Part shown: positions 1 through 64,000 of the stretch, piece after piece
Layout: every line of letters starts with the position of its first letter
Position numbering within the stretch: the stretch's first letter is position 1
Sequence record: NC_025447.1
Length of the DNA: 64,000 nt
Direction: 5' to 3' (one strand)
The notes under the pieces: generated by a model
Databases searched by the model: none
What the model was told of the DNA's origin: nothing
The model's input: the letters and a program-made list of their open reading frames with translations, nothing else
Made by a program: the position numbers and the translations under genes

Positions 1-353
1 ATCCATGAAGTACAATCTGTCCACGTGTTATAATATGCACCTGAACCAGAAAACGCACTCGGACTTCCAGTTATAAACACTTTTCCAGTACCGTCTTCTT
101 CATATAATTGACAACCACTACTGTTATTTTCCAAAAGGACTCTTTTAACATTAGTCGCACTAAGAATAAATTTACTCGACGCTACACCAGTTCCAGTACC
201 CTGACTGACTGCCGCTGATGCATACAAATTTTTCGTGTATGTATCATGAAAATACATAGCACTACCGCCGGAATATATTTTAAAACGTGTACTAGGATCA
301 GGCGGGTTAGGTGCAATATTCCCGTACTTAATCATTCTAACAAAAGGTAACAT
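1..353 (-). CDS. RCC1/BLIP-II-like repeat protein, MLPF-leader family (runs off window edge)
   Basis: Manual translation MLPFVRMIKYGNIAPNPPDPSTRFKIYSGGSAMYFHDTY...; close paralog of 6107-7255; same upstream cassette. Confidence 0.8.
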   Translation of the reverse strand, partial: MLPFVRMIKYGNIAPNPPDPSTRFKIYSGGSAMYFHDTYTKNLYASAAVSQGTGTGVASSKFILSATNVKRVLLENNSSGCQLYEEDGTGKVFITGSPSAFSGSGAYYNTWTDCTSW

Positions 354-424
354 ATTTCCCTCCTTATTCATTATACTATATTTAATACAAATAAGAATGC
401 TAGTATCAAGTACTGGCCTATATT

Positions 425-1162
425 TTAGACTGAATTGTTAGGATAATATCTCCCACGTCCCCATATTATTCGCACAGCACCACCACCAGCAGCCGTATAA
501 GAAAAATTATCCCATATACTACCACCACCACCATACATCTTACCAGCACCACCACTACCAGCACCACCATTATATGAACCATCGTATCTACCGCCAATAC
601 CATTAGCACCTTGAACAATGATACCAGTACCACCACCCGTACCAATGAACGAGGTATTATAGAATGCACCACCACCACCGCCGCCGCCAGCACCATTTTC
701 ACCAGTGATTGCATCTCCGTTACCACCTTTACCAGTGTAGCCACCAGCACCACCACCAATGACTGCACCACCACTTACACCAGCGTTGCCCCCATTACCA
801 CCACCATCATTAATAGCGTTAGCAGCTTTCCCACCTAGTCCACCAACCCTATATTCACCAGTGAAGCTAACACATAGTTTTTCAGTTCCACGATATAAAC
901 CGTTTTCAACTGCTGTAGTAGTGTTGGGATGTGTAAGAGAAACACTTAAGTACTCACCACTAGTAACCGGAATATTATTACGCCACGATAAGCCGCCACC
1001 AGCACCACGTTGACCACCCGGCGAAATAACACATACTGATATTTCGGTAACGCCAGCAGGAACTGTAAATTGTGTTGTTCCTATTGTCGTGATTAATTGT
1101 TCACCATCTGGCTTATATTCAATTTTATTCCCGTACTTTACCATTCTTCCAAAAGGTAACAT
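425..1162 (-). CDS. Glycine-rich protein with MLPF leader, putative virion/tail-associated
   Basis: ATG after AGGAGG; MLPFGRMVKYGN start; many GGxG/GAGG runs; Gly-rich domains of this style are common in phage tail-associated proteins. Confidence 0.7.
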   Translation of the reverse strand: MLPFGRMVKYGNKIEYKPDGEQLITTIGTTQFTVPAGVTEISVCVISPGGQRGAGGGLSWRNNIPVTSGEYLSVSLTHPNTTTAVENGLYRGTEKLCVSFTGEYRVGGLGGKAANAINDGGGNGGNAGVSGGAVIGGGAGGYTGKGGNGDAITGENGAGGGGGGGAFYNTSFIGTGGGTGIIVQGANGIGGRYDGSYNGGAGSGGAGKMYGGGGSIWDNFSYTAAGGGAVRIIWGRGRYYPNNSV

Positions 1163-1233
1163 ACTTCCTCCTTTATTCATTATACTATATTTAATACAAA
1201 TAAGAAAGCCAGTACTTTGTACTGGCTAAATTA

Positions 1234-2424
1234 TTACAATTGTCTAGGTGTATCCAGTACATATCTATTTGTAGTAGGACCACCATCATCATATGTTCCG
1301 GTTGAATATATATTTTTCATATCAGCAGTTAGGAAAGTACGATACGAACCGCGATATATTTTTATTTTATCATACATAGAATATGTTATTCCTGACGGCA
1401 ATGGACATGCAGTAAATTTACCAATAGTAACATTAGAACCAACACCCAATGAACCAGCATAGGCACTCGCATTTAAACCAGTTGCATATACACCTGTACT
1501 CGTAATTAGTATACTAGATTGTGTTGGGTATCCAGTATGAATTGAATACAAAGTACCAGGTGGTAGAGTAGTACTGTTATTTCCTAAAACTCCATTAACA
1601 GTGCTAGATGTAGTGTTATTTCCCCATGCTCCATTATTAGCTAACCCACCCACTAGGAACTGACGTGCTCCTGTATTTGGATTTTCAACTAAAGCACTTA
1701 CTGCACCAGTTGAGCATCCTGTGTATTGTAACGTTTTTGTGTATGTTGTATTTGGTTGATATAAAGTATATTCATTATATGAAGTCCATGTAGTCGCGGA
1801 ACTTATACCGGATGTAACACCACCAATATATAAATTATTTTGTTTATCAAACAACAATACACAGTTATTTGTTGACTGTATTTGTGCAATATCAACATTA
1901 GGTGTGACCGCTTTTACAAATGAACCATCGGTTATTTCATAAGTAGTTCCCGTTCCATCGGCGAATTGTCTAGCACTGTTCCACCCTGTACTCCATATTG
2001 TATTATTGTCCATTAAGAAAGTAAACCACGTAGTACCTGCATACATCTGTTTAATTGAAGTACTTGAACTTTGTGTGTACAAATTTTGAATATATTGGTT
2101 ATAACTTAAAAACGTAGTAGTACTAGTTGATAAACCAATATGACTACCATATCCACAGTAATAATAATTTGAGTCATTGTCTTTTACTAATAAAGTTCCT
2201 TGTGTAAGCCAGCAATCGTTAACGTTTTCTCTAATTAATGTCCATGATTTTAATGCAGTGTTGTTTCCTCTACCGAATTTCCCAAAACTATTAGTCCCAC
2301 GTGCATATAGTTGACCATCCGTATACAGAACCACAACATCTAAATCAGTTGGGATTATTTTCTTAATTTTAAGTGGTACTGGGGCAATATTCCCATAATT
2401 CATCATTCTTGCAAAAGGTAACAT
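1234..2424 (-). CDS. RCC1/BLIP-II-like repeat protein, MLPF-leader family
   Basis: Motifs LYARGTNSFGKFGRG, IWSTGWNSARQFADG, VYATGLNAS..GSLGVG. Confidence 0.75.
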   Translation of the reverse strand: MLPFARMMNYGNIAPVPLKIKKIIPTDLDVVVLYTDGQLYARGTNSFGKFGRGNNTALKSWTLIRENVNDCWLTQGTLLVKDNDSNYYYCGYGSHIGLSTSTTTFLSYNQYIQNLYTQSSSTSIKQMYAGTTWFTFLMDNNTIWSTGWNSARQFADGTGTTYEITDGSFVKAVTPNVDIAQIQSTNNCVLLFDKQNNLYIGGVTSGISSATTWTSYNEYTLYQPNTTYTKTLQYTGCSTGAVSALVENPNTGARQFLVGGLANNGAWGNNTTSSTVNGVLGNNSTTLPPGTLYSIHTGYPTQSSILITSTGVYATGLNASAYAGSLGVGSNVTIGKFTACPLPSGITYSMYDKIKIYRGSYRTFLTADMKNIYSTGTYDDGGPTTNRYVLDTPRQL

Positions 2425-2495
2425 ATTTCCCTCCTTTATTCATTATACTATATTTAATACAAATAAGAAAGCCAGTACAGTGTACTGGCATTATA

Positions 2496-3635
2496 TTATT
2501 TCCACGGTAGAAGTGAATCAGGAACCCTTGTTGGTACAGTAGTTGAAGACATTCCAGTAAGATTGGGTACACCACATGTGTATAAATTATTATATTCGTC
2601 AACTAACATCGTATAAGAATAGCTCTTACAAAAACTACTAAGATTACTACCTTCTAATGCAGTAAGATCCATTTCAGCGAATGATGTTATATACATATCA
2701 GTTGTACCAATACCACATTGACCATTTGAATTAAGGCCACATGAAAATAACTTATTATTATTATTAATTATACAGGATGGTCCGGTAAGGTTTGTCCCAA
2801 GCTCACCCACCAACTCCACTTCTCCTTGGAATGATAAATTTGGAATTAATGTACTCATTGGGGCTACTGACCTATTTCCTGTACCTGCTTGTCCATAGTC
2901 GTTAATAGATGCAACTTTAACATTACCATCATTAAGAAATATATAAGAAGTTTCATTTGTATTGACTGCTTTAATTGCATTACTAATCGAAGTATCTTGT
3001 GTAAATGTGAGCAAGTTTTGTGTCGTCGTTCCTGATACAAACGTTCTACCTGCATACCAATATGAACCATCATTTAGTACTAATCCAGTACTATATATTG
3101 CACAACCAGCACTGATAACATTTTCTATTGTACTATAGGTGAATCGTGAAACGCTTGAAGTTGATCCATTCCCAAAAACACCACCAGTACCAGCACCACA
3201 GTAGAACCACTTTCCATTTTTTAAAAATACACGCATACACGAAGATATCACAACACTATCAATATCATCTGCACTGACACCGAAATCAGTAAAGTTCTGT
3301 GTTATATCAACCCAAACGCCGTTAGTGTTTGAAGATAGTATTGGAATAACAGTACGTCTACCAGTGTACCAAATAGTACCATCTTTCTTTATAGCAATTG
3401 TTCCTTGTACCCCACCCCAATATCGTGTAACATTTGAGTTGACAAGAGTCCATTCAGTTGAAGAGTCCAATGAACTATTACCACTTTGTCCATATGCTGA
3501 AGAACCAAACCAATATAGATTGCCATTTGTGTGTAAATAAAATTTGGCATCAGCAGAACATTGTAACCTGTTTTTAGGTAGAATCAGTTCAGGTGCGATA
3601 TTCCCGTACTTAACCATTCTTGCAAAAGGTAACAT
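2496..3635 (-). CDS. RCC1/BLIP-II-like repeat protein, MLPF-leader family
   Basis: Start corrected to MLPFARMVKYGN; motifs FGSSAYGQSGN, CGLNSNGQCGIG; paralog of 4890-6032. Confidence 0.8.
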   Translation of the reverse strand: MLPFARMVKYGNIAPELILPKNRLQCSADAKFYLHTNGNLYWFGSSAYGQSGNSSLDSSTEWTLVNSNVTRYWGGVQGTIAIKKDGTIWYTGRRTVIPILSSNTNGVWVDITQNFTDFGVSADDIDSVVISSCMRVFLKNGKWFYCGAGTGGVFGNGSTSSVSRFTYSTIENVISAGCAIYSTGLVLNDGSYWYAGRTFVSGTTTQNLLTFTQDTSISNAIKAVNTNETSYIFLNDGNVKVASINDYGQAGTGNRSVAPMSTLIPNLSFQGEVELVGELGTNLTGPSCIINNNNKLFSCGLNSNGQCGIGTTDMYITSFAEMDLTALEGSNLSSFCKSYSYTMLVDEYNNLYTCGVPNLTGMSSTTVPTRVPDSLLPWK

Positions 3636-3705
3636 ATTCCCTCCTTTATTTGTTATACTATATTTAATACAAATAAGAAAGCCAGTACAGTGTACTGGCA
3701 TTATG

Positions 3706-4815
3706 TTATTTTGGTAAATCAATTTTAGTAAAGACTGCAACATCCTCGATTGCACCTGGAATGGCGTAATACGATCCAGTACTATACACATCTCCATTTT
3801 TGGTTAATATCGATGTCAAACCATCACTAAAAAGAACATCCCTAATCTCACTAACTTCAACGGGTAATTGTAAATTGGTAGCACTATATATAGCACCAGT
3901 TTGAGAATTGTTTAATCCCAAACCACGGTTCGCCCCAACACCCTTCTGATATGTACTAGTAATTACCATTTGTGTAGCAGTATTTAAGGCAGGTGAATTC
4001 GTCATAAACAATGGAGAACTATTAGGCAAAGTACTTACAGGAACTGCACGGAATGTAGTCGTACCTGAACTAAGAAAGTTTGGAGTTTGACCACATACGA
4101 AATATGATGTACCATTATAGTAATTGAATGCATTACCACCAATGGCTGCATCGATTACACCAGAACTACGCAATCCCCAAGTGTTAATTTGTGTTTGGTT
4201 CCCCGTACCATGCTGTCCACTACTATTCCATCCAGAACTATATAGCTTATTATCTAATGTAAGATACATACTATCATTCGCATTGGTCATTACTTTACGA
4301 ACGTTCGTAGCACATTGAGTTAATGTGTAAATTGATGAGGAACCAATACCCAAAGAACCACGATATCCATTATCTCCTGCACCATAGAGTACTGAATTAG
4401 TGCTAAGTACAAATATTAAACCATTTGTACATACAATATTAGCAATTTCACTTACTGGTATAGCATTGGTAAACCAATTAGTCCTTTCAACTAATACAGT
4501 ACTGTAAGAAGTAGTTGTAGAAGATGAGAACCAGTACGTTTGACCTGATGTCCATATCGTATTATCATTTTTAATAATAACAAGTGTACGATCACCCACG
4601 AAAAAATTAGAAACATCTGCACTTACTAATATCCATGAAGATACCGTGTTGGTATTACCATTTCCAGATTCACCACCTTGATTTCTACCTATGTAATATA
4701 AATCATGTGAATCAGTCAATAAGAATTGACCTTGTGTAGAAGCACCAACTTTAATTATATTTTTAGGACCAGGTACAATATTTCCGTACTTAACCATTCT
4801 TGCAAAAGGTAACAT
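3706..4815 (-). CDS. RCC1/BLIP-II-like repeat protein, MLPF-leader family
   Basis: Motifs LYGAGDNGYRGSLGIG, LYSSGWNSSGQHGTG. Confidence 0.8.
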   Translation of the reverse strand: MLPFARMVKYGNIVPGPKNIIKVGASTQGQFLLTDSHDLYYIGRNQGGESGNGNTNTVSSWILVSADVSNFFVGDRTLVIIKNDNTIWTSGQTYWFSSSTTTSYSTVLVERTNWFTNAIPVSEIANIVCTNGLIFVLSTNSVLYGAGDNGYRGSLGIGSSSIYTLTQCATNVRKVMTNANDSMYLTLDNKLYSSGWNSSGQHGTGNQTQINTWGLRSSGVIDAAIGGNAFNYYNGTSYFVCGQTPNFLSSGTTTFRAVPVSTLPNSSPLFMTNSPALNTATQMVITSTYQKGVGANRGLGLNNSQTGAIYSATNLQLPVEVSEIRDVLFSDGLTSILTKNGDVYSTGSYYAIPGAIEDVAVFTKIDLPK

Positions 4816-4889
4816 AATTCCCTCCTTTATTCATTATACTATATTTAATACAAAAAAGAAAAGCCAGTATCAAGTACTGGCATATTACA

Positions 4890-6032
4890 TTATTTCCACG
4901 GTAGAAGGGAATCGGGGACTCTGGTTGGAACTCTCACGGCTGGAACATTTCCAAGTTCAGCCAAACCACTCATATACAAATTGTTATTTTCATCAATTAT
5001 CATTGAATAGAAATTATCAATTACGAAGCCTGAAATTCGTCTTCCTTCTAATGCATCAAGAACCATTTCGGTGAAAGTTAATATATTTTCGGATGTTTGA
5101 TTAACACCACATGCACCATAGGTATTTCGACCACAAGTATATAACTTATTATTATTTTTAACAACACATCCATTCCCTTCGTTGTTGGATAAACCACCCA
5201 CCAACTCTATTTCACCTTGGAATGATAAATTGGGAATTAATGTACTCATTGGTACTGCTGATACTCTACCTACACCAGCTTGACCATATGCATTTGGTGA
5301 AGCAACCTTCACTGAACCATCATTAAGAAATATATATGAAGTACGGTATGTATTTACAGCTTGTATAGCATTGGTGATCGTATTGTCTTTTGTAAAACTT
5401 AATATATTTGATGTTGTTGTACTACCAGGAGCAACAGTATTTCCTGCATACCAATAGGAACCATCATCAAGAACTAACCCAGTACTGAGCAAAGAACAGC
5501 CATAACTTTTAACATTTTCTATAGTGCTGTATCTGAACGATGTGACATTAGCTGTTGACGCGTTACCAAATACACCACCCTCGCCAGCACCACAGTAGAA
5601 CCATTTTCCATTTTTCAAAAATACACGCAAATTCTGTCCAACAGCAATACCATCAATATCATCAGCACTGACACCAAAATCAGTGAAGTACTGGGTTACA
5701 TCAATCCAAACCCCATTTGTATTTGTTCCGATTTGTGGCATTACTATACTAGCACCTGTGAACCAAATAGTTCCATCATTCTTAATGGCAATGGAACCAA
5801 GAACACCACCCCAGTAACGTTCAATATTATTATTCACACGGGTCCATACGGTGGATGATTGTAATGAACCATTACCACCTTGTCCAAATGAAGATGAACC
5901 ATACCAGTACAAGTCACCATTAACATGCAAATAAAAACGAGTATTATAATTTGCTTGTAATCTATTTTTAAATAGAGGTTTTGGTTCTGGTGCTTCATTT
6001 CCGTACTTAACCATTCTTGCAAAAGGTAACAT
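4890..6032 (-). CDS. RCC1/BLIP-II-like repeat protein, MLPF-leader family
   Basis: Motifs YGSSSFGQGGN, ASPNAYGQAGVG, CGRNTYGACGV; ends PTRVPDSLLPWK like 2496-3635. Confidence 0.8.
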   Translation of the reverse strand: MLPFARMVKYGNEAPEPKPLFKNRLQANYNTRFYLHVNGDLYWYGSSSFGQGGNGSLQSSTVWTRVNNNIERYWGGVLGSIAIKNDGTIWFTGASIVMPQIGTNTNGVWIDVTQYFTDFGVSADDIDGIAVGQNLRVFLKNGKWFYCGAGEGGVFGNASTANVTSFRYSTIENVKSYGCSLLSTGLVLDDGSYWYAGNTVAPGSTTTSNILSFTKDNTITNAIQAVNTYRTSYIFLNDGSVKVASPNAYGQAGVGRVSAVPMSTLIPNLSFQGEIELVGGLSNNEGNGCVVKNNNKLYTCGRNTYGACGVNQTSENILTFTEMVLDALEGRRISGFVIDNFYSMIIDENNNLYMSGLAELGNVPAVRVPTRVPDSLLPWK

Positions 6033-6106
6033 AATTCCCTCCTTTATTCATTATACTATATTTAATACAAAAAAGAAAAGCCAGTATCAAGTACTGGCAT
6101 ATCAAA

Positions 6107-7255
6107 TCACTGCAAAAATGACATATCGACTTCGGTATAATTAAGAACGTTCTGTCCAGCAATACCTCCCATTACTACAATTGAAGCCCCACAATAATAT
6201 AACTTCGAAGTGTCAGTAAGTATAAGTGAACCAGATGGGGTGCGTACCAAATTACACGAAGTATTAAACGAAGTATATGAAGGGGTATAAGAGTACTGAT
6301 TAATATTATTACCAACACCTAATTGACCAGACGAGTTGCTTCCAGATGCATAAAGTACTTCATCACCTTTAACTATATGTGACGCCATGTTACCAACACA
6401 AGTATATAAACTATAAACTCCTGAACTCAATAATGTTGGAGTTTTGTATTGTATATCTGTAGATGAAGAAGTACCACCTGTGCCAAATTCGTTCCCGTAT
6501 TGTGCACCGAACTGTTTACCACAAGCGTACAAATTATTATCCGATTTAATAAAAAATGTACTCTGATAACTGACATTACAATCTATAACATCCGAAGAAA
6601 TCATCGTCACCCCAGTAATAGAAGTTTGATTGCCTGTACCTAACTGATAGTAATAGTTAAAACCACAACCCCATAAAGTATTATCTTCTTTTAGGTATAT
6701 GTTACCAACTGCCTTTTTAACCGAAGTTATAGTATCTACCCTTTTGAATGTGTTAAAAGAATTAATGTTTGTACCATCACCAAATGATGATAGGTTAGAG
6801 TTATTGTTAGCTCCACAACAATACAATGTACCATCGTTTGTTATCAAATTTACCTTCATATCATTAAAACTACTCATGTATTTTATATCAGAAACATTAA
6901 TACCACCTGATGTTATCCATGTAGTACAGTCCGTCCACAAAGTTTTTCTATCAGTTACACCAGTGAATGCCTTCGTGTTGCCAGTGATAAAAACTTTTCC
7001 CGTACCTTTCTCTTCGTACAATTGACAATCACTACTGTTATCTTCCAATAGAACTCGTTTAACATTCTCCGCACAAAGAATAAATTTACTCGATGCTACA
7101 CCTGTTCCAGTACCCCAATTCGTCGCAGAAGATGCATACAACTTATCAGTATAAGTATCATGAAGATACATGGAATCACTGGAATATATTTTAAAACGTC
7201 CATCATCACCAGGGGCAATATTCCCGTACTTAACCATTCTTGCAAAAGGTAACAT
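6107..7255 (-). CDS. RCC1/BLIP-II-like repeat protein, MLPF-leader family
   Basis: Start corrected; motifs CGFNYYYQLGTG, SGSNSSGQLGVG. Confidence 0.8.
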   Translation of the reverse strand: MLPFARMVKYGNIAPGDDGRFKIYSSDSMYLHDTYTDKLYASSATNWGTGTGVASSKFILCAENVKRVLLEDNSSDCQLYEEKGTGKVFITGNTKAFTGVTDRKTLWTDCTTWITSGGINVSDIKYMSSFNDMKVNLITNDGTLYCCGANNNSNLSSFGDGTNINSFNTFKRVDTITSVKKAVGNIYLKEDNTLWGCGFNYYYQLGTGNQTSITGVTMISSDVIDCNVSYQSTFFIKSDNNLYACGKQFGAQYGNEFGTGGTSSSTDIQYKTPTLLSSGVYSLYTCVGNMASHIVKGDEVLYASGSNSSGQLGVGNNINQYSYTPSYTSFNTSCNLVRTPSGSLILTDTSKLYYCGASIVVMGGIAGQNVLNYTEVDMSFLQ

Positions 7256-7303
7256 AATTCCCTCCTTATTCATTATATCATATTTACCCAATAAAGAAAA
7301 CCC

Positions 7304-7332
7304 TTGACATCCTTTCAGTACTGTTGTACTAT
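7304..7332 (+). promoter_or_regulatory. sigma70-type promoter for family A array, divergent from the MLPF array
   Basis: TTGACA-17-TACTAT, AGTACT in spacer; AAGGAG RBS before ATG 7358. Confidence 0.8.
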
Positions 7333-7357
7333 AGAAGGAATATAAGGAGAACTACAC

Positions 7358-7585
7358 ATGACAAATACTCTTAAGTACTACCTCAATACTCTAAATGAAC
7401 TAGAGTACGGGGAGTTTCTCTCGGATAGTTCGTGGCTAATTGAGCTAAAAAATTATAATAGTCCAGGATGCACCCTTATGATGAACAATGCAATTGATAC
7501 CCTCATTGTGAGTATTTTACACAGCAACATCTGCGGGGATAGCAATAAACAATTATCAAAAATCTTAGTACTGCTATCTATATGA
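7358..7585 (+). CDS. Small hypothetical protein, family A (divergent)
   Basis: RBS; N-terminal KYYL, C-terminal hydrophobic ILVLLSI. Confidence 0.65.
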   Translation: MTNTLKYYLNTLNELEYGEFLSDSSWLIELKNYNSPGCTLMMNNAIDTLIVSILHSNICGDSNKQLSKILVLLSI

Positions 7586-7785
7586 ATATCGAACAGTACT
7601 ACATCGATGCACTACCAACAAAAGGTCTACGAGAAAGCCTACTGTATACACAAAATACTATTATACACTACAAACGTTGTCCTAAACTCCTGAACTCGTA
7701 CAGGAATAATATCATAAGAAATGCTTTACAAGGGGCAGAAAGTATGCAATACTATTATATCCTTGCCCTTTTAATCGAGTACTAA
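7582..7785 (+). CDS. Small hypothetical protein, family A
   Basis: EQYY...YYILALLIEY. Confidence 0.75.
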   Translation: MNIEQYYIDALPTKGLRESLLYTQNTIIHYKRCPKLLNSYRNNIIRNALQGAESMQYYYILALLIEY

Positions 7786-7786
7786 T

Positions 7787-7996
7787 ATGAATACTGAACA
7801 TAAAGAATTCTACACCAAATACCTTAGCAACGAAGAACAATTGTTTCTAAGGAGTGTATCACCTTTAAGTATAGATACACCACACGCCAGAGATTGCTTT
7901 AATAATTGTATACGTAGTACTCTAGAAGCAATCGAATGTAATAACAAAAATATTATGTACTCTGGTTTAATAGGACTAATATATTTCTATGAATAA
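7787..7996 (+). CDS. Small hypothetical protein, family A
   Basis: HKEFY...FNNCI...LIGLIYFY. Confidence 0.75.
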   Translation: MNTEHKEFYTKYLSNEEQLFLRSVSPLSIDTPHARDCFNNCIRSTLEAIECNNKNIMYSGLIGLIYFYE

Positions 7997-8183
7997 TCAT
8001 AAAGATTTCTATTGTAGTAAACTACCCAAACAAGAACAGCTATCATTCTCTTTAGCACCACCTATGAGAAAGGATAATCTGTATTATAATTACGATTTCA
8101 GGATGGTGACACGTTATGCAATAGAACATACGTTCCCTGCAACTAAGTACCGCTCTATCCTGAACCTCATCTTTAAGTTCTAA
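7989..8183 (+). CDS. Small hypothetical protein, family A
   Basis: HKDFY...ILNLIFKF. Confidence 0.75.
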   Translation: MNNHKDFYCSKLPKQEQLSFSLAPPMRKDNLYYNYDFRMVTRYAIEHTFPATKYRSILNLIFKF

Positions 8184-8235
8184 AAGGTACACCAGGGACC
8201 GAGTACTTTAATATAGTAAGGCTAATTACATTATA

Positions 8236-8421
8236 ATGAATCATATAAGCTACTACTACCAACAACTATCCGACAGAGACAAGTACAGTCACAACTCCCA
8301 TGTGTGGTACTACAAACGCGGCAGTATAAGAGACAAACAACATTACTTCTGTATTTCTATTAAAGAAGCACTAACAACTAAGTACACGTACCGAGCAGTA
8401 CTTAAACTTATTGAAATGTAA
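8236..8421 (+). CDS. Small hypothetical protein, family A
   Basis: HISYYY...YRAVLKLI. Confidence 0.7.
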   Translation: MNHISYYYQQLSDRDKYSHNSHVWYYKRGSIRDKQHYFCISIKEALTTKYTYRAVLKLIEM

Positions 8422-8429
8422 GGAAGAAA

Positions 8430-8612
8430 ATGAATATAGAATTCTATTTAACTAAACTACAACACGCCGAAAGATTCAACTTCAATAAGTTCAATATTTT
8501 CTACAATTGCGGGAACAAAAAAGATAAACACACCTTCCTATATGTCGTCACAAGAGATGCACAAAACGAAAAGTACACATACAGAGAAGTAATGAAACTA
8601 ATCGCTATTTAA
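8430..8612 (+). CDS. Small hypothetical protein, family A
   Basis: IEFYL...YREVMKLI; AAGGAAG RBS. Confidence 0.7.
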   Translation: MNIEFYLTKLQHAERFNFNKFNIFYNCGNKKDKHTFLYVVTRDAQNEKYTYREVMKLIAI

Positions 8613-8620
8613 GGAATACT

Positions 8621-8800
8621 ATGCAACAATTCTATATAGAACGTATAACCATAAAAGACCGTTTCATGTACGACACCTTCGTTGATTACTACAACCTAGG
8701 AACAAAAAGTACTAAAAATATTAATCTCAATAGCTGCATTTATGCTGTACTAACACAAGATAATCCCTACAGGGAAATCCTCGCACTGGCATCTATATAA
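8621..8800 (+). CDS. Small hypothetical protein, family A (59 aa, not in ORF track)
   Basis: AAGGA RBS; MQQFYIERI...NSCIYAVL...YREILALASI. Confidence 0.7.
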   Translation: MQQFYIERITIKDRFMYDTFVDYYNLGTKSTKNINLNSCIYAVLTQDNPYREILALASI

Positions 8801-8810
8801 AGGAAACCAA

Positions 8811-9482
8811 ATGAAACTTAATGCACACAGCAAACAATACCTTAAGCACTTTAAGTACCTCAATAGTATTCAGGCAGAATCCGTTACATCTGCATATACG
8901 TATCACCCGAATGTACTAAAGAAACGAAATAAAAAGGAAAAATCCAGTACAAATGGAGTTAACGTATCAAAGAACCTTGAATTGTACATGAAGAAAAATA
9001 ATATAGCTGTTCATTATATGAATATCTATAATACTGATTTAAAAGTATTGAGTACTAATACGAGCACGAAGGTACTAAAGAACGCATCCTTCATCATCAA
9101 TATGCAGTTGGATAATACCCCGTGCACTTTAATGCTATACTTCGGGAATACATACTTCTTCGGGAATTGTAACACCTCCCACGATGTCAATACAGCACAA
9201 TTCCAAATGGGTGGCATATACTCTACTGATGCAGAAAAAGTACACGAGAATATGCACTTCTGGCAAGCACAACGTACAGAAGAAACTAAATCAATTGTAG
9301 ATTTCCTCAAAGAACTAGAACACAAAGAACTACAGGAAGAAGAACTATTCATGTACAGTACTGTAATCGATAATCCAGTACTCTATAAAAACGCGTACAA
9401 TCTGACAAAACATGTACAGGAAATTATCAGTACTAATAAGAAAATGCATCACCTCATTACGTATATTACAAACTATGTATAA
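8811..9482 (+). CDS. Hypothetical protein carrying family C motif
   Basis: AAGGA RBS; EEELFMYSTVID near C-terminus. Confidence 0.7.
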   Translation: MKLNAHSKQYLKHFKYLNSIQAESVTSAYTYHPNVLKKRNKKEKSSTNGVNVSKNLELYMKKNNIAVHYMNIYNTDLKVLSTNTSTKVLKNASFIINMQLDNTPCTLMLYFGNTYFFGNCNTSHDVNTAQFQMGGIYSTDAEKVHENMHFWQAQRTEETKSIVDFLKELEHKELQEEELFMYSTVIDNPVLYKNAYNLTKHVQEIISTNKKMHHLITYITNYV

Positions 9483-9657
9483 AGAATACTATATCTCTAA
9501 ACTACCCGTGCAGCAAAAATACTTTGCTGCATACAAAGTTCTTCTCATAACTCGTGCCGCTCGATCTAACTACATGAATAGCGTAAAACGTGCTATAGAA
9601 AATGATGACGCAATGAACCAGTACTATAACATTTTACTACTAATATATAAGTACTAA
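9475..9657 (+). CDS. Small hypothetical protein, family A
   Basis: Start corrected; MYKEYY...YYNILLLIYKY. Confidence 0.8.
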   Translation: MYKEYYISKLPVQQKYFAAYKVLLITRAARSNYMNSVKRAIENDDAMNQYYNILLLIYKY

Positions 9658-9667
9658 AGAGAACAAC

Positions 9668-9850
9668 ATGCACAAAGAATACTACAGGGATAAAATACCT
9701 ATGCATCTCCAGCACCATATACCAACAGAACCAATAGGAATAAAAGATCACGCAAAGATAATGTTCCAACAATGTACTAAGTACACGCTCATATACGATG
9801 ATAATCCATATATGCTGTACTACGTAGTAATGCTAACATTCAGGTACTAA
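9668..9850 (+). CDS. Small hypothetical protein, family A
   Basis: MHKEYY...FQQCT...LTFRY. Confidence 0.8.
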   Translation: MHKEYYRDKIPMHLQHHIPTEPIGIKDHAKIMFQQCTKYTLIYDDNPYMLYYVVMLTFRY

Positions 9851-9851
9851 T

Positions 9852-10043
9852 ATGAATAACCACAAAGAATACTACATAGAGAAACTCCCAATGTATCTCC
9901 AACACCTTGTACCAACAGAACCATTGGGTATAGAAAAAAACTACGAAAAAGACTACTTCATTCAGTGCACTAAATCCTCGATATATATTGAAGACTATAA
10001 TCGAGTACTGTATCACATCCTTTTACTAATATATAAGTACTAA
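9852..10043 (+). CDS. Small hypothetical protein, family A
   Basis: HKEYY...FIQCT...LLLIYKY. Confidence 0.8.
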   Translation: MNNHKEYYIEKLPMYLQHLVPTEPLGIEKNYEKDYFIQCTKSSIYIEDYNRVLYHILLLIYKY

Positions 10044-10044
10044 T

Positions 10045-10227
10045 ATGCACAAAGAATACTACACACAATTTCTCCCCAGCATTTTTGAACACTACGCCAG
10101 ATATAAAGTCCCTCTGGATAACGATTTGGCAGTACTGGGATTCAATAACTGCATAGAACGAAGTATAGAAAATAGTAGTAGTTATGACCAGCTATATAAC
10201 ACTATCCTACTTATATTCAGGTACTAA
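10045..10227 (+). CDS. Small hypothetical protein, family A
   Basis: MHKEYY...FNNCI...LLIFRY. Confidence 0.8.
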   Translation: MHKEYYTQFLPSIFEHYARYKVPLDNDLAVLGFNNCIERSIENSSSYDQLYNTILLIFRY

Positions 10228-10228
10228 C

Positions 10229-10417
10229 ATGCATAAAGAATACTACACAAAATATTTCCCAATGTACCTCAGAACTAATCTATTAGATAAACCTCGCGGT
10301 ATCAATGCACAAAATGATAAAGTGTATTTTACTATGTGCACTAAAGCATGTATACTAGATTTTGACAGCTACCATCGAGTACTGTATCATACCCTGTACC
10401 TAGCTTTCGTATTCTAA
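10229..10417 (+). CDS. Small hypothetical protein, family A
   Basis: Start corrected; MHKEYY...FTMCT; close to 9852-10043. Confidence 0.8.
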   Translation: MHKEYYTKYFPMYLRTNLLDKPRGINAQNDKVYFTMCTKACILDFDSYHRVLYHTLYLAFVF

Positions 10418-10426
10418 GAGAACAAT

Positions 10427-10612
10427 ATGCATAAAGAATTCTACTTAAGCCATCTGGATCTAAACTCCCAAATGCTTATACCACTAATCCCAATAGATAT
10501 CAAGGATAAGAAAAATACCGAACAATTCATTTACCATACACAGTGTGCGATCACCCCAAATTACATTCCATATGAATTGTACTACATTCTCGCCCTAATA
10601 TATAGGTACTAA
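10427..10612 (+). CDS. Small hypothetical protein, family A
   Basis: MHKEFY...LALIYRY. Confidence 0.8.
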   Translation: MHKEFYLSHLDLNSQMLIPLIPIDIKDKKNTEQFIYHTQCAITPNYIPYELYYILALIYRY

Positions 10613-10613
10613 T

Positions 10614-10799
10614 ATGCATAGAGAATACTACACACAATTTGTTAAAGGGAACTACAAACATGCCGTACCCAGAACCCCTTTAAATTCTCATGACCCAAGT
10701 ACTATATTCTTGTTTAATGACGCAATACGTACAGTACTCAATACTAAAGATGAAGATGTGCAGTACGTATTCTTACTATTACTTATATACAGACACTAA
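10614..10799 (+). CDS. Small hypothetical protein, family A
   Basis: MHREYY...LLLIYRH. Confidence 0.8.
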   Translation: MHREYYTQFVKGNYKHAVPRTPLNSHDPSTIFLFNDAIRTVLNTKDEDVQYVFLLLLIYRH

Positions 10800-10804
10800 C
10801 TAAT

Positions 10805-10987
10805 ATGAATAAAGAACATAAAGAATTCTATATAAGAAAACTAACATTCGTCCCCGTAAGAATATATAAAGAATGCGACCCAAGATTATACCTATGGCAC
10901 TTCAATGAGTGCATAAAAGATTCTATATACCCTAAGAACTATAAAGAACAATTGTGCTCAGTACTAACACTAGTACTATCATATTAA
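10805..10987 (+). CDS. Small hypothetical protein, family A
   Basis: HKEFY...FNECI...LVLSY. Confidence 0.8.
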   Translation: MNKEHKEFYIRKLTFVPVRIYKECDPRLYLWHFNECIKDSIYPKNYKEQLCSVLTLVLSY

Positions 10988-11002
10988 TTAATAGAGAATA
11001 CT

Positions 11003-11194
11003 ATGTATAAAAACTTCTATATAAGTAAACTAAAAGAAAATGAACAAGTATGGATTAGATCTATAATTCCACTGGCATTTAATAGATATGCATTTAACAG
11101 ATGTACCGAGATTGCTATAGACCCTTATAATATTAAAGAGAATGTACAGTATAATCAGTACTACTATATCTTAATGCTTATATATAGGAAGTAA
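11003..11194 (+). CDS. Small hypothetical protein, family A
   Basis: MYKNFY...FNRCT...LMLIYRK. Confidence 0.8.
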   Translation: MYKNFYISKLKENEQVWIRSIIPLAFNRYAFNRCTEIAIDPYNIKENVQYNQYYYILMLIYRK

Positions 11195-11821
11195 TTAAAC
11201 ACAAGTAGACAGGGGAAGCTCCTAGTGAACAACCTTTATGTACAGGCGAATTGTTAAAATTCAGCCTGGACAAATGCGATCACTAGGATTCTCCCCAGGC
11301 TAAACCCCGTAATCATAGGTAGTCATAAGTAATCATATATAAACATTTAAGTAATCATTTATAATCACTGTAGTGATCAGTAGTGATCAGTAGTGAGTAC
11401 TAGAGTACAGGAATGTTCACGTTTAATCAAGAACGTAGCAGTACTGATATGCCACTAAGTAGGCAGAGGAAGTCTGCCGTACTTTGTAGTTTCCAAGCTC
11501 CTTTTCCATTTTGCAAATTACATCAAATGTAATCAAAAGTAATCACGCAATGATTAGTACTGAATTATTACTTTCACCTTAATTTCAATTACCCCTTTAC
11601 CCTTCGGGGTAAAATTCAATTACCCCTTGAGGCTCCAGCAAAAAGTTGGTTAGTACTCCATCCTAAATCTCGATCCTAAAAATTTTGGAGTACCTATGAA
11701 ATAAAAGTTGGATCTTCGAAAGTTGAAATTTACGTTGGGACATATAGGATTTGTGGGATATAATGAGTTTTGTAGCGATACAGATTATACGATTTCAGTA
11801 CTGAATAATGAAAGAAAGCTA

Positions 11822-11849
11822 TTGACATTATGATTCAGTACTGTATAAT
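11822..11849 (+). promoter_or_regulatory. sigma70-type promoter with no downstream gene
   Basis: TTGACA-16-TATAAT with AGTACTG just before the -10. Confidence 0.75.
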
Positions 11850-12221
11850 GTTCTACATAGAGAGATGAGTTGCTGCGAACAATTCATTTACTCTACCTCC
11901 TGTCGTGAGACAGTACAGAAAAGATAGTTCCTCCTGTGGTGGTACATCTTTTTGAACCTCATATGAAAATCGTAATAACAGTACTGATATTAACAGAATG
12001 GTGTCAGTACTGATTTTAATCTAAAGCATTATGCCACCAGCTTGTGCTGGTGGATTCCCTCTAACAGTATTCAGTACTACATGATAGTCTTCATCCTCCT
12101 ACAGTAACAGTGAGGGCTATTGTGGCAGTACTGAATACTCCCTTTCAAAAGATAGATCTATGGTATAGTACTGACGGATTTTGGGCGTAGTAACCCTAGG
12201 TTGAATTTAGACGTAGAGATG

Positions 12222-12360
12222 TCTAGACCTCCAGATGGCTGGAAGTAAAGATGGCTATCCCTCTAGGCGGCTGGATGGCTAGATTTCTAGATGGCTGTAC
12301 TGCTAGACGTTTGGACGGCTAAACGGCTAGATGGTTACACGTCTGGATGTATAGACGGCT
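12222..12360 (+). repeat. Cluster of about 8-9 degenerate (A/G)GA(T/C)GGCT repeats
   Basis: ccagatggct, aagatggct, taggcggct, ggatggct, ctagatggct, tggacggct, aaacggct, tagatggtt, tagacggct. Confidence 0.7.
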
Positions 12361-12544
12361 AAATCAAAATTTTTATTTTATTTTTTCCAATAGTTCCCCT
12401 ACCGCGTGGGGATGGTTTCCCCGCAGTATCTGGAGTTAGATTTTTCTGAATCTGGAATCATTATCCCCGTTTTCGCCTGGTATGTCAACCGTCTGGATGA
12501 ATAATTTTAAAAAATAATCTAGTACTGAATTTTGGGCGTAACTA

Positions 12545-12614
12545 TGCACCCGGTGGGCTAGAGTCTTTCTCGACTTGATAAAAATATTATAGCAGTACTG
12601 AATTATAAAAGCAA
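12545..12614 (-). ncRNA. Gene-less promoter unit with two-hairpin CCCACNGGGTGC motif (copy a)
   Basis: TTGCTT-17-TATAAT then GTC-GAGAAA-GAC and CTAGCCCACCGGGTGC. Confidence 0.5.
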
Positions 12615-12684
12615 TAGCCTGGATGTAAAAAGTTTTAATTAATTTGCTTGTCATCCTGGGGCGTACTATGGTACTATGATTCAG

Positions 12685-12727
12685 TACTGAGAAAGTGCTA
12701 TGACCTGCTAAGGTGCGGGAGTGTATC
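12685..12727 (+). ncRNA. Degenerate copy of the two-hairpin motif
   Basis: GAGAAA loop then ACCT-GCTA-AGGT-GC-GGGAGTGTATC; probable promoter TTGTCA at 12648. Confidence 0.35.
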
Positions 12728-12760
12728 CTTTTTAAATTTACTGAATTTTGGGCGTAATTC

Positions 12761-12829
12761 CGCACCCCCTGGGGTATCCGCTTTCTCGCGTCTATGTAGT
12801 AATTATACGCTTTTTTAGTACTGAGTCAA
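12761..12829 (-). ncRNA. Gene-less promoter unit with two-hairpin motif (copy b)
   Basis: TTGACT-16-TATAAT then CGC-GAGAAA-GCG and ACCC-CAGG-GGGT-GC. Confidence 0.5.
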
Positions 12830-13160
12830 TAGCTAAAAACAAAATAATTGAAAATAATTTAACGCGTTTAAACGGCCCGTAAAGCCCTGGTTAGCTGGTG
12901 GCGGTGCAAATGTATAGCTTAGGTGTATTAATGCGTTAGAATGCGATTGAGGACGTTTTACGGGGTATAGTACTGATTCAGTACTGAATAGTAGTACTGA
13001 AAGATTGTTCTCCCTGGATTGTTCCAGTACTCCTATATAGAAAGAAAACTATTTTAAAAGTATTTGTAGAAAGTACTTGCAAAGTATTGGGAAAGGTGTA
13101 GAATGTTTTACATCGAGACGGGGGAAACGCTCCCGTTGCACTTTAAAAGAGATTAAAACG

Positions 13161-13523
13161 ATGGCGACTCAAATCAATACTATCATGCTTAACCTGGTTT
13201 CTTTCCGTGAAGAGATGAAAGATCTTCCCGCTGAGACTGTACGGATTCACATTGCAGCTTATCGGGAATTGATTGCAATGCTGCCGCTTAAGCGTGAACA
13301 GTATGCCGCTACTGCTATGCTCGATGCAATGATCCATAAGATGATCCAGACTGATTTAACGATGGCTTATCAGTACATGGGCGAAATGTTTGCAGTGTAT
13401 AGCAAGCCAGTACCAGGAATGGAAAGTACAGAAGTATTGCACGGCTTAAACTTAAAACAAGATGCATGGGATAATATGCCTCGTTTCCTGGTATGGGCTG
13501 ACAGTGGCAAGATTTACGAATAA
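13161..13523 (+). CDS. Early hypothetical protein
   Basis: Start corrected to MATQIN; own promoter cassette. Confidence 0.75.
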   Translation: MATQINTIMLNLVSFREEMKDLPAETVRIHIAAYRELIAMLPLKREQYAATAMLDAMIHKMIQTDLTMAYQYMGEMFAVYSKPVPGMESTEVLHGLNLKQDAWDNMPRFLVWADSGKIYE

Positions 13524-13617
13524 GTTTAATAAAGTACTTGCAAACTAAGTTTAAAAGCGTATAATGTTTTATATCAGGTGGGGAATAGTTCCCCACTATA
13601 ATAAAGAGGATTTAAAA

Positions 13618-13857
13618 ATGGCTAAATCAAAAATGTTCTTAGGACACAAAAACAAAACTCATTGGAATGTTTCCTTATGGATTAATAATGACGAATCATT
13701 ATACCGGTTGGCCCAGGACTTTATTGCCGCTAACACTAATCGTAATGATGCGGCCCGTCATATGATGCTATTTTTAGAACAGACTGGACAAGATAAAACT
13801 CCAGACGGCTTTAAGTATAGCACTACTGCGATCCGTGCGGCGATGGTTGGAATGTAA
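13618..13857 (+). CDS. Early hypothetical protein
   Basis: Start corrected to MAKSK after GAGGA; own cassette. Confidence 0.75.
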   Translation: MAKSKMFLGHKNKTHWNVSLWINNDESLYRLAQDFIAANTNRNDAARHMMLFLEQTGQDKTPDGFKYSTTAIRAAMVGM

Positions 13858-13940
13858 GAGAATAGATTAAAAGTACTATTGCACGGTGATAGTACTTTAT
13901 AATAAAGTTCTTTTTGTACAACAACGATAGGGGTAACAGC

Positions 13941-14207
13941 ATGACTATTACATATTTTGCAACGCGTGAACTTGCTCGGATTGCCGCACGCCAGGACGGG
14001 GCGACGTTTAAAGATATGGGCGTACAATCTGAACGTGGTAAACGTTGGGCCGTAGTAAAGCAAAGTACAGCCCGATCAATTCAGTACTGGCGAGCGGCTT
14101 TAAAGCGTCCTGATAGTGTATCGCGTCGCGTGGTAGAAATAAAGCACGACCGCAAGGGCAATCGCGTTACCGTGTACCGTACTAAAAAGATTGCAGTACT
14201 TGAATAA
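13941..14207 (+). CDS. Early hypothetical basic protein, paralog of 25998-26393
   Basis: FATRE..R..AR..G.TFKDMG....G.RWAV and HDRKGNRVTVY shared. Confidence 0.8.
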   Translation: MTITYFATRELARIAARQDGATFKDMGVQSERGKRWAVVKQSTARSIQYWRAALKRPDSVSRRVVEIKHDRKGNRVTVYRTKKIAVLE

Positions 14208-14294
14208 AAAGTACTTGCAAACTATGTTTAATGGCGTATAATGTTTTACATCGAGAGCGGGAACACTTCCCGCCTATAACCTGGAGTAATAAAA

Positions 14295-14525
14295 ATGACT
14301 AATATGTATATGACTGAAGTTAAAACCGTAAAAGATACTACCACGAATAAAACTACTTACTTACAGCGGATCTGCGGTGTATGGCAACGTATCAGCAAAT
14401 CAAAGTACTTTAAATTAACATCATATGCCAATCGTTCGGATTCATTCAGTACTGAAATAAAAGGTAATAAAGTACACCAATACGGCACTTATTATTATTA
14501 TAGCCTGGACGCGATTGCAGTATAA
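14295..14525 (+). CDS. Early hypothetical protein
   Basis: GGAG RBS, own cassette. Confidence 0.7.
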   Translation: MTNMYMTEVKTVKDTTTNKTTYLQRICGVWQRISKSKYFKLTSYANRSDSFSTEIKGNKVHQYGTYYYYSLDAIAV

Positions 14526-14555
14526 GTAGTTTACAAATCTTTACAATTGCCAGTA

Positions 14556-14635
14556 TTGACTTATTTTGTCAGTACTGGCATAATGTATCTATTGAAACGA
14601 ACAATTTGGCCCACGGGGTGCGGGAGTGTATCTAT
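14556..14635 (+). ncRNA. Gene-less promoter unit with two-hairpin motif (copy c)
   Basis: TTGACT-17-CATAAT then ATTG-AAACGAA-CAAT and GGCCCACGGGGTGCGGGAGTGTATCTAT. Confidence 0.5.
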
Positions 14636-14665
14636 AGAAAAAGTAGTTTATTACAGTTACAATTG

Positions 14666-14728
14666 TGCACCCGGTGGGTTAGCTGTTGTCATGGGGTATA
14701 TTATGCCAGTACTTGATAATGCTGTCAA
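14666..14728 (-). ncRNA. Gene-less promoter unit with motif (copy d), convergent with copy c
   Basis: TTGACA-17-CATAAT then CTAACCCACCGGGTGC. Confidence 0.5.
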
Positions 14729-14810
14729 TACTTTTTTTTTACTATTCAGTACTGAAAACTATTTTTAAAAAGTACTTGCAAACTATGTTTAAAGGCGTAT
14801 AATGTTTTAC

Positions 14811-14885
14811 ATCAGGACGGGGAATGAAATAAGTAACTCCCTGTTAAGTAGTCCAGGAGTAAGACATACGAAAACCTCCCCTGAT
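14811..14885 (+). ncRNA. Candidate three-way-junction RNA between tandem promoters (copy 1)
   Basis: ATCAGG/CCTGAT, ACGGGGA/TCCCTGT and GGAG/CTCC stems; near-identical copy at 24783-24855. Confidence 0.5.
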
Positions 14886-14953
14886 AAAATAGTTTGACAA
14901 AGATTTATAAAAGCGTATAATACTTACATCAACTACTGAATGAGGGTTACAAA

Positions 14954-15565
14954 ATGAAAACTATCACTACTACTACTTTCGTTATGGCTTTTTCTGAACT
15001 GAACGCAGAACAACAAACGGCGGCTATCGAACTGGTTCGGGATCGGGAACGTGCAAGTGAGGATAATTTCTTTGCTGAGTCAGTACTGGAATACTATAAA
15101 GAAACAGTACTACCAGAATACGGCATAGATGAAGCTGAATTGCAATACAGTGGTTTTTGGTCGCAAGGTGACGGTGCATCAATCAGTACTGACCACGTTG
15201 ACGCTGAGAAGTTTTTACGCAAGGTTAAGGCGTTAACGAAATATCGTTCCATCCGTCACCTGTTGAACGAAGATGATTTGGAAATGAGTGTAGAACGTTC
15301 CCAATCGCGTTATGCACACGAAAACACGGTAGGCGGTTGCGTTGATACTCGCTACACTGATTTAACTGTAAAACAGGCGGCGTTAGCTGAGGAACTGGAA
15401 AATTTACTGACTGACACGATCCGAGAATTATCTTGTAAGCTGTACCGTGATTTAGAAAATGCTTATGAAGACCAGTTTACTACTGAAAACATTGTAGGAC
15501 TGATTGAGGGTAACGAATATCAATTTAATGTTATCGATGGTGTAGTAGAATCTATCGCATATTAA
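14954..15565 (+). CDS. Early hypothetical acidic protein (YSGFWSQGDGA motif)
   Basis: 203 aa ORF, GAGG RBS, own promoter. Confidence 0.8.
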   Translation: MKTITTTTFVMAFSELNAEQQTAAIELVRDRERASEDNFFAESVLEYYKETVLPEYGIDEAELQYSGFWSQGDGASISTDHVDAEKFLRKVKALTKYRSIRHLLNEDDLEMSVERSQSRYAHENTVGGCVDTRYTDLTVKQAALAEELENLLTDTIRELSCKLYRDLENAYEDQFTTENIVGLIEGNEYQFNVIDGVVESIAY

Positions 15566-15623
15566 TTCAGTACTGAATCACTGGCGGGGAATGGTTCCCG
15601 CCTATATCCCAGGAGTAAGAGAA

Positions 15624-15860
15624 ATGATCGAACAAATCAAAACTACAACGCCAAACGTAACGGGTACAGTATCACACTTCATTGGTGACGATTCGCGGGG
15701 CGTTCCTTATTGTGCAGTACATGTAAACAAAAATGGCGACTACTGGCTAACGGTTTACGGTTCTTATTCTTTCGGGCGTAGTGCACACCAAAAGATCCTG
15801 GATAAAGTACAACCAACGGGTAAAAATATCACCGCTGAGATGTTTTATAAAAAGCACTAA
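15624..15860 (+). CDS. Early hypothetical protein
   Basis: Start corrected to MIEQIK after AGGAG. Confidence 0.7.
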   Translation: MIEQIKTTTPNVTGTVSHFIGDDSRGVPYCAVHVNKNGDYWLTVYGSYSFGRSAHQKILDKVQPTGKNITAEMFYKKH

Positions 15861-15945
15861 AAAGTACTTGCAAAGTAATTAGATTAACGTATAATACTTT
15901 ATATCGAGAGCGGGAATAGTTCCCGCCTTTACTGAGGATTATCTA

Positions 15946-16230
15946 ATGGGTAAAGTAATTAACTATACAGTACTAAGCAAGTCATTATCTATTAGCCAGT
16001 GCACCGATGGTTTTTGGCTGTACGATGAAACGCGTGGCATGAATTTAGCTATGCAGGAGAAAACTACTGATGCGGCATATCTTAAAGCACTGGAATACTA
16101 CCAGAAGCGTTTAAAGGAAGTAGAAAACGATTATAATAACCTGAAAGCGAAAGTAGATCATTTCGTCGGTCAATTCATTGACGATGACGAGGACGGGCAC
16201 TACTGCGACCGTTGCGGATCTTACAATTGA
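15946..16230 (+). CDS. Early hypothetical protein with C-terminal CxxC
   Basis: GAGGA RBS; HYCDRCG end. Confidence 0.75.
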   Translation: MGKVINYTVLSKSLSISQCTDGFWLYDETRGMNLAMQEKTTDAAYLKALEYYQKRLKEVENDYNNLKAKVDHFVGQFIDDDEDGHYCDRCGSYN

Positions 16231-16247
16231 GTACTGAGGATTATCTA

Positions 16248-16451
16248 ATGAGTGATTTAATTAAACGTATCAAAGAGCTTGAAGAAAAAGAATTGCAGTT
16301 GATCGGGTTACGGAATAAAGTATTCCATGATTTAGGTGGCTTCATTAATGCCTGGGATAGTGGCGATCCTGATGCGTTACCTGCTAACCGCCAGGCGATG
16401 ATCAATGATGTGCGTGGTGTCTTTGATTATGTTTTAAAGCAATTAAATTAA
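16248..16451 (+). CDS. Early hypothetical protein
   Basis: Start corrected to MSDLIK; same ACTGAGGATTATCTAATG start context as 15946. Confidence 0.75.
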   Translation: MSDLIKRIKELEEKELQLIGLRNKVFHDLGGFINAWDSGDPDALPANRQAMINDVRGVFDYVLKQLN

Positions 16452-16537
16452 AAAAGTACTTGCAATTAGTTTTCAGTACTGTATAATAGTTTACATCAAG
16501 GGGGAAATGGTTCTCCCCACTAATAAGGAGTTTTACA

Positions 16538-16759
16538 ATGGCTAATATCACTACTCTTTCCCAGCTTGAAGCACTGGTTAAATCTATGCGGGAACATGCC
16601 GACAATATCGGCGTAGAAGATCCGGCTGTATGTTTTTGCGACGAAATAAATGATGATACGCTCGTCATTGCAGAAGTACAAGACGTTTCTAACTATTCAT
16701 CGCGTTACACTGGCGGCGTAGCAAAGAAAGGTGATTTTTGTTTATATCTTACTAAGTAA
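16538..16759 (+). CDS. Early hypothetical protein
   Basis: TAAGGAG RBS, own cassette. Confidence 0.75.
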   Translation: MANITTLSQLEALVKSMREHADNIGVEDPAVCFCDEINDDTLVIAEVQDVSNYSSRYTGGVAKKGDFCLYLTK

Positions 16760-16766
16760 TAACCAG

Positions 16767-16792
16767 GGGGATCAAACGATCCCCTTTATTTT
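16767..16792 (+). terminator. Intrinsic terminator
   Basis: GGGGATC-AAAC-GATCCCC-TTTATTTT. Confidence 0.75.
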
Positions 16793-16823
16793 GCAGTACT
16801 GAATCATTTAATAGACGGATCTA

Positions 16824-16893
16824 TGCACCCTGTGGGTTAGTGACTATCTCGTCTTTATGTAGGTATTATGCCAGTACTGGATGCAGTTGTCAA
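16824..16893 (-). ncRNA. Gene-less promoter unit with two-hairpin motif (copy e)
   Basis: TTGACA-17-CATAAT then GAC-GAGATA-GTC-ACTAACCCACAGGGTGC. Confidence 0.5.
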
Positions 16894-17005
16894 GACTTTT
16901 TTTTCAAATACTTTTATATTAAAGTACTTGATAATAGTTTTTAAACGCGTATAATGTTTTACATCTAATCGGGAATACTCCCTAGTACTAACAAAGGATA
17001 TACAA

Positions 17006-17305
17006 ATGAAAACTGCAATCATCGCCCTGGCTTTATCTGTTTCCTCTTTCGCTGTTAACGCTTCCGTTGATGTACAGAAAGAAAAATTCATTCAGTGCAC
17101 TGTTGCAATGACTAACGAGGAAACGGCTGAGATCGTTACCAAATCCCTGGAACTGGCCCCTGCAATGTTTGCTAATGGCCCGTACCATGAAGAAGATGAT
17201 CAGGGTAGCACGACCATCTATTACGATGCAAAAAGTAAACGCGGTTCTGTCACTGTAATGGATACAGAGAAAGTTACATTCACTGGCGTAATTAATTGTT
17301 TATAA
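17006..17305 (+). CDS. Early protein with Sec signal peptide
   Basis: MKTAIIALALSVSSFAVNA cleavage-like N-terminus; AAGGA RBS. Confidence 0.75.
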   Translation: MKTAIIALALSVSSFAVNASVDVQKEKFIQCTVAMTNEETAEIVTKSLELAPAMFANGPYHEEDDQGSTTIYYDAKSKRGSVTVMDTEKVTFTGVINCL

Positions 17306-17322
17306 TATAGTACTGAATCACT

Positions 17323-17350
17323 AGCCCACTATAAGGAGTGGGCTTTTTTT
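17323..17350 (+). terminator. Intrinsic terminator
   Basis: AGCCCAC-loop-GTGGGCT-TTTTTT. Confidence 0.85.
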
Positions 17351-17543
17351 ATTGTAGGATTGTAGTACTGGTATACTTTGAAAATAGTTTTAAAAAAGTA
17401 GTTGACATTACCAGGGAAAAGCGTAGAATGTATTACATCAAGACGGGGAACATTAAGTAGACCGCCAGTAAGTCGAATGAAAAACTGGACACGTCAAACA
17501 AACTTTGATAAACTAACTTAAACTTTAATTGAGGATTTATAAA

Positions 17544-18026
17544 ATGGCTAATGTAAAATCATTTCTGAAAGCACTGATTTCTAACGATACTGTCATTGCT
17601 GCTGAATTGCTGGCTGACCTGGATAATGATACCATGAAAGCAGTACGCAACAATTTTAACATTGCTTACAGTGAAGCGAAAGAACTACAAGCCAAAAAGG
17701 TAGCAGAACTGGAAGAACAGAAAAAAGCCCGTGAAGCAGAACTGCAAGCAACAATAGAAAGTATTCAGGCGGCGGTGTCTGGTTTAGATCTGGAAGTGGT
17801 TATTGAAATGGCACATAAAGCCCTGGCGGTTAAGTACGGTGAAGATAAGCCGGAATCTAAGCCTAAAAAATGGATTCAAGAACGTGTTACGGTTGTCCTT
17901 GATAACGGGGAAGAACATTTGATTCCTGTACGCGGTAACTGCATTGCGGTAGTACTGGATGCTATCAAAGAAAGCGGTATGACTCGCGAGGAATGGATCG
18001 AATCTCACCGCAAAATTGAAGCATAA
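17544..18026 (+). CDS. H-NS/StpA-like protein with divergent DNA-binding motif
   Basis: Start corrected to MANVKS. Charged coiled-coil N-half; C-terminus VVLDNGEEHLIPVRGNCIAVVLDAIKESGMTREEWI aligns by eye with H-NS [36 protein letters not shown]. Confidence 0.6.
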   Translation: MANVKSFLKALISNDTVIAAELLADLDNDTMKAVRNNFNIAYSEAKELQAKKVAELEEQKKAREAELQATIESIQAAVSGLDLEVVIEMAHKALAVKYGEDKPESKPKKWIQERVTVVLDNGEEHLIPVRGNCIAVVLDAIKESGMTREEWIESHRKIEA

Positions 18027-18047
18027 CATTTAAAGTACTGAATCACT

Positions 18048-18073
18048 AGCCCACTTATACAGTGGGCTTTTTT
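18048..18073 (+). terminator. Intrinsic terminator
   Basis: AGCCCACT-TATAC-AGTGGGCT-TTTTT. Confidence 0.85.
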
Positions 18074-18300
18074 GTGTCTATAGTATTCCATGCCGTCAGC
18101 ACCTCATAGAATCGATTCTAACGCATTAAACTGATTATCTGATGCATCGCCCTAGCTGGTGGAGTTAAGGCCGTTAGAATGCGATTGAGAGCGTTTAAAG
18201 TATTTTGCAAAAAGTAATAAAAAGTACTTGCACGATTCAGAGATTAGCGTATAATGTTTTACATCAAGGCGAAACACCTTAACTAACTGAGGATATAAAG

Positions 18301-18453
18301 ATGAATACTTATGAACTGGATTGTTTCACGTTACAAGTAATGTCAGTATGCAGCAAGAAAGATTGGTCATCAAAGGAATTTAAAGCAGTTATTGCGTGTG
18401 CAAAACACGGCAAGACTATCAATGAAACGGCATCAATCATTGATAAACTTTAA
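18301..18453 (+). CDS. Small early protein (50 aa, not in track)
   Basis: GAGGA RBS, own promoter; MNTYELDCF...; resembles 22156-22299. Confidence 0.65.
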   Translation: MNTYELDCFTLQVMSVCSKKDWSSKEFKAVIACAKHGKTINETASIIDKL

Positions 18454-18522
18454 AAAATAGTTTGACAATAGTTTTAAGTACTGTATAATATTTTACATCA
18501 ACTACTGAGAAGGATTTAAAAA

Positions 18523-18750
18523 ATGGCTATCATCATCACTTACGTATCTGGCACTACTGGCACTTCTAGCACTGTTGCAGTACTGACCAACAAGAAAGGT
18601 GCGGAACTTCATTCTGCAATGAATACCTGGGCGGTGAATGAGTTCGGTCAGTGGGCTAGTGTAGAATACATTGAAACCTATCAAGTGCCGTCTATTAGCT
18701 TAACTGATTTAGGTGTAGATCGTATCCTTTGCCTGGATGAATTAAACTAA
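18523..18750 (+). CDS. Early hypothetical protein
   Basis: AAGGA RBS, own promoter. Confidence 0.75.
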   Translation: MAIIITYVSGTTGTSSTVAVLTNKKGAELHSAMNTWAVNEFGQWASVEYIETYQVPSISLTDLGVDRILCLDELN

Positions 18751-18835
18751 AAAGTACTTGCAAAGTAAATCGGATAAAGTATAATACATTACATCAAGGG
18801 GAGAAATGATTCTCCCCACTAAGAGGAAACTAAAA

Positions 18836-18979
18836 ATGAAAACTTGTCAATGTGGTAAAAAATCTATCACTGGTTTGAAACGGGGCGTTGCTCTTTGTCA
18901 GTATCACTATAACGCTCAAGTATGGGGTAAAGAGTGGGCAGACCAGGTGGAAGCTGTAAAGAAAGCAAAAAGTAAGTAA
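18836..18979 (+). CDS. Small early Cys-containing protein (47 aa, not in track)
   Basis: GAGGA RBS, own cassette; MKTCQCGKK...LCQYH. Confidence 0.65.
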   Translation: MKTCQCGKKSITGLKRGVALCQYHYNAQVWGKEWADQVEAVKKAKSK

Positions 18980-19060
18980 AATTATTATCACAGTACTATT
19001 GACATAGTTTGATAGTACTGGCATAATAGATTTTATCAAGACAACTAAGAGGAAACAATA

Positions 19061-19273
19061 ATGGCTATCATTACTAAAATCAAAGTTAACAAATCACTGG
19101 TTAAACTTGAACAAGTGAAAGCAGGTTATAAAGTATCGTGGTGCGGTATGTATCGGATGTTCACCGATATAGACAATGCAATCAAGTACTACACTGACAC
19201 CGTTGCCTCATTCGTTCGTTCTGATGTAGTACTGGCAGTACATGCACATAAAGCAGCGAAAGAAAGTAAGTAA
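19061..19273 (+). CDS. Early hypothetical protein, similar to 21877-22056
   Basis: GAGGA RBS; MAII start and Y.VS.....(F/Y)...D.A...Y pattern shared. Confidence 0.75.
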   Translation: MAIITKIKVNKSLVKLEQVKAGYKVSWCGMYRMFTDIDNAIKYYTDTVASFVRSDVVLAVHAHKAAKESK

Positions 19274-19364
19274 AAATATTATCACAGTACTATTGATATA
19301 GTTTGATAGTACTGGCATAATAGATTTTATCAAGACAACACATATTAATTTAAGGAATACTAAA

Positions 19365-19688
19365 ATGGCTAAAACTATCATCAACACCGTTTCCCTGGCT
19401 GCAATCCGTGCAATCAATGTTGACGGTAAACGTTGGACTGATTCATATGGCAATACTTATCATTCTTGTCATGTAAGCGTCGAACTGGATAACGGTTTGA
19501 ATGATCTGGCGGTTGAATCATTTACTTATGGCTATGAAGATGCATATCAACAAACGGCGTTATCTCTCTTAAAGGAATCAGTAGACGGGCTTAATACTGA
19601 TGAAACCTCCCTTACTCGTTTGTGCAATGATCTTAATATCCCGTTGCATTGTACTGTACAGAATGTTAAACGCAAAAAAGATCTTTAA
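19365..19688 (+). CDS. Early hypothetical protein, paralog of 25575-25898
   Basis: RWTDS(Y/H)GNTYHSC, FTYGY and VKRKKD shared. Confidence 0.8.
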   Translation: MAKTIINTVSLAAIRAINVDGKRWTDSYGNTYHSCHVSVELDNGLNDLAVESFTYGYEDAYQQTALSLLKESVDGLNTDETSLTRLCNDLNIPLHCTVQNVKRKKDL

Positions 19689-19768
19689 TTAGCTTTACTT
19701 TATGCAGATACTTTTATATAGTGTCTGCATAGGGGAAAGAAATTAAATTAACTTAAGAGGATCGTATA

Positions 19769-20038
19769 ATGAAAAATATCAGTACTTTAATCGATGCAGG
19801 TACACATGTTCGTCGGTCAATGGTTGCAACCAGTACTACAAAACAAGTAGCAAGCGGTTATCTTGTATTTGTACACGAAGGAAAGCTATTGGAACGTTCA
19901 ATCAATTTTGATGTTAAAAACAATTGCCGTTTTATTATTTTTAAGCGTGAACAATATAAAATTGATTTGCCAGCAAAGCCCATAAGCGGGGCGTACAACG
20001 TGCAATCATTGTTTGAGCGTCAACCATACACCTATTAA
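19769..20038 (+). CDS. Early hypothetical protein
   Basis: GAGGA RBS. Confidence 0.7.
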   Translation: MKNISTLIDAGTHVRRSMVATSTTKQVASGYLVFVHEGKLLERSINFDVKNNCRFIIFKREQYKIDLPAKPISGAYNVQSLFERQPYTY

Positions 20039-20089
20039 TCAAAACATCGTTAGCGGTCGATTTAGGCCGCTTATATTGGGGATTATACC

Positions 20090-20260
20090 ATGAACGTTAA
20101 TCAAGTACTGAATGAAGTTGAAAGCATCATTAAACCAATGAAACGTATTGATGCTGTTCCTACACCGGAAGAATGCCGCCTTTATGAGCGTTACAGTGTG
20201 GAACAAGCCCAGGAAATGGCCCGTATCCGTCCGGTTGCCAGTACTGATAAGGCGGCGTAA
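20090..20260 (+). CDS. Small hypothetical protein (56 aa, not in track)
   Basis: GGGGA RBS; MNVNQVLNEV... Confidence 0.6.
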   Translation: MNVNQVLNEVESIIKPMKRIDAVPTPEECRLYERYSVEQAQEMARIRPVASTDKAA

Positions 20261-20261
20261 T

Positions 20262-20471
20262 ATGCTTACTGTACAGGATAAGATCGACATCTTAAAGGTT
20301 AATATGTATGTGATTGATGCAGATCCTGAAAAAGTATTTGCATACGATGATTCTAATCGTAGTCCTTTTTATTGTAGTCATGTAGTTGGATACGTGCCGT
20401 TAGGGTATGTTATCGAAAGAGTGGTTGATGAAGCATACAAACATTTTTTAGAAAATAATACTTGCAATTAG
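20262..20471 (+). CDS. Early hypothetical protein
   Basis: Start corrected to MLTVQD, directly after upstream stop. Confidence 0.6.
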   Translation: MLTVQDKIDILKVNMYVIDADPEKVFAYDDSNRSPFYCSHVVGYVPLGYVIERVVDEAYKHFLENNTCN

Positions 20472-20538
20472 TTTTCAGTACTGTATAATTGTTTACATAG
20501 AGGGGGGAATGGTTCTCCCCGATACTAGGAGAATCAAA

Positions 20539-20691
20539 ATGAAACAATACAACGCTCGGTTTGATGTTACTATCGGCAACGGCAAAGGTCAATTTTCTTT
20601 CAGTACTCGTAGGAGTTATACAGAAAACTTCCTGCGTAATTGTGCACTGACCGCCGCACAAATTAAACATTACTTTCAGGCTAAAAAATGA
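20539..20691 (+). CDS. Small early protein
   Basis: Start corrected to MKQYN after AGGAG. Confidence 0.7.
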   Translation: MKQYNARFDVTIGNGKGQFSFSTRRSYTENFLRNCALTAAQIKHYFQAKK

Positions 20692-20777
20692 AATCATTGG
20701 CTTATTACAGTTCGGCCCTGGTCGGTGCATTGATCGCGGCATTGTTAGTAACTTATCTATTCTTTATGGTGATTTAA
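20688..20777 (+). CDS. 29 aa single-TM peptide
   Basis: ATGA overlap; SALVGALIAALLVTYLFFMVI. Confidence 0.5.
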   Translation: MKSLAYYSSALVGALIAALLVTYLFFMVI

Positions 20778-20915
20778 ATGAATCCTAACGGTTTAATTTA
20801 CAGTACTCCTAAAACGAAAGCAGATAAAGCGAAAGCACGTAAAGCGAAAGTAAAGCAGTACATCAAGCAAGGCATGACACGCAAAGCGGCATTGCTTAAA
20901 GCTAAAAATAAATGA
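20778..20915 (+). CDS. 45 aa Lys/Ala-rich basic peptide
   Basis: GGTGA RBS; MNPNGLIYSTPKTKADKAKARKAKVKQYIKQGMTRKAALLKAKNK. Confidence 0.55.
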   Translation: MNPNGLIYSTPKTKADKAKARKAKVKQYIKQGMTRKAALLKAKNK

Positions 20916-21005
20916 AAAAAGTGGTTGACTTCGGTCAGCCATTTTGCTATTATATATTCATTGAGAGATAGCTCACTAGCCCACAGGGTGCAGGAGTGTA
21001 TCTAT
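20914..21005 (+). ncRNA. Terminator-overlapped promoter plus two-hairpin motif (copy f)
   Basis: GTGGTTGAC-TTCG-GTCAGCCAT-TTT; TTGACT-17-TATTAT; TGAG-AGATAG-CTCA; CTAGCCCACAGGGTGC. Confidence 0.5.
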
Positions 21006-21138
21006 TGTATAATGATTGAGTACTGAAAACTATTTTAAAGTATTTGATAAAAAGTACTTGCAAACTATCTCAATGAGCGTATAATGTTTTATATCGCAAG
21101 GGGAAACGGTTTCCTCTCCAAATAAAAGGAATACCAAA

Positions 21139-21477
21139 ATGATCTCTATCGCTCAATCTAACTTTGAAAACGAAATCATCGCTCAGGCACTGCGTTTAAA
21201 TGATGGTCGGGCCGAAATCAATTACGGTTTCAATAGTGGTGGATGTGAAAAATATCAGTACTTTGTAACGGCTGATGGCTGTGTCCTGGGTATCAATACA
21301 GTTATTGTAAACATTCAGAAAATTAATTTCAATGATCCAGACGATAGCCAGTTTTACATCACGGGCGTAGACGTGAACTATGAGGATGACTCACTAACTG
21401 ATGATCACACTGGCGAGAAGTTAGAAAGTGCATACGGTGAAGATGATTATCAGTCAGTACCAGAAGATTTTGAATAA
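21139..21477 (+). CDS. Early acidic hypothetical protein
   Basis: AAGGA RBS, own cassette. Confidence 0.75.
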   Translation: MISIAQSNFENEIIAQALRLNDGRAEINYGFNSGGCEKYQYFVTADGCVLGINTVIVNIQKINFNDPDDSQFYITGVDVNYEDDSLTDDHTGEKLESAYGEDDYQSVPEDFE

Positions 21478-21572
21478 TATTAAAAAATAGTTTGACAATA
21501 GTTTTTAGTACTGTATAATTAATTACATCAAGGGGAGAATAGTTCTCCCCACTAACAGAGAGAGAAAACAAA

Positions 21573-21785
21573 ATGGCTAATATCCGCACTGTACTGAAAA
21601 ATGCAAAACAAGTTTTATTTTCTGATCATGAAAATTTCAACAAGGATATCACTGGCGTTCGGAATATCAAAGATGTAAAAAATGTTATGGGTATCTATTG
21701 CAATATGAAACGTGTTGGCACGTTCGGCGATAAAGTACTATACCAGGCAGGGGATTACAATTTTACACTGACTATCATTAACTAA
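21573..21785 (+). CDS. Early hypothetical protein
   Basis: Own cassette. Confidence 0.7.
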   Translation: MANIRTVLKNAKQVLFSDHENFNKDITGVRNIKDVKNVMGIYCNMKRVGTFGDKVLYQAGDYNFTLTIIN

Positions 21786-21876
21786 AAATATTATCACAGT
21801 ACTATTGACAACGTTTGATAGTACTGGCATAATAACTTTTATCAAGACAACGCATATTAATTTAAGGAATACTAAA

Positions 21877-22056
21877 ATGGCTATTATCGCAAAAACTGAA
21901 ATCATCGGCCTGGATTCTATCATCATGACGTTTGAAGATCAAAAAGGGATGTATGTAGTTTCCTATGGTGATTATGTTCGGGAGTATGAAACAGTAGACG
22001 AAGCCTTTGAAAGTTACATTCGCCAGGTTAATAAAGCATACGACGATTACCGCTAA
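21877..22056 (+). CDS. Early hypothetical protein
   Basis: Start corrected to MAIIAK after TAAGGA. Confidence 0.7.
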   Translation: MAIIAKTEIIGLDSIIMTFEDQKGMYVVSYGDYVREYETVDEAFESYIRQVNKAYDDYR

Positions 22057-22155
22057 AATATATTACCAGTACTATTAAATCTATTGACAATGTTTGATAG
22101 TACTGTATAATAAGTTTTATAAACAGTAGTTAACTTAACCTAAGAGAGAAAAATC

Positions 22156-22299
22156 ATGACAGCATTAGATTCATTCATCGACGCAGTACTGGCAAAAACT
22201 GGCGAGGATCTGACCGCAGAACAATACGCGATGATCGAACAATGTCAGCAAGACGGTAAATCGGTGAAAGATACTGTTAAGATTATCCGCAAGATGTAA
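22156..22299 (+). CDS. Small early protein (47 aa, not in track)
   Basis: Own promoter; MTALDSFIDAVL...GKSVKDTVKIIRKM; followed by AGCCCAC..GTGGGCT hairpin. Confidence 0.65.
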   Translation: MTALDSFIDAVLAKTGEDLTAEQYAMIEQCQQDGKSVKDTVKIIRKM

Positions 22300-22404
22300 G
22301 ATTATAGCCCACTGGTTAACGCTGGTGGGCTTTAATCATTTACCCTATACAATGCCAGTACTAAACCGTTTAACTCGTTAGAATGCGTTACAGGACGTTT
22401 AACA

Positions 22405-22602
22405 ATGATTAGCATGAAATCAGTACAAAAACAAATAGAAACATTATCAAAAATTAAACGTAAACAGTACTCATTAGAATATACAATCAATGGTAACTAT
22501 CATCTAATGAAAGAAAATAATTTTATAGTCATTGATGAATCATTGCAGATCATTAGTATAGTACTGAAAGCATTAATCAATGACAGAAAAAAGTTAAAAT
22601 AA
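22405..22602 (+). CDS. Hypothetical protein
   Basis: 65 aa ORF, weak RBS. Confidence 0.5.
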   Translation: MISMKSVQKQIETLSKIKRKQYSLEYTINGNYHLMKENNFIVIDESLQIISIVLKALINDRKKLK

Positions 22603-22606
22603 TCTA

Positions 22607-22690
22607 TTGACAATATTATCCAGTACTGGCATAATACTTACATCAAGACGAGAACGTCACTAACCCATAGGGTGCACAAATGTAACTATA
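22607..22690 (+). ncRNA. Gene-less promoter unit with two-hairpin motif (copy g)
   Basis: TTGACA-17-CATAAT; GAC-GAGAAC-GTC-ACTAACCCATAGGGTGC. Confidence 0.5.
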
Positions 22691-22785
22691 TAATATCGAT
22701 CAATAAATGATCAAAAAAGTACTGGATCAATTTAGCATAAGGCGTATAATTCTGATCAAATCTTGATCAAAGGCAATAAACGTAG

Positions 22786-22932
22786 TTGAAATTATATAGA
22801 AAGTACAAAGGCGTTACCATTCGTGGTAATGCTGGGGAATATGTAGTATCATACGGTTTGAATAAAATCAGTACTAGTAGTATTATTGTAGCATTACAGT
22901 ACTATAGTATTTTTATAATGAGGTTAAAATAA
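22786..22932 (+). CDS. Possible 48 aa protein (TTG start)
   Basis: YVVSYG shared with 21877; stop overlaps next ATG (TAATG). Confidence 0.4.
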   Translation: MKLYRKYKGVTIRGNAGEYVVSYGLNKISTSSIIVALQYYSIFIMRLK

Positions 22933-23189
22933 TGGCTGTTGGATTCGCGAAGGACGGGGCCGAGCAAGACGAGATTAACGCAGTGATTCAGGCCGCTGTA
23001 AACCACGCTAGAACGCAAATTAACGCACAAATAGAATCACTGATACATTGCCTCGACTGCGGCGATAAAATCCCTGAGAATCGCCGCCTGGCCGTTAAGG
23101 GGTGTAAGTACTGCATCACTTGCCAGGCTGATCATGATAGCATATTCAAACGCAATCCCCGTAATTGTTGGCATAGATCTATGAGATAA
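22932..23189 (+). CDS. DksA/TraR C4 zinc-finger protein, YbiI-like
   Basis: CLDCGDKIPENRRLAVKGCKYCITCQ; N-terminus MAVGFAKDGA..DEIN resembles E. coli YbiI MASGWANDDA..EQIN. Confidence 0.85.
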   Translation: MAVGFAKDGAEQDEINAVIQAAVNHARTQINAQIESLIHCLDCGDKIPENRRLAVKGCKYCITCQADHDSIFKRNPRNCWHRSMR

Positions 23190-23252
23190 AAAGTATTGAC
23201 AGTACTGTTAGTTAGTGTATAATATTTTATATCTTAACTGAGGATTGAAATC

Positions 23253-23609
23253 ATGGGTATACAACATATCACGCGTACTACAGACAATGGTGAGATCACT
23301 GGCTATCAAGTACAAGGCAAAGTAGCACAATTGCAGTACTGGTTTGTTAAACGTGGCATTGTTGCACCGGATCTTGATTATGATCGTGTAGCGTTTATTG
23401 ATTCTCTTTATGTTGATCCCGATAATCGCGGTAACGGTGAAGGTACTGAGTTAATGAATGCCTTTATTGATGCCGCCGATGATTCAGATTGTATCATCTT
23501 AGAATGCGATACTGGAGAAGATAACGAGTTTAATCTTAAAGAATGGTATGAAGGTTTTGGATTTGAAGTACTGATTAACTGCGAATATCCTATAATGATT
23601 TTATCCTAG
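23253..23609 (+). CDS. GNAT-family N-acetyltransferase
   Basis: Motif A IDSLYVDPDNRGNGEGTELM; motif B LKEWYEGFGF. Confidence 0.8.
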   Translation: MGIQHITRTTDNGEITGYQVQGKVAQLQYWFVKRGIVAPDLDYDRVAFIDSLYVDPDNRGNGEGTELMNAFIDAADDSDCIILECDTGEDNEFNLKEWYEGFGFEVLINCEYPIMILS

Positions 23610-23688
23610 TACTTGCAATTAGTTTTAAGTACTGTATAATAGTTTACATGAAGGGGAGAATAGTTCTCCCCACTACAAGGAAAGACAA

Positions 23689-23877
23689 ATGCAAAACTTA
23701 TCAAGTATTTTAGTACAAGATGATTTCGGTAATCCTGGAAGTGCTATCATCGTTCGGGGCAATAAGGCAACGTTTGTTATTGCTGGTGGACCTGTACAGC
23801 GTAGCATTAAAAACAATGCAGTTACAATCAATAATGTTCGCTATCGCTTAGATAAAGAATTGATTCATAAACTTTAA
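23689..23877 (+). CDS. Early hypothetical protein
   Basis: Own cassette, AAGGA RBS. Confidence 0.7.
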   Translation: MQNLSSILVQDDFGNPGSAIIVRGNKATFVIAGGPVQRSIKNNAVTINNVRYRLDKELIHKL

Positions 23878-23962
23878 AAAAGTATTTGACAAAGCATTGT
23901 AGTACTGTATAATAGTTTACATGAAGGGGAGAAATGATTCTCCCCACTAAGAGGAAAGAAAC

Positions 23963-24175
23963 ATGCAAGGTCAACTAATCGTTCGTAAATGGTCTGATAC
24001 TAACGAAAAACCGTGGGATGTTCAATATATCGGACCGGACGGTGTTTCACGTTATCAACCTGGCGTAACGCATAGTACTGAGCAATATGCCGCCGCTCAC
24101 CGCGAACGCCTGTTAGAATCTATGAAACAGGGATTCTGTGAAAAATTCATTCAAGATCATTGGCTGAAAGATTAA
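23963..24175 (+). CDS. Early hypothetical protein
   Basis: Own cassette, GAGGA RBS. Confidence 0.75.
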   Translation: MQGQLIVRKWSDTNEKPWDVQYIGPDGVSRYQPGVTHSTEQYAAAHRERLLESMKQGFCEKFIQDHWLKD

Positions 24176-24194
24176 TATATAAGGAGTACAGCTT

Positions 24195-24287
24195 ATGCAA
24201 ATGAATCCGATGATTGTTGTGTTAGCTGTACTTATGATCATTCATGCCATCGTAGAAGTACTAACACAATCAGGAGTAATACAATGA
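24195..24287 (+). CDS. 30 aa hydrophobic peptide
   Basis: AAGGAG RBS; MIVVLAVLMIIHAIVEVL. Confidence 0.55.
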   Translation: MQMNPMIVVLAVLMIIHAIVEVLTQSGVIQ

Positions 24288-24454
24288 TCCAAGTAGAATT
24301 ATCAGTACTGAAAGATCTGTTTTATCGGTTAGGCACTACTGGCGAATACCCTAAAGGGGATACTGCTAAACTATACATTGCATTGGATGTATGGCAACGT
24401 AATGAACTGGCTAACGCCTGGCGTAAAGGTAAATCAGAGGGGATTGCAGCATGA
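24284..24454 (+). CDS. Small hypothetical protein (56 aa)
   Basis: AGGAG RBS, ATGA overlap. Confidence 0.6.
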   Translation: MIQVELSVLKDLFYRLGTTGEYPKGDTAKLYIALDVWQRNELANAWRKGKSEGIAA

Positions 24455-24600
24455 AAGAATTTTTATTCGAAGTAGTGTTCCAGGGCGTAGGAAGTAACCA
24501 ACTGATTCGATCAAGTGGTTACAATGTTAACCAGGCATGGAATAACATTAAACAAATGTACCCGAACGCTATCACATATCGCAACCCAAAACAAGTTTAA
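24451..24600 (+). CDS. Small hypothetical protein (49 aa)
   Basis: GAGG RBS, ATGA overlap. Confidence 0.55.
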   Translation: MKEFLFEVVFQGVGSNQLIRSSGYNVNQAWNNIKQMYPNAITYRNPKQV

Positions 24601-24609
24601 AAAGAATAA

Positions 24610-24700
24610 AAAAAGGGATTGACTCCGGTCAGTCCCTTTGCTATTATATACGCATAGACAAAAACTAGCCCACAGGGTGCATAAATGTATCTATTATATG
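24610..24700 (+). ncRNA. Terminator-overlapped promoter plus motif (copy h)
   Basis: AAAGGGATTGAC-TCCG-GTCAGTCCCTTT; TTGACT-17-TATTAT; CTAGCCCACAGGGTGC. Confidence 0.5.
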
Positions 24701-24782
24701 CTGGTGGCTAGTACTATCAAGTACTGAAAACTATTTTTAAAAAGTACTTGCATTGTACTTAGAATCAAGTATAATGTTTTAC

Positions 24783-24855
24783 ATCAGGACGGGGAACGAA
24801 ACAAGTAACCCCGTTAAGTAGTCCAGGAGTAAGACATACGAAAACCTCCCCTGAT
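24783..24855 (+). ncRNA. Candidate three-way-junction RNA (copy 2)
   Basis: Near-identical to 14811-14885; variable arm keeps ACGGGG/CCCCGT pairing. Confidence 0.5.
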
Positions 24856-24921
24856 AAAATAGTTTGACAATAGAAATTAAACAAGTATAATACTTACATC
24901 AACCACAAAGAGGAATACAAA

Positions 24922-25122
24922 ATGAAACATTTTACTTTCGGTGTAGTAGGCTTTACAGTATCCAGCGGCGTTTATAAATCAGAACGCGGTGCTAAAAATG
25001 CAGCAAGTCGGGCGTATGGTTCACAGCGTGACTTACAGGTCGGTTATATTAGTAACATTAATAACATGTTTATTCCTGTTTCACAGCGTAAAGCGGGTAA
25101 CATGAAATGGGAAACAATTTGA
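24922..25122 (+). CDS. Early hypothetical protein
   Basis: GAGGA RBS, own promoter. Confidence 0.75.
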   Translation: MKHFTFGVVGFTVSSGVYKSERGAKNAASRAYGSQRDLQVGYISNINNMFIPVSQRKAGNMKWETI

Positions 25123-25211
25123 TAAAATAGTTTGACAATAGTTTTTAGTACTGTATAATATTTTACATCAAGTGGGGAATAGTTCCCCACCTAACAAAGA
25201 GAGAAATTAAA

Positions 25212-25487
25212 ATGCGGATTCTACTGACAGCTAACGAAATCGAGCAAGTACTGACTACTAACCTGGAAGACTGGAAACGTGATGCAGATATCCAGGCGGT
25301 GCAATGGCTCAATGATAAGTTAACGCCGGATGATTTAAGTAAGATTGTAGATCCACAATTCTATGAAGATATTCACGACACGGCTTTAAGCGTCGAGGAT
25401 GTACTTGATAAGCACTACATTGATATTGATTTGCAGGTTTACGGTCGTAAAAACTTTATCACTATTCACGACATTTATAATAATTAA
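25212..25487 (+). CDS. Early hypothetical acidic protein
   Basis: Own cassette. Confidence 0.7.
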   Translation: MRILLTANEIEQVLTTNLEDWKRDADIQAVQWLNDKLTPDDLSKIVDPQFYEDIHDTALSVEDVLDKHYIDIDLQVYGRKNFITIHDIYNN

Positions 25488-25574
25488 GTATTGACAAAGT
25501 ATCTTAGTACTGTATAATAGTTTACATCAAGGCAGGGGAATGGTTCCCCTCCTAACTAAAAGAGAGAAATTAAA

Positions 25575-25898
25575 ATGACTATGATCCTTACCCAGAAAGT
25601 AGAAATGAAAATTGTAACTTCCTTTGACATTAAAGTCAATCGGTGGACTGATAGCCACGGCAATACTTACCACTCATGCTACGTGTCTGCATTGATTGGT
25701 GACCGCTGGGAAGACCTGGGACATGAAACCTTTACTTACGGTTACGGTACACAAGGCGAATACACGGGCTTGGAGATCATTAAAGAAACTGTAATAGGTT
25801 TCAACCCGAAAGAGAAAGTACTACACAGAATTGAGGATGAGATCAACAAAGAAATTACAGTTCGTTACTACGATGTAAAACGTAAGAAAGATATGTAA
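25575..25898 (+). CDS. Early hypothetical protein, paralog of 19365-19688
   Basis: WTDSHGNTYHSC motif. Confidence 0.8.
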   Translation: MTMILTQKVEMKIVTSFDIKVNRWTDSHGNTYHSCYVSALIGDRWEDLGHETFTYGYGTQGEYTGLEIIKETVIGFNPKEKVLHRIEDEINKEITVRYYDVKRKKDM

Positions 25899-25997
25899 TA
25901 GAATCCATTTAAAGTACTATTTGACATTGCCCAGATAGTACTTTATAATAGACTCTAACTTGTAGTACTAATTAACTTAACTAATAGGATGTACACC

Positions 25998-26393
25998 ATG
26001 ATTACTAAATTCTTCGCTACCCGTGAACAAGCTCGCATCGTTGCCCGTGAAGAAGGTGAAACATTTAAAGACATGGGCAAAGATGCACCGAAAGGACAAC
26101 GCTGGGCGGTACAGTTCAAAGAGATCTCTGATATTGTGAATTCACCTGAGCCTGTACTTACAGCAGCAGAACTAAAGCAAGCTCAAGAACTGGCTGAAGT
26201 ACTGAACGCTCAAGATGACTTTTTGAAAGGTTCTGATATTGAAGTTACAGTTAACGCAAATGCATGGACTCACGCGGATCACCTGGCAAACCTTAAGCGT
26301 CCAAGTGAACTGATTCGTAACCAGAAAGAGATCCGTCATGACCGTAAAGGAAACCGTGTAACAGTATACAGTAAACGCCGCCAGGTTATCTAA
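25998..26393 (+). CDS. Early protein, paralog of 13941-14207 with a longer middle segment
   Basis: Shared N- and C-terminal blocks; same palindromic AAAGTACTAT..ATAGTACTTT promoter type. Confidence 0.8.
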   Translation: MITKFFATREQARIVAREEGETFKDMGKDAPKGQRWAVQFKEISDIVNSPEPVLTAAELKQAQELAEVLNAQDDFLKGSDIEVTVNANAWTHADHLANLKRPSELIRNQKEIRHDRKGNRVTVYSKRRQVI

Positions 26394-26416
26394 TAACTTT
26401 GCAGTACTAACAACAC

Positions 26417-26441
26417 GGCGGGAATATTTCCCGCCTTTTTT
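26417..26441 (+). terminator. Intrinsic terminator built from the same hairpin as cassette leaders
   Basis: GGCGGGAA-TAT-TTCCCGCC-TTTTTT. Confidence 0.8.
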
Positions 26442-26455
26442 ATAGGATAAACAAA

Positions 26456-26710
26456 ATGATTAAGGTTCAACTATCAAACGATAATGTATTACGGGTACAC
26501 TATAAAGCTCCACAGAGAATCATCACAAAGGCCGTACAGCTTGCTAATGAGTTTATTAATGGTAGTCTATTGCCTAGGAAGTTAAGCAACGGGAAACTAC
26601 GTGTAATCGACGTAGACACTAACAATAGAATAGTGATCGAGAGTACTGGAAAAATTAATCTATATGAACACCAACAATACAATAAAAAAATAAAACTAAT
26701 ATCACGTTGA
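26456..26710 (+). CDS. Hypothetical protein
   Basis: AGGA RBS. Confidence 0.65.
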   Translation: MIKVQLSNDNVLRVHYKAPQRIITKAVQLANEFINGSLLPRKLSNGKLRVIDVDTNNRIVIESTGKINLYEHQQYNKKIKLISR

Positions 26711-26763
26711 CAGTACTCAAATGTTTTAGTATTATGTATCTATACCAACACAGGAGAAACAAA

Positions 26764-26982
26764 ATGAAATTATCTAAAATCGAAAAGAAAACTATTGATG
26801 AAGCAGTGAAGCACGGTTATACCTTTCGTAATGATTCACACTTCACCAGTTTTCAACAGGGAAACCGTACCATCAAAAAACTCATTGATAAAGGTTTACT
26901 CACTAAGGTTGATAACGGGAACGGTGTAGAATATCAACCGACAGAAGACGCATTATCACTAAAGAAATATTCTATTATCTAA
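26764..26982 (+). CDS. Early hypothetical protein
   Basis: Start corrected after AGGAG; promoter block 26707-26766 duplicated at 26983-27042. Confidence 0.7.
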   Translation: MKLSKIEKKTIDEAVKHGYTFRNDSHFTSFQQGNRTIKKLIDKGLLTKVDNGNGVEYQPTEDALSLKKYSII

Positions 26983-27039
26983 TTGACAGTACTCAAATGT
27001 TTTAGTACTATGTACGCATACCAACACGGGGAAAACAAA

Positions 27040-27282
27040 ATGATTACTTTAGAAAAACGTATCAAAGAGACTACAACGCTGGTGGAACTGTTAACCGTTC
27101 TTAAATGCCGGGTAACTCCATTCAGTACACCGGACTTTATCAACATGGTGGACGTTAACGGTCGCTATCGTATTGCGGTCGAACAAGGTACGGCAAAAGT
27201 ATTCAGTACTAAAAATACGCGTGAAGTATTCCACGCAGTTCAAGTAAAAAAAGTAGTTGCCATTGATAGTAAAGTACTGTAA
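27040..27282 (+). CDS. Early hypothetical protein
   Basis: Start corrected; duplicated promoter block upstream. Confidence 0.7.
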   Translation: MITLEKRIKETTTLVELLTVLKCRVTPFSTPDFINMVDVNGRYRIAVEQGTAKVFSTKNTREVFHAVQVKKVVAIDSKVL

Positions 27283-27313
27283 TATAGTTTCATTAACTCA
27301 AGGAGTCAACACA

Positions 27314-27898
27314 ATGCGTAACTATACTAAATTCATCCGTTCACTTCATGCAATGGAAACCAACAAAGAGATCCTTTCAGCTTGTCGGTTAGCTGGACTG
27401 GAGATCGTCGGTGCGGGTTCTTCCCGTATTGTATTCGCTTTAAATGATCGGTTAGTGATTAAGGTCGCGAATTGTGATGCGGGTGTAGAACAAAATGAAA
27501 CTGAATGTAAGGTATGGAATTTTTTAGATTATGACCGTCCGCACCTTAAACAGTTCTTTGCCAAGGTGCATATGCATTTATGCGATCCTGATAATCTGCT
27601 TATTGTTATGGATCGTTTGAGTACTGCAAGCAAAGGCAGTGTAAAGCACGTAACCGCATGTAATGAGTTAAAGTACAATATTAAACGTAACACTATTGAA
27701 CGCCATCACCATTTCGCTGATGCTCTCAATCACGTTGATGATACATTATCCACACTAACGATAAGAGATATCAGAAAACAGAATATCGGCCAGGATCGCA
27801 ACGGCTTGATTAAAGTACTTGATTACGGTTTAACCCGCAATATCTGGAATCAGTACTATAAAAAACGTGATGTTAACGCGATAACTATAACACGATAA
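27314..27898 (+). CDS. Protein-kinase-like (PKL/APH fold) enzyme
   Basis: Gly loop GAGSSRIV, VIK lysine, QNETE helix C, catalytic RDIRKQN, metal-binding DYG; AAGGAG RBS. Confidence 0.75.
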   Translation: MRNYTKFIRSLHAMETNKEILSACRLAGLEIVGAGSSRIVFALNDRLVIKVANCDAGVEQNETECKVWNFLDYDRPHLKQFFAKVHMHLCDPDNLLIVMDRLSTASKGSVKHVTACNELKYNIKRNTIERHHHFADALNHVDDTLSTLTIRDIRKQNIGQDRNGLIKVLDYGLTRNIWNQYYKKRDVNAITITR

Positions 27899-27907
27899 AA
27901 AAGATTA

Positions 27908-28000
27908 AAAAAGGGATTGACTCCAGTCAGTCCCTTTGCTATTATATATTCATTGAGAGATAACTCACTGACCCATAGGGTGCGGAAGTGTATCTATTAT
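27908..28000 (+). ncRNA. Terminator-overlapped promoter plus two-hairpin motif (copy i)
   Basis: AAAGGGATTGAC-TCCA-GTCAGTCCCTTT; TGAG-AGATAA-CTCA; CTGACCCATAGGGTGC. Confidence 0.5.
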
Positions 28001-28122
28001 ATAAGTATTCAGTACTGAAAACTATTTTATAAAAAGTACTTGCAAACTATCTCAATGAGCGTATAATGTTTTATATCGAGAGGGGGAAATGGTTCTCCCT
28101 GGTACTAAAAGGAATCAAGACG

Positions 28123-28344
28123 ATGGCTACTATGACCTGCGTTCACGCTTCAAATCTTCTGAATGATGCAGCATTTAAAGCAGGTGAAGAATATCAATGC
28201 TATCGGGATGAAAATAAAAAAGTTTTCGTCGTTGATGCTAACGGTTTCCATATTGAATTGCAATCCGGTTTCACTGGCATTGATGGTAAATCTGTATGGG
28301 GCGTCCAGGACGATAACGGCACATATCATTTTAAACGTAATTAA
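28123..28344 (+). CDS. Early hypothetical protein
   Basis: Start corrected to MATMTC after AAGGA. Confidence 0.7.
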   Translation: MATMTCVHASNLLNDAAFKAGEEYQCYRDENKKVFVVDANGFHIELQSGFTGIDGKSVWGVQDDNGTYHFKRN

Positions 28345-28428
28345 GTATTGACAAAGTATATCAGTACTGTATAATAGTTTACATCAAGGGGAGAATAGTT
28401 CTCCCCACCAATAAAAGGAAACAAAATT

Positions 28429-28701
28429 ATGTCCAGCTACTCCGCTACTATGATTATTAAAGATATGAACGGTAATCCTACTTCTGCTGGTGGATCATTT
28501 GGTAACATTAATTTAGATGGGCGGTTATCAATTGAATCAGCCATCAATGCAGCGAAAGAAGTTTTTAAGAATGAATGTACTGTAAGCAAGCTGGATTATA
28601 TGGGCTTCGCTATCGAGAAAACTAATCGTTTTGTGGACTACAAAAAACCACTGATGATTGATACTAACCTGAAAGCAAACGAAGTGGAATACTTATTATG
28701 A
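28429..28701 (+). CDS. Early hypothetical protein
   Basis: Own cassette, AAGGA RBS. Confidence 0.75.
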   Translation: MSSYSATMIIKDMNGNPTSAGGSFGNINLDGRLSIESAINAAKEVFKNECTVSKLDYMGFAIEKTNRFVDYKKPLMIDTNLKANEVEYLL

Positions 28702-28889
28702 CAGTAGAAGAAGTTAAAAAAGTACTGGCAGTACTACGCTATCATAATCATTGTAAGGTGAAGAATGATCCTGATTATCTTGATTCATCGCTGGAAGAGG
28801 ATACACTACAAGCAATAAGCCATATGCAAAAAATGCTTAAGCGTATGACCGAAAAGAACAGGCCGGACTATATCGGAAATAAAATTTAA
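28698..28889 (+). CDS. Hypothetical protein
   Basis: ATGA overlap. Confidence 0.65.
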   Translation: MTVEEVKKVLAVLRYHNHCKVKNDPDYLDSSLEEDTLQAISHMQKMLKRMTEKNRPDYIGNKI

Positions 28890-28972
28890 AAAGTACTTGC
28901 ATTGTAAGTAAAACAAAGTATAATGTTTTACATAGGGGGAGATATCCTCCCCCACTAATAAGGAGTACTAAA

Positions 28973-29197
28973 ATGGCTAACTTTGATGAACTGATGCGGG
29001 AAGTAGCTACCCTGGCAGAAGAGAAGAAATCATTTGATTCTATCTATAACACCGCTTACAGTGATTCAGTACTGGCATGTACTCAGGATCAAAAAGATGA
29101 ACTGATCGCCACCTATCATGAAGCATGGAAGTATTACCGCCAATGGGAGAAAGAAGAAAGCGAGTCTACCATCAACGGCATCAATAATCTAATCTAA
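28973..29197 (+). CDS. Early hypothetical protein
   Basis: TAAGGAG RBS, own cassette. Confidence 0.75.
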   Translation: MANFDELMREVATLAEEKKSFDSIYNTAYSDSVLACTQDQKDELIATYHEAWKYYRQWEKEESESTINGINNLI

Positions 29198-29271
29198 AGT
29201 TTTATTTCAGTACTATTGACAATGCGTGATAGTACTGATGTGATAACTTTACTAACTAAAGGGGAAACATA

Positions 29272-29529
29272 ATGGAACAGTTCACACAATATCGGGTAAA
29301 TCCTCAAGCTATGGCCTACGTAGAAGACCATAAAACGTTACCAGTACTAACACCAATTAAAGGCCATATCTATCGTGCTATGCAGTGGAATAACGCCTAT
29401 AATGGCTATAAAGCGGTATCCGCTGCAATGTACTTAGGGGATGGCGAATGGTTTGATCCAAATAATCCTGGTGCACTCGATAGTACTGAAAAAATGACAT
29501 GGGCCGACTATATCGAAGATATCTCATAA
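29272..29529 (+). CDS. Hypothetical protein
   Basis: GGGGA RBS. Confidence 0.7.
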   Translation: MEQFTQYRVNPQAMAYVEDHKTLPVLTPIKGHIYRAMQWNNAYNGYKAVSAAMYLGDGEWFDPNNPGALDSTEKMTWADYIEDIS

Positions 29530-29617
29530 AAACTATTTGACAGTACTACAAGATAATGTATAATGTTTTACATAGAGCGGGGGAATAGTTCTCCCGCACC
29601 TTTAGGAGTAAAACATT

Positions 29618-29818
29618 ATGTCAATCGCTAACGAATTGGTTGCAGTACTGAATGAAGCAAAAGCCAACTGCATCGATGTACAGATCAAAGAGCTTGGCAA
29701 TGGCTTGATCGGCTGTACTTGTACAGTGCAAACGGCTACCGATTATCGGGAAGTGGAATCACTCGAATCACTGGTACGGTATATTAAAATCCTGGTAGAA
29801 GATTGGAGAATCATCTAA
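29618..29818 (+). CDS. Early hypothetical protein
   Basis: AGGAG RBS, own cassette. Confidence 0.7.
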   Translation: MSIANELVAVLNEAKANCIDVQIKELGNGLIGCTCTVQTATDYREVESLESLVRYIKILVEDWRII

Positions 29819-29831
29819 CAAAAAAGAATAA

Positions 29832-29915
29832 AAAAAGGGATTGACTCCGGTCAGTCCCTTTGCTATTATATACGCATAGACAAAAACTAGCCCACTGGGT
29901 GCAGAGAAGTATCTG
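29832..29915 (+). ncRNA. Terminator-overlapped promoter plus motif (copy j)
   Basis: Near-identical to copy h; CTAGCCCACTGGGTGC. Confidence 0.5.
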
Positions 29916-30074
29916 TAAGATAGTTAATAACGGTGAGTAACTATCTGCTGGTGGATGTAATTCCAGTACTCAAAACTATTTCAAAAAAGTATTGACAAAG
30001 TATAGCAGTACTGAGATAATGTATCTCGTAGGGCGGCAATAGTGCAGCCCACCTCCAAAAGAGCGAGATATAAA

Positions 30075-30290
30075 ATGGCGTTAACCAAACAAGAAATTAT
30101 CGACCGTATCAAAGAGTCAACTGGCTGGTATGTTGGGGACCGTTTAATTGTTAAAGTTCTCGATTATTCAAATAATCCTCTTGCACCGGAACCAGTGGCA
30201 TACAAATTATCCTGGATATCTGCGTTTAGCGGTAAGCGTGAAAGATGTGTGTACTATCCGAACACCGTCGGGCTACAGTTCTGTAAATAA
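30075..30290 (+). CDS. Early hypothetical protein
   Basis: Start corrected; promoter block duplicated at 30309. Confidence 0.65.
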   Translation: MALTKQEIIDRIKESTGWYVGDRLIVKVLDYSNNPLAPEPVAYKLSWISAFSGKRERCVYYPNTVGLQFCK

Positions 30291-30390
30291 ATTTTAATAG
30301 AAAAAGTATTGACAAAGTATATCAGTACTGCAATAATGTATCTCGTAGGGCGGCAATGGTGCGACGGCCCACAAAGTTAGGAGATTCAAA

Positions 30391-30717
30391 ATGAGTACTT
30401 CAATCGCTATCGTTAAAGCTTTCATCCGTACCAATTTCGACCGCATTACTGTTGATGGTAATGATCGGGAAGTAGAATACTCTTTCATTGTTGCACAAAC
30501 CGCAAACGGTGCACGCTATATCTTAAATGACAGTGAAGCTAACCACTACTTCTATAATAAAGGATTACACTACATCCCTAGCGAAGTAGTCTACACTAAG
30601 ATGAATAAGCTGGTAGACAAGATTAACGCTAAAGGTACTATCGATTTACAGTACTGGAGCGAAACCGAACCAGAATACGGATCACATCGTTACCTGAATC
30701 CAGGAATTAAAATGTAA
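30391..30717 (+). CDS. Early hypothetical protein
   Basis: AGGAG RBS. Confidence 0.75.
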   Translation: MSTSIAIVKAFIRTNFDRITVDGNDREVEYSFIVAQTANGARYILNDSEANHYFYNKGLHYIPSEVVYTKMNKLVDKINAKGTIDLQYWSETEPEYGSHRYLNPGIKM

Positions 30718-30806
30718 AAAGTACTTGCATTGTACTTAGAATCAAGTATAATGTTTTACATAGAGAGGGGGAAATGGTTCTCCCTCCTAAATTAAGGAGT
30801 TTTATC

Positions 30807-31208
30807 ATGACCTTCTCAATCACTTCCTTCGCTGACGTTTTAGTACTGGCTCGGACTTTTGGTAAAGATGCACTGGAGTACGCTGTAAGTAATGGCACTC
30901 TCCAACCGGAACAATGCCGCATCATTGGAAACTGTAAACGTTGGGCGGTATCCAATACTATTGCACTAGAAAACTTCAACGATGGTAACAATGAGTATTC
31001 AGTTGATGCAGTATTCGAAGCCGTTGATCTTGGCGGTATCTATAACACTAACCTAAATGATGTGCGTATCGTTCGCACGGGGTTCGGTGCTTATGATGTA
31101 TCTATCCGTGAAGCTATGAACACCGGATACATTAGTAAGGACTTACTTGCTCACATCATGCAGCTATGGACGGAACGTAACGAAGCACGCACTATCTTAG
31201 GACTATAA
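30807..31208 (+). CDS. Early hypothetical protein
   Basis: Start corrected to MTFSITS after TAAGGAG. Confidence 0.75.
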   Translation: MTFSITSFADVLVLARTFGKDALEYAVSNGTLQPEQCRIIGNCKRWAVSNTIALENFNDGNNEYSVDAVFEAVDLGGIYNTNLNDVRIVRTGFGAYDVSIREAMNTGYISKDLLAHIMQLWTERNEARTILGL

Positions 31209-31276
31209 GCATTACACATCACCAAACATCATAGGCCGCTCTCTAGCGGCCTTAACTATATCAGGAGTACATACAT

Positions 31277-31486
31277 ATGTTCTATACAGTATACAGCGTT
31301 CTAGGTACTATTGCTGGCGTACATGATAACGTCGCTGATGCTATGCGTACAGTACTAACACAAGTCCCCCTCAAGCCTAAGACTGTTAAGCAGATGACAG
31401 CTAGACTTACCAGGGCTGGCGATGGCGTGGAAGTATGGCAGGACTACGGGGATACACAGATAATCGTTAGCGTAACGAAGGATTAA
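31277..31486 (+). CDS. Hypothetical protein
   Basis: AGGAG RBS. Confidence 0.7.
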   Translation: MFYTVYSVLGTIAGVHDNVADAMRTVLTQVPLKPKTVKQMTARLTRAGDGVEVWQDYGDTQIIVSVTKD

Positions 31487-31514
31487 TGCGTAAAGGGATC
31501 TAGTACTGATTCAG

Positions 31515-31580
31515 AAAAAAGTCAAGGCGTTTTTAAAATTATGCGTTAAAAAAATGCATAGGTAATCCCTTGACTTTTTT
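31515..31580. repeat. 13 bp perfect inverted repeat at the early/middle block boundary
   Basis: AAAAAAGTCAAGG (31515-31527) and CCTTGACTTTTTT (31568-31580). Confidence 0.7.
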
Positions 31581-31735
31581 GAAATAAAAGGGATTGGACT
31601 ATGGCAAAATGCGTGGGGGGCTAAAGTGCGGGTAACCTTAGCGACTTCGATAAAGGGGTATTACGAATAAAATGTTATTGACTTTTTATACAATTCATAT
31701 ATTATATGATTGATATTATTTTCAAGGGAGTCCCT

Positions 31736-31933
31736 ATGCGTATTTTAACTCAAGCAGAACACCACGAAAGACTTATCAATAACATGGCTATGATAATGTA
31801 TAAGTCACATGAACGTGGTATTGCCTATAAGCGTGAATTAATTATGGCACTATTCATTGGAACTAACTTTCAGGAAAGGTATGTCAAGGATTGGATTTGG
31901 TATTTAATTGAAGATGTAACGAGTAAACTATGA
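31736..31933 (+). CDS. Family B small protein
   Basis: GTNFQE; start corrected after GGGAG; TTGACT promoter at 31678. Confidence 0.8.
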   Translation: MRILTQAEHHERLINNMAMIMYKSHERGIAYKRELIMALFIGTNFQERYVKDWIWYLIEDVTSKL

Positions 31934-32130
31934 AAATGCGTAAATTAACCGAAAAAGAATATCAAGCACTGTTACGTAAAAACTTCACAAAGATTTATAA
32001 TACAGACTCACACGTAGAACGAATGGAGTTATACCTTTTGATTACATTGGGAACTAACTATCAGGATGCATGGGTAACGAAATATGTGGATACATTGAAA
32101 AATGAAATTTTGTCCACGAGGAAACAATGA
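31930..32130 (+). CDS. Family B small protein
   Basis: GTNYQD. Confidence 0.8.
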   Translation: MKMRKLTEKEYQALLRKNFTKIYNTDSHVERMELYLLITLGTNYQDAWVTKYVDTLKNEILSTRKQ

Positions 32131-32336
32131 AAACTATAACACGAACCCAATCATTCGGACTTATCTTGTAATACATGGACTTAATGGTGGATATCAGCAA
32201 AGACCTGCCTAAAACTGCAATTGAAGTTGCAAGAGCAGAGATCCGCATGTTGGCTGTACTGAACACAAACCATCAGGAAGAGTATGTTGACGATTGGATT
32301 CGATTTTTAATAGAAGATATTAAGAGTAAACTATGA
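32127..32336 (+). pseudogene. Family B member with in-frame TAA at codon 15
   Basis: MKTITRTQSFGLIL*YMDL...LNTNHQEEYVDDW...IKSKL; ATGA overlaps at both ends. Confidence 0.75.
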
Positions 32337-32545
32337 TTATATTAACACCTGAAGAATATAAGAAACGTTTTAAATCTGTCCAGGCTGAAATATTACTTAT
32401 ATACCTTTCAAATGCAGATCTTAACTTATCAAGGGTAATGGAGAAGGATTTACTTATGGGTGCATTTTTGGATACAGACTTTCAGGAGTATTATGTAGGG
32501 GAATACTTTATTGCACTTCAGAACCACATTAAGAGTAAACTATGA
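32333..32545 (+). CDS. Family B small protein
   Basis: DTDFQE. Confidence 0.8.
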   Translation: MIILTPEEYKKRFKSVQAEILLIYLSNADLNLSRVMEKDLLMGAFLDTDFQEYYVGEYFIALQNHIKSKL

Positions 32546-32757
32546 TTATTCTAGAAAAATCATATCAATATACTGAACGCATCGCTGCCAGACAACTTGA
32601 AATCCTCATAATATACGAAGATACTTCTGATTTAAACTTAGCTGAGGTATTGGAAAATGAAATACTTTTGGGTGCATTCTTGGGAACAGACTATCAGGAG
32701 TATTATGAGGAAAAGTATTTGTCATCTCTTGAGAAATACATCAGGAGCAAATTATGA
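32542..32757 (+). CDS. Family B small protein
   Basis: GTDYQE. Confidence 0.8.
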   Translation: MIILEKSYQYTERIAARQLEILIIYEDTSDLNLAEVLENEILLGAFLGTDYQEYYEEKYLSSLEKYIRSKL

Positions 32758-32990
32758 AAGTCATTACTGACTTTGAATATAAGGCTCGCTCAGTGAGTGC
32801 AGCGAAGAAAGAGAACACCATCTACCTCACGATGCAAGACATAGAATGGGATAAAATTGAAGAGATGGTTGCTGAAGTATGGCTTGACGCGTTCATGGAT
32901 ACACAGTATCAAAATACGTTCATAGGTAAGTATCTAAATGTTATTATGAAGCACATAGAAAGGAAATCAGCAAATGCGTCACTTAAATGA
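32754..32990 (+). CDS. Family B small protein
   Basis: DTQYQN. Confidence 0.8.
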   Translation: MKVITDFEYKARSVSAAKKENTIYLTMQDIEWDKIEEMVAEVWLDAFMDTQYQNTFIGKYLNVIMKHIERKSANASLK

Positions 32991-33231
32991 TGATGAATAT
33001 TCAAAAAGAGTCAAAAAACTTACTCCGAATGCAAGACTAATCTACGATGACGGTGAACTTTCATGGAACGAGATGAAAGTGAAAGTTCATGAGCTATGGT
33101 TGCTGTACTTTATTGGGACTCAATATCAAGAGAAATATTGCACAGACTTCATAGAACAACTAATGGAACTTATACAGGAAAAAGTAAATGAAAGCATCAT
33201 CGCAAAATATAAAAACTTTATCAAGCACTGA
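32974..33231 (+). CDS. Family B small protein
   Basis: GTQYQE. Confidence 0.8.
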   Translation: MRHLNDDEYSKRVKKLTPNARLIYDDGELSWNEMKVKVHELWLLYFIGTQYQEKYCTDFIEQLMELIQEKVNESIIAKYKNFIKH

Positions 33232-33460
33232 GTATCAAACTGCCCTCTTCTCCCTTCTAAACACTCTCCGCACGAACAATAAACTTTATAATTCCCGTGA
33301 AGCTGATATCGTCAACGGTGATGTGTTTCTTATGAAATTTATAGGAACGAACTATCAAGAAATGTTTGTTCTACGATACATCTCTGCACTGAGAAATCAA
33401 GTTCAAGAAAAAACCCGCCAAGCCCAAAGAGAATGGAAGAGACAATGCAACAAAGACTAA
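33188..33460 (+). CDS. Family B small protein
   Basis: GTNYQE. Confidence 0.8.
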   Translation: MKASSQNIKTLSSTEYQTALFSLLNTLRTNNKLYNSREADIVNGDVFLMKFIGTNYQEMFVLRYISALRNQVQEKTRQAQREWKRQCNKD

Positions 33461-33696
33461 ATCACAAAATGTATTTTAAACTATTACAGAATCTGGGACA
33501 AAAACACTATGATACAGTATCTGAAATATTACCCTATGATATCATGCGTTTAATTCATAGTGAGGCAGAGATGCTTGTACTGATGACAGGCACTGATAAA
33601 ACAGCAATTACCAAATCTATAGATATGTTCATCGATGCACACTGCCAACACATTAGAACCGAGATATGGAGACGTGAGAATGAAAATCCTGACTGA
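33445..33696 (+). CDS. Family B small protein (divergent)
   Basis: EMLVLMTGTDK. Confidence 0.65.
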   Translation: MQQRLNHKMYFKLLQNLGQKHYDTVSEILPYDIMRLIHSEAEMLVLMTGTDKTAITKSIDMFIDAHCQHIRTEIWRRENENPD

Positions 33697-33895
33697 GCAT
33701 GAGTATTACAATAGGTTAAGAACTATACAAGGAAAAGTCTCGTGGACTTTTTTAGATAATTCTATTGCAGAAGCGGACCGATGTGTTATAATAGCTGAAA
33801 TGAAGCTATTACTCTTCATTGGGACAAACTATCAAAGTATCTACATAGACGCATGGTTAAGCAGCTTACGTCTGAAGTCGGTGAGTTTAAAATGA
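33680..33895 (+). CDS. Family B small protein
   Basis: GTNYQS; start corrected. Confidence 0.8.
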   Translation: MKILTEHEYYNRLRTIQGKVSWTFLDNSIAEADRCVIIAEMKLLLFIGTNYQSIYIDAWLSSLRLKSVSLK

Positions 33896-34110
33896 GAAAA
33901 TTAATAGGTTTCGAATATGTTAAGCTTCTACAAACCTGTGGAATCAGAAGGAGAATGATTCAAAAGGATAAAAGAATTGCCGAAGAACGAAAGTATATAA
34001 TGATAACTGAACTTTATGTCTTAACACTCTTAGGCACAAACTATCAACACACTTATGTAGACCTATGGATCGATGCACTACAGAAAGAGGTTAAAAGTAA
34101 ATGCAAATGA
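33892..34110 (+). CDS. Family B small protein
   Basis: GTNYQH; start corrected. Confidence 0.8.
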   Translation: MRKLIGFEYVKLLQTCGIRRRMIQKDKRIAEERKYIMITELYVLTLLGTNYQHTYVDLWIDALQKEVKSKCK

Positions 34111-34331
34111 TTATTTTAACTTACATTGAATATCAAAAACGTTTAAATGCATCCAGAGACATAAGGATTCAAATATTCAATAACAAAAGATTGAAGCCTG
34201 ATATCAGGAAAATCAAAATCATAGAAGCAGAGTTGTGCAACTTTCTAGGGACGAACTATCAGGCAGGTAAGGTAGAAAACTATCTTATAGAACTCATGAA
34301 TAGTATTGAAAATAAATGTAAGGGTAATTAA
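34107..34331 (+). CDS. Family B small protein
   Basis: GTNYQA. Confidence 0.8.
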   Translation: MIILTYIEYQKRLNASRDIRIQIFNNKRLKPDIRKIKIIEAELCNFLGTNYQAGKVENYLIELMNSIENKCKGN

Positions 34332-34332
34332 C

Positions 34333-34599
34333 ATGAAAATGATCAATTTAAGTAAAGATGAATATAACGAGCGACGTGCAAAAATCTCAACTAAACGCAC
34401 CGAAATCTATTACAGCGAAGAAATCAAACACGACAAGAAGATGATTATGATACGTGAGTTGATAATGGGTGCTATGCTAGGAACTAACTATCAAGAACAA
34501 GAGGTACAACTCGTATTAAATGAATTACTAATGGAAATCAGAGGTAAGCTGTACTTTCATCAAATGACCCGCCCACTAAGGTGTACTAGGAATGATTAA
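34333..34599 (+). CDS. Family B small protein
   Basis: GTNYQE; start corrected. Confidence 0.8.
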   Translation: MKMINLSKDEYNERRAKISTKRTEIYYSEEIKHDKKMIMIRELIMGAMLGTNYQEQEVQLVLNELLMEIRGKLYFHQMTRPLRCTRND

Positions 34600-34807
34600 C
34601 ATCACATTACAAGAAAGGTTCATACGCATCAACTATGCAATTTCCAAATTAGATGCTACAATAGGATTTCAAAGTCTACCATTCAAAACAAGAATGATAT
34701 TAGAGTGTGAAGCCAAGTTAGGTGTACTGTTAGGGACGCAACACCAACAACGATATGTGGAAATCTGGATTGACCTTTTAACCCAAAATATATATGAGAG
34801 AATGTAA
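34592..34807 (+). CDS. Family B small protein
   Basis: GTQHQQ. Confidence 0.8.
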   Translation: MINITLQERFIRINYAISKLDATIGFQSLPFKTRMILECEAKLGVLLGTQHQQRYVEIWIDLLTQNIYERM

Positions 34808-35044
34808 ATGCAAAATGAAATGATATACTTAACACCTGCTGAGTTAACAGAAAGACTAGTTAAATCCAGAAGATATACAAATCAACTTCCTCACAACCCA
34901 AACCAGACCCCAGCCGAAAGGAGTGCAGAAGTTTTATTCCAATCACTACCATACCTTCTTGGAACTAATAGACAAGAGTATCATATCGAACGTATAATTA
35001 AATATCTTAAAATTACTATTAAGGAAAAAGTAAATGCAAAATGA
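34808..35044 (+). CDS. Family B small protein
   Basis: GTNRQE; recent duplicate of next gene. Confidence 0.8.
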   Translation: MQNEMIYLTPAELTERLVKSRRYTNQLPHNPNQTPAERSAEVLFQSLPYLLGTNRQEYHIERIIKYLKITIKEKVNAK

Positions 35045-35279
35045 AATGATATACTTAACATATAATGAATACGTCGAGAGATTAGTTAGTGCCAAGAGAT
35101 ATGCCAATCAACTTCCTAATGATCCAAACCAAACCCCAGAGGAAAAGAATGCGGAAGCTCTATTCCAAGCACTACCATACCTTCTTGGAACTGATAGGCA
35201 GGAGTATCACGTTGAACGTATAATTAAATCTCTTAAAATCACTATTAAGGAAAAGATACATGAAACACTTGACAGATGA
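35034..35279 (+). CDS. Family B small protein
   Basis: GTDRQE. Confidence 0.8.
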   Translation: MQNEMIYLTYNEYVERLVSAKRYANQLPNDPNQTPEEKNAEALFQALPYLLGTDRQEYHVERIIKSLKITIKEKIHETLDR

Positions 35280-35490
35280 TGAACATGGGCTTATAGTAAT
35301 GGATGTAATCAACATCGAATACAAAAAGTTGATACGCTACCGTTGTTATGAAGATAAGCAACTAGTTCTAGCAGAACAGAAGTTGTTTCGACTCTTAAAC
35401 ACAAACTACCAAGCACAATACGAAGAATCGTATATGTACCTTTTGGCGAGGAAAGCAAAAAGAGATTATGAAAATTTTAAGCAAAGGTGA
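35260..35490 (+). CDS. Family B small protein
   Basis: NTNYQA. Confidence 0.8.
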   Translation: MKHLTDDEHGLIVMDVINIEYKKLIRYRCYEDKQLVLAEQKLFRLLNTNYQAQYEESYMYLLARKAKRDYENFKQR

Positions 35491-35689
35491 TTCAGTAATA
35501 TTACTTATAGAGAGTTCAAGTAAATTCTTAAACATAACACTGTCTGATATAGATGAAGATGATAAAGAAGTACTGAGAGCAGATTTAAGAGTACTGTTAC
35601 ATCTCGGAACAAACCTACAAGAAGAATATGTAGAGTGCTACATCAATGAACTTAAAGAATCAGTACTGAGAAGATGCAAATGCAAATGA
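35468..35689 (+). CDS. Family B small protein
   Basis: GTNLQE. Confidence 0.8.
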   Translation: MKILSKGDSVILLIESSSKFLNITLSDIDEDDKEVLRADLRVLLHLGTNLQEEYVECYINELKESVLRRCKCK

Positions 35690-35907
35690 AAATGATTACC
35701 GACGAAGAATACCTAACAATTATAAATGGATTGTTTTTGAAGTTGTTTGTTATTAACACATCAGATATACCAGATATGGATAAAATTATTAAGAGAAATG
35801 AAATCTATGTTCTAGCTACCCTGGGAACTAACTATCAAGAATACGATATTAATGATTATATTAATACACTTAAACGAGCGATTGAACTAAAATGCCAAAA
35901 CCACTAG
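35686..35907 (+). CDS. Family B small protein
   Basis: GTNYQE. Confidence 0.8.
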   Translation: MKMITDEEYLTIINGLFLKLFVINTSDIPDMDKIIKRNEIYVLATLGTNYQEYDINDYINTLKRAIELKCQNH

Positions 35908-36107
35908 GAACAGCAGAATACATTGAACTCATGGGATTACACTTCTCATCCTTTCAGAAACTTATGCGAGAATCAAAGAATGATTTAGAATATACCATCA
36001 GAGGTTCAGATTTAAGAATGCTTCTCACCCTAGACACAGATTCCCAAGAGCGTTTTGTCAATGAGCACATTAGAGCACTTTTAATGGAAATTCAAAGTAA
36101 ACTATGA
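35892..36107 (+). CDS. Family B small protein
   Basis: DTDSQE. Confidence 0.8.
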   Translation: MPKPLGTAEYIELMGLHFSSFQKLMRESKNDLEYTIRGSDLRMLLTLDTDSQERFVNEHIRALLMEIQSKL

Positions 36108-36319
36108 AGGTAATATCAAACCAAGAGTACTTGGCACTATTCAGGAAGAATAATCACAAATATATGGCACTTGATTCAAGAACTGATATAAGTGAACTTG
36201 AAAAAAATCTTTTGCGTTCAGAGATGATAGTACTGACACTCTTAGGAACACAGCATCAAGAAAGAACTGTTAATTCACACATAGAAATACTTAAGAAGCT
36301 TATACAGGAAAAGTTATGA
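36104..36319 (+). CDS. Family B small protein
   Basis: GTQHQE. Confidence 0.8.
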   Translation: MKVISNQEYLALFRKNNHKYMALDSRTDISELEKNLLRSEMIVLTLLGTQHQERTVNSHIEILKKLIQEKL

Positions 36320-36537
36320 GAATCATAACACAACAAGATATTCTTAAGTTCACAAGGGTTCATGCATCTGAATTTGATGCTATATTATCAAAAAGTTACA
36401 ACAACCCTTATACAGAAGATGTACACTACAATGAATTATGGGTGTATATACTTTTAGGTACAGATCATCAAGAGCAAGCCGTACAGAGGTATTTGAGTGC
36501 TTTAAGTACTGCTACTGCTAATGGAGTATGTGTTTAA
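36316..36537 (+). CDS. Family B small protein
   Basis: GTDHQE. Confidence 0.8.
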   Translation: MRIITQQDILKFTRVHASEFDAILSKSYNNPYTEDVHYNELWVYILLGTDHQEQAVQRYLSALSTATANGVCV

Positions 36538-36538
36538 T

Positions 36539-36781
36539 ATGAAAGTACTATCTGAATTAGAAATGCATAATAGATTATACAAGTACTACCATTTACTTAA
36601 ACCTATACAGAGGATTAAGTGTCCCTTTGAAGTGAAACAGGTTTTAATTTATGAGCATAAGTTCTTTGTATCATTAGGTACGAACCATCAAGAGTACTTT
36701 TTGAAGTTGTACTTGATTACATTAATAGATTTAATTCACTATAAAACCAAACAAGCTAATAAAGAGAAATATGAAAACTAA
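36539..36781 (+). CDS. Family B small protein
   Basis: GTNHQE; start corrected. Confidence 0.8.
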   Translation: MKVLSELEMHNRLYKYYHLLKPIQRIKCPFEVKQVLIYEHKFFVSLGTNHQEYFLKLYLITLIDLIHYKTKQANKEKYEN

Positions 36782-37112
36782 AATTCAACTCAGGGTATAC
36801 ATATCGTATGAAAATATATACGTTAAAAGTAGTCTATGTAAAGATGTAATGGACTACAAAGGTAAACCATTCACAGTTACTTACAGTTTAACAGGAGGTT
36901 TATATATCTCTTTTGCTAATTACGAAAATAATATGTACGAACACATTGACATTGAAGATTTAAGTACTTTATCACCAGAGGAATACTTTCAGGAATCATT
37001 AGTATGGGATTTAGAGTTTCCTATGCCATTAGTACATAAGATGATAGTACTAATGAAAGAATCTAAACAGGAGCCTAATGGTGATTATGAAGAACACATT
37101 ATTGAGTATTAA
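36771..37112 (+). CDS. Family C protein
   Basis: EEYFQESLVWD. Confidence 0.75.
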   Translation: MKTKIQLRVYISYENIYVKSSLCKDVMDYKGKPFTVTYSLTGGLYISFANYENNMYEHIDIEDLSTLSPEEYFQESLVWDLEFPMPLVHKMIVLMKESKQEPNGDYEEHIIEY

Positions 37113-37144
37113 GAGTTCTGATAGTACTGATAGTACAAATGTTC

Positions 37145-37173
37145 TTGACAGTACTTTTCATTACTGATATAGT
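37145..37173 (+). promoter_or_regulatory. sigma70-type promoter
   Basis: TTGACA-17-TATAGT with TGn extension. Confidence 0.7.
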
Positions 37174-37202
37174 GCACCAACGTTAATCATAGGGTACAGA
37201 TT

Positions 37203-37448
37203 ATGTTAAAATTTTTAAATTTCCTTATCGTCTTGTGTATTGTTCTTGGAATTGCACCGTTTGTATTAGCGTATCTGGATTCAGATGAAATGCAGAAGAT
37301 GAATTGCACAAAGACAGGACAGAGTAGAGAAGAGACGGTTATGATGCCTGTAACGGTTATTGTGAATAACATACCAATTACGAACATGATTCCTACCCTA
37401 ACGACAACGTACCAGTACTCTTGTACAGATGGAGAGAGGTGGAGATGA
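37203..37448 (+). CDS. Small membrane-anchored protein
   Basis: N-terminal TM FLNFLIVLCIVLGIAPFVLA; two further Cys in the C-domain. Confidence 0.7.
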   Translation: MLKFLNFLIVLCIVLGIAPFVLAYLDSDEMQKMNCTKTGQSREETVMMPVTVIVNNIPITNMIPTLTTTYQYSCTDGERWR

Positions 37449-37765
37449 AATTTAATATAGCAAAAACATCGAATGTATGTATATTTGGTTATGCAGATGA
37501 GTTAGGTGATATTGACATTCTTTTGTACAAAAAGGATGGTGTTATGCATTTCAAGTACCAGGATGAAGAGGCAGACAATTATCCTTTACCTAATTTAGTA
37601 CAAATGCAGGAAGAGGAATTATTCCAGTACAGCTTAGTATATGACATTGATATTTGCACGATGCCAGTACTAATTAATATTCAAAAAGTGATGCTCGATG
37701 TGTTTGATAGGCTAATACAAGGCACACAAGGAAGAACCATATATGTCAATGTACAAGACAATTAA
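37445..37765 (+). CDS. Family C protein
   Basis: EEELFQYSLVYD; start corrected. Confidence 0.75.
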   Translation: MKFNIAKTSNVCIFGYADELGDIDILLYKKDGVMHFKYQDEEADNYPLPNLVQMQEEELFQYSLVYDIDICTMPVLINIQKVMLDVFDRLIQGTQGRTIYVNVQDN

Positions 37766-37958
37766 TCAAGAATGGAAGACCCAAAAGTACAGGGAATTCA
37801 GTACTAGTTTAACAAAAGATGCATTGAATTTAAAAAGAACAGAGTTTGATATGTTTATTTTTCTTGGAACACGTTCACAGGAACAATACATTCATTATTA
37901 TATAAGTTCATTGCGAACGGAGATCGTATGCAAAACACAGGGTATTATAAAAAAGTAA
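37743..37958 (+). CDS. Family B small protein
   Basis: GTRSQE. Confidence 0.75.
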   Translation: MSMYKTINQEWKTQKYREFSTSLTKDALNLKRTEFDMFIFLGTRSQEQYIHYYISSLRTEIVCKTQGIIKK

Positions 37959-38194
37959 ACCAATATTTGTACGCTACAAAGTACAGGGATTTTTGTTTAA
38001 AGGGTGGTGATGAAGATTTTTCTTTGCGATTATCAGAATTTAATCTGTTATTTTATCTTGGTACATCGGAACAAGAAGAAATGGCACAGAAATTTATCAA
38101 GCACCTTGAACAAAAAATTCATATGCAAATTTTGATGCTTAAGGTACATAATGAGATAAACAAATATGAACCCAACAATAGTACAGGATCTTAA
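37928..38194 (+). CDS. Family B small protein
   Basis: GTSEQE. Confidence 0.75.
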   Translation: MQNTGYYKKVNQYLYATKYRDFCLKGGDEDFSLRLSEFNLLFYLGTSEQEEMAQKFIKHLEQKIHMQILMLKVHNEINKYEPNNSTGS

Positions 38195-38552
38195 ACAAGT
38201 AATATTCCTTTTGAATACAAGAAGTGAATTGTATACAGAGTTAGAAGAGATTAATGCATTTTATCAGAATTTTGTAATTCAAGAGTTCAGTGATTTAATT
38301 ACAGATGCATTATTTGAATTCTCGGAGAAATACAAAGGAACAGAGTTCAGTGTTAAGAATGTTATTCGTCCAATTACAAGGAAAATTATATTATCACATT
38401 TTACATTTGACAATAAAGATTTATTCAGTCATAATCCAAGTACAGCTTTATATTTTATTCCTGATTCAGACAAAAATCATCCTATTCATTACGGATGGAT
38501 TTTGTCGTACATAGTACAAGGAAAGGAGTATCCTATTAAATGGAACGATTAG
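38166..38552 (+). CDS. Hypothetical protein
   Basis: 128 aa ORF in operon. Confidence 0.65.
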   Translation: MNPTIVQDLKQVIFLLNTRSELYTELEEINAFYQNFVIQEFSDLITDALFEFSEKYKGTEFSVKNVIRPITRKIILSHFTFDNKDLFSHNPSTALYFIPDSDKNHPIHYGWILSYIVQGKEYPIKWND

Positions 38553-38701
38553 GGCGATTAGATTATTACACAATTAATACAAATTATTTGTTGCGTAATA
38601 TAAAATCCGATTACAAAATATGGATAAAGAACAGAGATAGTATGTGTTATGAATTTTATTTAGATTATGCCATCAAACGCTTTTTAAGAGAAGAACATTA
38701 A
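38540..38701 (+). CDS. Small hypothetical protein (53 aa, not in track)
   Basis: AGGAG RBS; MERLGRLDYY... Confidence 0.55.
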   Translation: MERLGRLDYYTINTNYLLRNIKSDYKIWIKNRDSMCYEFYLDYAIKRFLREEH

Positions 38702-38892
38702 TGCACACCACGCACACAGAGCACAAAAATACAAAAACGATAAATGTTTTAAATGATTCTTTATTGGTGAGTATAAATTTATATTATAAAATTCATTTAA
38801 ATGGTGGTATTGAAAATTTTAGTTATTATTTGAGTACAATATCGCAAGAGCATTTAATATACCAAGATCATTTATTGCACCCGAATCCATAA
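38701..38892 (+). CDS. Hypothetical protein
   Basis: TAATG coupling only. Confidence 0.45.
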   Translation: MHTTHTEHKNTKTINVLNDSLLVSINLYYKIHLNGGIENFSYYLSTISQEHLIYQDHLLHPNP

Positions 38893-38900
38893 GGCAAATT

Positions 38901-39446
38901 ATGAATGATATAGAATTATTAGCACACAAGATTAGTACAATAATGCTTATCCTCAATAACAACCATCCTATATCGAAGATAGATGGAATCCTGAGTCAGA
39001 GGACAGGTGGTAGTTTATATTTGACATTAACAGAGGTTATCGCAAGGAATTACATTGATATTGAAATCGAGAACAGTGATGCATCAGGAAAGGTTGATGT
39101 AGGTGCATTAATCAGTTCAAATCCAGTATCAGCATCCCCATTGACCAAAGGTGTTAGTACAGGATTCGAAGGGTATTTGTGGTACAATACCAATGATGAT
39201 TATTTTATATATCAGCATTCCAATACAAATTATGATGAAGACAAATTTCAGTTCATAGACCCTTATGATGAAGCTGAAGTATTTCAAAAATCATTAATCA
39301 CAAAACCGCATGAGATGATGTATCTAATGTTATTCAGTACAATGCATTTGAATCCATTAATTAAAGGTTTAAAATTTTATATTCAATTGAATTTAGTCCA
39401 TGTAGTTTATGATTTATTAATGCAAGGATATAGTTATGAAGTATAA
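38901..39446 (+). CDS. Family C protein
   Basis: EAEVFQKSLI. Confidence 0.75.
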   Translation: MNDIELLAHKISTIMLILNNNHPISKIDGILSQRTGGSLYLTLTEVIARNYIDIEIENSDASGKVDVGALISSNPVSASPLTKGVSTGFEGYLWYNTNDDYFIYQHSNTNYDEDKFQFIDPYDEAEVFQKSLITKPHEMMYLMLFSTMHLNPLIKGLKFYIQLNLVHVVYDLLMQGYSYEV

Positions 39447-39753
39447 AATGCTTAATACAGTATCAGGGGTATATGTAGAATTAGAATCCGATTATTCAGA
39501 TGGATGGAATTTTATTAAACGACACGATAGAAATACATGGTACATGGCACATTTGGATAATGACGTAATAATAGATAATTTTGTCGATTTTAATACATTA
39601 TCAGAAGAAGAATTTTTCCAAATGCAATTTGTGCTTGATACAAATGGATTTGATTTGCTATTATTAAGGAATATTCAGAAAGCGGTTAATGAATTCATAA
39701 TCCAAAATAATTCAGGTAAAATGGGGATGTTCCATGATCTGGAAGTACAATGA
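39436..39753 (+). CDS. Family C protein
   Basis: EEEFFQMQFVLD. Confidence 0.75.
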   Translation: MKYKMLNTVSGVYVELESDYSDGWNFIKRHDRNTWYMAHLDNDVIIDNFVDFNTLSEEEFFQMQFVLDTNGFDLLLLRNIQKAVNEFIIQNNSGKMGMFHDLEVQ

Positions 39754-40291
39754 AATTCAGTACACCTACGCTAATGCAATCCTTATGGGACAAAAGTTAG
39801 CTTGTATTGTTGCAGCCTTATATAATGCCCAGAAATATCACAAGCGTCATTTCCACAAATGTATTGGTATTATTCCATCGAAGTACAATACATATATTGC
39901 GTGCACGAGTCATTTTGATAAACGATTCAATACACCTGATACCCCAAATGCCAGTAGTGTTATTGGTCTTTTGGATTTCGCACCTGGTGCTGTTATTGGA
40001 AAGAATGATTTAGAGTACACATGGTATAATAAAAATGCCCCGTTAGTAATGGTAAAATATGATACAGAAACGAATAAAACAATAGAGTACAATACATATA
40101 AATCAGAGGAAGAATTTTTCCAAGGTTCATTGCTTGTGCCAGTGCGTTTGTTGTTTTATAATGTCCTTATTAGTACAGTACACAATAGTCCATTACACAA
40201 GAATCACAAAATTAATTTCAATTTTTGTGCTTATGCGATTGATGGTGTGTATGAGTGTTTAATGGAGGTATTGAGTTATGAAGCTGAATAA
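39734..40291 (+). CDS. Family C protein
   Basis: EEEFFQGSLL; similar to 38901. Confidence 0.75.
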   Translation: MIWKYNEIQYTYANAILMGQKLACIVAALYNAQKYHKRHFHKCIGIIPSKYNTYIACTSHFDKRFNTPDTPNASSVIGLLDFAPGAVIGKNDLEYTWYNKNAPLVMVKYDTETNKTIEYNTYKSEEEFFQGSLLVPVRLLFYNVLISTVHNSPLHKNHKINFNFCAYAIDGVYECLMEVLSYEAE

Positions 40292-40619
40292 TACATTTGA
40301 TATTAATAAGTTAAGAGAATGGTTTTATAGTATTGAAATTGAAGCCATCCCGTATCATAGATATGAACAATATAATTTAACCAGTATTGATATCAGTGAG
40401 TTGTACGCGTATTATCAAAGTGCATTAGAGATGCATAAGTTATTTTTGAGTACAGATTTTGTTCTAAATTACAATTTTGAGGAATTTAATAATTATAATT
40501 TAGTACAGAAATATGTAGTAGCAAAGTATATGTACCTTCAAGGAATTACAAGTAATTTGGAATTCAATACAGTCCTTGCTTTAGTTGAGGTAATTTTATG
40601 CAGTACATGTATGATTTAG
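40278..40619 (+). CDS. Hypothetical protein
   Basis: GGAGG RBS. Confidence 0.65.
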   Translation: MKLNNTFDINKLREWFYSIEIEAIPYHRYEQYNLTSIDISELYAYYQSALEMHKLFLSTDFVLNYNFEEFNNYNLVQKYVVAKYMYLQGITSNLEFNTVLALVEVILCSTCMI

Positions 40620-41104
40620 AGTTCAGCTTAGATGCTGCATTTAAATATGTTCACAAGATAGAAACAATATACAGTACATTATGTGCAATACAATCAGTAT
40701 CATCTGAGTTTGATGTTGGTGAAAAATATCAGGTATGGAATAATACATTTCTAAACAAAGAACGTTGCTCTACGGGGTTTAATATTTTAACATTTAATCC
40801 CAGCAATTGTTACCCAGAGAAGCATGAACGTTATCCGAATGACGACATGTGGTTTGATTACACAAAAGATGGTGATATGTCATCCCTTGTAGTTCCTGAT
40901 GATTTTAATGCCGAAGATTTAACGGAAGAGTGGTGGTTTCAACAGAATTTAGTACACGATGATATTGATTTATTTTTTTATGTAGTATTTAAAATGCTTT
41001 ACCACAACAATATATTAAAAGATAGTGTGTTTTTTTCATGTCTATATATTGATGATTTGTACAATGAAATCCAAATCAACATTCCCAGCACGCCTGTATC
41101 GTAA
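40598..41104 (+). CDS. Family C protein
   Basis: EEWWFQQNLVHD. Confidence 0.75.
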   Translation: MQYMYDLEFSLDAAFKYVHKIETIYSTLCAIQSVSSEFDVGEKYQVWNNTFLNKERCSTGFNILTFNPSNCYPEKHERYPNDDMWFDYTKDGDMSSLVVPDDFNAEDLTEEWWFQQNLVHDDIDLFFYVVFKMLYHNNILKDSVFFSCLYIDDLYNEIQINIPSTPVS

Positions 41105-41129
41105 GATATGGGCTTTTTTCGTTTTGGTA

Positions 41130-41158
41130 TTGACAAAGAAGTGCAAAGCTGTTATCAT
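41130..41158 (+). promoter_or_regulatory. sigma70-type promoter
   Basis: TTGACA-17-TATCAT with TGn. Confidence 0.7.
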
Positions 41159-41186
41159 GTGTAATCATTTTAAAGGAGAACATATA

Positions 41187-41687
41187 GTGAGTTTCATAAT
41201 CCCAAGTACATACGAAGATGCATCAAGTGCAGTTCATAAGATTCATTATATTTTTAATTTAATTATTAGATCTGCAAAAATTAAAATGTATGCACCTCTT
41301 GTGACAAATAATCGAAATGAAGAAATTTTTATTAGCACAGACAAAATTATTTTTCCATATTTCAATGAAGATAGATTGTGGTTCATACATTTAGCTGCAT
41401 TACAAAAATATAAGATGTCAATTCGTAATAATTTGGTTATACCGTTATATCATCCCGATATTGGAGAGGATGAGTATTTTCAGTACAGCACAGTACACCA
41501 CCATGAAGATATCTTTGCTGCTATGCTTATTGCTAAATTGAACACCGTTGATTTGGAGCAGTACAAATACAATAATAAATCATGTAAGATCATAATCCCT
41601 GCATTCATAGCTCTTTATGATTATGTGGTGCATAACAAAAAAGATGATACATATGCTTTCAATGAAGAGTATTTGAATTTTTTTTAA
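41187..41687 (+). CDS. Family C protein
   Basis: GTG start after AAGGAG; EDEYFQYSTVH. Confidence 0.75.
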   Translation: MSFIIPSTYEDASSAVHKIHYIFNLIIRSAKIKMYAPLVTNNRNEEIFISTDKIIFPYFNEDRLWFIHLAALQKYKMSIRNNLVIPLYHPDIGEDEYFQYSTVHHHEDIFAAMLIAKLNTVDLEQYKYNNKSCKIIIPAFIALYDYVVHNKKDDTYAFNEEYLNFF

Positions 41688-41696
41688 GGAGAACAT

Positions 41697-42224
41697 ATGA
41701 GCAGTGACGTGCAGAAATCAATGACATTCAATGAAATTGGTGCATTTAAAGATAAGATCATTGATTGTCTTGAATACATGATTTGTAGTAATATCGAAAG
41801 TATCGAGATATTTAACAAGACAAATCGCTCTTACCATATGATGTACATTGCAAACAATAATGGTATCATTCCATTTATTTCGGATAGTACAATATGGTAC
41901 GCATGTGATACGAAAAAAACCACAATAGGTTTACATTTATTTGAGACACATTATGATCTAATTATTCCTGAACATTGTATGCAAGAAGAAGAATATTTTC
42001 AAATGCAATGTATACATTCACCATTAGTGTTGTTTAGTTTATATATTATACCTTATATCACCAAATGTGTTCATGAGAATAAAGCTCCGTGGAATCATGA
42101 ATTTGTATCGTTGAAGTTATTGTATAATGTATTAGTAGAATATTATGATTACAGGCACAATGGTACAATCAGTGATGTATGGGATTTTGAATCGCTAAGG
42201 GTGAAAACATACACAGGTGAATGA
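41697..42224 (+). CDS. Family C protein
   Basis: EEEYFQMQCIH. Confidence 0.75.
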   Translation: MSSDVQKSMTFNEIGAFKDKIIDCLEYMICSNIESIEIFNKTNRSYHMMYIANNNGIIPFISDSTIWYACDTKKTTIGLHLFETHYDLIIPEHCMQEEEYFQMQCIHSPLVLFSLYIIPYITKCVHENKAPWNHEFVSLKLLYNVLVEYYDYRHNGTISDVWDFESLRVKTYTGE

Positions 42225-42840
42225 TATGACCAGAATTAAAATGTATGATTTGATGCAGTACAGTAAAATTGCCATTCCAGTGCTTAATAAAGTGCTGGAT
42301 GCATTCATTGCCAAATACCCTGAGAATTCAGTGTTATGTATTCCATTTAGTGTTCCAGATAAAGATGATATATTCCAAGTGAATGTCAGTACACGTGGTA
42401 TTACATTGCAGCAGAAATACATGGATACGGAATATTATGGAATAAAGTTGGATTCAGTACAGGGTTCAAAATCAGCCTATGATTTTTTTGTTCCTAATAA
42501 TATAGAGTCATGGGAAACAAACATTTCAAAGAAAGATGAAAATGATGTTCCTATTAGTGGTGTGTTCAACAATAAAGTTTTTTATTATTACGAAACCGAC
42601 AAATTCCCTGAAGAGTTATATTACAATTCAGAAATGAGTGAGGATATAGATGCATTCATGTTTCAATTATCTTTAGTACATGATATCATTGATGTTCAAG
42701 AGTTAAGAGCAGAAATCAATTTAGCTAAAGAGTTATCGGACATGCTGCCACCGTTTAGTATGCTTTTTTGTGAAGGAGGTTATTTTTCAAAAGAAGTGTT
42801 TGAACATTTCGTAGATGTTGTAAAAGGGTTGGATATATAG
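42217..42840 (+). CDS. Family C protein
   Basis: DAFMFQLSLVHD. Confidence 0.75.
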   Translation: MNDMTRIKMYDLMQYSKIAIPVLNKVLDAFIAKYPENSVLCIPFSVPDKDDIFQVNVSTRGITLQQKYMDTEYYGIKLDSVQGSKSAYDFFVPNNIESWETNISKKDENDVPISGVFNNKVFYYYETDKFPEELYYNSEMSEDIDAFMFQLSLVHDIIDVQELRAEINLAKELSDMLPPFSMLFCEGGYFSKEVFEHFVDVVKGLDI

Positions 42841-42841
42841 T

Positions 42842-43036
42842 ATGCTTATAATTGATATTAAACAAAAATACCGTAAGTTTGATTGGTTCACCGATAGTTT
42901 CCAGCTTGAATTATTACATATGAATATCAGTGAAACATTATGTGCAGAAACACAAGATGAATTTGATGATAGAGTGATGAACATAGTAATGCTTTCTTGC
43001 TTTAAACATTTTGGTTATTTTTTCGGACAGAATTGA
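42842..43036 (+). CDS. Small hypothetical protein
   Basis: Fills operon gap. Confidence 0.55.
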   Translation: MLIIDIKQKYRKFDWFTDSFQLELLHMNISETLCAETQDEFDDRVMNIVMLSCFKHFGYFFGQN

Positions 43037-43045
43037 GGTAAAAAA

Positions 43046-43561
43046 ATGCATCAACACAAGCATCATTCATATGATTTTGCAATTAACATTATGAAGTTCA
43101 TTCGAGCGTTGGAGGATGGGAAGCTTAGTCATAAGTACAGGAAAGAGGGTAACAATTGGTTCAGAAATGATTCCGAGTTCAGTTGTCATAAAATCGTGTA
43201 TAGTAATCAGTACAGTGCCAATTACCTACAAGATGTAGTGATGTGTTTTGAATACGTGTTGCAGTTCAGGGGTTCAATCCAAGATGAGTTGATGGAGAAC
43301 ATGTACATCCGATACCTTCCAATGCTCAAAGATGAAAATGTATTATTAAATTCAATATACCAACGAGTTCGTGAAATTGAGTGCAGGGATATATTAGATA
43401 CAGAAGAATCGTATTTCCAGCATTCCCTGATTTATTCACCTGATTTATTACAGGTACATAATTTGTTTAATACATTACGTCAGAACATCAGTACAGACAT
43501 ATTTTTGTCATTATCGGATTATGATACATTTGTCAAAGATTTAGAGGAAATAGGTTTATGA
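43046..43561 (+). CDS. Family C protein
   Basis: EESYFQHSLIY. Confidence 0.75.
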   Translation: MHQHKHHSYDFAINIMKFIRALEDGKLSHKYRKEGNNWFRNDSEFSCHKIVYSNQYSANYLQDVVMCFEYVLQFRGSIQDELMENMYIRYLPMLKDENVLLNSIYQRVREIECRDILDTEESYFQHSLIYSPDLLQVHNLFNTLRQNISTDIFLSLSDYDTFVKDLEEIGL

Positions 43562-43899
43562 GTCGATTTTCGGTTTGTGTGGTAAACATAAAAAGTGATG
43601 GTAGTTTAATTGAATTAGATGTATATGATGATGATAATGCATATGGTATTAAAGTACAGGACAATGATGTGCAGTTCAGTTCAAGAACAAATTTTGAAAA
43701 TCCAGTCCAAGTTCCTAATTTCATAGAAGATGAAGCAGCACGTTTCCAATACGAAACGGCATATGACAATGTACATATGCATATTATTATGCAACAAAGT
43801 TTAGTTCAATTAGTTCCTTTGTTCAGACAAAATATATATGTACATGAATTGTCGATCAATGACGTTCGCAGTTCCGTATTGTTCGATACAAATATGTAA
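43558..43899 (+). CDS. Family C protein
   Basis: EAARFQYETAYD. Confidence 0.7.
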   Translation: MSRFSVCVVNIKSDGSLIELDVYDDDNAYGIKVQDNDVQFSSRTNFENPVQVPNFIEDEAARFQYETAYDNVHMHIIMQQSLVQLVPLFRQNIYVHELSINDVRSSVLFDTNM

Positions 43900-43909
43900 G
43901 GAAAGTACA

Positions 43910-44461
43910 ATGAGTTCAATGAGTTTATTAGATACATTAGAAAAAGACAGAAGTGCAATTAAGCGTTTAAAAGAGCAAGTACAAAAGATTGTATACAACG
44001 TTGATAAGTTTGAAGTCCCAGGAAGATTTGGTGATATTTCCCATACGGAGATCAAATCCCTTAAGTCAGATTTGTTGATTAAAAATAAAAATGGGTTGAT
44101 TTTAGTTTTGAGTTCAGATATGATGGGGGCAACACATAGTTATAATGCAGTATCGGTGCGTTCCGAGTGTGAAGGTATATATCTATCACAGGGTTTCAAT
44201 AGCGAGACACAGGTTTGTTTTTGTGATGCAGTACATGATCCTATGAAGTTCACGAGAAGTGAAGCCCAAGCGTTATTAGAGCTATCAGACGAGAGTTTGT
44301 TTCAGTACAGTACAATGTATGACAATGATAAGCTTCGTTGTATGTACGCTGTAAAGCATTATACACAGGAGTTTTCTGGATTTGCATACCTTTTAGTTAG
44401 AACCAATACCAGATATATTGATATGTTAGAAGATTACATCGATAAAGTTGTTAATGTATGA
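43910..44461 (+). CDS. Family C protein
   Basis: DESLFQYSTMYD; start corrected. Confidence 0.75.
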   Translation: MSSMSLLDTLEKDRSAIKRLKEQVQKIVYNVDKFEVPGRFGDISHTEIKSLKSDLLIKNKNGLILVLSSDMMGATHSYNAVSVRSECEGIYLSQGFNSETQVCFCDAVHDPMKFTRSEAQALLELSDESLFQYSTMYDNDKLRCMYAVKHYTQEFSGFAYLLVRTNTRYIDMLEDYIDKVVNV

Positions 44462-44476
44462 TTTTGTGATGGGATG

Positions 44477-44653
44477 ATGCTAATGAAAGAGTTATTTGAA
44501 GATCAGTTCAATACATATGTGGATAATATTCTTTATTCCAGTCGTGCCAGTCAACGAGGAAATCGTGCTTACAATATTGATTACCTATTGGTGGTGCTGA
44601 GTTCACAGTACACCAATGCGGTACAAAGGGTTTATTATGAAAAGTGCAAGTAA
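44477..44653 (+). CDS. Small hypothetical protein (58 aa, not in track)
   Basis: MLMKELFEDQFNTYVDNIL... Confidence 0.5.
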   Translation: MLMKELFEDQFNTYVDNILYSSRASQRGNRAYNIDYLLVVLSSQYTNAVQRVYYEKCK

Positions 44654-44846
44654 TAGTGATATTGCAAAGGAGAAGTTTAAGTGCAGTTTAGATTACGGTT
44701 TAAATGATTTTCTTACATGCACAATGTACAGGAATGATGATTATGAGCAATCCGTAATTTCGTTGCACAGATATTTCGAAATAATTTACGCAAGATATCT
44801 TAGAAGGTTAGAGGGAATAGGGGATTGGAATTATGATTACGTTTGA
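44616..44846 (+). CDS. Small hypothetical protein
   Basis: ORF in operon; start uncertain. Confidence 0.55.
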   Translation: MRYKGFIMKSASNSDIAKEKFKCSLDYGLNDFLTCTMYRNDDYEQSVISLHRYFEIIYARYLRRLEGIGDWNYDYV

Positions 44847-45069
44847 AGAACCAGAAACAATGAGTCCATATACGATGAAAGGTTTTGAATTCATGATGGA
44901 TTCGATTTTGAAGAATTCGTGTTTAGTACACAATCCTGAGCGTGCAACAGTGAGGGAATATCAGGACAATGCATTACAGCGTGTAATGAATATGTACAGG
45001 AATACGAGTCGCAAGCTTTGTGCGTTGAAAAGGATTGAAGAAATCAAGGTTTCTAGGCTGAATAAATAG
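44833..45069 (+). CDS. Small hypothetical protein
   Basis: ORF in operon. Confidence 0.6.
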   Translation: MITFEEPETMSPYTMKGFEFMMDSILKNSCLVHNPERATVREYQDNALQRVMNMYRNTSRKLCALKRIEEIKVSRLNK

Positions 45070-45268
45070 AGACGTTTCATTTTGACAGGCCGCAGGGGGG
45101 GTCAAAAAAATTTCCGCTGAAAAACATGCTAAGGTATATGTTTAATATAAAGTTTTATATTGTGTTTTTCAGAGTACAGTTCATGTTTCCTGAAACAAAA
45201 AAAATACCCCGCCACCGAACGTGCTCTTTATATTGGAGTTTACCTTATTAATTATAGTAGAGATTAAG
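45070..45268. other. Structured intergenic island
   Basis: TTTTGAC..GTCAAAA, CTGAAAAACA/TGTTTTTCAG, AATATAAA/TTTATATT and TGTTTC/GAAACA inverted repeats; G7 run. Confidence 0.5.
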
Positions 45269-45646
45269 ATGGAAATAAAATATAATGAATTTTGTGCAAG
45301 GACATGGATGTACACTGGTGAGTTAGTTACGCACTCTAACTTATACAAGGGTGATTTAAACTACGCCAGGGACAAGATTTTAAAGTACTGGAATGCTGAC
45401 TTTTATTTGATGGATTTTAGTACTGGGTTTAGGGGTAAAGCAACCGAGATGTTGGACTATACAGTACTTGATGATGCTGCACTGTTTCAGGAGGCATTAG
45501 TATTTGATAAGAAGTACATCTGTACATTAGAAGAGATGATTGAATTACAGCGTAGAATTAAATGTATTCACAGGGAATGTATAGATATCTGGTGCAGTAC
45601 TGGTGAAGATAATTTTTGTAATCATTTCAATCTAGGGGAAGTGTGA
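45269..45646 (+). CDS. Family C protein (LFQEALVFD subgroup)
   Basis: DAALFQEALVFDKKY. Confidence 0.75.
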   Translation: MEIKYNEFCARTWMYTGELVTHSNLYKGDLNYARDKILKYWNADFYLMDFSTGFRGKATEMLDYTVLDDAALFQEALVFDKKYICTLEEMIELQRRIKCIHRECIDIWCSTGEDNFCNHFNLGEV

Positions 45647-45870
45647 TGGAATTTGATTTTTTAATATCAGTACATACGGTCAAGGGTGCACCTCAGTACC
45701 TTTGTAATTTAAACAAAGGTGATTTGATTATGGATACAGATACAGAGGTTGTATACAGTTCTAATGTTCTGTGCAAGGAATTTCAGAATTCGAAAATGCT
45801 TGAGTTATTGTGCATTGCTGATTGTAATATTCTGTACAAATTCAGTACTAATCTGAAGGAGATTTTATGA
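45643..45870 (+). CDS. Short paralog of 46235-46591
   Basis: Shares MEFDFLISVH..QY.CNLNKGDL, then diverges. Confidence 0.65.
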   Translation: MMEFDFLISVHTVKGAPQYLCNLNKGDLIMDTDTEVVYSSNVLCKEFQNSKMLELLCIADCNILYKFSTNLKEIL

Positions 45871-46235
45871 AAAAAGAAATTAGAATCCAATTCGGTATGA
45901 GGAAAAAAGAGGTCATCTGTACACTGAATCATGCGGACGTGGAAATGGGTGGTGCATTACAAAAATTCTCACATTTTGTTCTTGTACTATATGAAAATGG
46001 GTCTTTTAAAATCTTCACATATGATGATTCAAAAAATTACCGTAATGATTTTGTAAATCTTACAGTACTGTCAGAAGAGGAATTCTTTCAGGAAAGTACT
46101 GTCTGGAATTTACAAGGAGCACCAATTGAATACGTCCGTGCTACACAGGTAGAGATGATCAAAACAATGCAGAACTATCCAGAAGATTATATGACTAAGT
46201 TTCATGAATCTTTTAATGTAGAGGTTGAGTACTGA
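45867..46235 (+). CDS. Family C protein
   Basis: EEEFFQESTVWN. Confidence 0.75.
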   Translation: MKKEIRIQFGMRKKEVICTLNHADVEMGGALQKFSHFVLVLYENGSFKIFTYDDSKNYRNDFVNLTVLSEEEFFQESTVWNLQGAPIEYVRATQVEMIKTMQNYPEDYMTKFHESFNVEVEY

Positions 46236-46591
46236 TGGAATTTGATTTTTTAATATCAGTACATTCTTTTAAGCACAGTTTTCAGTACTTTTGTAATTTA
46301 AACAAAGGTGATTTAATGCACAGTGCGAATGAGTATATTCATTTTACTGATGGTAAATTCTCATTTATTGATTACAGTTCATTAGATTTTCCATACACTG
46401 ATATGCCGGACTATACATTGATGGATGCTGGTGAACTATTTCAAGCTGCATTAGTATTTGACAAGAAGTACATCTGTACATTTGAAGAAGTAATTACTAT
46501 ACAAAATGAAATGAAGGTGTATGCATCGTTGAATAAACCTAATGAATGTATTAATCAAGAATACAAATTCAATATAGGAATTCCAAAATGA
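46235..46591 (+). CDS. Family C protein
   Basis: AGELFQAALVFDKKY. Confidence 0.75.
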   Translation: MEFDFLISVHSFKHSFQYFCNLNKGDLMHSANEYIHFTDGKFSFIDYSSLDFPYTDMPDYTLMDAGELFQAALVFDKKYICTFEEVITIQNEMKVYASLNKPNECINQEYKFNIGIPK

Positions 46592-46947
46592 CATATGATT
46601 ATTCTATGTACTATTATAAGTTACCTAAAGGATGGGACTTGTGCTGTAATCTTATTAAGGGAGACTCGGAACATGAGTTGAGTTTATATATGCACTACAA
46701 AGATTCTTGTTTTAAATTTATTCATGTATTACATGATGGCTATGACTATGAATCTGAGAGTCTTATAGATTATACAGTACTGGACGATGGTGAACTATTT
46801 CAGGAAGCATTAGTGTTTGATAAGAATAAGTACTCCTGTACATTTGAAGAAATGGTTTCTTTGCAAAATGAAATGAAGAGATTTGAAAAAGAAAACGTAT
46901 TTAATCCATCCCCATCAAGAACGAATAATTATTATTTCAATATATGA
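46588..46947 (+). CDS. Family C protein
   Basis: DGELFQEALVFDK. Confidence 0.75.
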   Translation: MTYDYSMYYYKLPKGWDLCCNLIKGDSEHELSLYMHYKDSCFKFIHVLHDGYDYESESLIDYTVLDDGELFQEALVFDKNKYSCTFEEMVSLQNEMKRFEKENVFNPSPSRTNNYYFNI

Positions 46948-46956
46948 GATTATAAA

Positions 46957-47451
46957 ATGACATTACAGAGTTCATTGGAAAAAGCAAAGAAGATTCATGA
47001 GTACATGAATATGGTAAAAGAAGGTTCAGTTTACGGTGTTTTCAAAGACACAAGTACTCAATATTATGTGCCAGATAACCTCCTTTATAATGACTGCTCA
47101 GATACAGAAACGTGCGTACTGGATACAGAAACGTGTGTACTGGATACCGACCCTAATGATTATGAATGTTTCATTGATATGCATAATGAGTACATGGTCT
47201 ATATTAATGATGCAGATATTACCATATACAGTACTGACTGCGATTCCGATGACATTATAATTCCGAGTGAAGTACTAGAAGGTCAGTGGGATAGTGAAGA
47301 GTATTACTTCCAACAAAGTACTGTTTACGATGATGAAGTACTTGATGTTATTATAATTATGTGGTACTTTAAAAGTATTGGTTCTGGGAACTTCTATTTC
47401 GATTACAAATACGTAAAGAAAACTGTAGATAACGGTATTAACAGGTGTTGA
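46957..47451 (+). CDS. Family C protein (MSLxSAL..WxSEEYYFQ subgroup)
   Basis: WDSEEYYFQQSTVYD; internal 21 bp tandem duplication. Confidence 0.8.
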   Translation: MTLQSSLEKAKKIHEYMNMVKEGSVYGVFKDTSTQYYVPDNLLYNDCSDTETCVLDTETCVLDTDPNDYECFIDMHNEYMVYINDADITIYSTDCDSDDIIIPSEVLEGQWDSEEYYFQQSTVYDDEVLDVIIIMWYFKSIGSGNFYFDYKYVKKTVDNGINRC

Positions 47452-47452
47452 A

Positions 47453-47923
47453 ATGAGTTTAGAAAGAGCATTAGAGATTGCGAAGTTAATTGATTTATGC
47501 AGCAAAGAAATTGTATCAAATTGTCTCAATGGATATCTATTCAAGGAAGGTAAATCATATTGTCGAATGATATACGATGACAGTAGTGAATATATCCATA
47601 TGTATGAAGAAAACTTAGATTCTTCTGAAACAACACTCAATGGGTGTGATGTTAATTTGGAAGATAATTACATGTACTTCTGTCGTGATGCTGATATTTT
47701 AATACAAGATTCTGACATTCTAACTGGTGGTGAAGAGAAACATCTTCCGTATTCAGTACTGGATAATAACTGGGGTAGTGAAGATTACTATTTCCAGCAG
47801 AGTACTATATATAATGAAGATATACTTGACAAACTTGTTATTTCTTGGTACTTTCATAACACGGATTATAGTAGCTTCTACATAGACTTGGATCTACTAA
47901 GAGTACTTAAAGAGGATATATGA
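47453..47923 (+). CDS. Family C protein
   Basis: WGSEDYYFQQSTIYN. Confidence 0.8.
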   Translation: MSLERALEIAKLIDLCSKEIVSNCLNGYLFKEGKSYCRMIYDDSSEYIHMYEENLDSSETTLNGCDVNLEDNYMYFCRDADILIQDSDILTGGEEKHLPYSVLDNNWGSEDYYFQQSTIYNEDILDKLVISWYFHNTDYSSFYIDLDLLRVLKEDI

Positions 47924-48360
47924 GTTTAGAAAAAGCACTAGAACTAGCCAACAAAATACATCAGTACCATGATAAAATAAAAAGTGGGTTCTATGCTGAT
48001 AAAGTACATGCATATGGGAATGAATATTACCTCACTGGAGTAAAGAGATACTCTAATGATATTTTACTTATGGGTCATGATAAAGACAATAATATACAGT
48101 ACTCTTCATGTAGTCAATATACTAGTTTTATGGTATATATTCCTGGTACTAAGATTACTTTTGACACATCAAATACACCTGTTGACTTCGAGGTACTTGA
48201 TGGCCCGTGGGGTACTGAAGAGTATTACTTCCAACAGAGTCTCATTTTTAACCAAGAAATGCTTGATTCCTTGGTTGTGTTGTGGTACTTTAAGGAATTG
48301 AATTTTGAACCATTCTTTCTTGACTGGGGATCATGTGAGTATTTAATTTCAGGGGAATAA
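47920..48360 (+). CDS. Family C protein
   Basis: WGTEEYYFQQSLIFN. Confidence 0.8.
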   Translation: MSLEKALELANKIHQYHDKIKSGFYADKVHAYGNEYYLTGVKRYSNDILLMGHDKDNNIQYSSCSQYTSFMVYIPGTKITFDTSNTPVDFEVLDGPWGTEEYYFQQSLIFNQEMLDSLVVLWYFKELNFEPFFLDWGSCEYLISGE

Positions 48361-48362
48361 TA

Positions 48363-48851
48363 ATGTCATTACAAAGTGCGTTGAAAGAAGCAAAGAAGAT
48401 TCATGAGTACATGATTATGGTACAGGAAGGTTCAGTACCAGGTGTATACAAAACATCAGATACGGAATTCTTCGTTAAGGATAGAGATGATTATGACGAT
48501 TCAGAGGTATGTGCAGAAACATTAGTACTGCACACTGATACTGGTGACAGTGATAACTGTGAATATCATATGTACAATCAGTACATTAGTTATTGCCGTA
48601 ATGAAGATATTACCATCTACAACACAGATAGTGATGCTGATGACACTATCATTCCTTATTCAGTTCTGGAAGGTCAGTGGGATAGTGAAGAATATTACTT
48701 CCAGAATAGTACTATCTACAATGAAGAAGAACTGGATGTTATTGTGATTATGTGGTATTTCAAAAGTATTGACTCCAGTAGTTTCTATTTTGATTATGAA
48801 TATGTAGAGAATACAGTAGGAGAAGGTAATGTCATTACAAAGTGCTCTTGA
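48363..48851 (+). CDS. Family C protein
   Basis: WDSEEYYFQNSTIYN. Confidence 0.8.
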   Translation: MSLQSALKEAKKIHEYMIMVQEGSVPGVYKTSDTEFFVKDRDDYDDSEVCAETLVLHTDTGDSDNCEYHMYNQYISYCRNEDITIYNTDSDADDTIIPYSVLEGQWDSEEYYFQNSTIYNEEELDVIVIMWYFKSIDSSSFYFDYEYVENTVGEGNVITKCS

Positions 48852-49281
48852 AAAAGCAAAAGAACTACATGGATACTTTGAAGATATAAAGGCCGGAAAG
48901 TTCAAAGAAGTGTACAAAGCCGAGAACGGTAACTACTACAAAGATGAAATGTATAATAACTCCGTTGGTGTAAGGGTTATTCTTGGGTTGAATTCCAATA
49001 GCCCAGTGTCGTATTCGGAATACAATAGAGATGCAGAATTCATTAGTTATGTTGAAAATGGTAGCATTCGTTTTATTAATAGACAAAAACCATTAACATT
49101 GAATTGTGAAGTACTGAATGGTCCGTGGAATAGTGAAGAGTATTACTTCCAAAACAGTACTGTATATGATGATGAAGTACTTGAAGCATTAGTTATTATG
49201 TGGTACTTCAAGAGTGTTAGCTGTCCTCGATTTTATTTGGATTTCGAAGATCTTCGTAAAGTACCAGAAGGTATAGAATGA
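48829..49281 (+). CDS. Family C protein
   Basis: WNSEEYYFQNSTVYD. Confidence 0.8.
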   Translation: MSLQSALEKAKELHGYFEDIKAGKFKEVYKAENGNYYKDEMYNNSVGVRVILGLNSNSPVSYSEYNRDAEFISYVENGSIRFINRQKPLTLNCEVLNGPWNSEEYYFQNSTVYDDEVLEALVIMWYFKSVSCPRFYLDFEDLRKVPEGIE

Positions 49282-49592
49282 AAAACTTATTCAGTGTTCA
49301 GTACGTTCCTGGTGAAATTGGTTTATTGTATCTATTTGACCATGATAATTCATTATTACTAGTAGTGAAGAAATGCCAAGCTAGTTCGTTTGTTGAATAC
49401 ATTCACGATAGTGAATACATTCCTGATTTCCTAGAGTGTGATTATCACGATGAACATGAATCATTTATTTTTCAGGAATCACTCGTATGGGATAAATCGA
49501 TCAACTTCTTTACGTTAATTGAATTACAAAAGCAGGTGAAGTATTATTGGGATTACTTAATTACACAGGATTACATTGAGATTGAAACATAA
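49278..49592 (+). CDS. Family C protein
   Basis: ESFIFQESLVWD. Confidence 0.75.
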   Translation: MKNLFSVQYVPGEIGLLYLFDHDNSLLLVVKKCQASSFVEYIHDSEYIPDFLECDYHDEHESFIFQESLVWDKSINFFTLIELQKQVKYYWDYLITQDYIEIET

Positions 49593-49900
49593 TGACAAAA
49601 AATGAATTTGATTCACTTTGTACGGTTTATAATTCATTGACAGAAATACCTGACTTTATTAATTACATTTCAGCTTTAAATCAAATTATGAATAGTTTTG
49701 AACAATCGTTTGAAGAGAAATATGCAGGTAGAAAAGTTCTATGTCATATGTCAATGTACTTGGGAGATGGTGAGCCTTACACTACCAGTACTACATGTGA
49801 AATAAAAAAATATAATATATTATTGGGCACAATAGAATTCACAGTATCCAATGGTGGTAGTTATATGTACTTTAGAGATGGAGTGGTTGAATTATTATGA
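49592..49900 (+). CDS. Hypothetical protein
   Basis: TAATG coupling. Confidence 0.65.
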   Translation: MTKNEFDSLCTVYNSLTEIPDFINYISALNQIMNSFEQSFEEKYAGRKVLCHMSMYLGDGEPYTTSTTCEIKKYNILLGTIEFTVSNGGSYMYFRDGVVELL

Positions 49901-50346
49901 GTTACGAAAGTGCAATCAAGAAAGCAAATGATATTCTAAAAGTTGTTCAGTTCTTCAAAGAAAATCCTGAATACTTAGCTGATGAAAACCATGATCACGA
50001 TGAGAGATTGAGACGAAAAATTGTCGCTTTATTTGACACTAATGCGGATAATTATAGTCTAATTGAGTTAGCATACGATTATATTTCATTGAACCGAAAC
50101 GGACATTTAGTTAATATAGAAAGACATGCGAGTGAAGAATCTTTTAAAATTTCAGACATTTTATCCCTGAGTACTGAAGAAGGGTACTTCCAGGGTAGTA
50201 CTGTTTATGAACAAGGAACACTTGACAATCTATGCACATTCAGTGTAATATATCAGAAATCAGTACTGGATGTATTTTATCTTGACACTGCTGAACTGGA
50301 TACACTAATCAATTTTGTTACTACTGAAGAGGCCACATTTGAGTGA
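49897..50346 (+). CDS. Family C protein
   Basis: EEGYFQGSTVYE. Confidence 0.75.
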   Translation: MSYESAIKKANDILKVVQFFKENPEYLADENHDHDERLRRKIVALFDTNADNYSLIELAYDYISLNRNGHLVNIERHASEESFKISDILSLSTEEGYFQGSTVYEQGTLDNLCTFSVIYQKSVLDVFYLDTAELDTLINFVTTEEATFE

Positions 50347-50879
50347 TGAAAGTTAACATCAATGACTTTGATGCATTACAAGATTTATCAAAAAAGATTC
50401 GCATAATCGTACCAGTACTCAAAAAATGCAGTACTGGTTTAATTGATCCTAGTACTGTTGTTAATGAGAAGTACAATTTTCATCGTGTATTACAGGGTAC
50501 AGGTGCATTTCAGAAGTGTGATGTACGTGAGAAACACGTAATTGATACATCATTGTTTTCTATTGGTGCACCTGTGTCGAATAATTCTATTTTCCTGGAT
50601 AACGCAGGAAATATTCAACAATTAACATTTAAGAAAAGGAAAAAGAACAATAACATTGGTGTGTACGCGATGAAGTGGGGTCAACCTGATTTGAAGCGTG
50701 AAATTCACATCCCTAAGTACAATTACAATGCATTTGACGAACAGTGTTTTCAACTATCGTGTACTGACCCTGACTATGCAATCATTCAGTTCTATATGGA
50801 ATTGCAGATAGCATTTAACAGTAATTTATATATTAACTTGTTGGCAATGAACATCGATGAAGTATTCAAAAACATTTAA
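50343..50879 (+). CDS. Family C protein
   Basis: DEQCFQLSCTD. Confidence 0.7.
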   Translation: MMKVNINDFDALQDLSKKIRIIVPVLKKCSTGLIDPSTVVNEKYNFHRVLQGTGAFQKCDVREKHVIDTSLFSIGAPVSNNSIFLDNAGNIQQLTFKKRKKNNNIGVYAMKWGQPDLKREIHIPKYNYNAFDEQCFQLSCTDPDYAIIQFYMELQIAFNSNLYINLLAMNIDEVFKNI

Positions 50880-51075
50880 TCGAATTGAATACATGAGAAC
50901 TGTGAGTGCAGTGTGGGACATATGGTTCACTACTAAACCAAAAATGGATTACCATGACTTTAAGCTCTTGTTCTTCGTTGGCTCTAACAAACAGGATGTT
51001 GCAATGAAGGGTTATATTCAGCACTTACAGGAACTAATACAGAAGAGGGTTAATGAAAATAATAGACCAAGATGA
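50857..51075 (+). CDS. Family B small protein
   Basis: FFVGSNKQD. Confidence 0.7.
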   Translation: MKYSKTFNRIEYMRTVSAVWDIWFTTKPKMDYHDFKLLFFVGSNKQDVAMKGYIQHLQELIQKRVNENNRPR

Positions 51076-51244
51076 TATTGCTAAACTATTCAATATATAT
51101 TCTACTAGAATGATGCAAACAGACTCATATAGTACTGAATTCAAAGAGTTGAAAGTACTGATGTACTTGGGAACCCAATATCAGGAACAAGTTATTTTGG
51201 AATATATTAATTCGTTGAAGAAGGATATCCGTTATGTACGATGA
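51053..51244 (+). CDS. Family B small protein
   Basis: YLGTQYQE. Confidence 0.75.
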   Translation: MKIIDQDDIAKLFNIYSTRMMQTDSYSTEFKELKVLMYLGTQYQEQVILEYINSLKKDIRYVR

Positions 51245-51794
51245 TTTAGATCTTGCGTTTGAACGTATGGTAATTTTAATGCAATGTGCAGAAATGCATG
51301 AAACAATCCGTCGCACCAAAGGGATTGAATATACAAGTAAACTATTCTCATACGAAAGTCGTCGAGGGATGGATCATTTTTACTGCACTGATTGTTCAAA
51401 GTTTTCAGTACTGAAATATTATCATCCTACTGTTTCCAATAATAGTTTAATATCCACATATGACGGTGATCTGTTTAGTGTAATGTATGACACATTACAT
51501 CCATCAATTTCAATCTATAAAGATTGCGATAGTAGTTTATCGTATATAATTGAAGATTACTTATCTCCTAATACTGAAGAGAATATTTTTCAGAACAGTG
51601 TGTTGCATGATGAATTAAGTATAAAATGCATCTATATGTTCAATAAGTTAAAAGAGTACGCCGATAATAATTACTTCATTGATGATTTAGCGGTATTGTC
51701 TGTTTCCGTTTTTAATACAAATGATATTGATATGAAATACTATAATGAGATTTGTAAAGTACATCATATGTATAAGGAACTATTATGTCAATAA
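51234..51794 (+). CDS. Family C protein
   Basis: EENIFQNSVLHD. Confidence 0.75.
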   Translation: MYDDLDLAFERMVILMQCAEMHETIRRTKGIEYTSKLFSYESRRGMDHFYCTDCSKFSVLKYYHPTVSNNSLISTYDGDLFSVMYDTLHPSISIYKDCDSSLSYIIEDYLSPNTEENIFQNSVLHDELSIKCIYMFNKLKEYADNNYFIDDLAVLSVSVFNTNDIDMKYYNEICKVHHMYKELLCQ

Positions 51795-52387
51795 ATGCAA
51801 ATAAATGTTGTAGTGCAGATGTGCATTTGTTTTTTAAGAAATTAGCAAATGATATTATATATATGCAGGAAATGATTTATCACAAACGAGCGGATTTAGA
51901 AAAAGCATTAGTACAGTTCTCATTTATGCTTGATGGTGATATATTTCTAGAGAGTGATGCATTGCAAATAGTATTAGACAAAAATGCTAAAAGATTTTTA
52001 TTTCATATAGATAATAAATTATGTTCCTCCGTATGTCGTACTTTTTATAATCGTGATTCGGACTTATATCAATTCCTTTATTCTAAAGGTGCAGTAGAAG
52101 CATCATATGGTGATGGTTATGCCCTAGGAAAGAGTATTCCATTTATGAAATCATTTAAAATAGAACACATCAGTACTGATGAAGATGCAATGTTCACAAA
52201 TGATATAACTATGGGACGTGAAGATGCAATGCGATATATTACAAATTCTATGCATACATTCTTTCAACGAACAGAATTTGATAATGTATATATATCAAAT
52301 GTAAATATTTTCAATGACCTGTGTCAGTACTTGAGAAGTGTTTGTAATTTCGATGAAAGCTATTGTAAGCTATATACTGAGGTATAA
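51785..52387 (+). CDS. Hypothetical protein, possible divergent family C
   Basis: DEDAMFTND. Confidence 0.65.
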   Translation: MSINANKCCSADVHLFFKKLANDIIYMQEMIYHKRADLEKALVQFSFMLDGDIFLESDALQIVLDKNAKRFLFHIDNKLCSSVCRTFYNRDSDLYQFLYSKGAVEASYGDGYALGKSIPFMKSFKIEHISTDEDAMFTNDITMGREDAMRYITNSMHTFFQRTEFDNVYISNVNIFNDLCQYLRSVCNFDESYCKLYTEV

Positions 52388-52392
52388 AACAA

Positions 52393-52755
52393 ATGAACAC
52401 ATTAAGTATTACATACTATACAACTAAAAAATTAGTTACTTGTTTAATATCTTTGAAGACAAACCATGATGATATGTTTGATATGGCTGCATATGAATTA
52501 GAATTATCAGAAGATGGCTTCAAGAGCTATGAAGTATATAGCTATGTCCGTGAAGATGTAATTGACACTACACTAATGCAAGAGGATGAGTTATTCCAAG
52601 AAAGTTTAGTATGGGATAATAAGTACGATTGTAACTTTGATTTCTTATGTTTAATCCAGAAAGAAATGAAAAGAATCTTTGATAATTATCCAATCAAACG
52701 TTTCAGTACTGCACCTGAGCAATATAAAAGGATTATATTCACCTATGAAGATTGA
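52393..52755 (+). CDS. Family C protein
   Basis: EDELFQESLVWD. Confidence 0.75.
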   Translation: MNTLSITYYTTKKLVTCLISLKTNHDDMFDMAAYELELSEDGFKSYEVYSYVREDVIDTTLMQEDELFQESLVWDNKYDCNFDFLCLIQKEMKRIFDNYPIKRFSTAPEQYKRIIFTYED

Positions 52756-53122
52756 ATTTGAAGTTATTACATATAGTATAGGTGATGGTATCCGTTGCTA
52801 TGTACAAGCAAGGCATATGGTTCCTGATGATAAACTGTCACCCAAAAGCTTCTGTATCACACAAGATCTCTTAGATATCAACGGAGAGTACAAGTACATA
52901 TATTATCTTACTAAGGGTTATTGTAGTACACGTGGTTTTAATATTGTAGCTGTTTCTAGAGATGAAATTGATGATTTAACTGAGTACGGGGAAGAAGAGA
53001 TGTTCCAGTACAGTACTGTTTTTAATGAACTGGATGTGTTTCTGTTACGAAAAATACAACACATTATGCAAGAATGTTTGCATCATAAGAGAGGTATGGT
53101 ATGCGACGTGAATCTGAATTAG
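52745..53122 (+). CDS. Family C protein
   Basis: EEEMFQYSTVFN; start corrected. Confidence 0.75.
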   Translation: MKIEFEVITYSIGDGIRCYVQARHMVPDDKLSPKSFCITQDLLDINGEYKYIYYLTKGYCSTRGFNIVAVSRDEIDDLTEYGEEEMFQYSTVFNELDVFLLRKIQHIMQECLHHKRGMVCDVNLN

Positions 53123-53442
53123 TTAAAGTAATGTACGCTACTCATATTAAACTACTACTTGTTAAATTTGATTATAATAAAAAACATAATGATTTCTATA
53201 CTTTAATTCGTGATGAAAATACATTCTCCTTGCGATGCAACAATATACCCTTGAAGATAAATGATTTTACTTCACTTGACGAGGGGGAATTATTTCAAGA
53301 ATCATTAGTTTTTAATAGTAATATAAAAATTGATATAGAAGTTATTAAAAAATACCAGATTCTATTGAACAAAATTATGAATTGTTATCCATGTGAAATA
53401 GGTGGTCATATGCAGTTCAAATCAAAAATGTATGAATTATGA
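53101..53442 (+). CDS. Family C protein
   Basis: EGELFQESLVFN. Confidence 0.75.
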   Translation: MRRESELVKVMYATHIKLLLVKFDYNKKHNDFYTLIRDENTFSLRCNNIPLKINDFTSLDEGELFQESLVFNSNIKIDIEVIKKYQILLNKIMNCYPCEIGGHMQFKSKMYEL

Positions 53443-53449
53443 GGTTTAT

Positions 53450-53986
53450 ATGTTAGATAAAAAAATGAACTCTGGAACCCAATATAATCATCTTAAGTTG
53501 GATACATTCGAATCAGCTATCAGTACAGCACAAGATATAATTGATATTATCAAGTTCATTAAAGAAGATAAGTTCAAATGTTTGAAAATACTAAATCGTT
53601 CAATGTACCGTGATAAAAATATTCATGTATCAGTACGTAGACCGAAAGATCAAGAAAGTGGGAGAGATTTCTATAACAACAGTGAGCAGTTCGAATGTGA
53701 ATATGATCCAGAATTTAGAGGTGGTTTCATGTGTTACTGTATGAAGGATACCTCACACATTGAGATACGTTCATCGAAAGGTGGCATACGTACATTAGAG
53801 TTTATTGATATAGTTTTAAATCAGGAATACTACTTTCAACTATCATTATTGTTTCCTGCATACGATTTAGGAGTTCTATTCATGTATAAGTACTTTCATG
53901 AGCACTGGAATGAAGACTTCTATCTGGACTTAGAAGATTACCAATTAGTTTGGAAAGAAATGGTAGAACTTCGCAACCCATCTTGA
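53450..53986 (+). CDS. Family C protein
   Basis: QEYYFQLSLLF; start corrected after GAGGT. Confidence 0.75.
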   Translation: MLDKKMNSGTQYNHLKLDTFESAISTAQDIIDIIKFIKEDKFKCLKILNRSMYRDKNIHVSVRRPKDQESGRDFYNNSEQFECEYDPEFRGGFMCYCMKDTSHIEIRSSKGGIRTLEFIDIVLNQEYYFQLSLLFPAYDLGVLFMYKYFHEHWNEDFYLDLEDYQLVWKEMVELRNPS

Positions 53987-54012
53987 CACCCTCCGATTCT
54001 TTGTGATATAAT
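53983..54012 (+). promoter_or_regulatory. sigma70-type promoter
   Basis: TTGACA-18-TATAAT with TGn. Confidence 0.65.
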
Positions 54013-54045
54013 CTCTTTATATTAATTGTAAAGGGTTATATCACA

Positions 54046-54522
54046 ATGTCCAAAGACCTATCATTTAGCAATGCACAAAAAATAGCAAAAGACATTATCA
54101 GGGTTTATAAATTCCTTACAAATGTTACTGAAGATTTTTCCGTGGGCAAACATACAGTCAAAAAACGAAATGGATACCTTTCCTTTATGGATGGGTTACT
54201 CTATAGTTCAGATGAATCAACTTGTAGTATTAGAGTGCTTGATGAAGTACCAAGTGGTGATTTTATTTCATACCATTTCCCAAGTTCAGATAATTTCAAA
54301 TACTACAATCATCATCTTATAAATGAAGGATTTGATACGGCTGAAATTAACACTGAAGAAGAGTTCTTCCAGTACAGTACTGTGTATCCAGAGAGGATTG
54401 TTTTCAGTTCAGTGATTTACACTGCCCTTAAAAATGAACTAAATTCAGATAGTGATCATTTCTACTTGGACCTGAACAATCTCGATTGTATTATTGAGTA
54501 CCTGGAGAAAAATGGTTTATGA
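54046..54522 (+). CDS. Family C protein
   Basis: EEEFFQYSTVY. Confidence 0.75.
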   Translation: MSKDLSFSNAQKIAKDIIRVYKFLTNVTEDFSVGKHTVKKRNGYLSFMDGLLYSSDESTCSIRVLDEVPSGDFISYHFPSSDNFKYYNHHLINEGFDTAEINTEEEFFQYSTVYPERIVFSSVIYTALKNELNSDSDHFYLDLNNLDCIIEYLEKNGL

Positions 54523-55013
54523 TTACTACAGAATATGATTACGATGGTGTTTTAGAATTTGCAGACAATATCTATCGCATTGCAAAGGAGTTCAGAAGTC
54601 CTGACCCATTTGGTGGTATGTTCGAATACGATGAGTTTAGTTCATCCAAAGGAAGACTTGCGTTTACTAATGAAAGAGGTAATCAAATCTATGCCGAGTA
54701 CTTTGATGACAATGACTTTCATTACAAAGCCGGATACATTTCATATTGCCCTGGGTCTGATTTGAAGATTAATATTGACAATTATAGAGAAGCAGTATTT
54801 GTTAAGTATGATGATTTAGTGTTCATGTCAGAGGAAATGTACTTTCAGGGTTCTTGTATTCATGATGTAAAAGTACTTAATGCTATGTTATTTTATGGTG
54901 CACTACTTCATCATTACAAATACAAACAACGATTCTTTTTAGATTTAGTAGTATACTATAAATGCGTGGATTATTTGAATGCAAAATACGACAACAATTC
55001 AGTACATGACTGA
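54519..55013 (+). CDS. Family C protein
   Basis: EEMYFQGSCIHD. Confidence 0.75.
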   Translation: MITTEYDYDGVLEFADNIYRIAKEFRSPDPFGGMFEYDEFSSSKGRLAFTNERGNQIYAEYFDDNDFHYKAGYISYCPGSDLKINIDNYREAVFVKYDDLVFMSEEMYFQGSCIHDVKVLNAMLFYGALLHHYKYKQRFFLDLVVYYKCVDYLNAKYDNNSVHD

Positions 55014-55341
55014 TGGTACTGAATACTTTGTTTCAAGATATGTAATCAGACACAATCATTATGTAACCTATATTCCAGAATACAATCAATTTTATATCCA
55101 GATTTATCAAGACAATGGAAAGATAAATGATATATATTCAGAAATAAAAATCCCTGATTATAGTACTTTATCAGAAGAGGAATTGTTTCAGCAGAGCACT
55201 ATCAGTACTGAAGATGTGTACAAAATAATGGAATACCAGAAGGTACTTAAATATTTTCATGAAGTACAGGATATACAAATAGATATTCTTACTGCGTGGA
55301 GTTATATCACACACGAGGTAAATTATGTTCGAAATGATTAA
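55006..55341 (+). CDS. Family C protein
   Basis: EEELFQQSTI; start corrected. Confidence 0.75.
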   Translation: MTDGTEYFVSRYVIRHNHYVTYIPEYNQFYIQIYQDNGKINDIYSEIKIPDYSTLSEEELFQQSTISTEDVYKIMEYQKVLKYFHEVQDIQIDILTAWSYITHEVNYVRND

Positions 55342-55738
55342 AATTATGCAACGATGTGTTGTTGACCAACACGGGATATATGGATATCGTTTAAGTGCTC
55401 CTATTGACAAAAATAAAACAACCTATGTAAGCTATAATGCTGTACAAGGATTTGATATATTCATTAGTACTAATTATCAAATCAATCAAGCTAAAGATGT
55501 GTCTATAATGACCCCTGATGAGTTATTTCAGTACAGCTTAGTCTTTCCTTCATGTATCGATTTACAACGTCTAGGAGCGATACAGAAGGTTTTACGCGAA
55601 CATAAAGTACAACCCAATAAAGTCACACACATTCCAGAAACAATCTTCAAAACCATAGAAGTAGAAACTCCTGATTATATGTTAAGTGATGATGAGTACT
55701 ACGAGAAACACTTCCCTGGTAAAGTTTGGAGAGATTGA
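55325..55738 (+). CDS. Family C protein
   Basis: DELFQYSLVF. Confidence 0.75.
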   Translation: MFEMIKIMQRCVVDQHGIYGYRLSAPIDKNKTTYVSYNAVQGFDIFISTNYQINQAKDVSIMTPDELFQYSLVFPSCIDLQRLGAIQKVLREHKVQPNKVTHIPETIFKTIEVETPDYMLSDDEYYEKHFPGKVWRD

Positions 55739-56229
55739 TGAACCGAAAGTACAGAGAAACTATGAAGTTCGCTAGGGAGTGTTTAGAAGTGTTTGAGTTC
55801 ATCAATGCTCATAAAGATTTACTCCATAGATACATTGCAATCAGTGAGACAGATGACCATAGGTACATATGTTCTCGAATTCAAGATAAGATATATAAGA
55901 TTGTGTTCTCGGAAACATACACAGATACATCTAATTCACTATATGATTTTGCACGTACTGATTACGTTTCATACAAATCTTGGTCTGATAGTATTAAAAT
56001 TGTGCACAAGCAAAATACATTTTATTCTTTTCTTACGGACATTTCCGAAGAAAGTTACTTTCAAAACAGTTTAATTTATACAGAAAAAGAACTCAAAATG
56101 TTATATATTATGTCGTACTTTAAAAAGTACTGCAAATTTAATACATTATCTTTTGAGATTTCTGCAATGAAAGTATTCATTAAAAATGTAAAAGAACTAA
56201 AGAGGGCTTTTAATGTACATAGAAAATGA
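55738..56229 (+). CDS. Family C protein
   Basis: EESYFQNSLIY. Confidence 0.75.
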   Translation: MNRKYRETMKFARECLEVFEFINAHKDLLHRYIAISETDDHRYICSRIQDKIYKIVFSETYTDTSNSLYDFARTDYVSYKSWSDSIKIVHKQNTFYSFLTDISEESYFQNSLIYTEKELKMLYIMSYFKKYCKFNTLSFEISAMKVFIKNVKELKRAFNVHRK

Positions 56230-56755
56230 GAATGTAAAATGCATTACTGAAATTTGTATAAAATTAATGAAAATTTTCATTAACCCAAAATACAAAAAAC
56301 GTTCATTACATCATAATATTGATGAGCATTGTACCATTAATATACTAGGTAGTATTCTTGATGTAAAATATGATGGTAGAATGTTATTTGGCATAAGAGA
56401 AGAGAAAATAGATGATGCATTCTTTTCCTGTAAAGATAAATTTGAACCTTCTGATTATAAAGTAATTATTCGTGATGATAGCATCTACATTAGTAGTGAT
56501 TATTCAAATTACTTCGATAAAATATACAATGAAAACGTTGACTACCATTATGAAATGATAGATTTACCAGTAACAGACATTGATATGGAGAGAATCAAAT
56601 TTTCATTATCAGATAATGAGTACTTAGGTATACAAACATATTATTCACTACAAGGAAAGATTCCACCTGCTATGTATATAAGGATTGAGATTGGTAATGT
56701 ATTCAATGATAAGGTTATATCTATTGCTGATAAAATATTGAGGGTTGAATTATGA
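56213..56755 (+). CDS. Hypothetical protein
   Basis: 180 aa ORF in operon. Confidence 0.7.
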   Translation: MYIENENVKCITEICIKLMKIFINPKYKKRSLHHNIDEHCTINILGSILDVKYDGRMLFGIREEKIDDAFFSCKDKFEPSDYKVIIRDDSIYISSDYSNYFDKIYNENVDYHYEMIDLPVTDIDMERIKFSLSDNEYLGIQTYYSLQGKIPPAMYIRIEIGNVFNDKVISIADKILRVEL

Positions 56756-57315
56756 ATATCAATGATTACCAATTTCATAGGCTTGAATTTCGTCATTGTG
56801 TTGCATTTGCAAAAACATTGATGTGCATCATTGACACTCTTTCATCCAAACAATTTCGTAAGGATAATGATTTATTTCTGAAAAAAGGTCGTGTAACATC
56901 AACCGATATCGGTATTGAACTATTTGTTGATATCAGTGTTGATACCGGAGACAGTACAAGGGTTGGTTGTATAGGTCATATTGGTACACATTGCTTCACA
57001 TGGAATCCAAATACAAGTCAAGTACGAGTTGATTATAGAAATTCACGTTGGGTTGATCTTAGTACTGAATCAGATTTAGAATCAGCTATGTTCCAGCTAA
57101 GTTTAATTCACAATCCTAATGAACTTCTTTACATTATTACTTTCAGTTATCTGTTACAAAACTACGATAATCCATCAGGATTTTTCATAGAATCAGATAT
57201 AGATGAAATTATGGAAGAGATTCCCAGTTTAAAGAATATTCTCGAAGAAAAAGATTTCTATGAAGACTTCAGAGATTTATACGACATGCACTTGGAGTTA
57301 TTTAAGAATGGATAA
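56752..57315 (+). CDS. Family C protein
   Basis: ESAMFQLSLIH. Confidence 0.75.
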   Translation: MNINDYQFHRLEFRHCVAFAKTLMCIIDTLSSKQFRKDNDLFLKKGRVTSTDIGIELFVDISVDTGDSTRVGCIGHIGTHCFTWNPNTSQVRVDYRNSRWVDLSTESDLESAMFQLSLIHNPNELLYIITFSYLLQNYDNPSGFFIESDIDEIMEEIPSLKNILEEKDFYEDFRDLYDMHLELFKNG

Positions 57316-57826
57316 AGATGATATTCTAATTAGACTAATTAATAGTTTAATAAAGTTCTCAAATAATGATGTCGATACATACAAAGTGGGGGATATTGAA
57401 TTTAAATCATTTGGTATGTACGGTGAGGATAAAACATATTATGCGTCAATGAAATTTCAAGATTTTCACGAGATGTTAATATCGTTATCATATGAAGATG
57501 TTGATCCAAGATGGAGTTCCAGTATTTCACTATCGAGAATGGTAATTCGTAGTAAGCATCGTTATATTTCGTCAAAGAATACTCCTAACTTGATTAATAT
57601 TGTGTTGAATGAAAATACAAATCCCCTATCTAAACATGATATCGTACCGTTAACCGATGAAGTTCTTTTTCAATTGAGTACCATTTGTGATGAAGATGTG
57701 ATATCATGTATGAAAATTTATGAGAAGGTTGGGAGTGATATTCCCATGAACTATTACCTAACTATAGATGGAACGTACCTTCGAGATGAGGTTCTAGCGT
57801 ACATTGACAGTGTTTTACCAAAATAA
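57308..57826 (+). CDS. Family C protein
   Basis: DEVLFQLSTICD; start corrected. Confidence 0.75.
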   Translation: MDKDDILIRLINSLIKFSNNDVDTYKVGDIEFKSFGMYGEDKTYYASMKFQDFHEMLISLSYEDVDPRWSSSISLSRMVIRSKHRYISSKNTPNLINIVLNENTNPLSKHDIVPLTDEVLFQLSTICDEDVISCMKIYEKVGSDIPMNYYLTIDGTYLRDEVLAYIDSVLPK

Positions 57827-57886
57827 AGACCCGTATGGGTCTTTTTGTGTTTATGGCTTTACAAGAGCATTCAGGTGTGTTATACT
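57825..57886 (+). terminator. Intrinsic terminator followed by sigma70-type promoter
   Basis: AAAGACCC-GTAT-GGGTCTTT-TT; then TTTACA-17-TATACT at 57858-57886. Confidence 0.75.
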
Positions 57887-57913
57887 TGATTTTAACTAGA
57901 GTTGGAGGAATCT

Positions 57914-58480
57914 ATGAGTACTGAATTAATTAAAGAAGTCACATTACTTCTGAAGCATTGTTTTAAGTTCATTCCTGATACTGGCTCACGCCAGTACATT
58001 AAAGTTAATGAGAAATATAACATCAATATCCTTGTATCTGAAACTGCGAGCAGTTATGCTAACATTGAGTTGGATTCTGAAGAAAAATATACAGTATTAC
58101 AAATCATAGCAGATGTACAACGTAAACAAGATTATCGTTCTTCATTTTACAACGATTATCTGTGCGTTTGCTCAAACTTCAGTGAGAATAAAATTGTGTA
58201 TAAGAATTTATACACACATGAAGTGATTGATACATATAATTATAAAATTTCATCTGATGAATACAATGTTCTAATGTTCAACGCAAACCTTTTGTATGAT
58301 GCCAGTACTGTACGCTGTTTAGAGTTAGCATATAAAATTCCAAAGATCATGGAAAGAAAAGATTTGATTCACTTTAAAACAATTTTAAAATACAGTACAA
58401 AAGAATTAGAGGATTTAGTACAGGCTCTTAAGAATTTCATTAATGAACATGTACCTGTTAAATTCGAGGATGCACAATGA
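57914..58480 (+). CDS. Hypothetical protein, possible divergent family C
   Basis: GGAGG RBS; VLMFNANLLYD. Confidence 0.7.
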   Translation: MSTELIKEVTLLLKHCFKFIPDTGSRQYIKVNEKYNINILVSETASSYANIELDSEEKYTVLQIIADVQRKQDYRSSFYNDYLCVCSNFSENKIVYKNLYTHEVIDTYNYKISSDEYNVLMFNANLLYDASTVRCLELAYKIPKIMERKDLIHFKTILKYSTKELEDLVQALKNFINEHVPVKFEDAQ

Positions 58481-59061
58481 ACCATATCAGAACTAAAATT
58501 TTGAGACTCATGCATGACATTGCAGAACTTTCAGAGATTCATGACATTACGGAAATTGTTGAATTTGATAATTATCGACTGAAAATTGAAAACAAATCCA
58601 AACATCGTTTTGGTTCAGTTCAGTTGGATGTATATAAAACTTATGAATTTTCTAAAAAAATTAAAAGTTCATGGGATACGATTACTATGTACATTCGCAC
58701 ATCCAGAAATCGTGAACGTATTGGTTCTATTTCTTCTAATATGGTATTTGCGAATGCATTACATGAAAAAATGAATAAAATTGTAGAATCTGATTTCAGT
58801 GAAGATGATGGTTTTATTGGGTTGGATGTTCCACCAGAATTAGACCAAAGTGAAGATATTCGAGATGCATTCATTTTCCAGAAATCATTGTTGGACAATT
58901 ACAAAGAATTCGAGTACTTAATGCTTTGTTACGATACTGCAAAAATTCTTGATTGTGGTGAACTAGTTATGTACAATGATTTTATCAATTGCAAGACTGA
59001 TGTTCTGAATACACTACTTCAAAATATAGAATCTGTTAAGGAAAAATATGAACGCTTATAG
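58477..59061 (+). CDS. Family C protein
   Basis: DAFIFQKSLLD. Confidence 0.75.
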   Translation: MNHIRTKILRLMHDIAELSEIHDITEIVEFDNYRLKIENKSKHRFGSVQLDVYKTYEFSKKIKSSWDTITMYIRTSRNRERIGSISSNMVFANALHEKMNKIVESDFSEDDGFIGLDVPPELDQSEDIRDAFIFQKSLLDNYKEFEYLMLCYDTAKILDCGELVMYNDFINCKTDVLNTLLQNIESVKEKYERL

Positions 59062-59629
59062 TTATATGACAGAACGCCATCAGTTATTATATGATATCAG
59101 TAAAAAAATGCTATCAATTGTTGGTAGTGCGAAAGAAATTGAAAAACAATATCTCATCCGTGATGTAGCAATTTCATCTAAATGTTGGTCAAATGAATAT
59201 TACGACCACGGTATTCTTACTATTTCTGGGGCTAGAAATATTTGTATTGTAAAAAATAAAAGTAAAAGTAATGAAGAGTGTGAGATTAGAACCGATATAC
59301 AAATTAAGGATGATGGAAGTTTTTCACACCACCCATTCCATATTAGTACTATTGGTGTTTTATATAATATTAAAGTACTATTCGGTGATGAAGAGTATGT
59401 GTTAAAAGCTATCAATCCAGATTCAAGTACAGTTGAAGAAGAACTGTTCCAGATGAGCACTGTTATACCTGAAGAGGTTCTTAGTACTGTTGTTTTTTGT
59501 AGTTTAATTTATCATACATACAAAAAGAACCAATTCGATTTCCACATTTTAGGAACGTACATCTTCAATACTTTGAATGTTGATCGTTTAAAAGCATTAA
59601 ATGCAGCAATGGATAAGGTGCTACAATGA
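59048..59629 (+). CDS. Family C protein
   Basis: EEELFQMSTVI. Confidence 0.75.
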   Translation: MNAYSYMTERHQLLYDISKKMLSIVGSAKEIEKQYLIRDVAISSKCWSNEYYDHGILTISGARNICIVKNKSKSNEECEIRTDIQIKDDGSFSHHPFHISTIGVLYNIKVLFGDEEYVLKAINPDSSTVEEELFQMSTVIPEEVLSTVVFCSLIYHTYKKNQFDFHILGTYIFNTLNVDRLKALNAAMDKVLQ

Positions 59630-60054
59630 CAAGAGATGATTGTTTGTACATATGGGATATAATTGAAACTACACTTTCAAATCCAGAAAATTATAAAACA
59701 AAAAAAAGACAACGACACAAAATATGGATAGATTTGTTCGTTGAGGGCATACACGCAGTGACTATTTGGGATTCACCGAGGGCATCAGCATCTACTCTAT
59801 TGGACAATGAATGCATTGATTGCATTAATTCCACTTTTCATCTCTACGGTACTACATTTTTCGGTACATTTCTGGATATTGAAAGTAAAGATGATATTGA
59901 TTCACTTGCGTTACAATACCAAGTACTGTATAATACTAAATTAATTTACGATTTAGTACTAGCTTCTTATGTGTATAAATTAATGATGAAATATAATCAT
60001 ATTTCTGTTTCAGTTTATACTAAGGATATTCTTTCATTAAGAGACAAAACATGA
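59626..60054 (+). CDS. Hypothetical protein, possible divergent family C
   Basis: DSLALQYQVLYN. Confidence 0.65.
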   Translation: MTRDDCLYIWDIIETTLSNPENYKTKKRQRHKIWIDLFVEGIHAVTIWDSPRASASTLLDNECIDCINSTFHLYGTTFFGTFLDIESKDDIDSLALQYQVLYNTKLIYDLVLASYVYKLMMKYNHISVSVYTKDILSLRDKT

Positions 60055-60560
60055 GTTTATTAAATGCACGCGAATTAGTTGAGATGTATGAGATTTTGTC
60101 TTCATATAAAAATTCTCATGGAGATGTGATTCTCGACAAAAAGTTCCATGTCAGTGTTGAACATATATCAAATATAGATATGATTTCTTTGGTGGAAAGT
60201 AATAAGTCAGGTCTTGAACGCGATATCATGCGTTTGATTTATATTCCCAAACCATCATATACTAATGATAGTTCAATTAGTAATGAGACATTCATGTATA
60301 GTCCTGGTACGGATTCTACTATAGTATCGCTGTCCAATAAATCAATGGGTACTTTCCAATTCATCTATACCAGTACTGATAACATTGAAGAAATTGAATT
60401 TCAAAACAATACATTAAGTCCATGTAGTAGTGTTATAACCTTTATGTCATATCTATGGTCAACTAAAACAAGTGCTGTTGTATATAGTTCAAATTATACA
60501 CAAGATAGTATTGTTGAATCATATAAAGTTCTAAAGGAATACTATGAAAATAACAAATGA
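60051..60560 (+). CDS. Family C protein
   Basis: EEIEFQNNTL. Confidence 0.7.
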   Translation: MSLLNARELVEMYEILSSYKNSHGDVILDKKFHVSVEHISNIDMISLVESNKSGLERDIMRLIYIPKPSYTNDSSISNETFMYSPGTDSTIVSLSNKSMGTFQFIYTSTDNIEEIEFQNNTLSPCSSVITFMSYLWSTKTSAVVYSSNYTQDSIVESYKVLKEYYENNK

Positions 60561-61125
60561 TTTTATTAAAAGTGTAGTACACCCTATGCTTAGTATTATG
60601 AAAAAAATACAGAATCTACCGGAAGATAACGATTACAAGTTTAATCGTTTTGATTCAGATGTGTTTTGTATTGAAATTGAAATTAATAACAATCGCAATT
60701 TACATTTAAAATTCAAAGAATCGTCAAGTCCGTACTACAACTTTGATATGAATTTTAAAATAGATACTGACATTGAAGAAAACGTAATATCAAATCATAC
60801 TAGCAAAAATGGTTTTATGCATAGAACTACTATGTACAATAATAAAAATAGTATTATATCTAAATGGAATCATCAATTCACTAAAATTTGTGAAATTGAA
60901 TATAGTGATTTTGGTGAAGAGAATTACTTTCAGTTAAGTACAATTCATGAACTTCCACCGTATGATTATGTTAAAACATGGTTTGATATTCATAATATAA
61001 TTGATGATGCAATCAAACTTCCTTTTGGTGTGTCAATATCATATACTGCTCCTAAAACATTTGTTTTTACTGAAGATATGATTATGAAAAAGATATGGGC
61101 AATTATCCCACTTATGATGGATTAA
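60544..61125 (+). CDS. Family C protein
   Basis: EENYFQLSTIHE. Confidence 0.75.
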   Translation: MKITNDFIKSVVHPMLSIMKKIQNLPEDNDYKFNRFDSDVFCIEIEINNNRNLHLKFKESSSPYYNFDMNFKIDTDIEENVISNHTSKNGFMHRTTMYNNKNSIISKWNHQFTKICEIEYSDFGEENYFQLSTIHELPPYDYVKTWFDIHNIIDDAIKLPFGVSISYTAPKTFVFTEDMIMKKIWAIIPLMMD

Positions 61126-61130
61126 ATTCG

Positions 61131-61168
61131 TACCAGGGGTTGACTCTGGTATTTTTGTATGATACATT
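61131..61168 (+). terminator. Terminator overlapping the -35 of the next promoter
   Basis: TACCAGGG-GTTGA-CTCTGGTA-TTTTT; TTGACT-17-TACATT. Confidence 0.7.
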
Positions 61169-61186
61169 GTCCTAAAGGAGAATTTT

Positions 61187-61738
61187 ATGAACTACAATCA
61201 TGATCTTTTTACATTATGTGCATCCAAATGTGTTGATGGATGGACAGATAAAATCAATACCATAATTCATCGATATCTGGTCTTTAGTTCTCGTGCACGA
61301 AGTGAGGGGGCTATGGATTTCAAATATACACTATCTATTGATGGTGTAACTATCCATGCAGACGAAGAACGTCTGAGCATTAATTTGTATGATTCATGTG
61401 TATTTGCTATTCACCAAAAGATGGGGAAAGGATGGGGTTGTAATAACATTAACTCAAAAGCTATCTTTTGGGTTGGTCACCACCAGACAGTACTTGATCC
61501 TTCAATCAAATCTAATCTTTTATCCGATAATATGGTTTATGATTTATTGTACTCCGAAGAACAACATTTTCAGTTAAGTACATTACATGATCTGGCACAG
61601 TACGAGGATTGTTACAAAACATTAGAACTATGCCATTCCCTTGAACTTAAAGATAAATTGATACAAGTTTACCCTTCATTCTTTCATGAAGAAGTACAAA
61701 GTACACTAGATCATATTTTATATGGATACGATAAATGA
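61187..61738 (+). CDS. Family C protein
   Basis: EEQHFQLSTLHD; AAGGAG RBS. Confidence 0.75.
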   Translation: MNYNHDLFTLCASKCVDGWTDKINTIIHRYLVFSSRARSEGAMDFKYTLSIDGVTIHADEERLSINLYDSCVFAIHQKMGKGWGCNNINSKAIFWVGHHQTVLDPSIKSNLLSDNMVYDLLYSEEQHFQLSTLHDLAQYEDCYKTLELCHSLELKDKLIQVYPSFFHEEVQSTLDHILYGYDK

Positions 61739-62337
61739 GAAAAAGTTATCAAGAAGCTATTGACTTAATTCGTGAAGTTATCAAGGTGGCTCCTGCTGCT
61801 ATTGAGTTCAAGAAGTCCATATACAAGAAGTATGGTTCAATGTCGAGTATGTGCTTTCAAAAGAAACGTAGAGCATTCACTACCCAGTACTGGAATGATT
61901 CTATCATCCTGAGCAATGAGACTCAGCGTATTTTAACACTAGAATCTGAACCTAATGAGTACGGGGAAGGGAACATTTGTGTACCTGATTATGATGAAAT
62001 TAACTTCAACTGCGGTGATTTTGAAACAACATTATTACTTCATGAGGGTTATCCAGAAGGTGATGTATTAGCTGAGTACAATCCAAAAACTAAAATTCTC
62101 AAAAGAGGAATCCAGTTCACTATTAATAACAAAGATGATGTTCAAGCAGCACTGATGCAACTGAGTACAAGTGAACCTATCACTATTAGTGTAGAAGAGT
62201 TATGGGGAATTATTTCAGTACTCAATGAGTGCTACAAAGTAAAATCATTGCGTAAACACAGCATTATATTACATACCAATATGGCAAATATAAAATGTAA
62301 GCACATTCAAGAAATGGTGGTTCCAGATGGACTTTAA
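61735..62337 (+). CDS. Hypothetical protein, possible divergent family C
   Basis: QAALMQLSTS. Confidence 0.7.
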   Translation: MRKSYQEAIDLIREVIKVAPAAIEFKKSIYKKYGSMSSMCFQKKRRAFTTQYWNDSIILSNETQRILTLESEPNEYGEGNICVPDYDEINFNCGDFETTLLLHEGYPEGDVLAEYNPKTKILKRGIQFTINNKDDVQAALMQLSTSEPITISVEELWGIISVLNECYKVKSLRKHSIILHTNMANIKCKHIQEMVVPDGL

Positions 62338-62911
62338 AGAAATTGAAAGTAAATTAAAGTACTTCAAAGATATCAAACTTCTTTGGAAAAAGTATAAAGT
62401 TGATTACAATTTCAGTGATGATGAGACAATAAAATACATTGAGATTAATATCAAAATCAAGTTCAAGAATAATAATTATGGTGAAGTAACCTTAAATCAT
62501 ACTGGTATATCACTCAAGGACTATGATGGTACAACACTCGCATATTTTGACTTCACACCAGAACCAGGTGAAACACTACTTAGTGAGATAAATTCCTATG
62601 ACATGGAAGTGTTCGGCGGGAATCCGTTACTGTTCCGACTTTCTGAAGAGTGGAGTGAAGAGTACTACACTTACAAAGATGGTGTAGTACTTGACATTCA
62701 TGGAGAAGTTGTGAATGACTTGGAAGAACGTTTGTTCCAAGAATTGTGTGTTTCAAATACTTCATATGCATACAATCATATCCTTGACATGTTTGATTTA
62801 TATAGTAAAATAGATGCTGAAATGAAGGCACATGGTATTCATTACCTTACAATTAACGACTATGCTCAACTCGAAACCGCTGTGAAAGCATTGACTAAAG
62901 TACTGAAATAG
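62327..62911 (+). CDS. Family C protein
   Basis: EERLFQELCV. Confidence 0.7.
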   Translation: MDFKEIESKLKYFKDIKLLWKKYKVDYNFSDDETIKYIEINIKIKFKNNNYGEVTLNHTGISLKDYDGTTLAYFDFTPEPGETLLSEINSYDMEVFGGNPLLFRLSEEWSEEYYTYKDGVVLDIHGEVVNDLEERLFQELCVSNTSYAYNHILDMFDLYSKIDAEMKAHGIHYLTINDYAQLETAVKALTKVLK

Positions 62912-62920
62912 GAATGAAAT

Positions 62921-63334
62921 ATGAAACTGTATCATGCGAGTACTGTAAAAATTGATAACTTTTATATCCCGTATGGTGGTCTTCATATGGGAGGTAAACA
63001 CAGTGCTTTGGAAGCTGCATTACGCAAGCTGAGAAGCCCACTGAACGTAGTAGACGCATGTACAGTATACTTGCATACCTTAGAAGTTGATGTTGATAAC
63101 GTGCTTCTGTGTGAAGATTTAGGCAGTGATGATGAGTGGCGTTCACTTATTGAGAATTGCACTGCTCAAGGTTATGATGCTGTTCAGTACAAAAATGATT
63201 ACGAGCCAGACAATGTTCCTAGCTTTATGATTTGGGATGCATCTAAAGTTCGCATCATTGAAGTTGATGCTATGCATATGGATGAAGCTGAAATGATTAT
63301 CGAAGATTTTCTTGATGAATATGAAGGTGTATAA
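62921..63334 (+). CDS. Putative ADP-ribosyltransferase-fold protein (ART-PolyVal-like)
   Basis: N-terminal KLYHAS, GGLHMG..A, and C-terminal GYDAVQYKND.E...SFMIWDASKVRI; this pattern resembles small phage ART-like domains. Confidence 0.5.
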   Translation: MKLYHASTVKIDNFYIPYGGLHMGGKHSALEAALRKLRSPLNVVDACTVYLHTLEVDVDNVLLCEDLGSDDEWRSLIENCTAQGYDAVQYKNDYEPDNVPSFMIWDASKVRIIEVDAMHMDEAEMIIEDFLDEYEGV

Positions 63335-63870
63335 TGTCTGACCCGATGGTAGCACTGGCACGTACAAAATTACTATTAAAGATTGGTGAGATTTTTACGG
63401 TTCTTCTGTCCAATAATATTGATATCACTGAGCTAGATATTAAGCAACCGTGGGAAGTGACTATGTTCTCGGCGTTCCACCGATTGTCATATAAAGGTGA
63501 AAGTGTTCTTGATTTTAACCCTAAAGCAAAATTCATAGATTATGCTGCGTTGTACAGAGAGTTGCACCGAAATATTTATTCCGGTTGTATAACCAATAAC
63601 TTCAAAGAAATTAAAGTTCAAACTGCATCACATGAGTTCAATGATTTACTTTATCCAGAATTTAATCTAACGGAAGAATTACTCTTTCAGTACTCGTTAA
63701 TTCTCACAAATCTCGAAACGCTAGAGTACTACAAAGAGTTAGTAGATATTTTTATGAATACACGACTTTCAAAAGATATTGTGATATTCTGGTATACAGA
63801 GCATGTTACGGAGGAATTGCTTACTGAATTTCTTCTAAATATGACAGCTATAAAGGAGAAGTTATGTTAG
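63334..63870 (+). CDS. Family C protein
   Basis: EELLFQYSLI. Confidence 0.75.
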   Translation: MSDPMVALARTKLLLKIGEIFTVLLSNNIDITELDIKQPWEVTMFSAFHRLSYKGESVLDFNPKAKFIDYAALYRELHRNIYSGCITNNFKEIKVQTASHEFNDLLYPEFNLTEELLFQYSLILTNLETLEYYKELVDIFMNTRLSKDIVIFWYTEHVTEELLTEFLLNMTAIKEKLC

Positions 63871-64000
63871 ATATTTTAGGAAACATCGATACTGCAAATT
63901 ATTTTATCCAGGACGCACTGTTCAATACAGTTCAACAAGGATTAGAAGTTCGTCATAACGTTTACCAAGGTGATGGTTATTTCGTTGATATTGTTGAGGC
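63864..64000 (+). CDS. Partial hypothetical protein (runs off window)
   Basis: AAGGAG RBS; MLDILGNIDTANY... open to end. Confidence 0.6.
   Translation, partial: MLDILGNIDTANYFIQDALFNTVQQGLEVRHNVYQGDGYFVDIVE

Follow-up and report, generated by a model that had tools for sequence, protein, structure and literature searches.

Some 46 divergent paralogs of a small, previously undescribed protein are encoded within 27 kb of the giant coliphage 121Q

The stretch of DNA analysed here (64,000 nt, hereafter the window) matches the genome of Escherichia phage 121Q (NC_025447.1) at 100% identity and corresponds to record positions 124001-188000, such that a record position equals the window position given below plus 124000. 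A single small protein, not described before, recurs there in about 46 diverged versions, which are spread over the 27 kb from gene 342 through gene 405 (36771-63870). All genes in this range are annotated as "hypothetical protein", and about 15 small genes that do not belong to the family are scattered among the members. The array directly follows the terminal repeat, which was experimentally confirmed in relatives of 121Q. The genes are densely packed, with 50 of 61 junctions overlapping or no more than 10 nt apart, and the best promoter and terminator matches, all on the plus strand, sit in the few intergenic gaps. These are a sigma-70-like promoter at 37145-37173 (11/12 hexamer matches with an extended -10 TG, 90-nt gap), a terminator-like hairpin (9-pair stem and T-run) followed by a sigma-70-like promoter (11/12 with TG) at 41092-41158 in an 82-nt gap, a perfect sigma-70 consensus promoter at 53983-54012 (12/12 with TG, 59-nt gap), a terminator-like hairpin (8-pair stem and T-run) followed by a promoter-like site (10/12 with TG) at 57825-57886 in a 75-nt gap, and a terminator-like hairpin at 61130-61152 (9-pair stem and T-run, 61-nt gap). 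Promoter-like sites overall were not enriched in comparison with shuffled sequences.

The family had been recognized in a preliminary description by a recurring acidic F-Q motif near the C-terminus of about 44 proteins, and this motif proved to be real. Its strict core, defined as the regular expression [FYL]Q.[SA][LTVC][VILM], was matched 37 times at or after position 36771 in the three plus frames of the window, never before that position in the same frames, and four times in all three minus frames of the whole window, while residue-shuffled versions of the 72 proteins gave a mean of 0.4 and a maximum of 3 matches. When an HMM built on the C-terminal module was iterated, it converged on 40 window proteins, 39 of them within 36771-63870 and one encoded by gene 256. 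Since this module HMM was trained on the members themselves, the shuffle test is the independent statistic, and the module E-values given below are to be read accordingly. A wider profile that also included relatives from three other phages (the four-phage profile) added genes 378, 399, 395, 398, 359 and 403, and a BLAST match to a RaK2 member added gene 392. The range thus holds 39 firm members and seven with a decayed motif, 46 in total, or 47 with the borderline gene 402. One more member lies outside it at 8811-9482 and another just past the end of the window.

Annotated members within the range are 104-204 aa long with a median pI of 4.8, and the distance from the motif F to the protein end is 39-67 residues. 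Among the 40 members found by the module HMM, F is present in 40, Q in 39 and S in 34, the two acidic positions are E in 30 and 27, and the D/N position is kept in 26. The residue right after the Gln is variable, the Ser follows one position further on, and the conserved stretch runs six residues beyond the Gln. The motif and its neighbouring residues are by far the best-conserved part of the protein (2.5-2.8 bits per column versus 0.4-1.2 elsewhere), and mean column identity across the family is 11-17%.

All members listed here are encoded on the plus strand. The short-type members, given with position, length and module HMM E-value, are genes 342 (36771-37112, 113 aa, 1.2e-14) and 344 (37445-37765, 106 aa, 1.7e-13), both with the strict motif, 350 (39436-39753, 105 aa, recruited at iteration 1 with E 1.6e-10), 365 (45308-45646, 112 aa, 1.1e-15), 367 (45867-46235, 122 aa, 7.9e-15), 368 (46235-46591, 118 aa, 2.1e-14), 369 (46588-46947, 119 aa, 3.5e-13, phrog_15629), 375 (49278-49592, 104 aa, 1.1e-8), 383 (52393-52755, 120 aa, phrog_13866), 384 (52745-53122, 125 aa, 3.6e-16), 385 (53101-53442, 113 aa, 6.1e-14), 389 (55006-55341, 111 aa, 3.8e-14) and 390 (55325-55738, 137 aa, 2.5e-12).

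The long type comprises genes 349 (38901-39446, 181 aa, 1.8e-14), 351 (39734-40291, 185 aa, 7.3e-15), 353 (40598-41104, 168 aa, 9.3e-13), 354 (41187-41687, 166 aa, 4.5e-14, with 77% identity to the protein at the corresponding place in phage A4), 355 (41721-42224, 167 aa, 1.2e-14), 356 (42226-42840, 204 aa, 1.8e-9), 358 (43046-43561, 171 aa, 7.5e-14) and 360 (43910-44461, 183 aa, 7.2e-15), the five adjacent close paralogs 370 (46957-47451, 164 aa, 2e-19), 371 (47453-47923, 156 aa, 4.3e-17), 372 (47920-48360, 146 aa, 1.5e-17), 373 (48363-48851, 162 aa, 3.7e-18) and 374 (48829-49281, 150 aa, phrog_9317), and genes 377 (49897-50346, 149 aa, 5.1e-14), 381 (51234-51794, 186 aa, 6.1e-14), 386 (53450-53986, 178 aa, 4e-15), 387 (54046-54522, 158 aa, 3.9e-16), 388 (54519-55013, 164 aa, 6.4e-18, phrog_12674, the closest 121Q relative of RaK2 ORF419), 391 (55738-56229, 163 aa, 7.3e-17), 393 (56752-57315, 187 aa, 8.3e-14), 394 (57308-57826, 172 aa, 9.2e-14), 396 (58477-59061, 194 aa, 1.4e-11), 397 (59048-59629, 193 aa, 3.6e-16), 400 (60586-61125, 179 aa, 1e-13), 401 (61187-61738, 183 aa, 1.1e-10) and 405 (63334-63870, 178 aa, 1.1e-9, 80% identical to its A4 counterpart). 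The outlying gene 256 (8811-9482, 223 aa, 4.9e-11) encodes a basic protein in which the motif Q is replaced by M.

Members with a decayed motif are genes 378 (50346-50879, 177 aa), matched by the four-phage profile over its full length (E 1.3e-8) and 39% identical to an A4 member with the motif intact, 395 (57902-58480, 192 aa, E 1.2e-4) and 399 (60051-60560, 169 aa, E 3.1e-5), both matched by that profile over nearly the full length, and 403 (62327-62911, 194 aa, E 2.9e-3, with a BLAST E-value of 7e-30 against a motif-bearing member from A4). Probable members of this kind are genes 359 (43558-43899, 113 aa, four-phage profile E 1.2e-3), 392 (56213-56755, 180 aa, BLAST E 1e-6 to the RaK2 member) and 398 (59626-60054, 142 aa, four-phage profile E 9e-4, and E 2.5e-5 in BLAST against a member from A4). 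The borderline candidate 402 (61735-62337, 200 aa) was matched by the long-type profile in its N-terminal half only (E 3.2e-3) and by neither the four-phage profile nor BLAST in the membership search.

A large, diversified library of related proteins, as had been proposed, is therefore present; the further proposal was that a conserved C-terminal tag is joined to unrelated variable N-terminal domains. At the level of BLAST the N-terminal parts do look unrelated, as only clusters of five (genes 370-374), three (genes 365, 368 and 369) and two connect, the first two being the subgroups that had already been named. At the profile level this no longer holds for about half of the long type. When N-terminal parts alone were scored against a profile from which their BLAST relatives had been excluded, 14 of 27 long members reached z ≥ 5.4 (among them genes 349, 351, 377, 386, 391 and 393 with z of 5.4, 6.4, 16.8, 15.4, 10.2 and 9.2, respectively) and six more z 2.3-3.4. 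The signal was absent in seven of the 27, including genes 356, 397, 400, 401, 405 and 256, and a different N-terminal half is possible for some of them. Hydrophobic positions outside the motif and along the whole chain are common to 56-70% of 93 long-type sequences, and a profile-profile alignment of the long and short types spans 60 columns and takes in roughly 40 beta-strand residues that precede the motif. Inserted alignment columns number 136 in two strand blocks (145 with the intervening loop) and none in the motif.

We modelled two members with AlphaFold, using self-assembled input alignments that presuppose full-length homology. The model of gene 374 (pLDDT 91.7, pTM 0.87) forms one compact alpha/beta domain with the motif helix in its most confident stretch (block pLDDT 97-98), and that of gene 383 (pLDDT 78.9, pTM 0.72) is likewise a single domain, in which a long helix contains the motif. 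BFVD models, which were predicted independently of these alignments, matched over 145-200 columns at 10-18% identity, and full-length matches came from 121Q, SP27, RaK2, GAP32, Serratia phage BF, Yersinia phage fHe-Yen9 and Erwinia phages; a 146-aa 121Q protein, assigned to gene 372 by its length, had a TM score of 0.85 against the gene 374 model. Wherever it could be tested, we thus found structural homology that spans the whole protein and makes the motif part of the folding core. The proposed modular architecture is therefore mostly unsupported, which suggests that the motif is the conserved core helix of the fold and not a detachable tag. Every copy would then be a full-length paralog on one small, mostly acidic, single-domain alpha/beta scaffold. 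In the long type, an N-terminal helix would lead into an antiparallel beta-sheet, after which two or three helices and one last strand follow; the short type would start further in, without that helix and the first strands. At the centre of this scaffold, the acidic E-E...F-Q-x-S motif probably makes up a turn and an N-capped amphipathic helix, and it would be conserved because the fold depends on it. Sequence change and insertions concentrate in the beta-hairpin region.

The alternative that the C-terminal module docks diverse N-terminal effector domains onto one partner, for instance a hub protein of the host or a loader or scaffold of the phage, is unlikely. It would account for the steep drop in conservation outside the motif region, for conservation that spans more than one helical face and includes the polar E, E, invariant Q, S and D/N positions, and for the N-termini that escape BLAST and, in seven long members, the profile as well; the residues after the invariant Gln may also resemble the short beta sliding clamp-binding peptide of many bacterial proteins. 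However, both models are single domains in which the motif occupies the highest-confidence helix and not a disordered tail, homology continues upstream of it, and the fold matches across its full length at the low identity given above. Motif-less members still fit the full-length profile, and several combine it with purifying selection (dN/dS 0.03-0.49). Among 1.84 billion representative proteins only 112 clusters matched, all 55-202 aa long and with the module placed C-terminally, and the module was never found on another architecture. None of these analyses pointed to one partner common to all members.

It is quite improbable, too, that the family is an enzyme or a small-ligand-binding fold whose invariant Gln, Ser and flanking acidic residues form an active or binding site, although the polar conservation exceeds what pure packing would need at such low overall identity. 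Conservation on all faces of the motif helix, with the invariant Gln and two acidic residues, could indeed mark a functional site. Yet a helix that begins with Ser, Thr or Asp and continues with acidic residues is consistent with ordinary helix capping, no match was obtained among Pfam, NCBIfam or PDB sequence profiles, and a structural search of the PDB gave no significant match. More than 40 copies in one genome are hard to account for in this way, and seven or eight copies lack these residues and are nevertheless conserved between phages.

A place in the virion, whether as decoration or as internal proteins that enter the cell with the DNA, is very improbable for the members. The terminal array member of phage fENko-Kae01, ENKO_077, which we equate with 121Q gene 408 from gene order and size, carries an LC-MS/MS detection flag. 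However, that sample was only ultrafiltered and contained 220 phage proteins including polymerases, and its authors warn that it does not define the particle (PMC11218385). The other 18 array members found in fENko-Kae01 carry no such flag, the structural proteins of CsCl-purified RaK2 particles are encoded in two other genome clusters (PMC3622015), and neither the RaK2 nor the GAP32 annotation labels any array gene as structural. Delivery of the family proteins with the virion is unlikely on these grounds. Cleavage of the members at the motif by a Gln-specific protease can scarcely be credited, since, for all the superficial likeness of the acidic-aromatic-Gln pattern to the recognition site of the tobacco etch virus NIa protease, the motif helix lies in the most confident part of a compact domain and not in an exposed linker, the residue just after the Gln varies, with Ser one later, the six residues beyond are conserved as well, and neither the window nor its flanks showed a protease gene.

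We consider it fairly probable that the array as a whole consists of lineage-bound tandem paralogs on one scaffold that are expressed early, remain unpackaged and serve as a repertoire of binders or inhibitors. Early transcription by the host RNA polymerase appears probable because of the dense operons, the sigma-70-like promoters and the position just inside the left terminal repeat. Judged from this context alone, the members are most likely non-redundant intracellular binders or inhibitors of different host targets, acting in host take-over or counter-defence; specificity would come from the variable sheet surface, held in a frame of conserved helices. In comparison with phage UE-S1 (35 genes), the median dN/dS was 0.28 and no gene exceeded 0.49; the array genes are under purifying selection, motif-less members included. 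Gene-wide dN/dS gave no sign of positive selection in these 35 genes, which is neutral to mildly unfavourable for an arms-race reading.

The array would represent a tandemly duplicated multigene family limited to one phage lineage, and the closest paralogs are neighbouring genes, as tandem duplication predicts. Outside RaK2-like jumbo phages the family was not found; within them it invariably lies with the left terminal repeat on one side and the dam methylase block on the other, and the detected copies number 4-5 in distant genera versus more than 40 in Asteriusvirus. Syntenic arrays comprise 42 members in A4, 30 in RaK2, 19 in fENko-Kae01, five in GAP32 and four in BF, and in an uncultured contig 34 of 47 ORFs are members.

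The window, at record positions 124001–188000, matches the genome of Escherichia phage 121Q (genus Asteriusvirus, 348,532 bp; NC_025447.1) at 100% identity in a megablast search, and window positions become record positions by adding 124000. Between 36771 and 63870, a range that opens with gene 342 and closes with gene 405, lies an array entirely on the + strand, with a G+C content of 30–35% and a positive GC skew, in which every gene is annotated as "hypothetical protein". A strict expression for the core of the acidic EExxFQxS motif that marks the encoded F-Q helix proteins gave 37 matches across the three + frames from 36771 onwards and none before it; over the full length of the window, the three − frames contained four. 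After residue shuffling of 72 proteins, a mean of 0.4 and a maximum of three proteins contained a motif match. An HMM of the module, the C-terminal part that carries the motif, collected 40 proteins when iterated to convergence, 39 of them encoded in the array and one by the outlying gene 256 (8811–9482). Because this model was trained on members, its E-values are partly circular, and the shuffle test is the independent statistic. All 40 proteins share the F; the next residue is Q in 39 and S follows two positions on in 34, E occupies the acidic positions −4 and −3 relative to the F in 30 and 27 of the 40, and the three positions after the S are occupied by L/T (36/40), V/I/L (39/40) and an aromatic residue or His (31/40). 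In the 39 array genes and gene 256, the module with its acidic residues and F-Q pair is located 39–67 residues from the protein end.

The preliminary description had estimated about 44 proteins in this range, which comes close to our count. A profile that included members from the divergent Asteriusvirus A4 and from the jumbo phages RaK2 and fENko-Kae01 added the genes 378, 399, 395, 398, 359 and 403, in which the motif has decayed, gene 392 was added via BLAST to a RaK2 member, and gene 402 is borderline, so that seven or eight further genes of the window fit the fold profile but do not carry the motif. Together with the 39 genes found by the module HMM, the family therefore has 46–47 members in the range. 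With the module HMM the decayed-motif genes did not rise above noise even with all filters off; it was the full-length and four-phage profiles that raised them. Both subgroups named in the preliminary description are real clusters of adjacent genes. Gene 408 (record positions 188689–189186) is also a member, and the array extends about 1.3 kb past the window end. Between members near the array end, gene 404 (62921–63334) encodes a 137-aa protein outside the family (phrog_11632, of unknown function); its counterpart in A4 has equal size (414 nt) and a corresponding place.

Other tandem families were noticed nearby. At least 18 proteins of 63–97 aa form a second paralog family; they have a Leu-Gly-Thr ... 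Gln-Glu motif about 40–58 residues in and are encoded at 31706–36781, 37749–38194 and 50857–51244, with tandem copies directly upstream of the array and four more interspersed within it. A third one, at 7358–11194, comprises about 15 tandem genes for proteins of 60–81 aa that begin alike at the N-terminus and are hydrophobic at the C-terminus, and gene 256 is embedded among these genes. On the − strand of window positions 1–7255 there are six copies of about 380 aa annotated as RCC1-like "regulator of chromosome condensation" (genes 242 and 244–248), an expansion interrupted by the hypothetical gene 243.

The array had initially been explained by a C-terminal docking tag for one common partner, joined to unrelated N-terminal domains. 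At the BLAST level the N-termini are indeed mostly unrelated: compared alone, the N-terminal parts formed only three small clusters, and a profile from the largest of them, iterated within the window, stopped at eight members. Models, profiles, conservation and fold matches, however, argue for homology over the whole chain. The AlphaFold model of gene 374, which represents the long type with an N-terminal helix and first strands, was based on a 93-sequence alignment and is a single compact domain (mean pLDDT 91.7, pTM 0.87), with a helix at residues 3–21, seven strands between 30 and 91, short helices at 93–97 and 103–109 and, in the C-terminal part, a helix at 115–129 and a strand at 135–138. 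The motif corresponds to helix 103–109 and the following turn, a block with a pLDDT of 97–98, and from this model confidence together with the conservation we infer that the motif F and Q are buried. In the model of gene 383, of the short type (pLDDT 78.9, pTM 0.72), five strands are followed by helix 64–77, which holds the entire motif, then by a second helix and a closing strand. Comparison of the long and short alignments with hhalign gave a probability of 97% over 60 columns (long 57–117 equal to short 25–88); this alignment also spans columns upstream of the motif, and the shared core therefore includes the last strands, the motif and the next helix. Judged from these alignments, the short type is essentially the long type minus the N-terminal helix and the first strands.

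Since BLAST and the iteration within the window fell short, the wider relation of the N-terminal parts was visible only with a jackknife on the 93-sequence alignment. For this, the alignment was cut 15 residues before the invariant F, all rows with a BLAST E ≤1 to the tested member were removed, the N-terminal profile was rebuilt for each member, and the left-out N-terminus was scored against 200 shuffles. Fourteen of the 27 long members reached z values of 5.4–16.8, which no shuffle attained, and six had z values of 2.3–3.4; gene 394 was marginal in this test, and there was no N-terminal signal in seven of the 27 (genes 256, 356, 360, 397, 400, 401 and 405). The equivalents of L13, F25, Y36, F71 and F135 of gene 374 are the identical residue in 56–70% of the 93 rows. 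Inserted columns of the alignment are concentrated in the strand region, with 136 of them in two strand blocks (145 including the loop between them), and none falls in the motif. Foldseek searches of BFVD, whose models were predicted independently of the alignments made here, returned full-length matches at 10–18% identity over 145–200 aligned columns with TM scores up to 0.65, from RaK2, Cronobacter GAP32, Serratia BF, Yersinia fHe-Yen9-03/04 and Erwinia pEa_SNUABM_47.

The family thus appears to be a single alpha/beta domain over its full length, as predicted for genes 374 and 383 by the models and for 14–20 of the 27 long members by the N-terminal profile, and the BFVD fold matches suggest that distant relatives have the full-length family fold as well. 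For the members testable here, homology is full-length and the motif appears to be a core folding element of the modelled domain. The notion of a diversified library survives this result, but for these members that of a modular tag with unrelated, independently folding N-terminal payloads is contradicted by the single-domain models, the N-terminal profiles and the full-length fold matches; the tag-plus-payload reading is tempting and misleading, and is corrected by the single fold.

Searched with a profile, 1.84 billion representative proteins yielded only 112 clusters at E ≤1e-3. All 112 contain proteins of 55–202 aa that carry the module C-terminally, and a tag placed on different architectures, as the modular reading would have it, was not found among them. 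The named sources are RaK2/K64-1-type Klebsiella phages and Escherichia phages of the genus Asteriusvirus, the remainder being metagenome contigs; the family is confined to RaK2-like jumbo phages. When syntenic regions were fetched with the conserved gene 416 as anchor and scanned for members, we found 42 in A4, 30 in RaK2, 19 in fENko-Kae01, four in Serratia BF and five in GAP32, and in an uncultured contig 34 of the 47 ORFs in 20 kb are members. BF and GAP32 have a block of about eleven genes of like size at the place of the array. In A4, the gene A4_348 is annotated as "DNA ligase", which is probably wrong, as it is a clear F-Q member by its sequence (long-type profile E 1e-25, motif present). 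The A4 array also contains A4_379, a 1.4-kb gene annotated as "methyl-accepting chemotaxis protein"; no gene of this size occurs in the 121Q array.

The array lies upstream of the same block of a dam methylase and a cytidyltransferase in 121Q, A4, RaK2, fENko-Kae01, BF and GAP32, and in these six phages its position is between that block and the left terminal repeat. In fENko-Kae01, the direct terminal repeat of 19,736 bp ends 86 nt before the first annotated array gene. In phage fEgEco12, whose termini were confirmed by restriction mapping (PMC13070987), the array is at 31–53 kb from the left end, past the 21-kb repeat. As the mapped left ends of the relatives fEgEco12 and vB_Ec-M-J, where a direct terminal repeat of about 21 kb starts, fall at about window position 11,450, the sequence in the 121Q record is probably permuted with respect to the genome as packaged. 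Window positions 11195–13160 are a 2-kb stretch free of annotated genes.

Within the array, adjacent genes are often mutual closest paralogs, which would fit an origin by tandem duplication. Positional counterparts in 121Q and A4 have kept their order, with identities from 23% to 91% that differ sharply between neighbours and 45% identity for the flanking anchor gene, a combination that points to old, individually retained paralogs and mosaic exchange, and suggests that alleles have been exchanged block-wise within the array. Other Asteriusvirus genomes cover 1–94% of the array at the nucleotide level, in blocks of about 83% or 95–98% identity. Pairwise dN/dS for 35 family genes against UE-S1 had a median of 0.28 and a maximum of 0.49, the copies therefore being real genes under purifying selection; the median for neighbouring genes was 0.19 (n=78), which is not significantly different (Mann-Whitney p 0.09). 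No gene-wide positive selection was seen among these 35 genes, every one of which had a dN/dS below 0.5. The F-Q helix proteins share one fold in at least 46 tandem copies, whose syntenic position next to the left terminal repeat is fixed and which vary between relatives and are under purifying selection.

The genes are tightly packed, with a coding density of 97% and 50 of the 61 gene junctions overlapping or at most 10 nt apart. Eight gaps exceed 50 nt, and five of these contain the strongest sigma-70-like promoters and terminator-like hairpins; a sigma-70-like promoter of perfect consensus is located at 53983–54012. Promoter-like sites are not enriched overall in the array, so this promoter evidence is suggestive only. 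For the related phage CBB, the authors of its genome proposed that the corresponding region contains early genes with RpoD-like promoters (PMC5259590), and the array genes are probably transcribed early by the host polymerase.

A role in the virion, in which the products would be structural or injected proteins, is unlikely according to the published data on relatives. The structural proteins identified in CsCl-purified RaK2 particles are encoded in two other clusters of the genome (PMC3622015), and the published annotations of RaK2 and GAP32 do not mark any array gene as structural. The one observation in its favor is an LC-MS/MS flag in fENko-Kae01 for one of 19 members, the last one, ENKO_077, which, to judge from gene order and size, corresponds to 121Q gene 408. 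The sample in question had only been ultrafiltered and yielded 220 phage proteins including polymerases, and its authors caution against structural conclusions (PMC11218385).

By analogy with viral multigene families and with small acidic phage inhibitors, we propose that the products, which are mostly acidic (median pI 4.8), act as non-redundant intracellular binders or inhibitors of host components. The genes would be read early by the host polymerase, the motif would form the N-capped core helix and turn of a scaffold and be conserved for folding, and the strand and hairpin region, variable in sequence and length, would carry the specificity. A more far-reaching version, in which the helices stay constant, the beta-hairpin surface is varied and each of the 40-plus copies recognises a host protein of its own, for example a defence system or a hub of metabolism or replication, is one we regard as rather improbable.

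Several other explanations of the conserved motif have to be weighed against a folding role. The best of them is that the helix may be a docking site for a common partner: conservation extends to all helix faces and includes the invariant Gln. It may also be combined with the binder repertoire, when the exposed side of the acidic F-Q helix additionally docks all copies on one shared host or phage machine. That the helix instead forms part of an enzymatic site is a weaker alternative than such docking. The motif can also be likened to a beta sliding-clamp-binding peptide. These are short Gln-initiated hydrophobic peptides in a disordered terminus or loop that bind the clamp cleft; that the motif segment of gene 374 is modelled as a folded helix and turn argues against this likeness. 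A processing site is unlikely: the motif resembles the potyviral NIa (TEV-type) protease site, a likeness that no search returned, but it lies in the helix of the block with a pLDDT of 97–98 instead of an accessible unstructured segment, and where such a site has a small residue directly behind the Gln, the position following the Q is variable here, with the Ser one position further on.

About 8% of the 348-kb genome (27 kb) is devoted to this one uncharacterised family. Viewing it as one fold turns some 46 "hypothetical proteins" in each Asteriusvirus genome into one problem, and likewise 30 in RaK2-type Klebsiella phages and 34 in the 20-kb stretch of an uncultured relative's contig. If the binder repertoire existed, it would surpass in size any other known from a bacteriophage and could account for part of the ORFan load in RaK2-like jumbo phages. 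RaK2-like phages are under development against E. coli and Klebsiella, so the role of the array bears on host take-over. A fold without solved relative and with a fixed place beside the terminal repeat across several genera offers targets for structural work, with specificity probably in the variable sheet. We consider the family size, the structurally novel fold and the fixed place in several genera the main points.

Searches of known families returned no Pfam match at E <0.01 and none near the cut-off, only scattered single NCBIfam matches and no family model, and no match to PDB sequence profiles at E up to 1. Foldseek searches of the PDB with both models gave nothing significant (best E 0.24 and 0.27, TM <0.2). 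The top PDB match of the long model was p32/gC1qBP/MAM33 (E 0.24, probability 0.06, TM 0.16, rmsd 19 Å), to which the PDB sequence profiles show no relation. Like the F-Q proteins, p32 is acidic and has an N-terminal helix, antiparallel strands and then C-terminal helices, a likeness in the order of elements that we read from comparing the gene 374 model with the p32 fold; we do not file the family there because the score is far below significance. PHROGs holds the members as phrog_9317, 12674, 13866, 15629, 28549, 34017, 34600, 38467, 33775, 30243, 35972 and 29152, with window proteins as cluster members (E down to 1e-156) and weak cross-matches between clusters that hint at a superfamily; as a dozen or more unlinked clusters of unannotated function, they leave the motif unrecorded and the unity and size of the family unstated. 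The literature searched does not describe the family or its motif: it holds a general remark that about 10% of the RaK2 proteins are paralogs (PMC3622015), 22 paralogous ORFs in CBB (PMC5259590) and a passage on hypothetical genes in variable blocks (PMC13070987).

Anti-CRISPR, anti-restriction and DNA-mimic proteins resemble the F-Q proteins as small, acidic, early-region products of variable accessory regions that bear no enzymatic signatures. The solved inhibitors of these kinds show no sequence or structural match to the family, and we know of no inhibitor family with 40 copies per genome. Among phages, Bacillus phage G offers a close parallel with its lineage-specific expansion to about 35 zinc-ribbon proteins, described in a study that names 121Q for its tail hairs only (Iyer et al. 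2021; PMC7824862). Both cases are jumbo phages with dozens of genes for one small domain of guessed function, but the F-Q family is alpha/beta, has no metal-ligand pattern, is common to several genera and keeps a fixed syntenic place.

Large DNA viruses have multigene arrays such as MGF 110/360/505 of ASFV and the ankyrin/kelch arrays of poxviruses and giant viruses. These differ from the F-Q array in fold and sequence family and in their non-bacterial hosts, and they would undergo a rapid turnover by gain and loss, whereas the F-Q gene order is largely kept within the genus. Other features are shared: in both, diverged paralogs stand in tandem head-to-tail adjoining one end of the genome, the number of copies and the alleles present vary among related isolates, and the products are non-virion proteins presumed to be host-directed. 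With tandem paralogs near the genome end, a variable content and maintenance by selection, the F-Q array is a viral multigene family. Such viral multigene expansions are known as a general kind; the protein family, with its unity and size, has been undescribed so far.

Follow-up and report, generated by a model that had tools for sequence, protein, structure and literature searches.

A strand-specific ban on the triplet ACT over 7.5 kb of Escherichia phage 121Q and its possible reader

What removes the pentamer GTACT from some 7.5 kb of a phage genome and fills the same interval with AGTACA? The question is raised by a locus in Escherichia phage 121Q (Asteriusvirus), of which bases 124001-188000 were analysed here (record NC_025447.1; this stretch of 64,000 bp is the window, whose coordinates are used throughout) together with the whole genome of 348,532 bp. 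The original prediction, a scan by eye, held that between 37806 and 45382 GTACT is missing, that GTACA, mostly in the form AGTACA, occurs about 55 times where composition predicts about 7, and that GTACG and GTACC occur about four times and once. Computed counts for this interval bear it out, with 0 GTACT, 57 GTACA (41 within AGTACA; composition predicts about 8), 4 GTACG and 1 GTACC, and GTACT does return, at 45385, past a 240-bp intergenic stretch (45070-45307). The genome-wide count proposed at the time as a check finds no comparable gap: the GTACT-free interval (37801-45385) measures 7,584 bp, whereas the runner-up in the 348,532 bp reaches only 1,978 bp.

The substitution concerns a word that is abundant in these phages. 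AGTACT has 903 copies genome-wide against a composition expectation of 118 (roughly an 8-fold excess), which occupy all three frames and the spaces between genes, and it stands at 6-11 times expectation in all the genomes of RaK2-like jumbo phages tested. Within the island, the base following AGTAC is A in 41 of 41 cases, and the resulting AGTACA has 41 copies in one orientation and none in the opposite one, at 5.5 per kb versus 0.8 per kb in the genome (an enrichment of about 7-fold). AGTACA looks like an ACT-free stand-in for the genome-wide AGTACT signal, and its constant sixth letter implies that an A/T pair is required at that position. GTACT, for its part, is gone from the island because it contains ACT, the triplet that defines the following feature.

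37804..45313, + strand: strictly ACT-free coding-strand stretch (7,510 bp; 0 ACT, 191 AGT, 41 AGTACA, 0 GTACT)

ACT is missing from the + strand for about 7,511 bp, that is, 144 times its mean spacing, where some 144 copies would be expected (roughly log10 P = -59). The second-longest ACT gap is 459 bp, and no other tri-, tetra- or pentanucleotide has a comparable one. Every context is covered (AACT, CACT, GACT and TACT are each missing), and AGT, the complement of ACT, shows no depletion at 25 per kb. One of the two readings offered originally, a functional zone in which the palindromic site is forbidden and only one orientation of AGTAC is kept, is therefore right about the orientation but not about the forbidden unit, which is a sense-strand triplet and not the palindrome. 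The accompanying claim that gene families continue unchanged across the island finds only slight backing in BLASTP comparisons, in which gp344 and gp358 alone have weak paralogues outside and the island genes are mostly unrelated to one another; PHROG family 13866 is annotated on either side of the island in one relative.

The ban covers all three frames and the intergenic parts of the zone. The 21 island genes hold one ACT per frame (three CAGTACT exceptions), versus 94-111 per frame in a 15-kb control block downstream on the same strand, and this is achieved by context-dependent synonymous codon choice: (i) Leu is written CTN once in 56 cases when the preceding codon ends in A, and otherwise in 64 of 176, (ii) Asn, His, Asp and Tyr are written NAC once in 135 cases ahead of a codon starting with T, and otherwise in 136 of 466, and (iii) Thr is written ACT once in 129 cases in genes 343-363, versus 41% in the control. 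Related triplets are affected by degrees, TCT being down to 0.35-fold in all frames, CCT and GCT normal (0.9-fold) and ACA enriched; this series, with ACT at 0, is the graded specificity expected of an enzyme. A literature search found no published description of an ACT ban and no paper that pairs AGTACT with jumbo phages.

The layout of the locus indicates what the ban follows.

37145..37173, + strand: consensus sigma-70 promoter (TTGACA, 17-nt spacer, extended -10 TG-n-TATAGT; 11/12 consensus)
37174..37803, + strand: first 630 nt of the unit, with only three ACT, each in CAGTACT
37203..45069, + strand: genes 343-363 of 121Q, 21 small ORFs of 56-204 aa
41092-41113, + strand: internal terminator-like hairpin with T-run, from a consensus scan only
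41130-41158, + strand: promoter-like site after the internal hairpin, from a consensus scan only
45070..45307, + strand: intergenic stretch closing the zone (0 ACT versus about 4.6 expected)

ACT density, about 27 per kb ahead of the promoter, drops close to zero just past its -10 hexamer (within 10 nt). This promoter is kept in PBECO4, TH47, vB_Ec-M-J and Turkey3 and marks the left limit in 121Q-type and Turkey3-type genomes alike. The exceptions in the first part of the unit are AGTACT sites at 37414, 37666 and 37800, two of which are conserved in relatives. On the right, the ban runs past a weak hairpin and ends 6 nt into gene 365 (ATG at 45308), where the first ACT stands at 45314. Since depletion extends from the -10 element of a promoter to the start of the next gene, the ban appears to follow the sense strand of a transcription unit; the internal hairpin and promoter-like site suggest that the ACT-free zone may hold two consecutive units. 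The island is slightly poorer in G+C than its flanks (0.30-0.32 versus 0.32-0.35). A Pfam search with the first 20 of its 21 proteins (gp343-gp362) returned no family, and gp356 has no relatives in IMG/VR.

Upstream, a weaker zone mirrors the island, next to a terminal repeat.

11458..31640, + strand: equivalent of a direct terminal repeat of roughly 20 kb, mapped from the annotated repeat of vB_Ec-M-J
31503..35568, + strand: weaker mirror zone, whose AGTAC-free run of 4,067 bp is unmatched in length anywhere in the genome
35569..37144, no strand assigned: middle stretch between the one-sided zones, with palindromic AGTACT at about 6 per kb

Six of the seven GTACT in the mirror zone are TGTACT, the reverse complement of AGTACA, and AGT is not banned there (14 per kb). 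Starting at the right edge of the terminal repeat, the zone consists of arrayed paralogues of about 70 aa, and its six TGTACT lie in recurring contexts (GCTGTACT three times, GGTGTACT twice), so that these sites may have been inherited by duplication. The two-zone layout, TGTACT-only and then AGTACA-only, recurs in PBECO4, TH47, Turkey3, vB_Ec-M-J and Munch, and the mirror zone is conserved across genera. AGTACT is densest (6-9 per kb) in the terminal repeat, an early-promoter region. The ORF-poor part at 12-36 kb is this promoter-rich terminal repeat with very small genes; another genetic code was rejected for it, all three kinds of stop codon being present in every frame.

The island sits at the same position in every Asteriusvirus examined. 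The ban is kept in 121Q, PBECO4, TH47, Turkey3, vB_Ec-M-J, JNE01, CRJP21, SHEFM2K, Turkey5 and EJP2, ten genomes across which 4-20% sequence divergence has produced no ACT gain; it persists where island proteins share 25-57% identity with those of 121Q, and Salmonella phage Munch has a 2.4-kb version. In two lineages it has decayed. UE-S1 has 17 ACT gains versus about 19 expected under neutrality (a rough estimate of our own), and in both UE-S1 and ph0011 the conservation of AGTACT has decayed together with the ban, leaving 735 and 748 copies versus 891-1000. A relative-rate test counts 123 AGTACT sites lost on the UE-S1 branch versus 26 on the sister branch (3036 versus 2024 for random hexamers), and the decayed sites show changes of many kinds. 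Neither generally relaxed selection nor poor assembly accounts for this, since both genomes still have 0 GCGC and 0 GGTACC, as does each of seven genomes counted, and avoid GGCC, CCGG and CGCG in the ordinary way. Island alleles are mosaic among relatives, UE-S1 carrying a 121Q-type and ph0011 a Turkey3-type island.

Established here is a ban that is confined to one strand, is implemented by synonymous codons, begins at a promoter, is deeply conserved and has decayed in two lineages; it calls for a reader. Our preferred reading, to which we give a rough probability of 0.35, is that the mRNA of the operon must escape a nuclease that would recognise 5'-ACU-3' on single-stranded RNA and, more weakly, UCU. 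Genes 343-363 would form one early operon that host RNA polymerase transcribes, with the island as its body and a sense strand held ACT-free through context-dependent synonymous codons, and the genome-wide AGTACT signal would be kept there as AGTACA, the sole ACT-free form with an A/T pair at the sixth position. As when ACA-less messages escape MazF, expression of these early genes would continue during cleavage of the other messages. Enterobacterial MazF-family RNases with 3-4-nt sites, including UACU and UACG, exist (PMC10864209), and ACA avoidance in RNA coliphages, which is mild (0.83-fold), has been ascribed to MazF (PMC12151602). That the reader is a nuclease, whether of the phage or of its host, and that it acts on RNA and not on a displaced DNA strand, we infer.

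Several observations speak against this nuclease. No PemK/MazF (PF02452) match was found in six frames of the phage genome. As for host enzymes, E. coli MazF cuts ACA and ChpB cuts ACA, ACG and ACU, though ACA is enriched in the island. An RNase cutting ACU, present at 19 per kb, would wreck all other phage messages; three to four AGTACT sites are tolerated within the zone; the intergenic tail past the last gene is as free of ACT as the genes; the TGTACT mirror zone has no RNA-level rationale; and the decay of the ban in the same two lineages as AGTACT conservation suggests one reader acting on DNA.

Recognition of the triplet on single-stranded DNA is the next candidate, unlikely on balance but to be taken seriously. 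The enzyme could be the phage's T4-type primase, recognising 5'-(A>T)CT-3' with its 3' T cryptic, or else a single-strand endonuclease resembling T4 endonuclease IV. On this view AGTACT would combine two opposed sites in a single word and would template a primer of 5 nt, the top strand of the island (lagging template of a rightward fork, or displaced strand of an R-loop behind the promoter) would have to stay unprimed or uncut, and AGTACA would retain the site on the bottom strand only. Known triplets of this kind are GTT and GCT for the T4 primase, GTC for the T7 primase and, on single-stranded DNA, TCA for T4 endonuclease IV, and the island feature resembles them, a resemblance only, in being triplet-sized, one-stranded and graded. 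Such a reader would connect the ban with the palindrome, as their joint decay in UE-S1 and ph0011 does, and it agrees with the ACT-free intergenic tail and with a partial mirror zone, conserved across genera, in which the hexamer is confined to the other strand. RaK2-like phages do carry a T4-type replisome (PMC5259590). However, ACT as the site of this primase is a supposition; a reader at the level of replication gives no reason for a start at a -10 element, unless replication were to begin from an R-loop at this promoter; ACT is so common elsewhere on both strands (19 per kb) that enriching a hexamer would be needless for priming; and the mirror zone lacks an AGT ban. We know of no case of primase-site avoidance, nor of a genome that clears primase or endonuclease IV triplets from one strand.

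A polar signal on double-stranded DNA is considerably less probable. A reader binding AGTACT as a dimer would take AGTACA/TGTACT as an oriented, half-defective site, and between the two zones, at about 35.6-37.8 kb and thus 4-6 kb inward of the terminal repeat, would lie a centre able to steer or block a replisome, RNA polymerase, packaging or ejection machinery, as KOPS and Ter do. The flip in hexamer orientation (TGTACT only at 31.5-35.6 kb, AGTACA only at 37.8-45.3 kb), the start of the left zone at the terminal-repeat edge and the invariant A at position 6 would fit such a signal. It leaves unexplained the removal of every ACT beyond GTACT and the thinning of TCT, the left zone has only six sites, in contexts that recur within a paralogue array, and double-strand recognition needs a half-site longer than 3 bp.

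The other reading offered originally, import by recombination from a relative of another dialect (AGTACA in place of AGTACT), might have drawn on the slightly lower G+C and the mosaic alleles of the island, but it is contradicted and very improbable. The location of the zone does not vary among the Asteriusvirus genomes examined, AGTACA is the main form in none of seven whole genomes, and the rule concerns ACT and not the hexamer and is kept in relatives even at 25% protein identity. Least credible of all is an explanation that does without selection on the triplet itself and invokes chance, local codon usage or gene duplication, for although small paralogous genes are frequent in the region, the roughly 144 expected ACT are all missing, synonymous choice hinges on the neighbouring codon in mostly unrelated genes, and ACT gains are nil in the ten keeper genomes and near neutral in UE-S1.

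A gene-content screen for the reader looked for ORFs that UE-S1 lacks and that three keepers (PBECO4, Turkey3 and JNE01) have. Candidates rejected were thyA (a bona fide thymidylate synthase, merely split and swapped for a 70% allele), gp130 (a weak HxlR-like match, also missing in the keepers CRJP21, SHEFM2K and Turkey5), gp220 (missing in the keeper Turkey5), and gp467 and the ORFs at 73194 and 99826 (missing in the keeper EJP2). The sole survivor is gp150, which only UE-S1 and ph0011 lack and whose family is present in all AGTACT-rich RaK2-like phages tested; the tie to the decay is weak evidence, as these two phages share several losses and amount to one event. A second difference is an early gene at 19365-19688, of no known family, whose identity is 93-99% in the keepers and falls to 40% in the two breakers. 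The AlphaFold model of gp150 (pLDDT 79) has no Foldseek match below E = 0.2 and none in a protein atlas; VIA-align finds this predicted model ferredoxin-like in its N-terminal part (Z about 5) and dsRBD-like in a C-terminal alpha-beta3-alpha part (Z about 4) that lacks the basic RNA-binding motif, and such matches are no basis for a function. It is conceivable, if doubtful, that the ACT ban and the AGTACT excess are one phage system that would read 5'-WCT-3' on one strand, with opposed AGTACT pairs favoured genome-wide, single sites lethal in one early operon and the gp150 family needed.

Sequence avoidance is a rare genome-only readout of the enzymes that a genome must live with, and a complete one-stranded ban on three letters over 7.5 kb implies a strong triplet-reading activity during jumbo coliphage infection. 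The island also gives a first lead on what lies behind the AGTACT excess of RaK2-like phages, implying that position 6 of the word needs only an A/T pair and that a one-sided form of the word can function. Selection on the word is open to loss, as UE-S1 and ph0011 show, in company with the ban and with one gene. The operon's 21 genes, all ORFans, are candidates for functions needed under attack (counter-defence or host take-over, for example), and the triplet rule could guide the recoding of genes that are to be expressed during infection.

Among known systems, escape from MazF-type interferases is alike in that a 3-nt sense-strand motif is removed by synonymous choice, but here removal is total over 7.5 kb, in one operon of a DNA phage, and concerns ACU and not ACA. 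The T4 and T7 primases and T4 endonuclease IV likewise recognise triplets on a single DNA strand, some triplets better than others. Phage T7 reportedly has all its EcoP15I sites in one orientation, which defeats type III restriction, and the asymmetric hexamer of 121Q shares that one-sidedness; T7 sites are merely tolerated, whereas the 121Q hexamer is enriched and its underlying rule is a triplet ban, which double-stranded DNA restriction cannot explain. Avoidance of restriction palindromes, such as the GCGC and GGTACC bans, is genome-wide, symmetric and 4-6 bp in size, whereas the ACT ban concerns 3 nt of one strand at a single locus. In KOPS and Chi polar sequences the bias extends over a replichore or genome; here it is local (4 kb and 7.5 kb), and the palindrome dominates elsewhere. 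Finally, as with cyanobacterial HIP1, the island is set within a genome-wide iterated palindrome, the AGTACT excess of RaK2-like phages, but one that can be replaced by a one-sided variant and overridden by a second constraint.

In the window, which covers positions 124001-188000 of Escherichia phage 121Q (Asteriusvirus; NC_025447; genome of 348,532 bp), the original prediction that GTACT is missing and GTACA dominant in 37806-45382 was borne out by counting, with GTACT at 0, GTACA at 57 (41 of them AGTACA), GTACG at 4 and GTACC at 1. No longer stretch without GTACT exists in the genome than this one (7,584 bp), the runner-up spanning 1,978 bp. Counting all short words then defined the underlying rule, that is, a + strand without ACT from 37803 to 45314 (7,511 bp, or 144-fold the average distance between ACTs); the second-longest ACT gap in the genome is 459 bp, and no other word of two to five letters has a comparable gap. 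Since AGT is undepleted in this zone (25 per kb), the rule concerns one strand only. TCT is down to 0.35-fold, and CCT and GCT are normal. AACT, CACT, GACT and TACT are each at zero, so the loss of GTACT is a by-product, and the proposal that the zone forbids the palindrome and keeps one AGTAC orientation is right about the absence of GTACT and the retention of AGTACA but not about the banned unit, which is ACT on the + strand. A literature search found no publication on an operon-wide ACT rule.

In genes 343-363 of the zone, the ban is written by synonymous choice that depends on the adjacent codon, leaving one ACT per frame where ~50 are expected. Thr is encoded by ACT in 1 of 129 codons (41% in a control of 15 kb of downstream genes on the same strand), Leu by CTN after an A-ending codon in 1 of 56 (64/176 in other contexts; 97/181 after A in the control) and Asn/His/Asp/Tyr by NAC before a T-starting codon in 1 of 135 (136/466 in other contexts; 94/293 in the control). 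ACA is chosen for 68% of the Thr residues encoded in the zone, and 46% of its Ser codons are AGT; seven phage tRNAs are annotated, including tRNA-Thr(TGT) and a tRNA-Ser (genome 75464-75555) whose anticodon, ACT, is unusual.

The ban is superimposed on a genome-wide excess of AGTACT (903 observed vs. 118 expected in the whole 121Q genome) and of CAGTACTG (194 vs. 3.4), on which no publication was found in a literature search. AGTACT is found intergenically and in all three frames, and is therefore a DNA-level signal. The excess spans the whole RaK2-like group (RaK2, Munch, A4, GAP32, CBB, Hallingskeid and Serratia phage BF), with 850-1235 copies vs. 142-187 for the reversed word, and Erwinia phage Hallingskeid has 412 copies of CAGTACTG. 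In the zone, AGTAC is followed by A in 41/41 cases and never by C or G (composition predicts A in about half). AGTACA, the sole form without ACT yet with an A/T pair at position 6, reaches 5.5 per kb vs. 0.8 per kb genome-wide. The AGTACT signal is thus retained at full density.

The zone lies within a run of small + strand genes, downstream of a promoter-rich early region, and two features bear on its limits or possible division:

37145-37173, + strand: sigma-70 promoter with an extended -10, 11/12 consensus match
41.09-41.16 kb: terminator-like hairpin and promoter-like site

ACT occurs at ~27 per kb as far as the spacer of the 37145-37173 promoter, and from there to 45313 ACT is confined to three CAGTACT sites (37417, 37669 and 37803); the promoter and two of these sites are conserved in PBECO4, TH47, vB_Ec-M-J and Turkey3. 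The right limit falls 6 nt into gene 365, the preceding 240-bp intergenic stretch being also devoid of ACT. Given the hairpin and promoter-like site, the zone may comprise two units rather than one.

Direct terminal repeats of ~20.7-22.5 kb are known in the relatives Sharanji (PMC11895373) and CBB (PMC5259590). The annotated repeat of vB_Ec-M-J (1-21525) maps to ~11458-31640, which places the zone 6-14 kb inward of the left terminal repeat. In the repeat equivalent (12000-31500), AGTACT is found at 6-9 per kb, mostly intergenically, and one family of strong promoters has an AGTACT immediately 5' of the -35 hexamer, as AGTACTTGCAAA (11 copies in the genome, 11/11 on the + strand). Starting no more than ~140 bp from the mapped right edge of the repeat is a mirror zone (31503-35568), one-sided in the opposite orientation: its + strand lacks AGTAC over 4,067 bp, farther than anywhere else in the genome, and 6 of its 7 GTACT are TGTACT. 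This layout is also present in PBECO4, TH47, Turkey3, vB_Ec-M-J and Munch. The mirror zone is an array of ~70-aa paralogues and so may be inherited in part by duplication.

The ban is widely shared by relatives:

ACT-free stretches in relatives of 121Q
PBECO4: 7.6 kb
TH47: 7.0 + 1.1 kb
Turkey3: 8.8 kb
vB_Ec-M-J: 8.5 kb
CRJP21: 7.5 kb
SHEFM2K: 7.6 kb
JNE01: 4.4 + 0.7 kb
Turkey5: 4.4 + 0.7 kb
EJP2: 3.7 kb, with five ACT, 4/5 within AGTACT

Identity of gp356 homologues is 55-57% in the Turkey3/vB_Ec-M-J/TH47 group and ~25% in JNE01 and Turkey5, and Salmonella phage Munch, from another genus, has a 2.4-kb ACT-free version with the same upstream layout as 121Q; RaK2 has no ACT-free zone. Recombination of the segment from a relative with another sequence dialect is therefore excluded, since the ban is common to such diverged relatives and to Munch.

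Two natural exceptions, UE-S1 (17 ACT in a 6.4-kb zone, for a neutral expectation of ~19 by our own rough estimate) and ph0011 (~22 in 7 kb), acquired their ACT through assorted substitutions. They also have fewer AGTACT (735 and 748, respectively, vs. 891-1000 in the other genomes counted). Polarised by Turkey3 as the outgroup, AGTACT losses numbered 123 on the UE-S1 branch vs. 26 on the 121Q/PBECO4 branch (3036 vs. 2024 for random hexamers), and the ratio of AGTACT to random-hexamer loss rates is 0.56-0.58 in UE-S1 and ph0011 vs. 0.41-0.48 in relatives with an intact ban. UE-S1 retains 83% of the AGTACT sites in 12000-31500, vs. decay at sites elsewhere. General relaxed selection or poor sequence was rejected, with GCGC and GGTACC at 0 and other avoided words unchanged. 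It therefore seems that ban and palindrome share a dependence on one factor. The decay may, though, be a single evolutionary event, given that UE-S1 and ph0011 have in common a number of lost genes and a split allele of thyA. Their thymidylate synthase gene (263330-264880 in UE-S1) is a divergent allele (70%) with an interruption of ~630 bp that resembles the insertion of an intron or homing element; it is unsplit and 91-99% identical in other relatives. GCGC and GGTACC have 0 copies in 7/7 genomes of ~350 kb (121Q, PBECO4, Turkey3, JNE01, EJP2, UE-S1 and ph0011), where our composition estimate gives ~290 and ~30, and GGCC, CCGG and CGCG are at ~0.35-0.45 of expectation in the same seven.

Seven 121Q ORFs found in three relatives with an intact ban are missing from UE-S1, six of which were rejected on further tests as candidates for the activity recognising ACT. 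The seventh is:

genome 81194-81613 (outside the window): gp150, 139 aa, phrog_15789

UE-S1 and ph0011 lack it through clean deletions that lie between gp149 and gp151 and differ in their junctions; it is present in all other Asteriusvirus records, as well as in RaK2, Munch and Hallingskeid. The searches in BF, GAP32 and CBB found its C-terminal part only. All phages with gp150 or this part are AGTACT-rich, and every AGTACT-rich RaK2-like genus tested has a homologue. Its predicted model has no clear fold, and gp150 is a lead, not a result. A second difference tracking ban loss is an early gene (19365-19688, 107 aa, phrog_6246), 93-99% identical in PBECO4, Turkey3 and JNE01 and 40% in UE-S1 and ph0011.

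Together, these patterns show a putative reader that takes three bases on one strand, is graded (ACT much more than TCT) and has a target following the sense strand of the predicted transcription unit. The reading ranked first, to which we give a probability of roughly one in three, is that the operon transcript would evade a nuclease at the RNA level, because (i) the start is promoter-aligned, (ii) the ban is restricted to one early operon and (iii) avoidance of the sites cut by RNase toxins has a precedent (PMC12151602). Ranked second, and rather doubtful, is a triplet read on single-stranded DNA, the only reading that would connect the DNA palindrome and the mirror zone with the ban. A six-frame search of the phage genome for PemK/MazF (PF02452) found no cognate enzyme for either reading. 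As for RNA-level evasion, MazF recognises ACA, and enterobacterial mRNA interferase relatives UACU and UACG (PMC10864209). These mRNA interferases are known enzymes that read three bases on one strand, as the putative ACT reader would. Primases and T4 endonuclease IV likewise read three bases on one strand.
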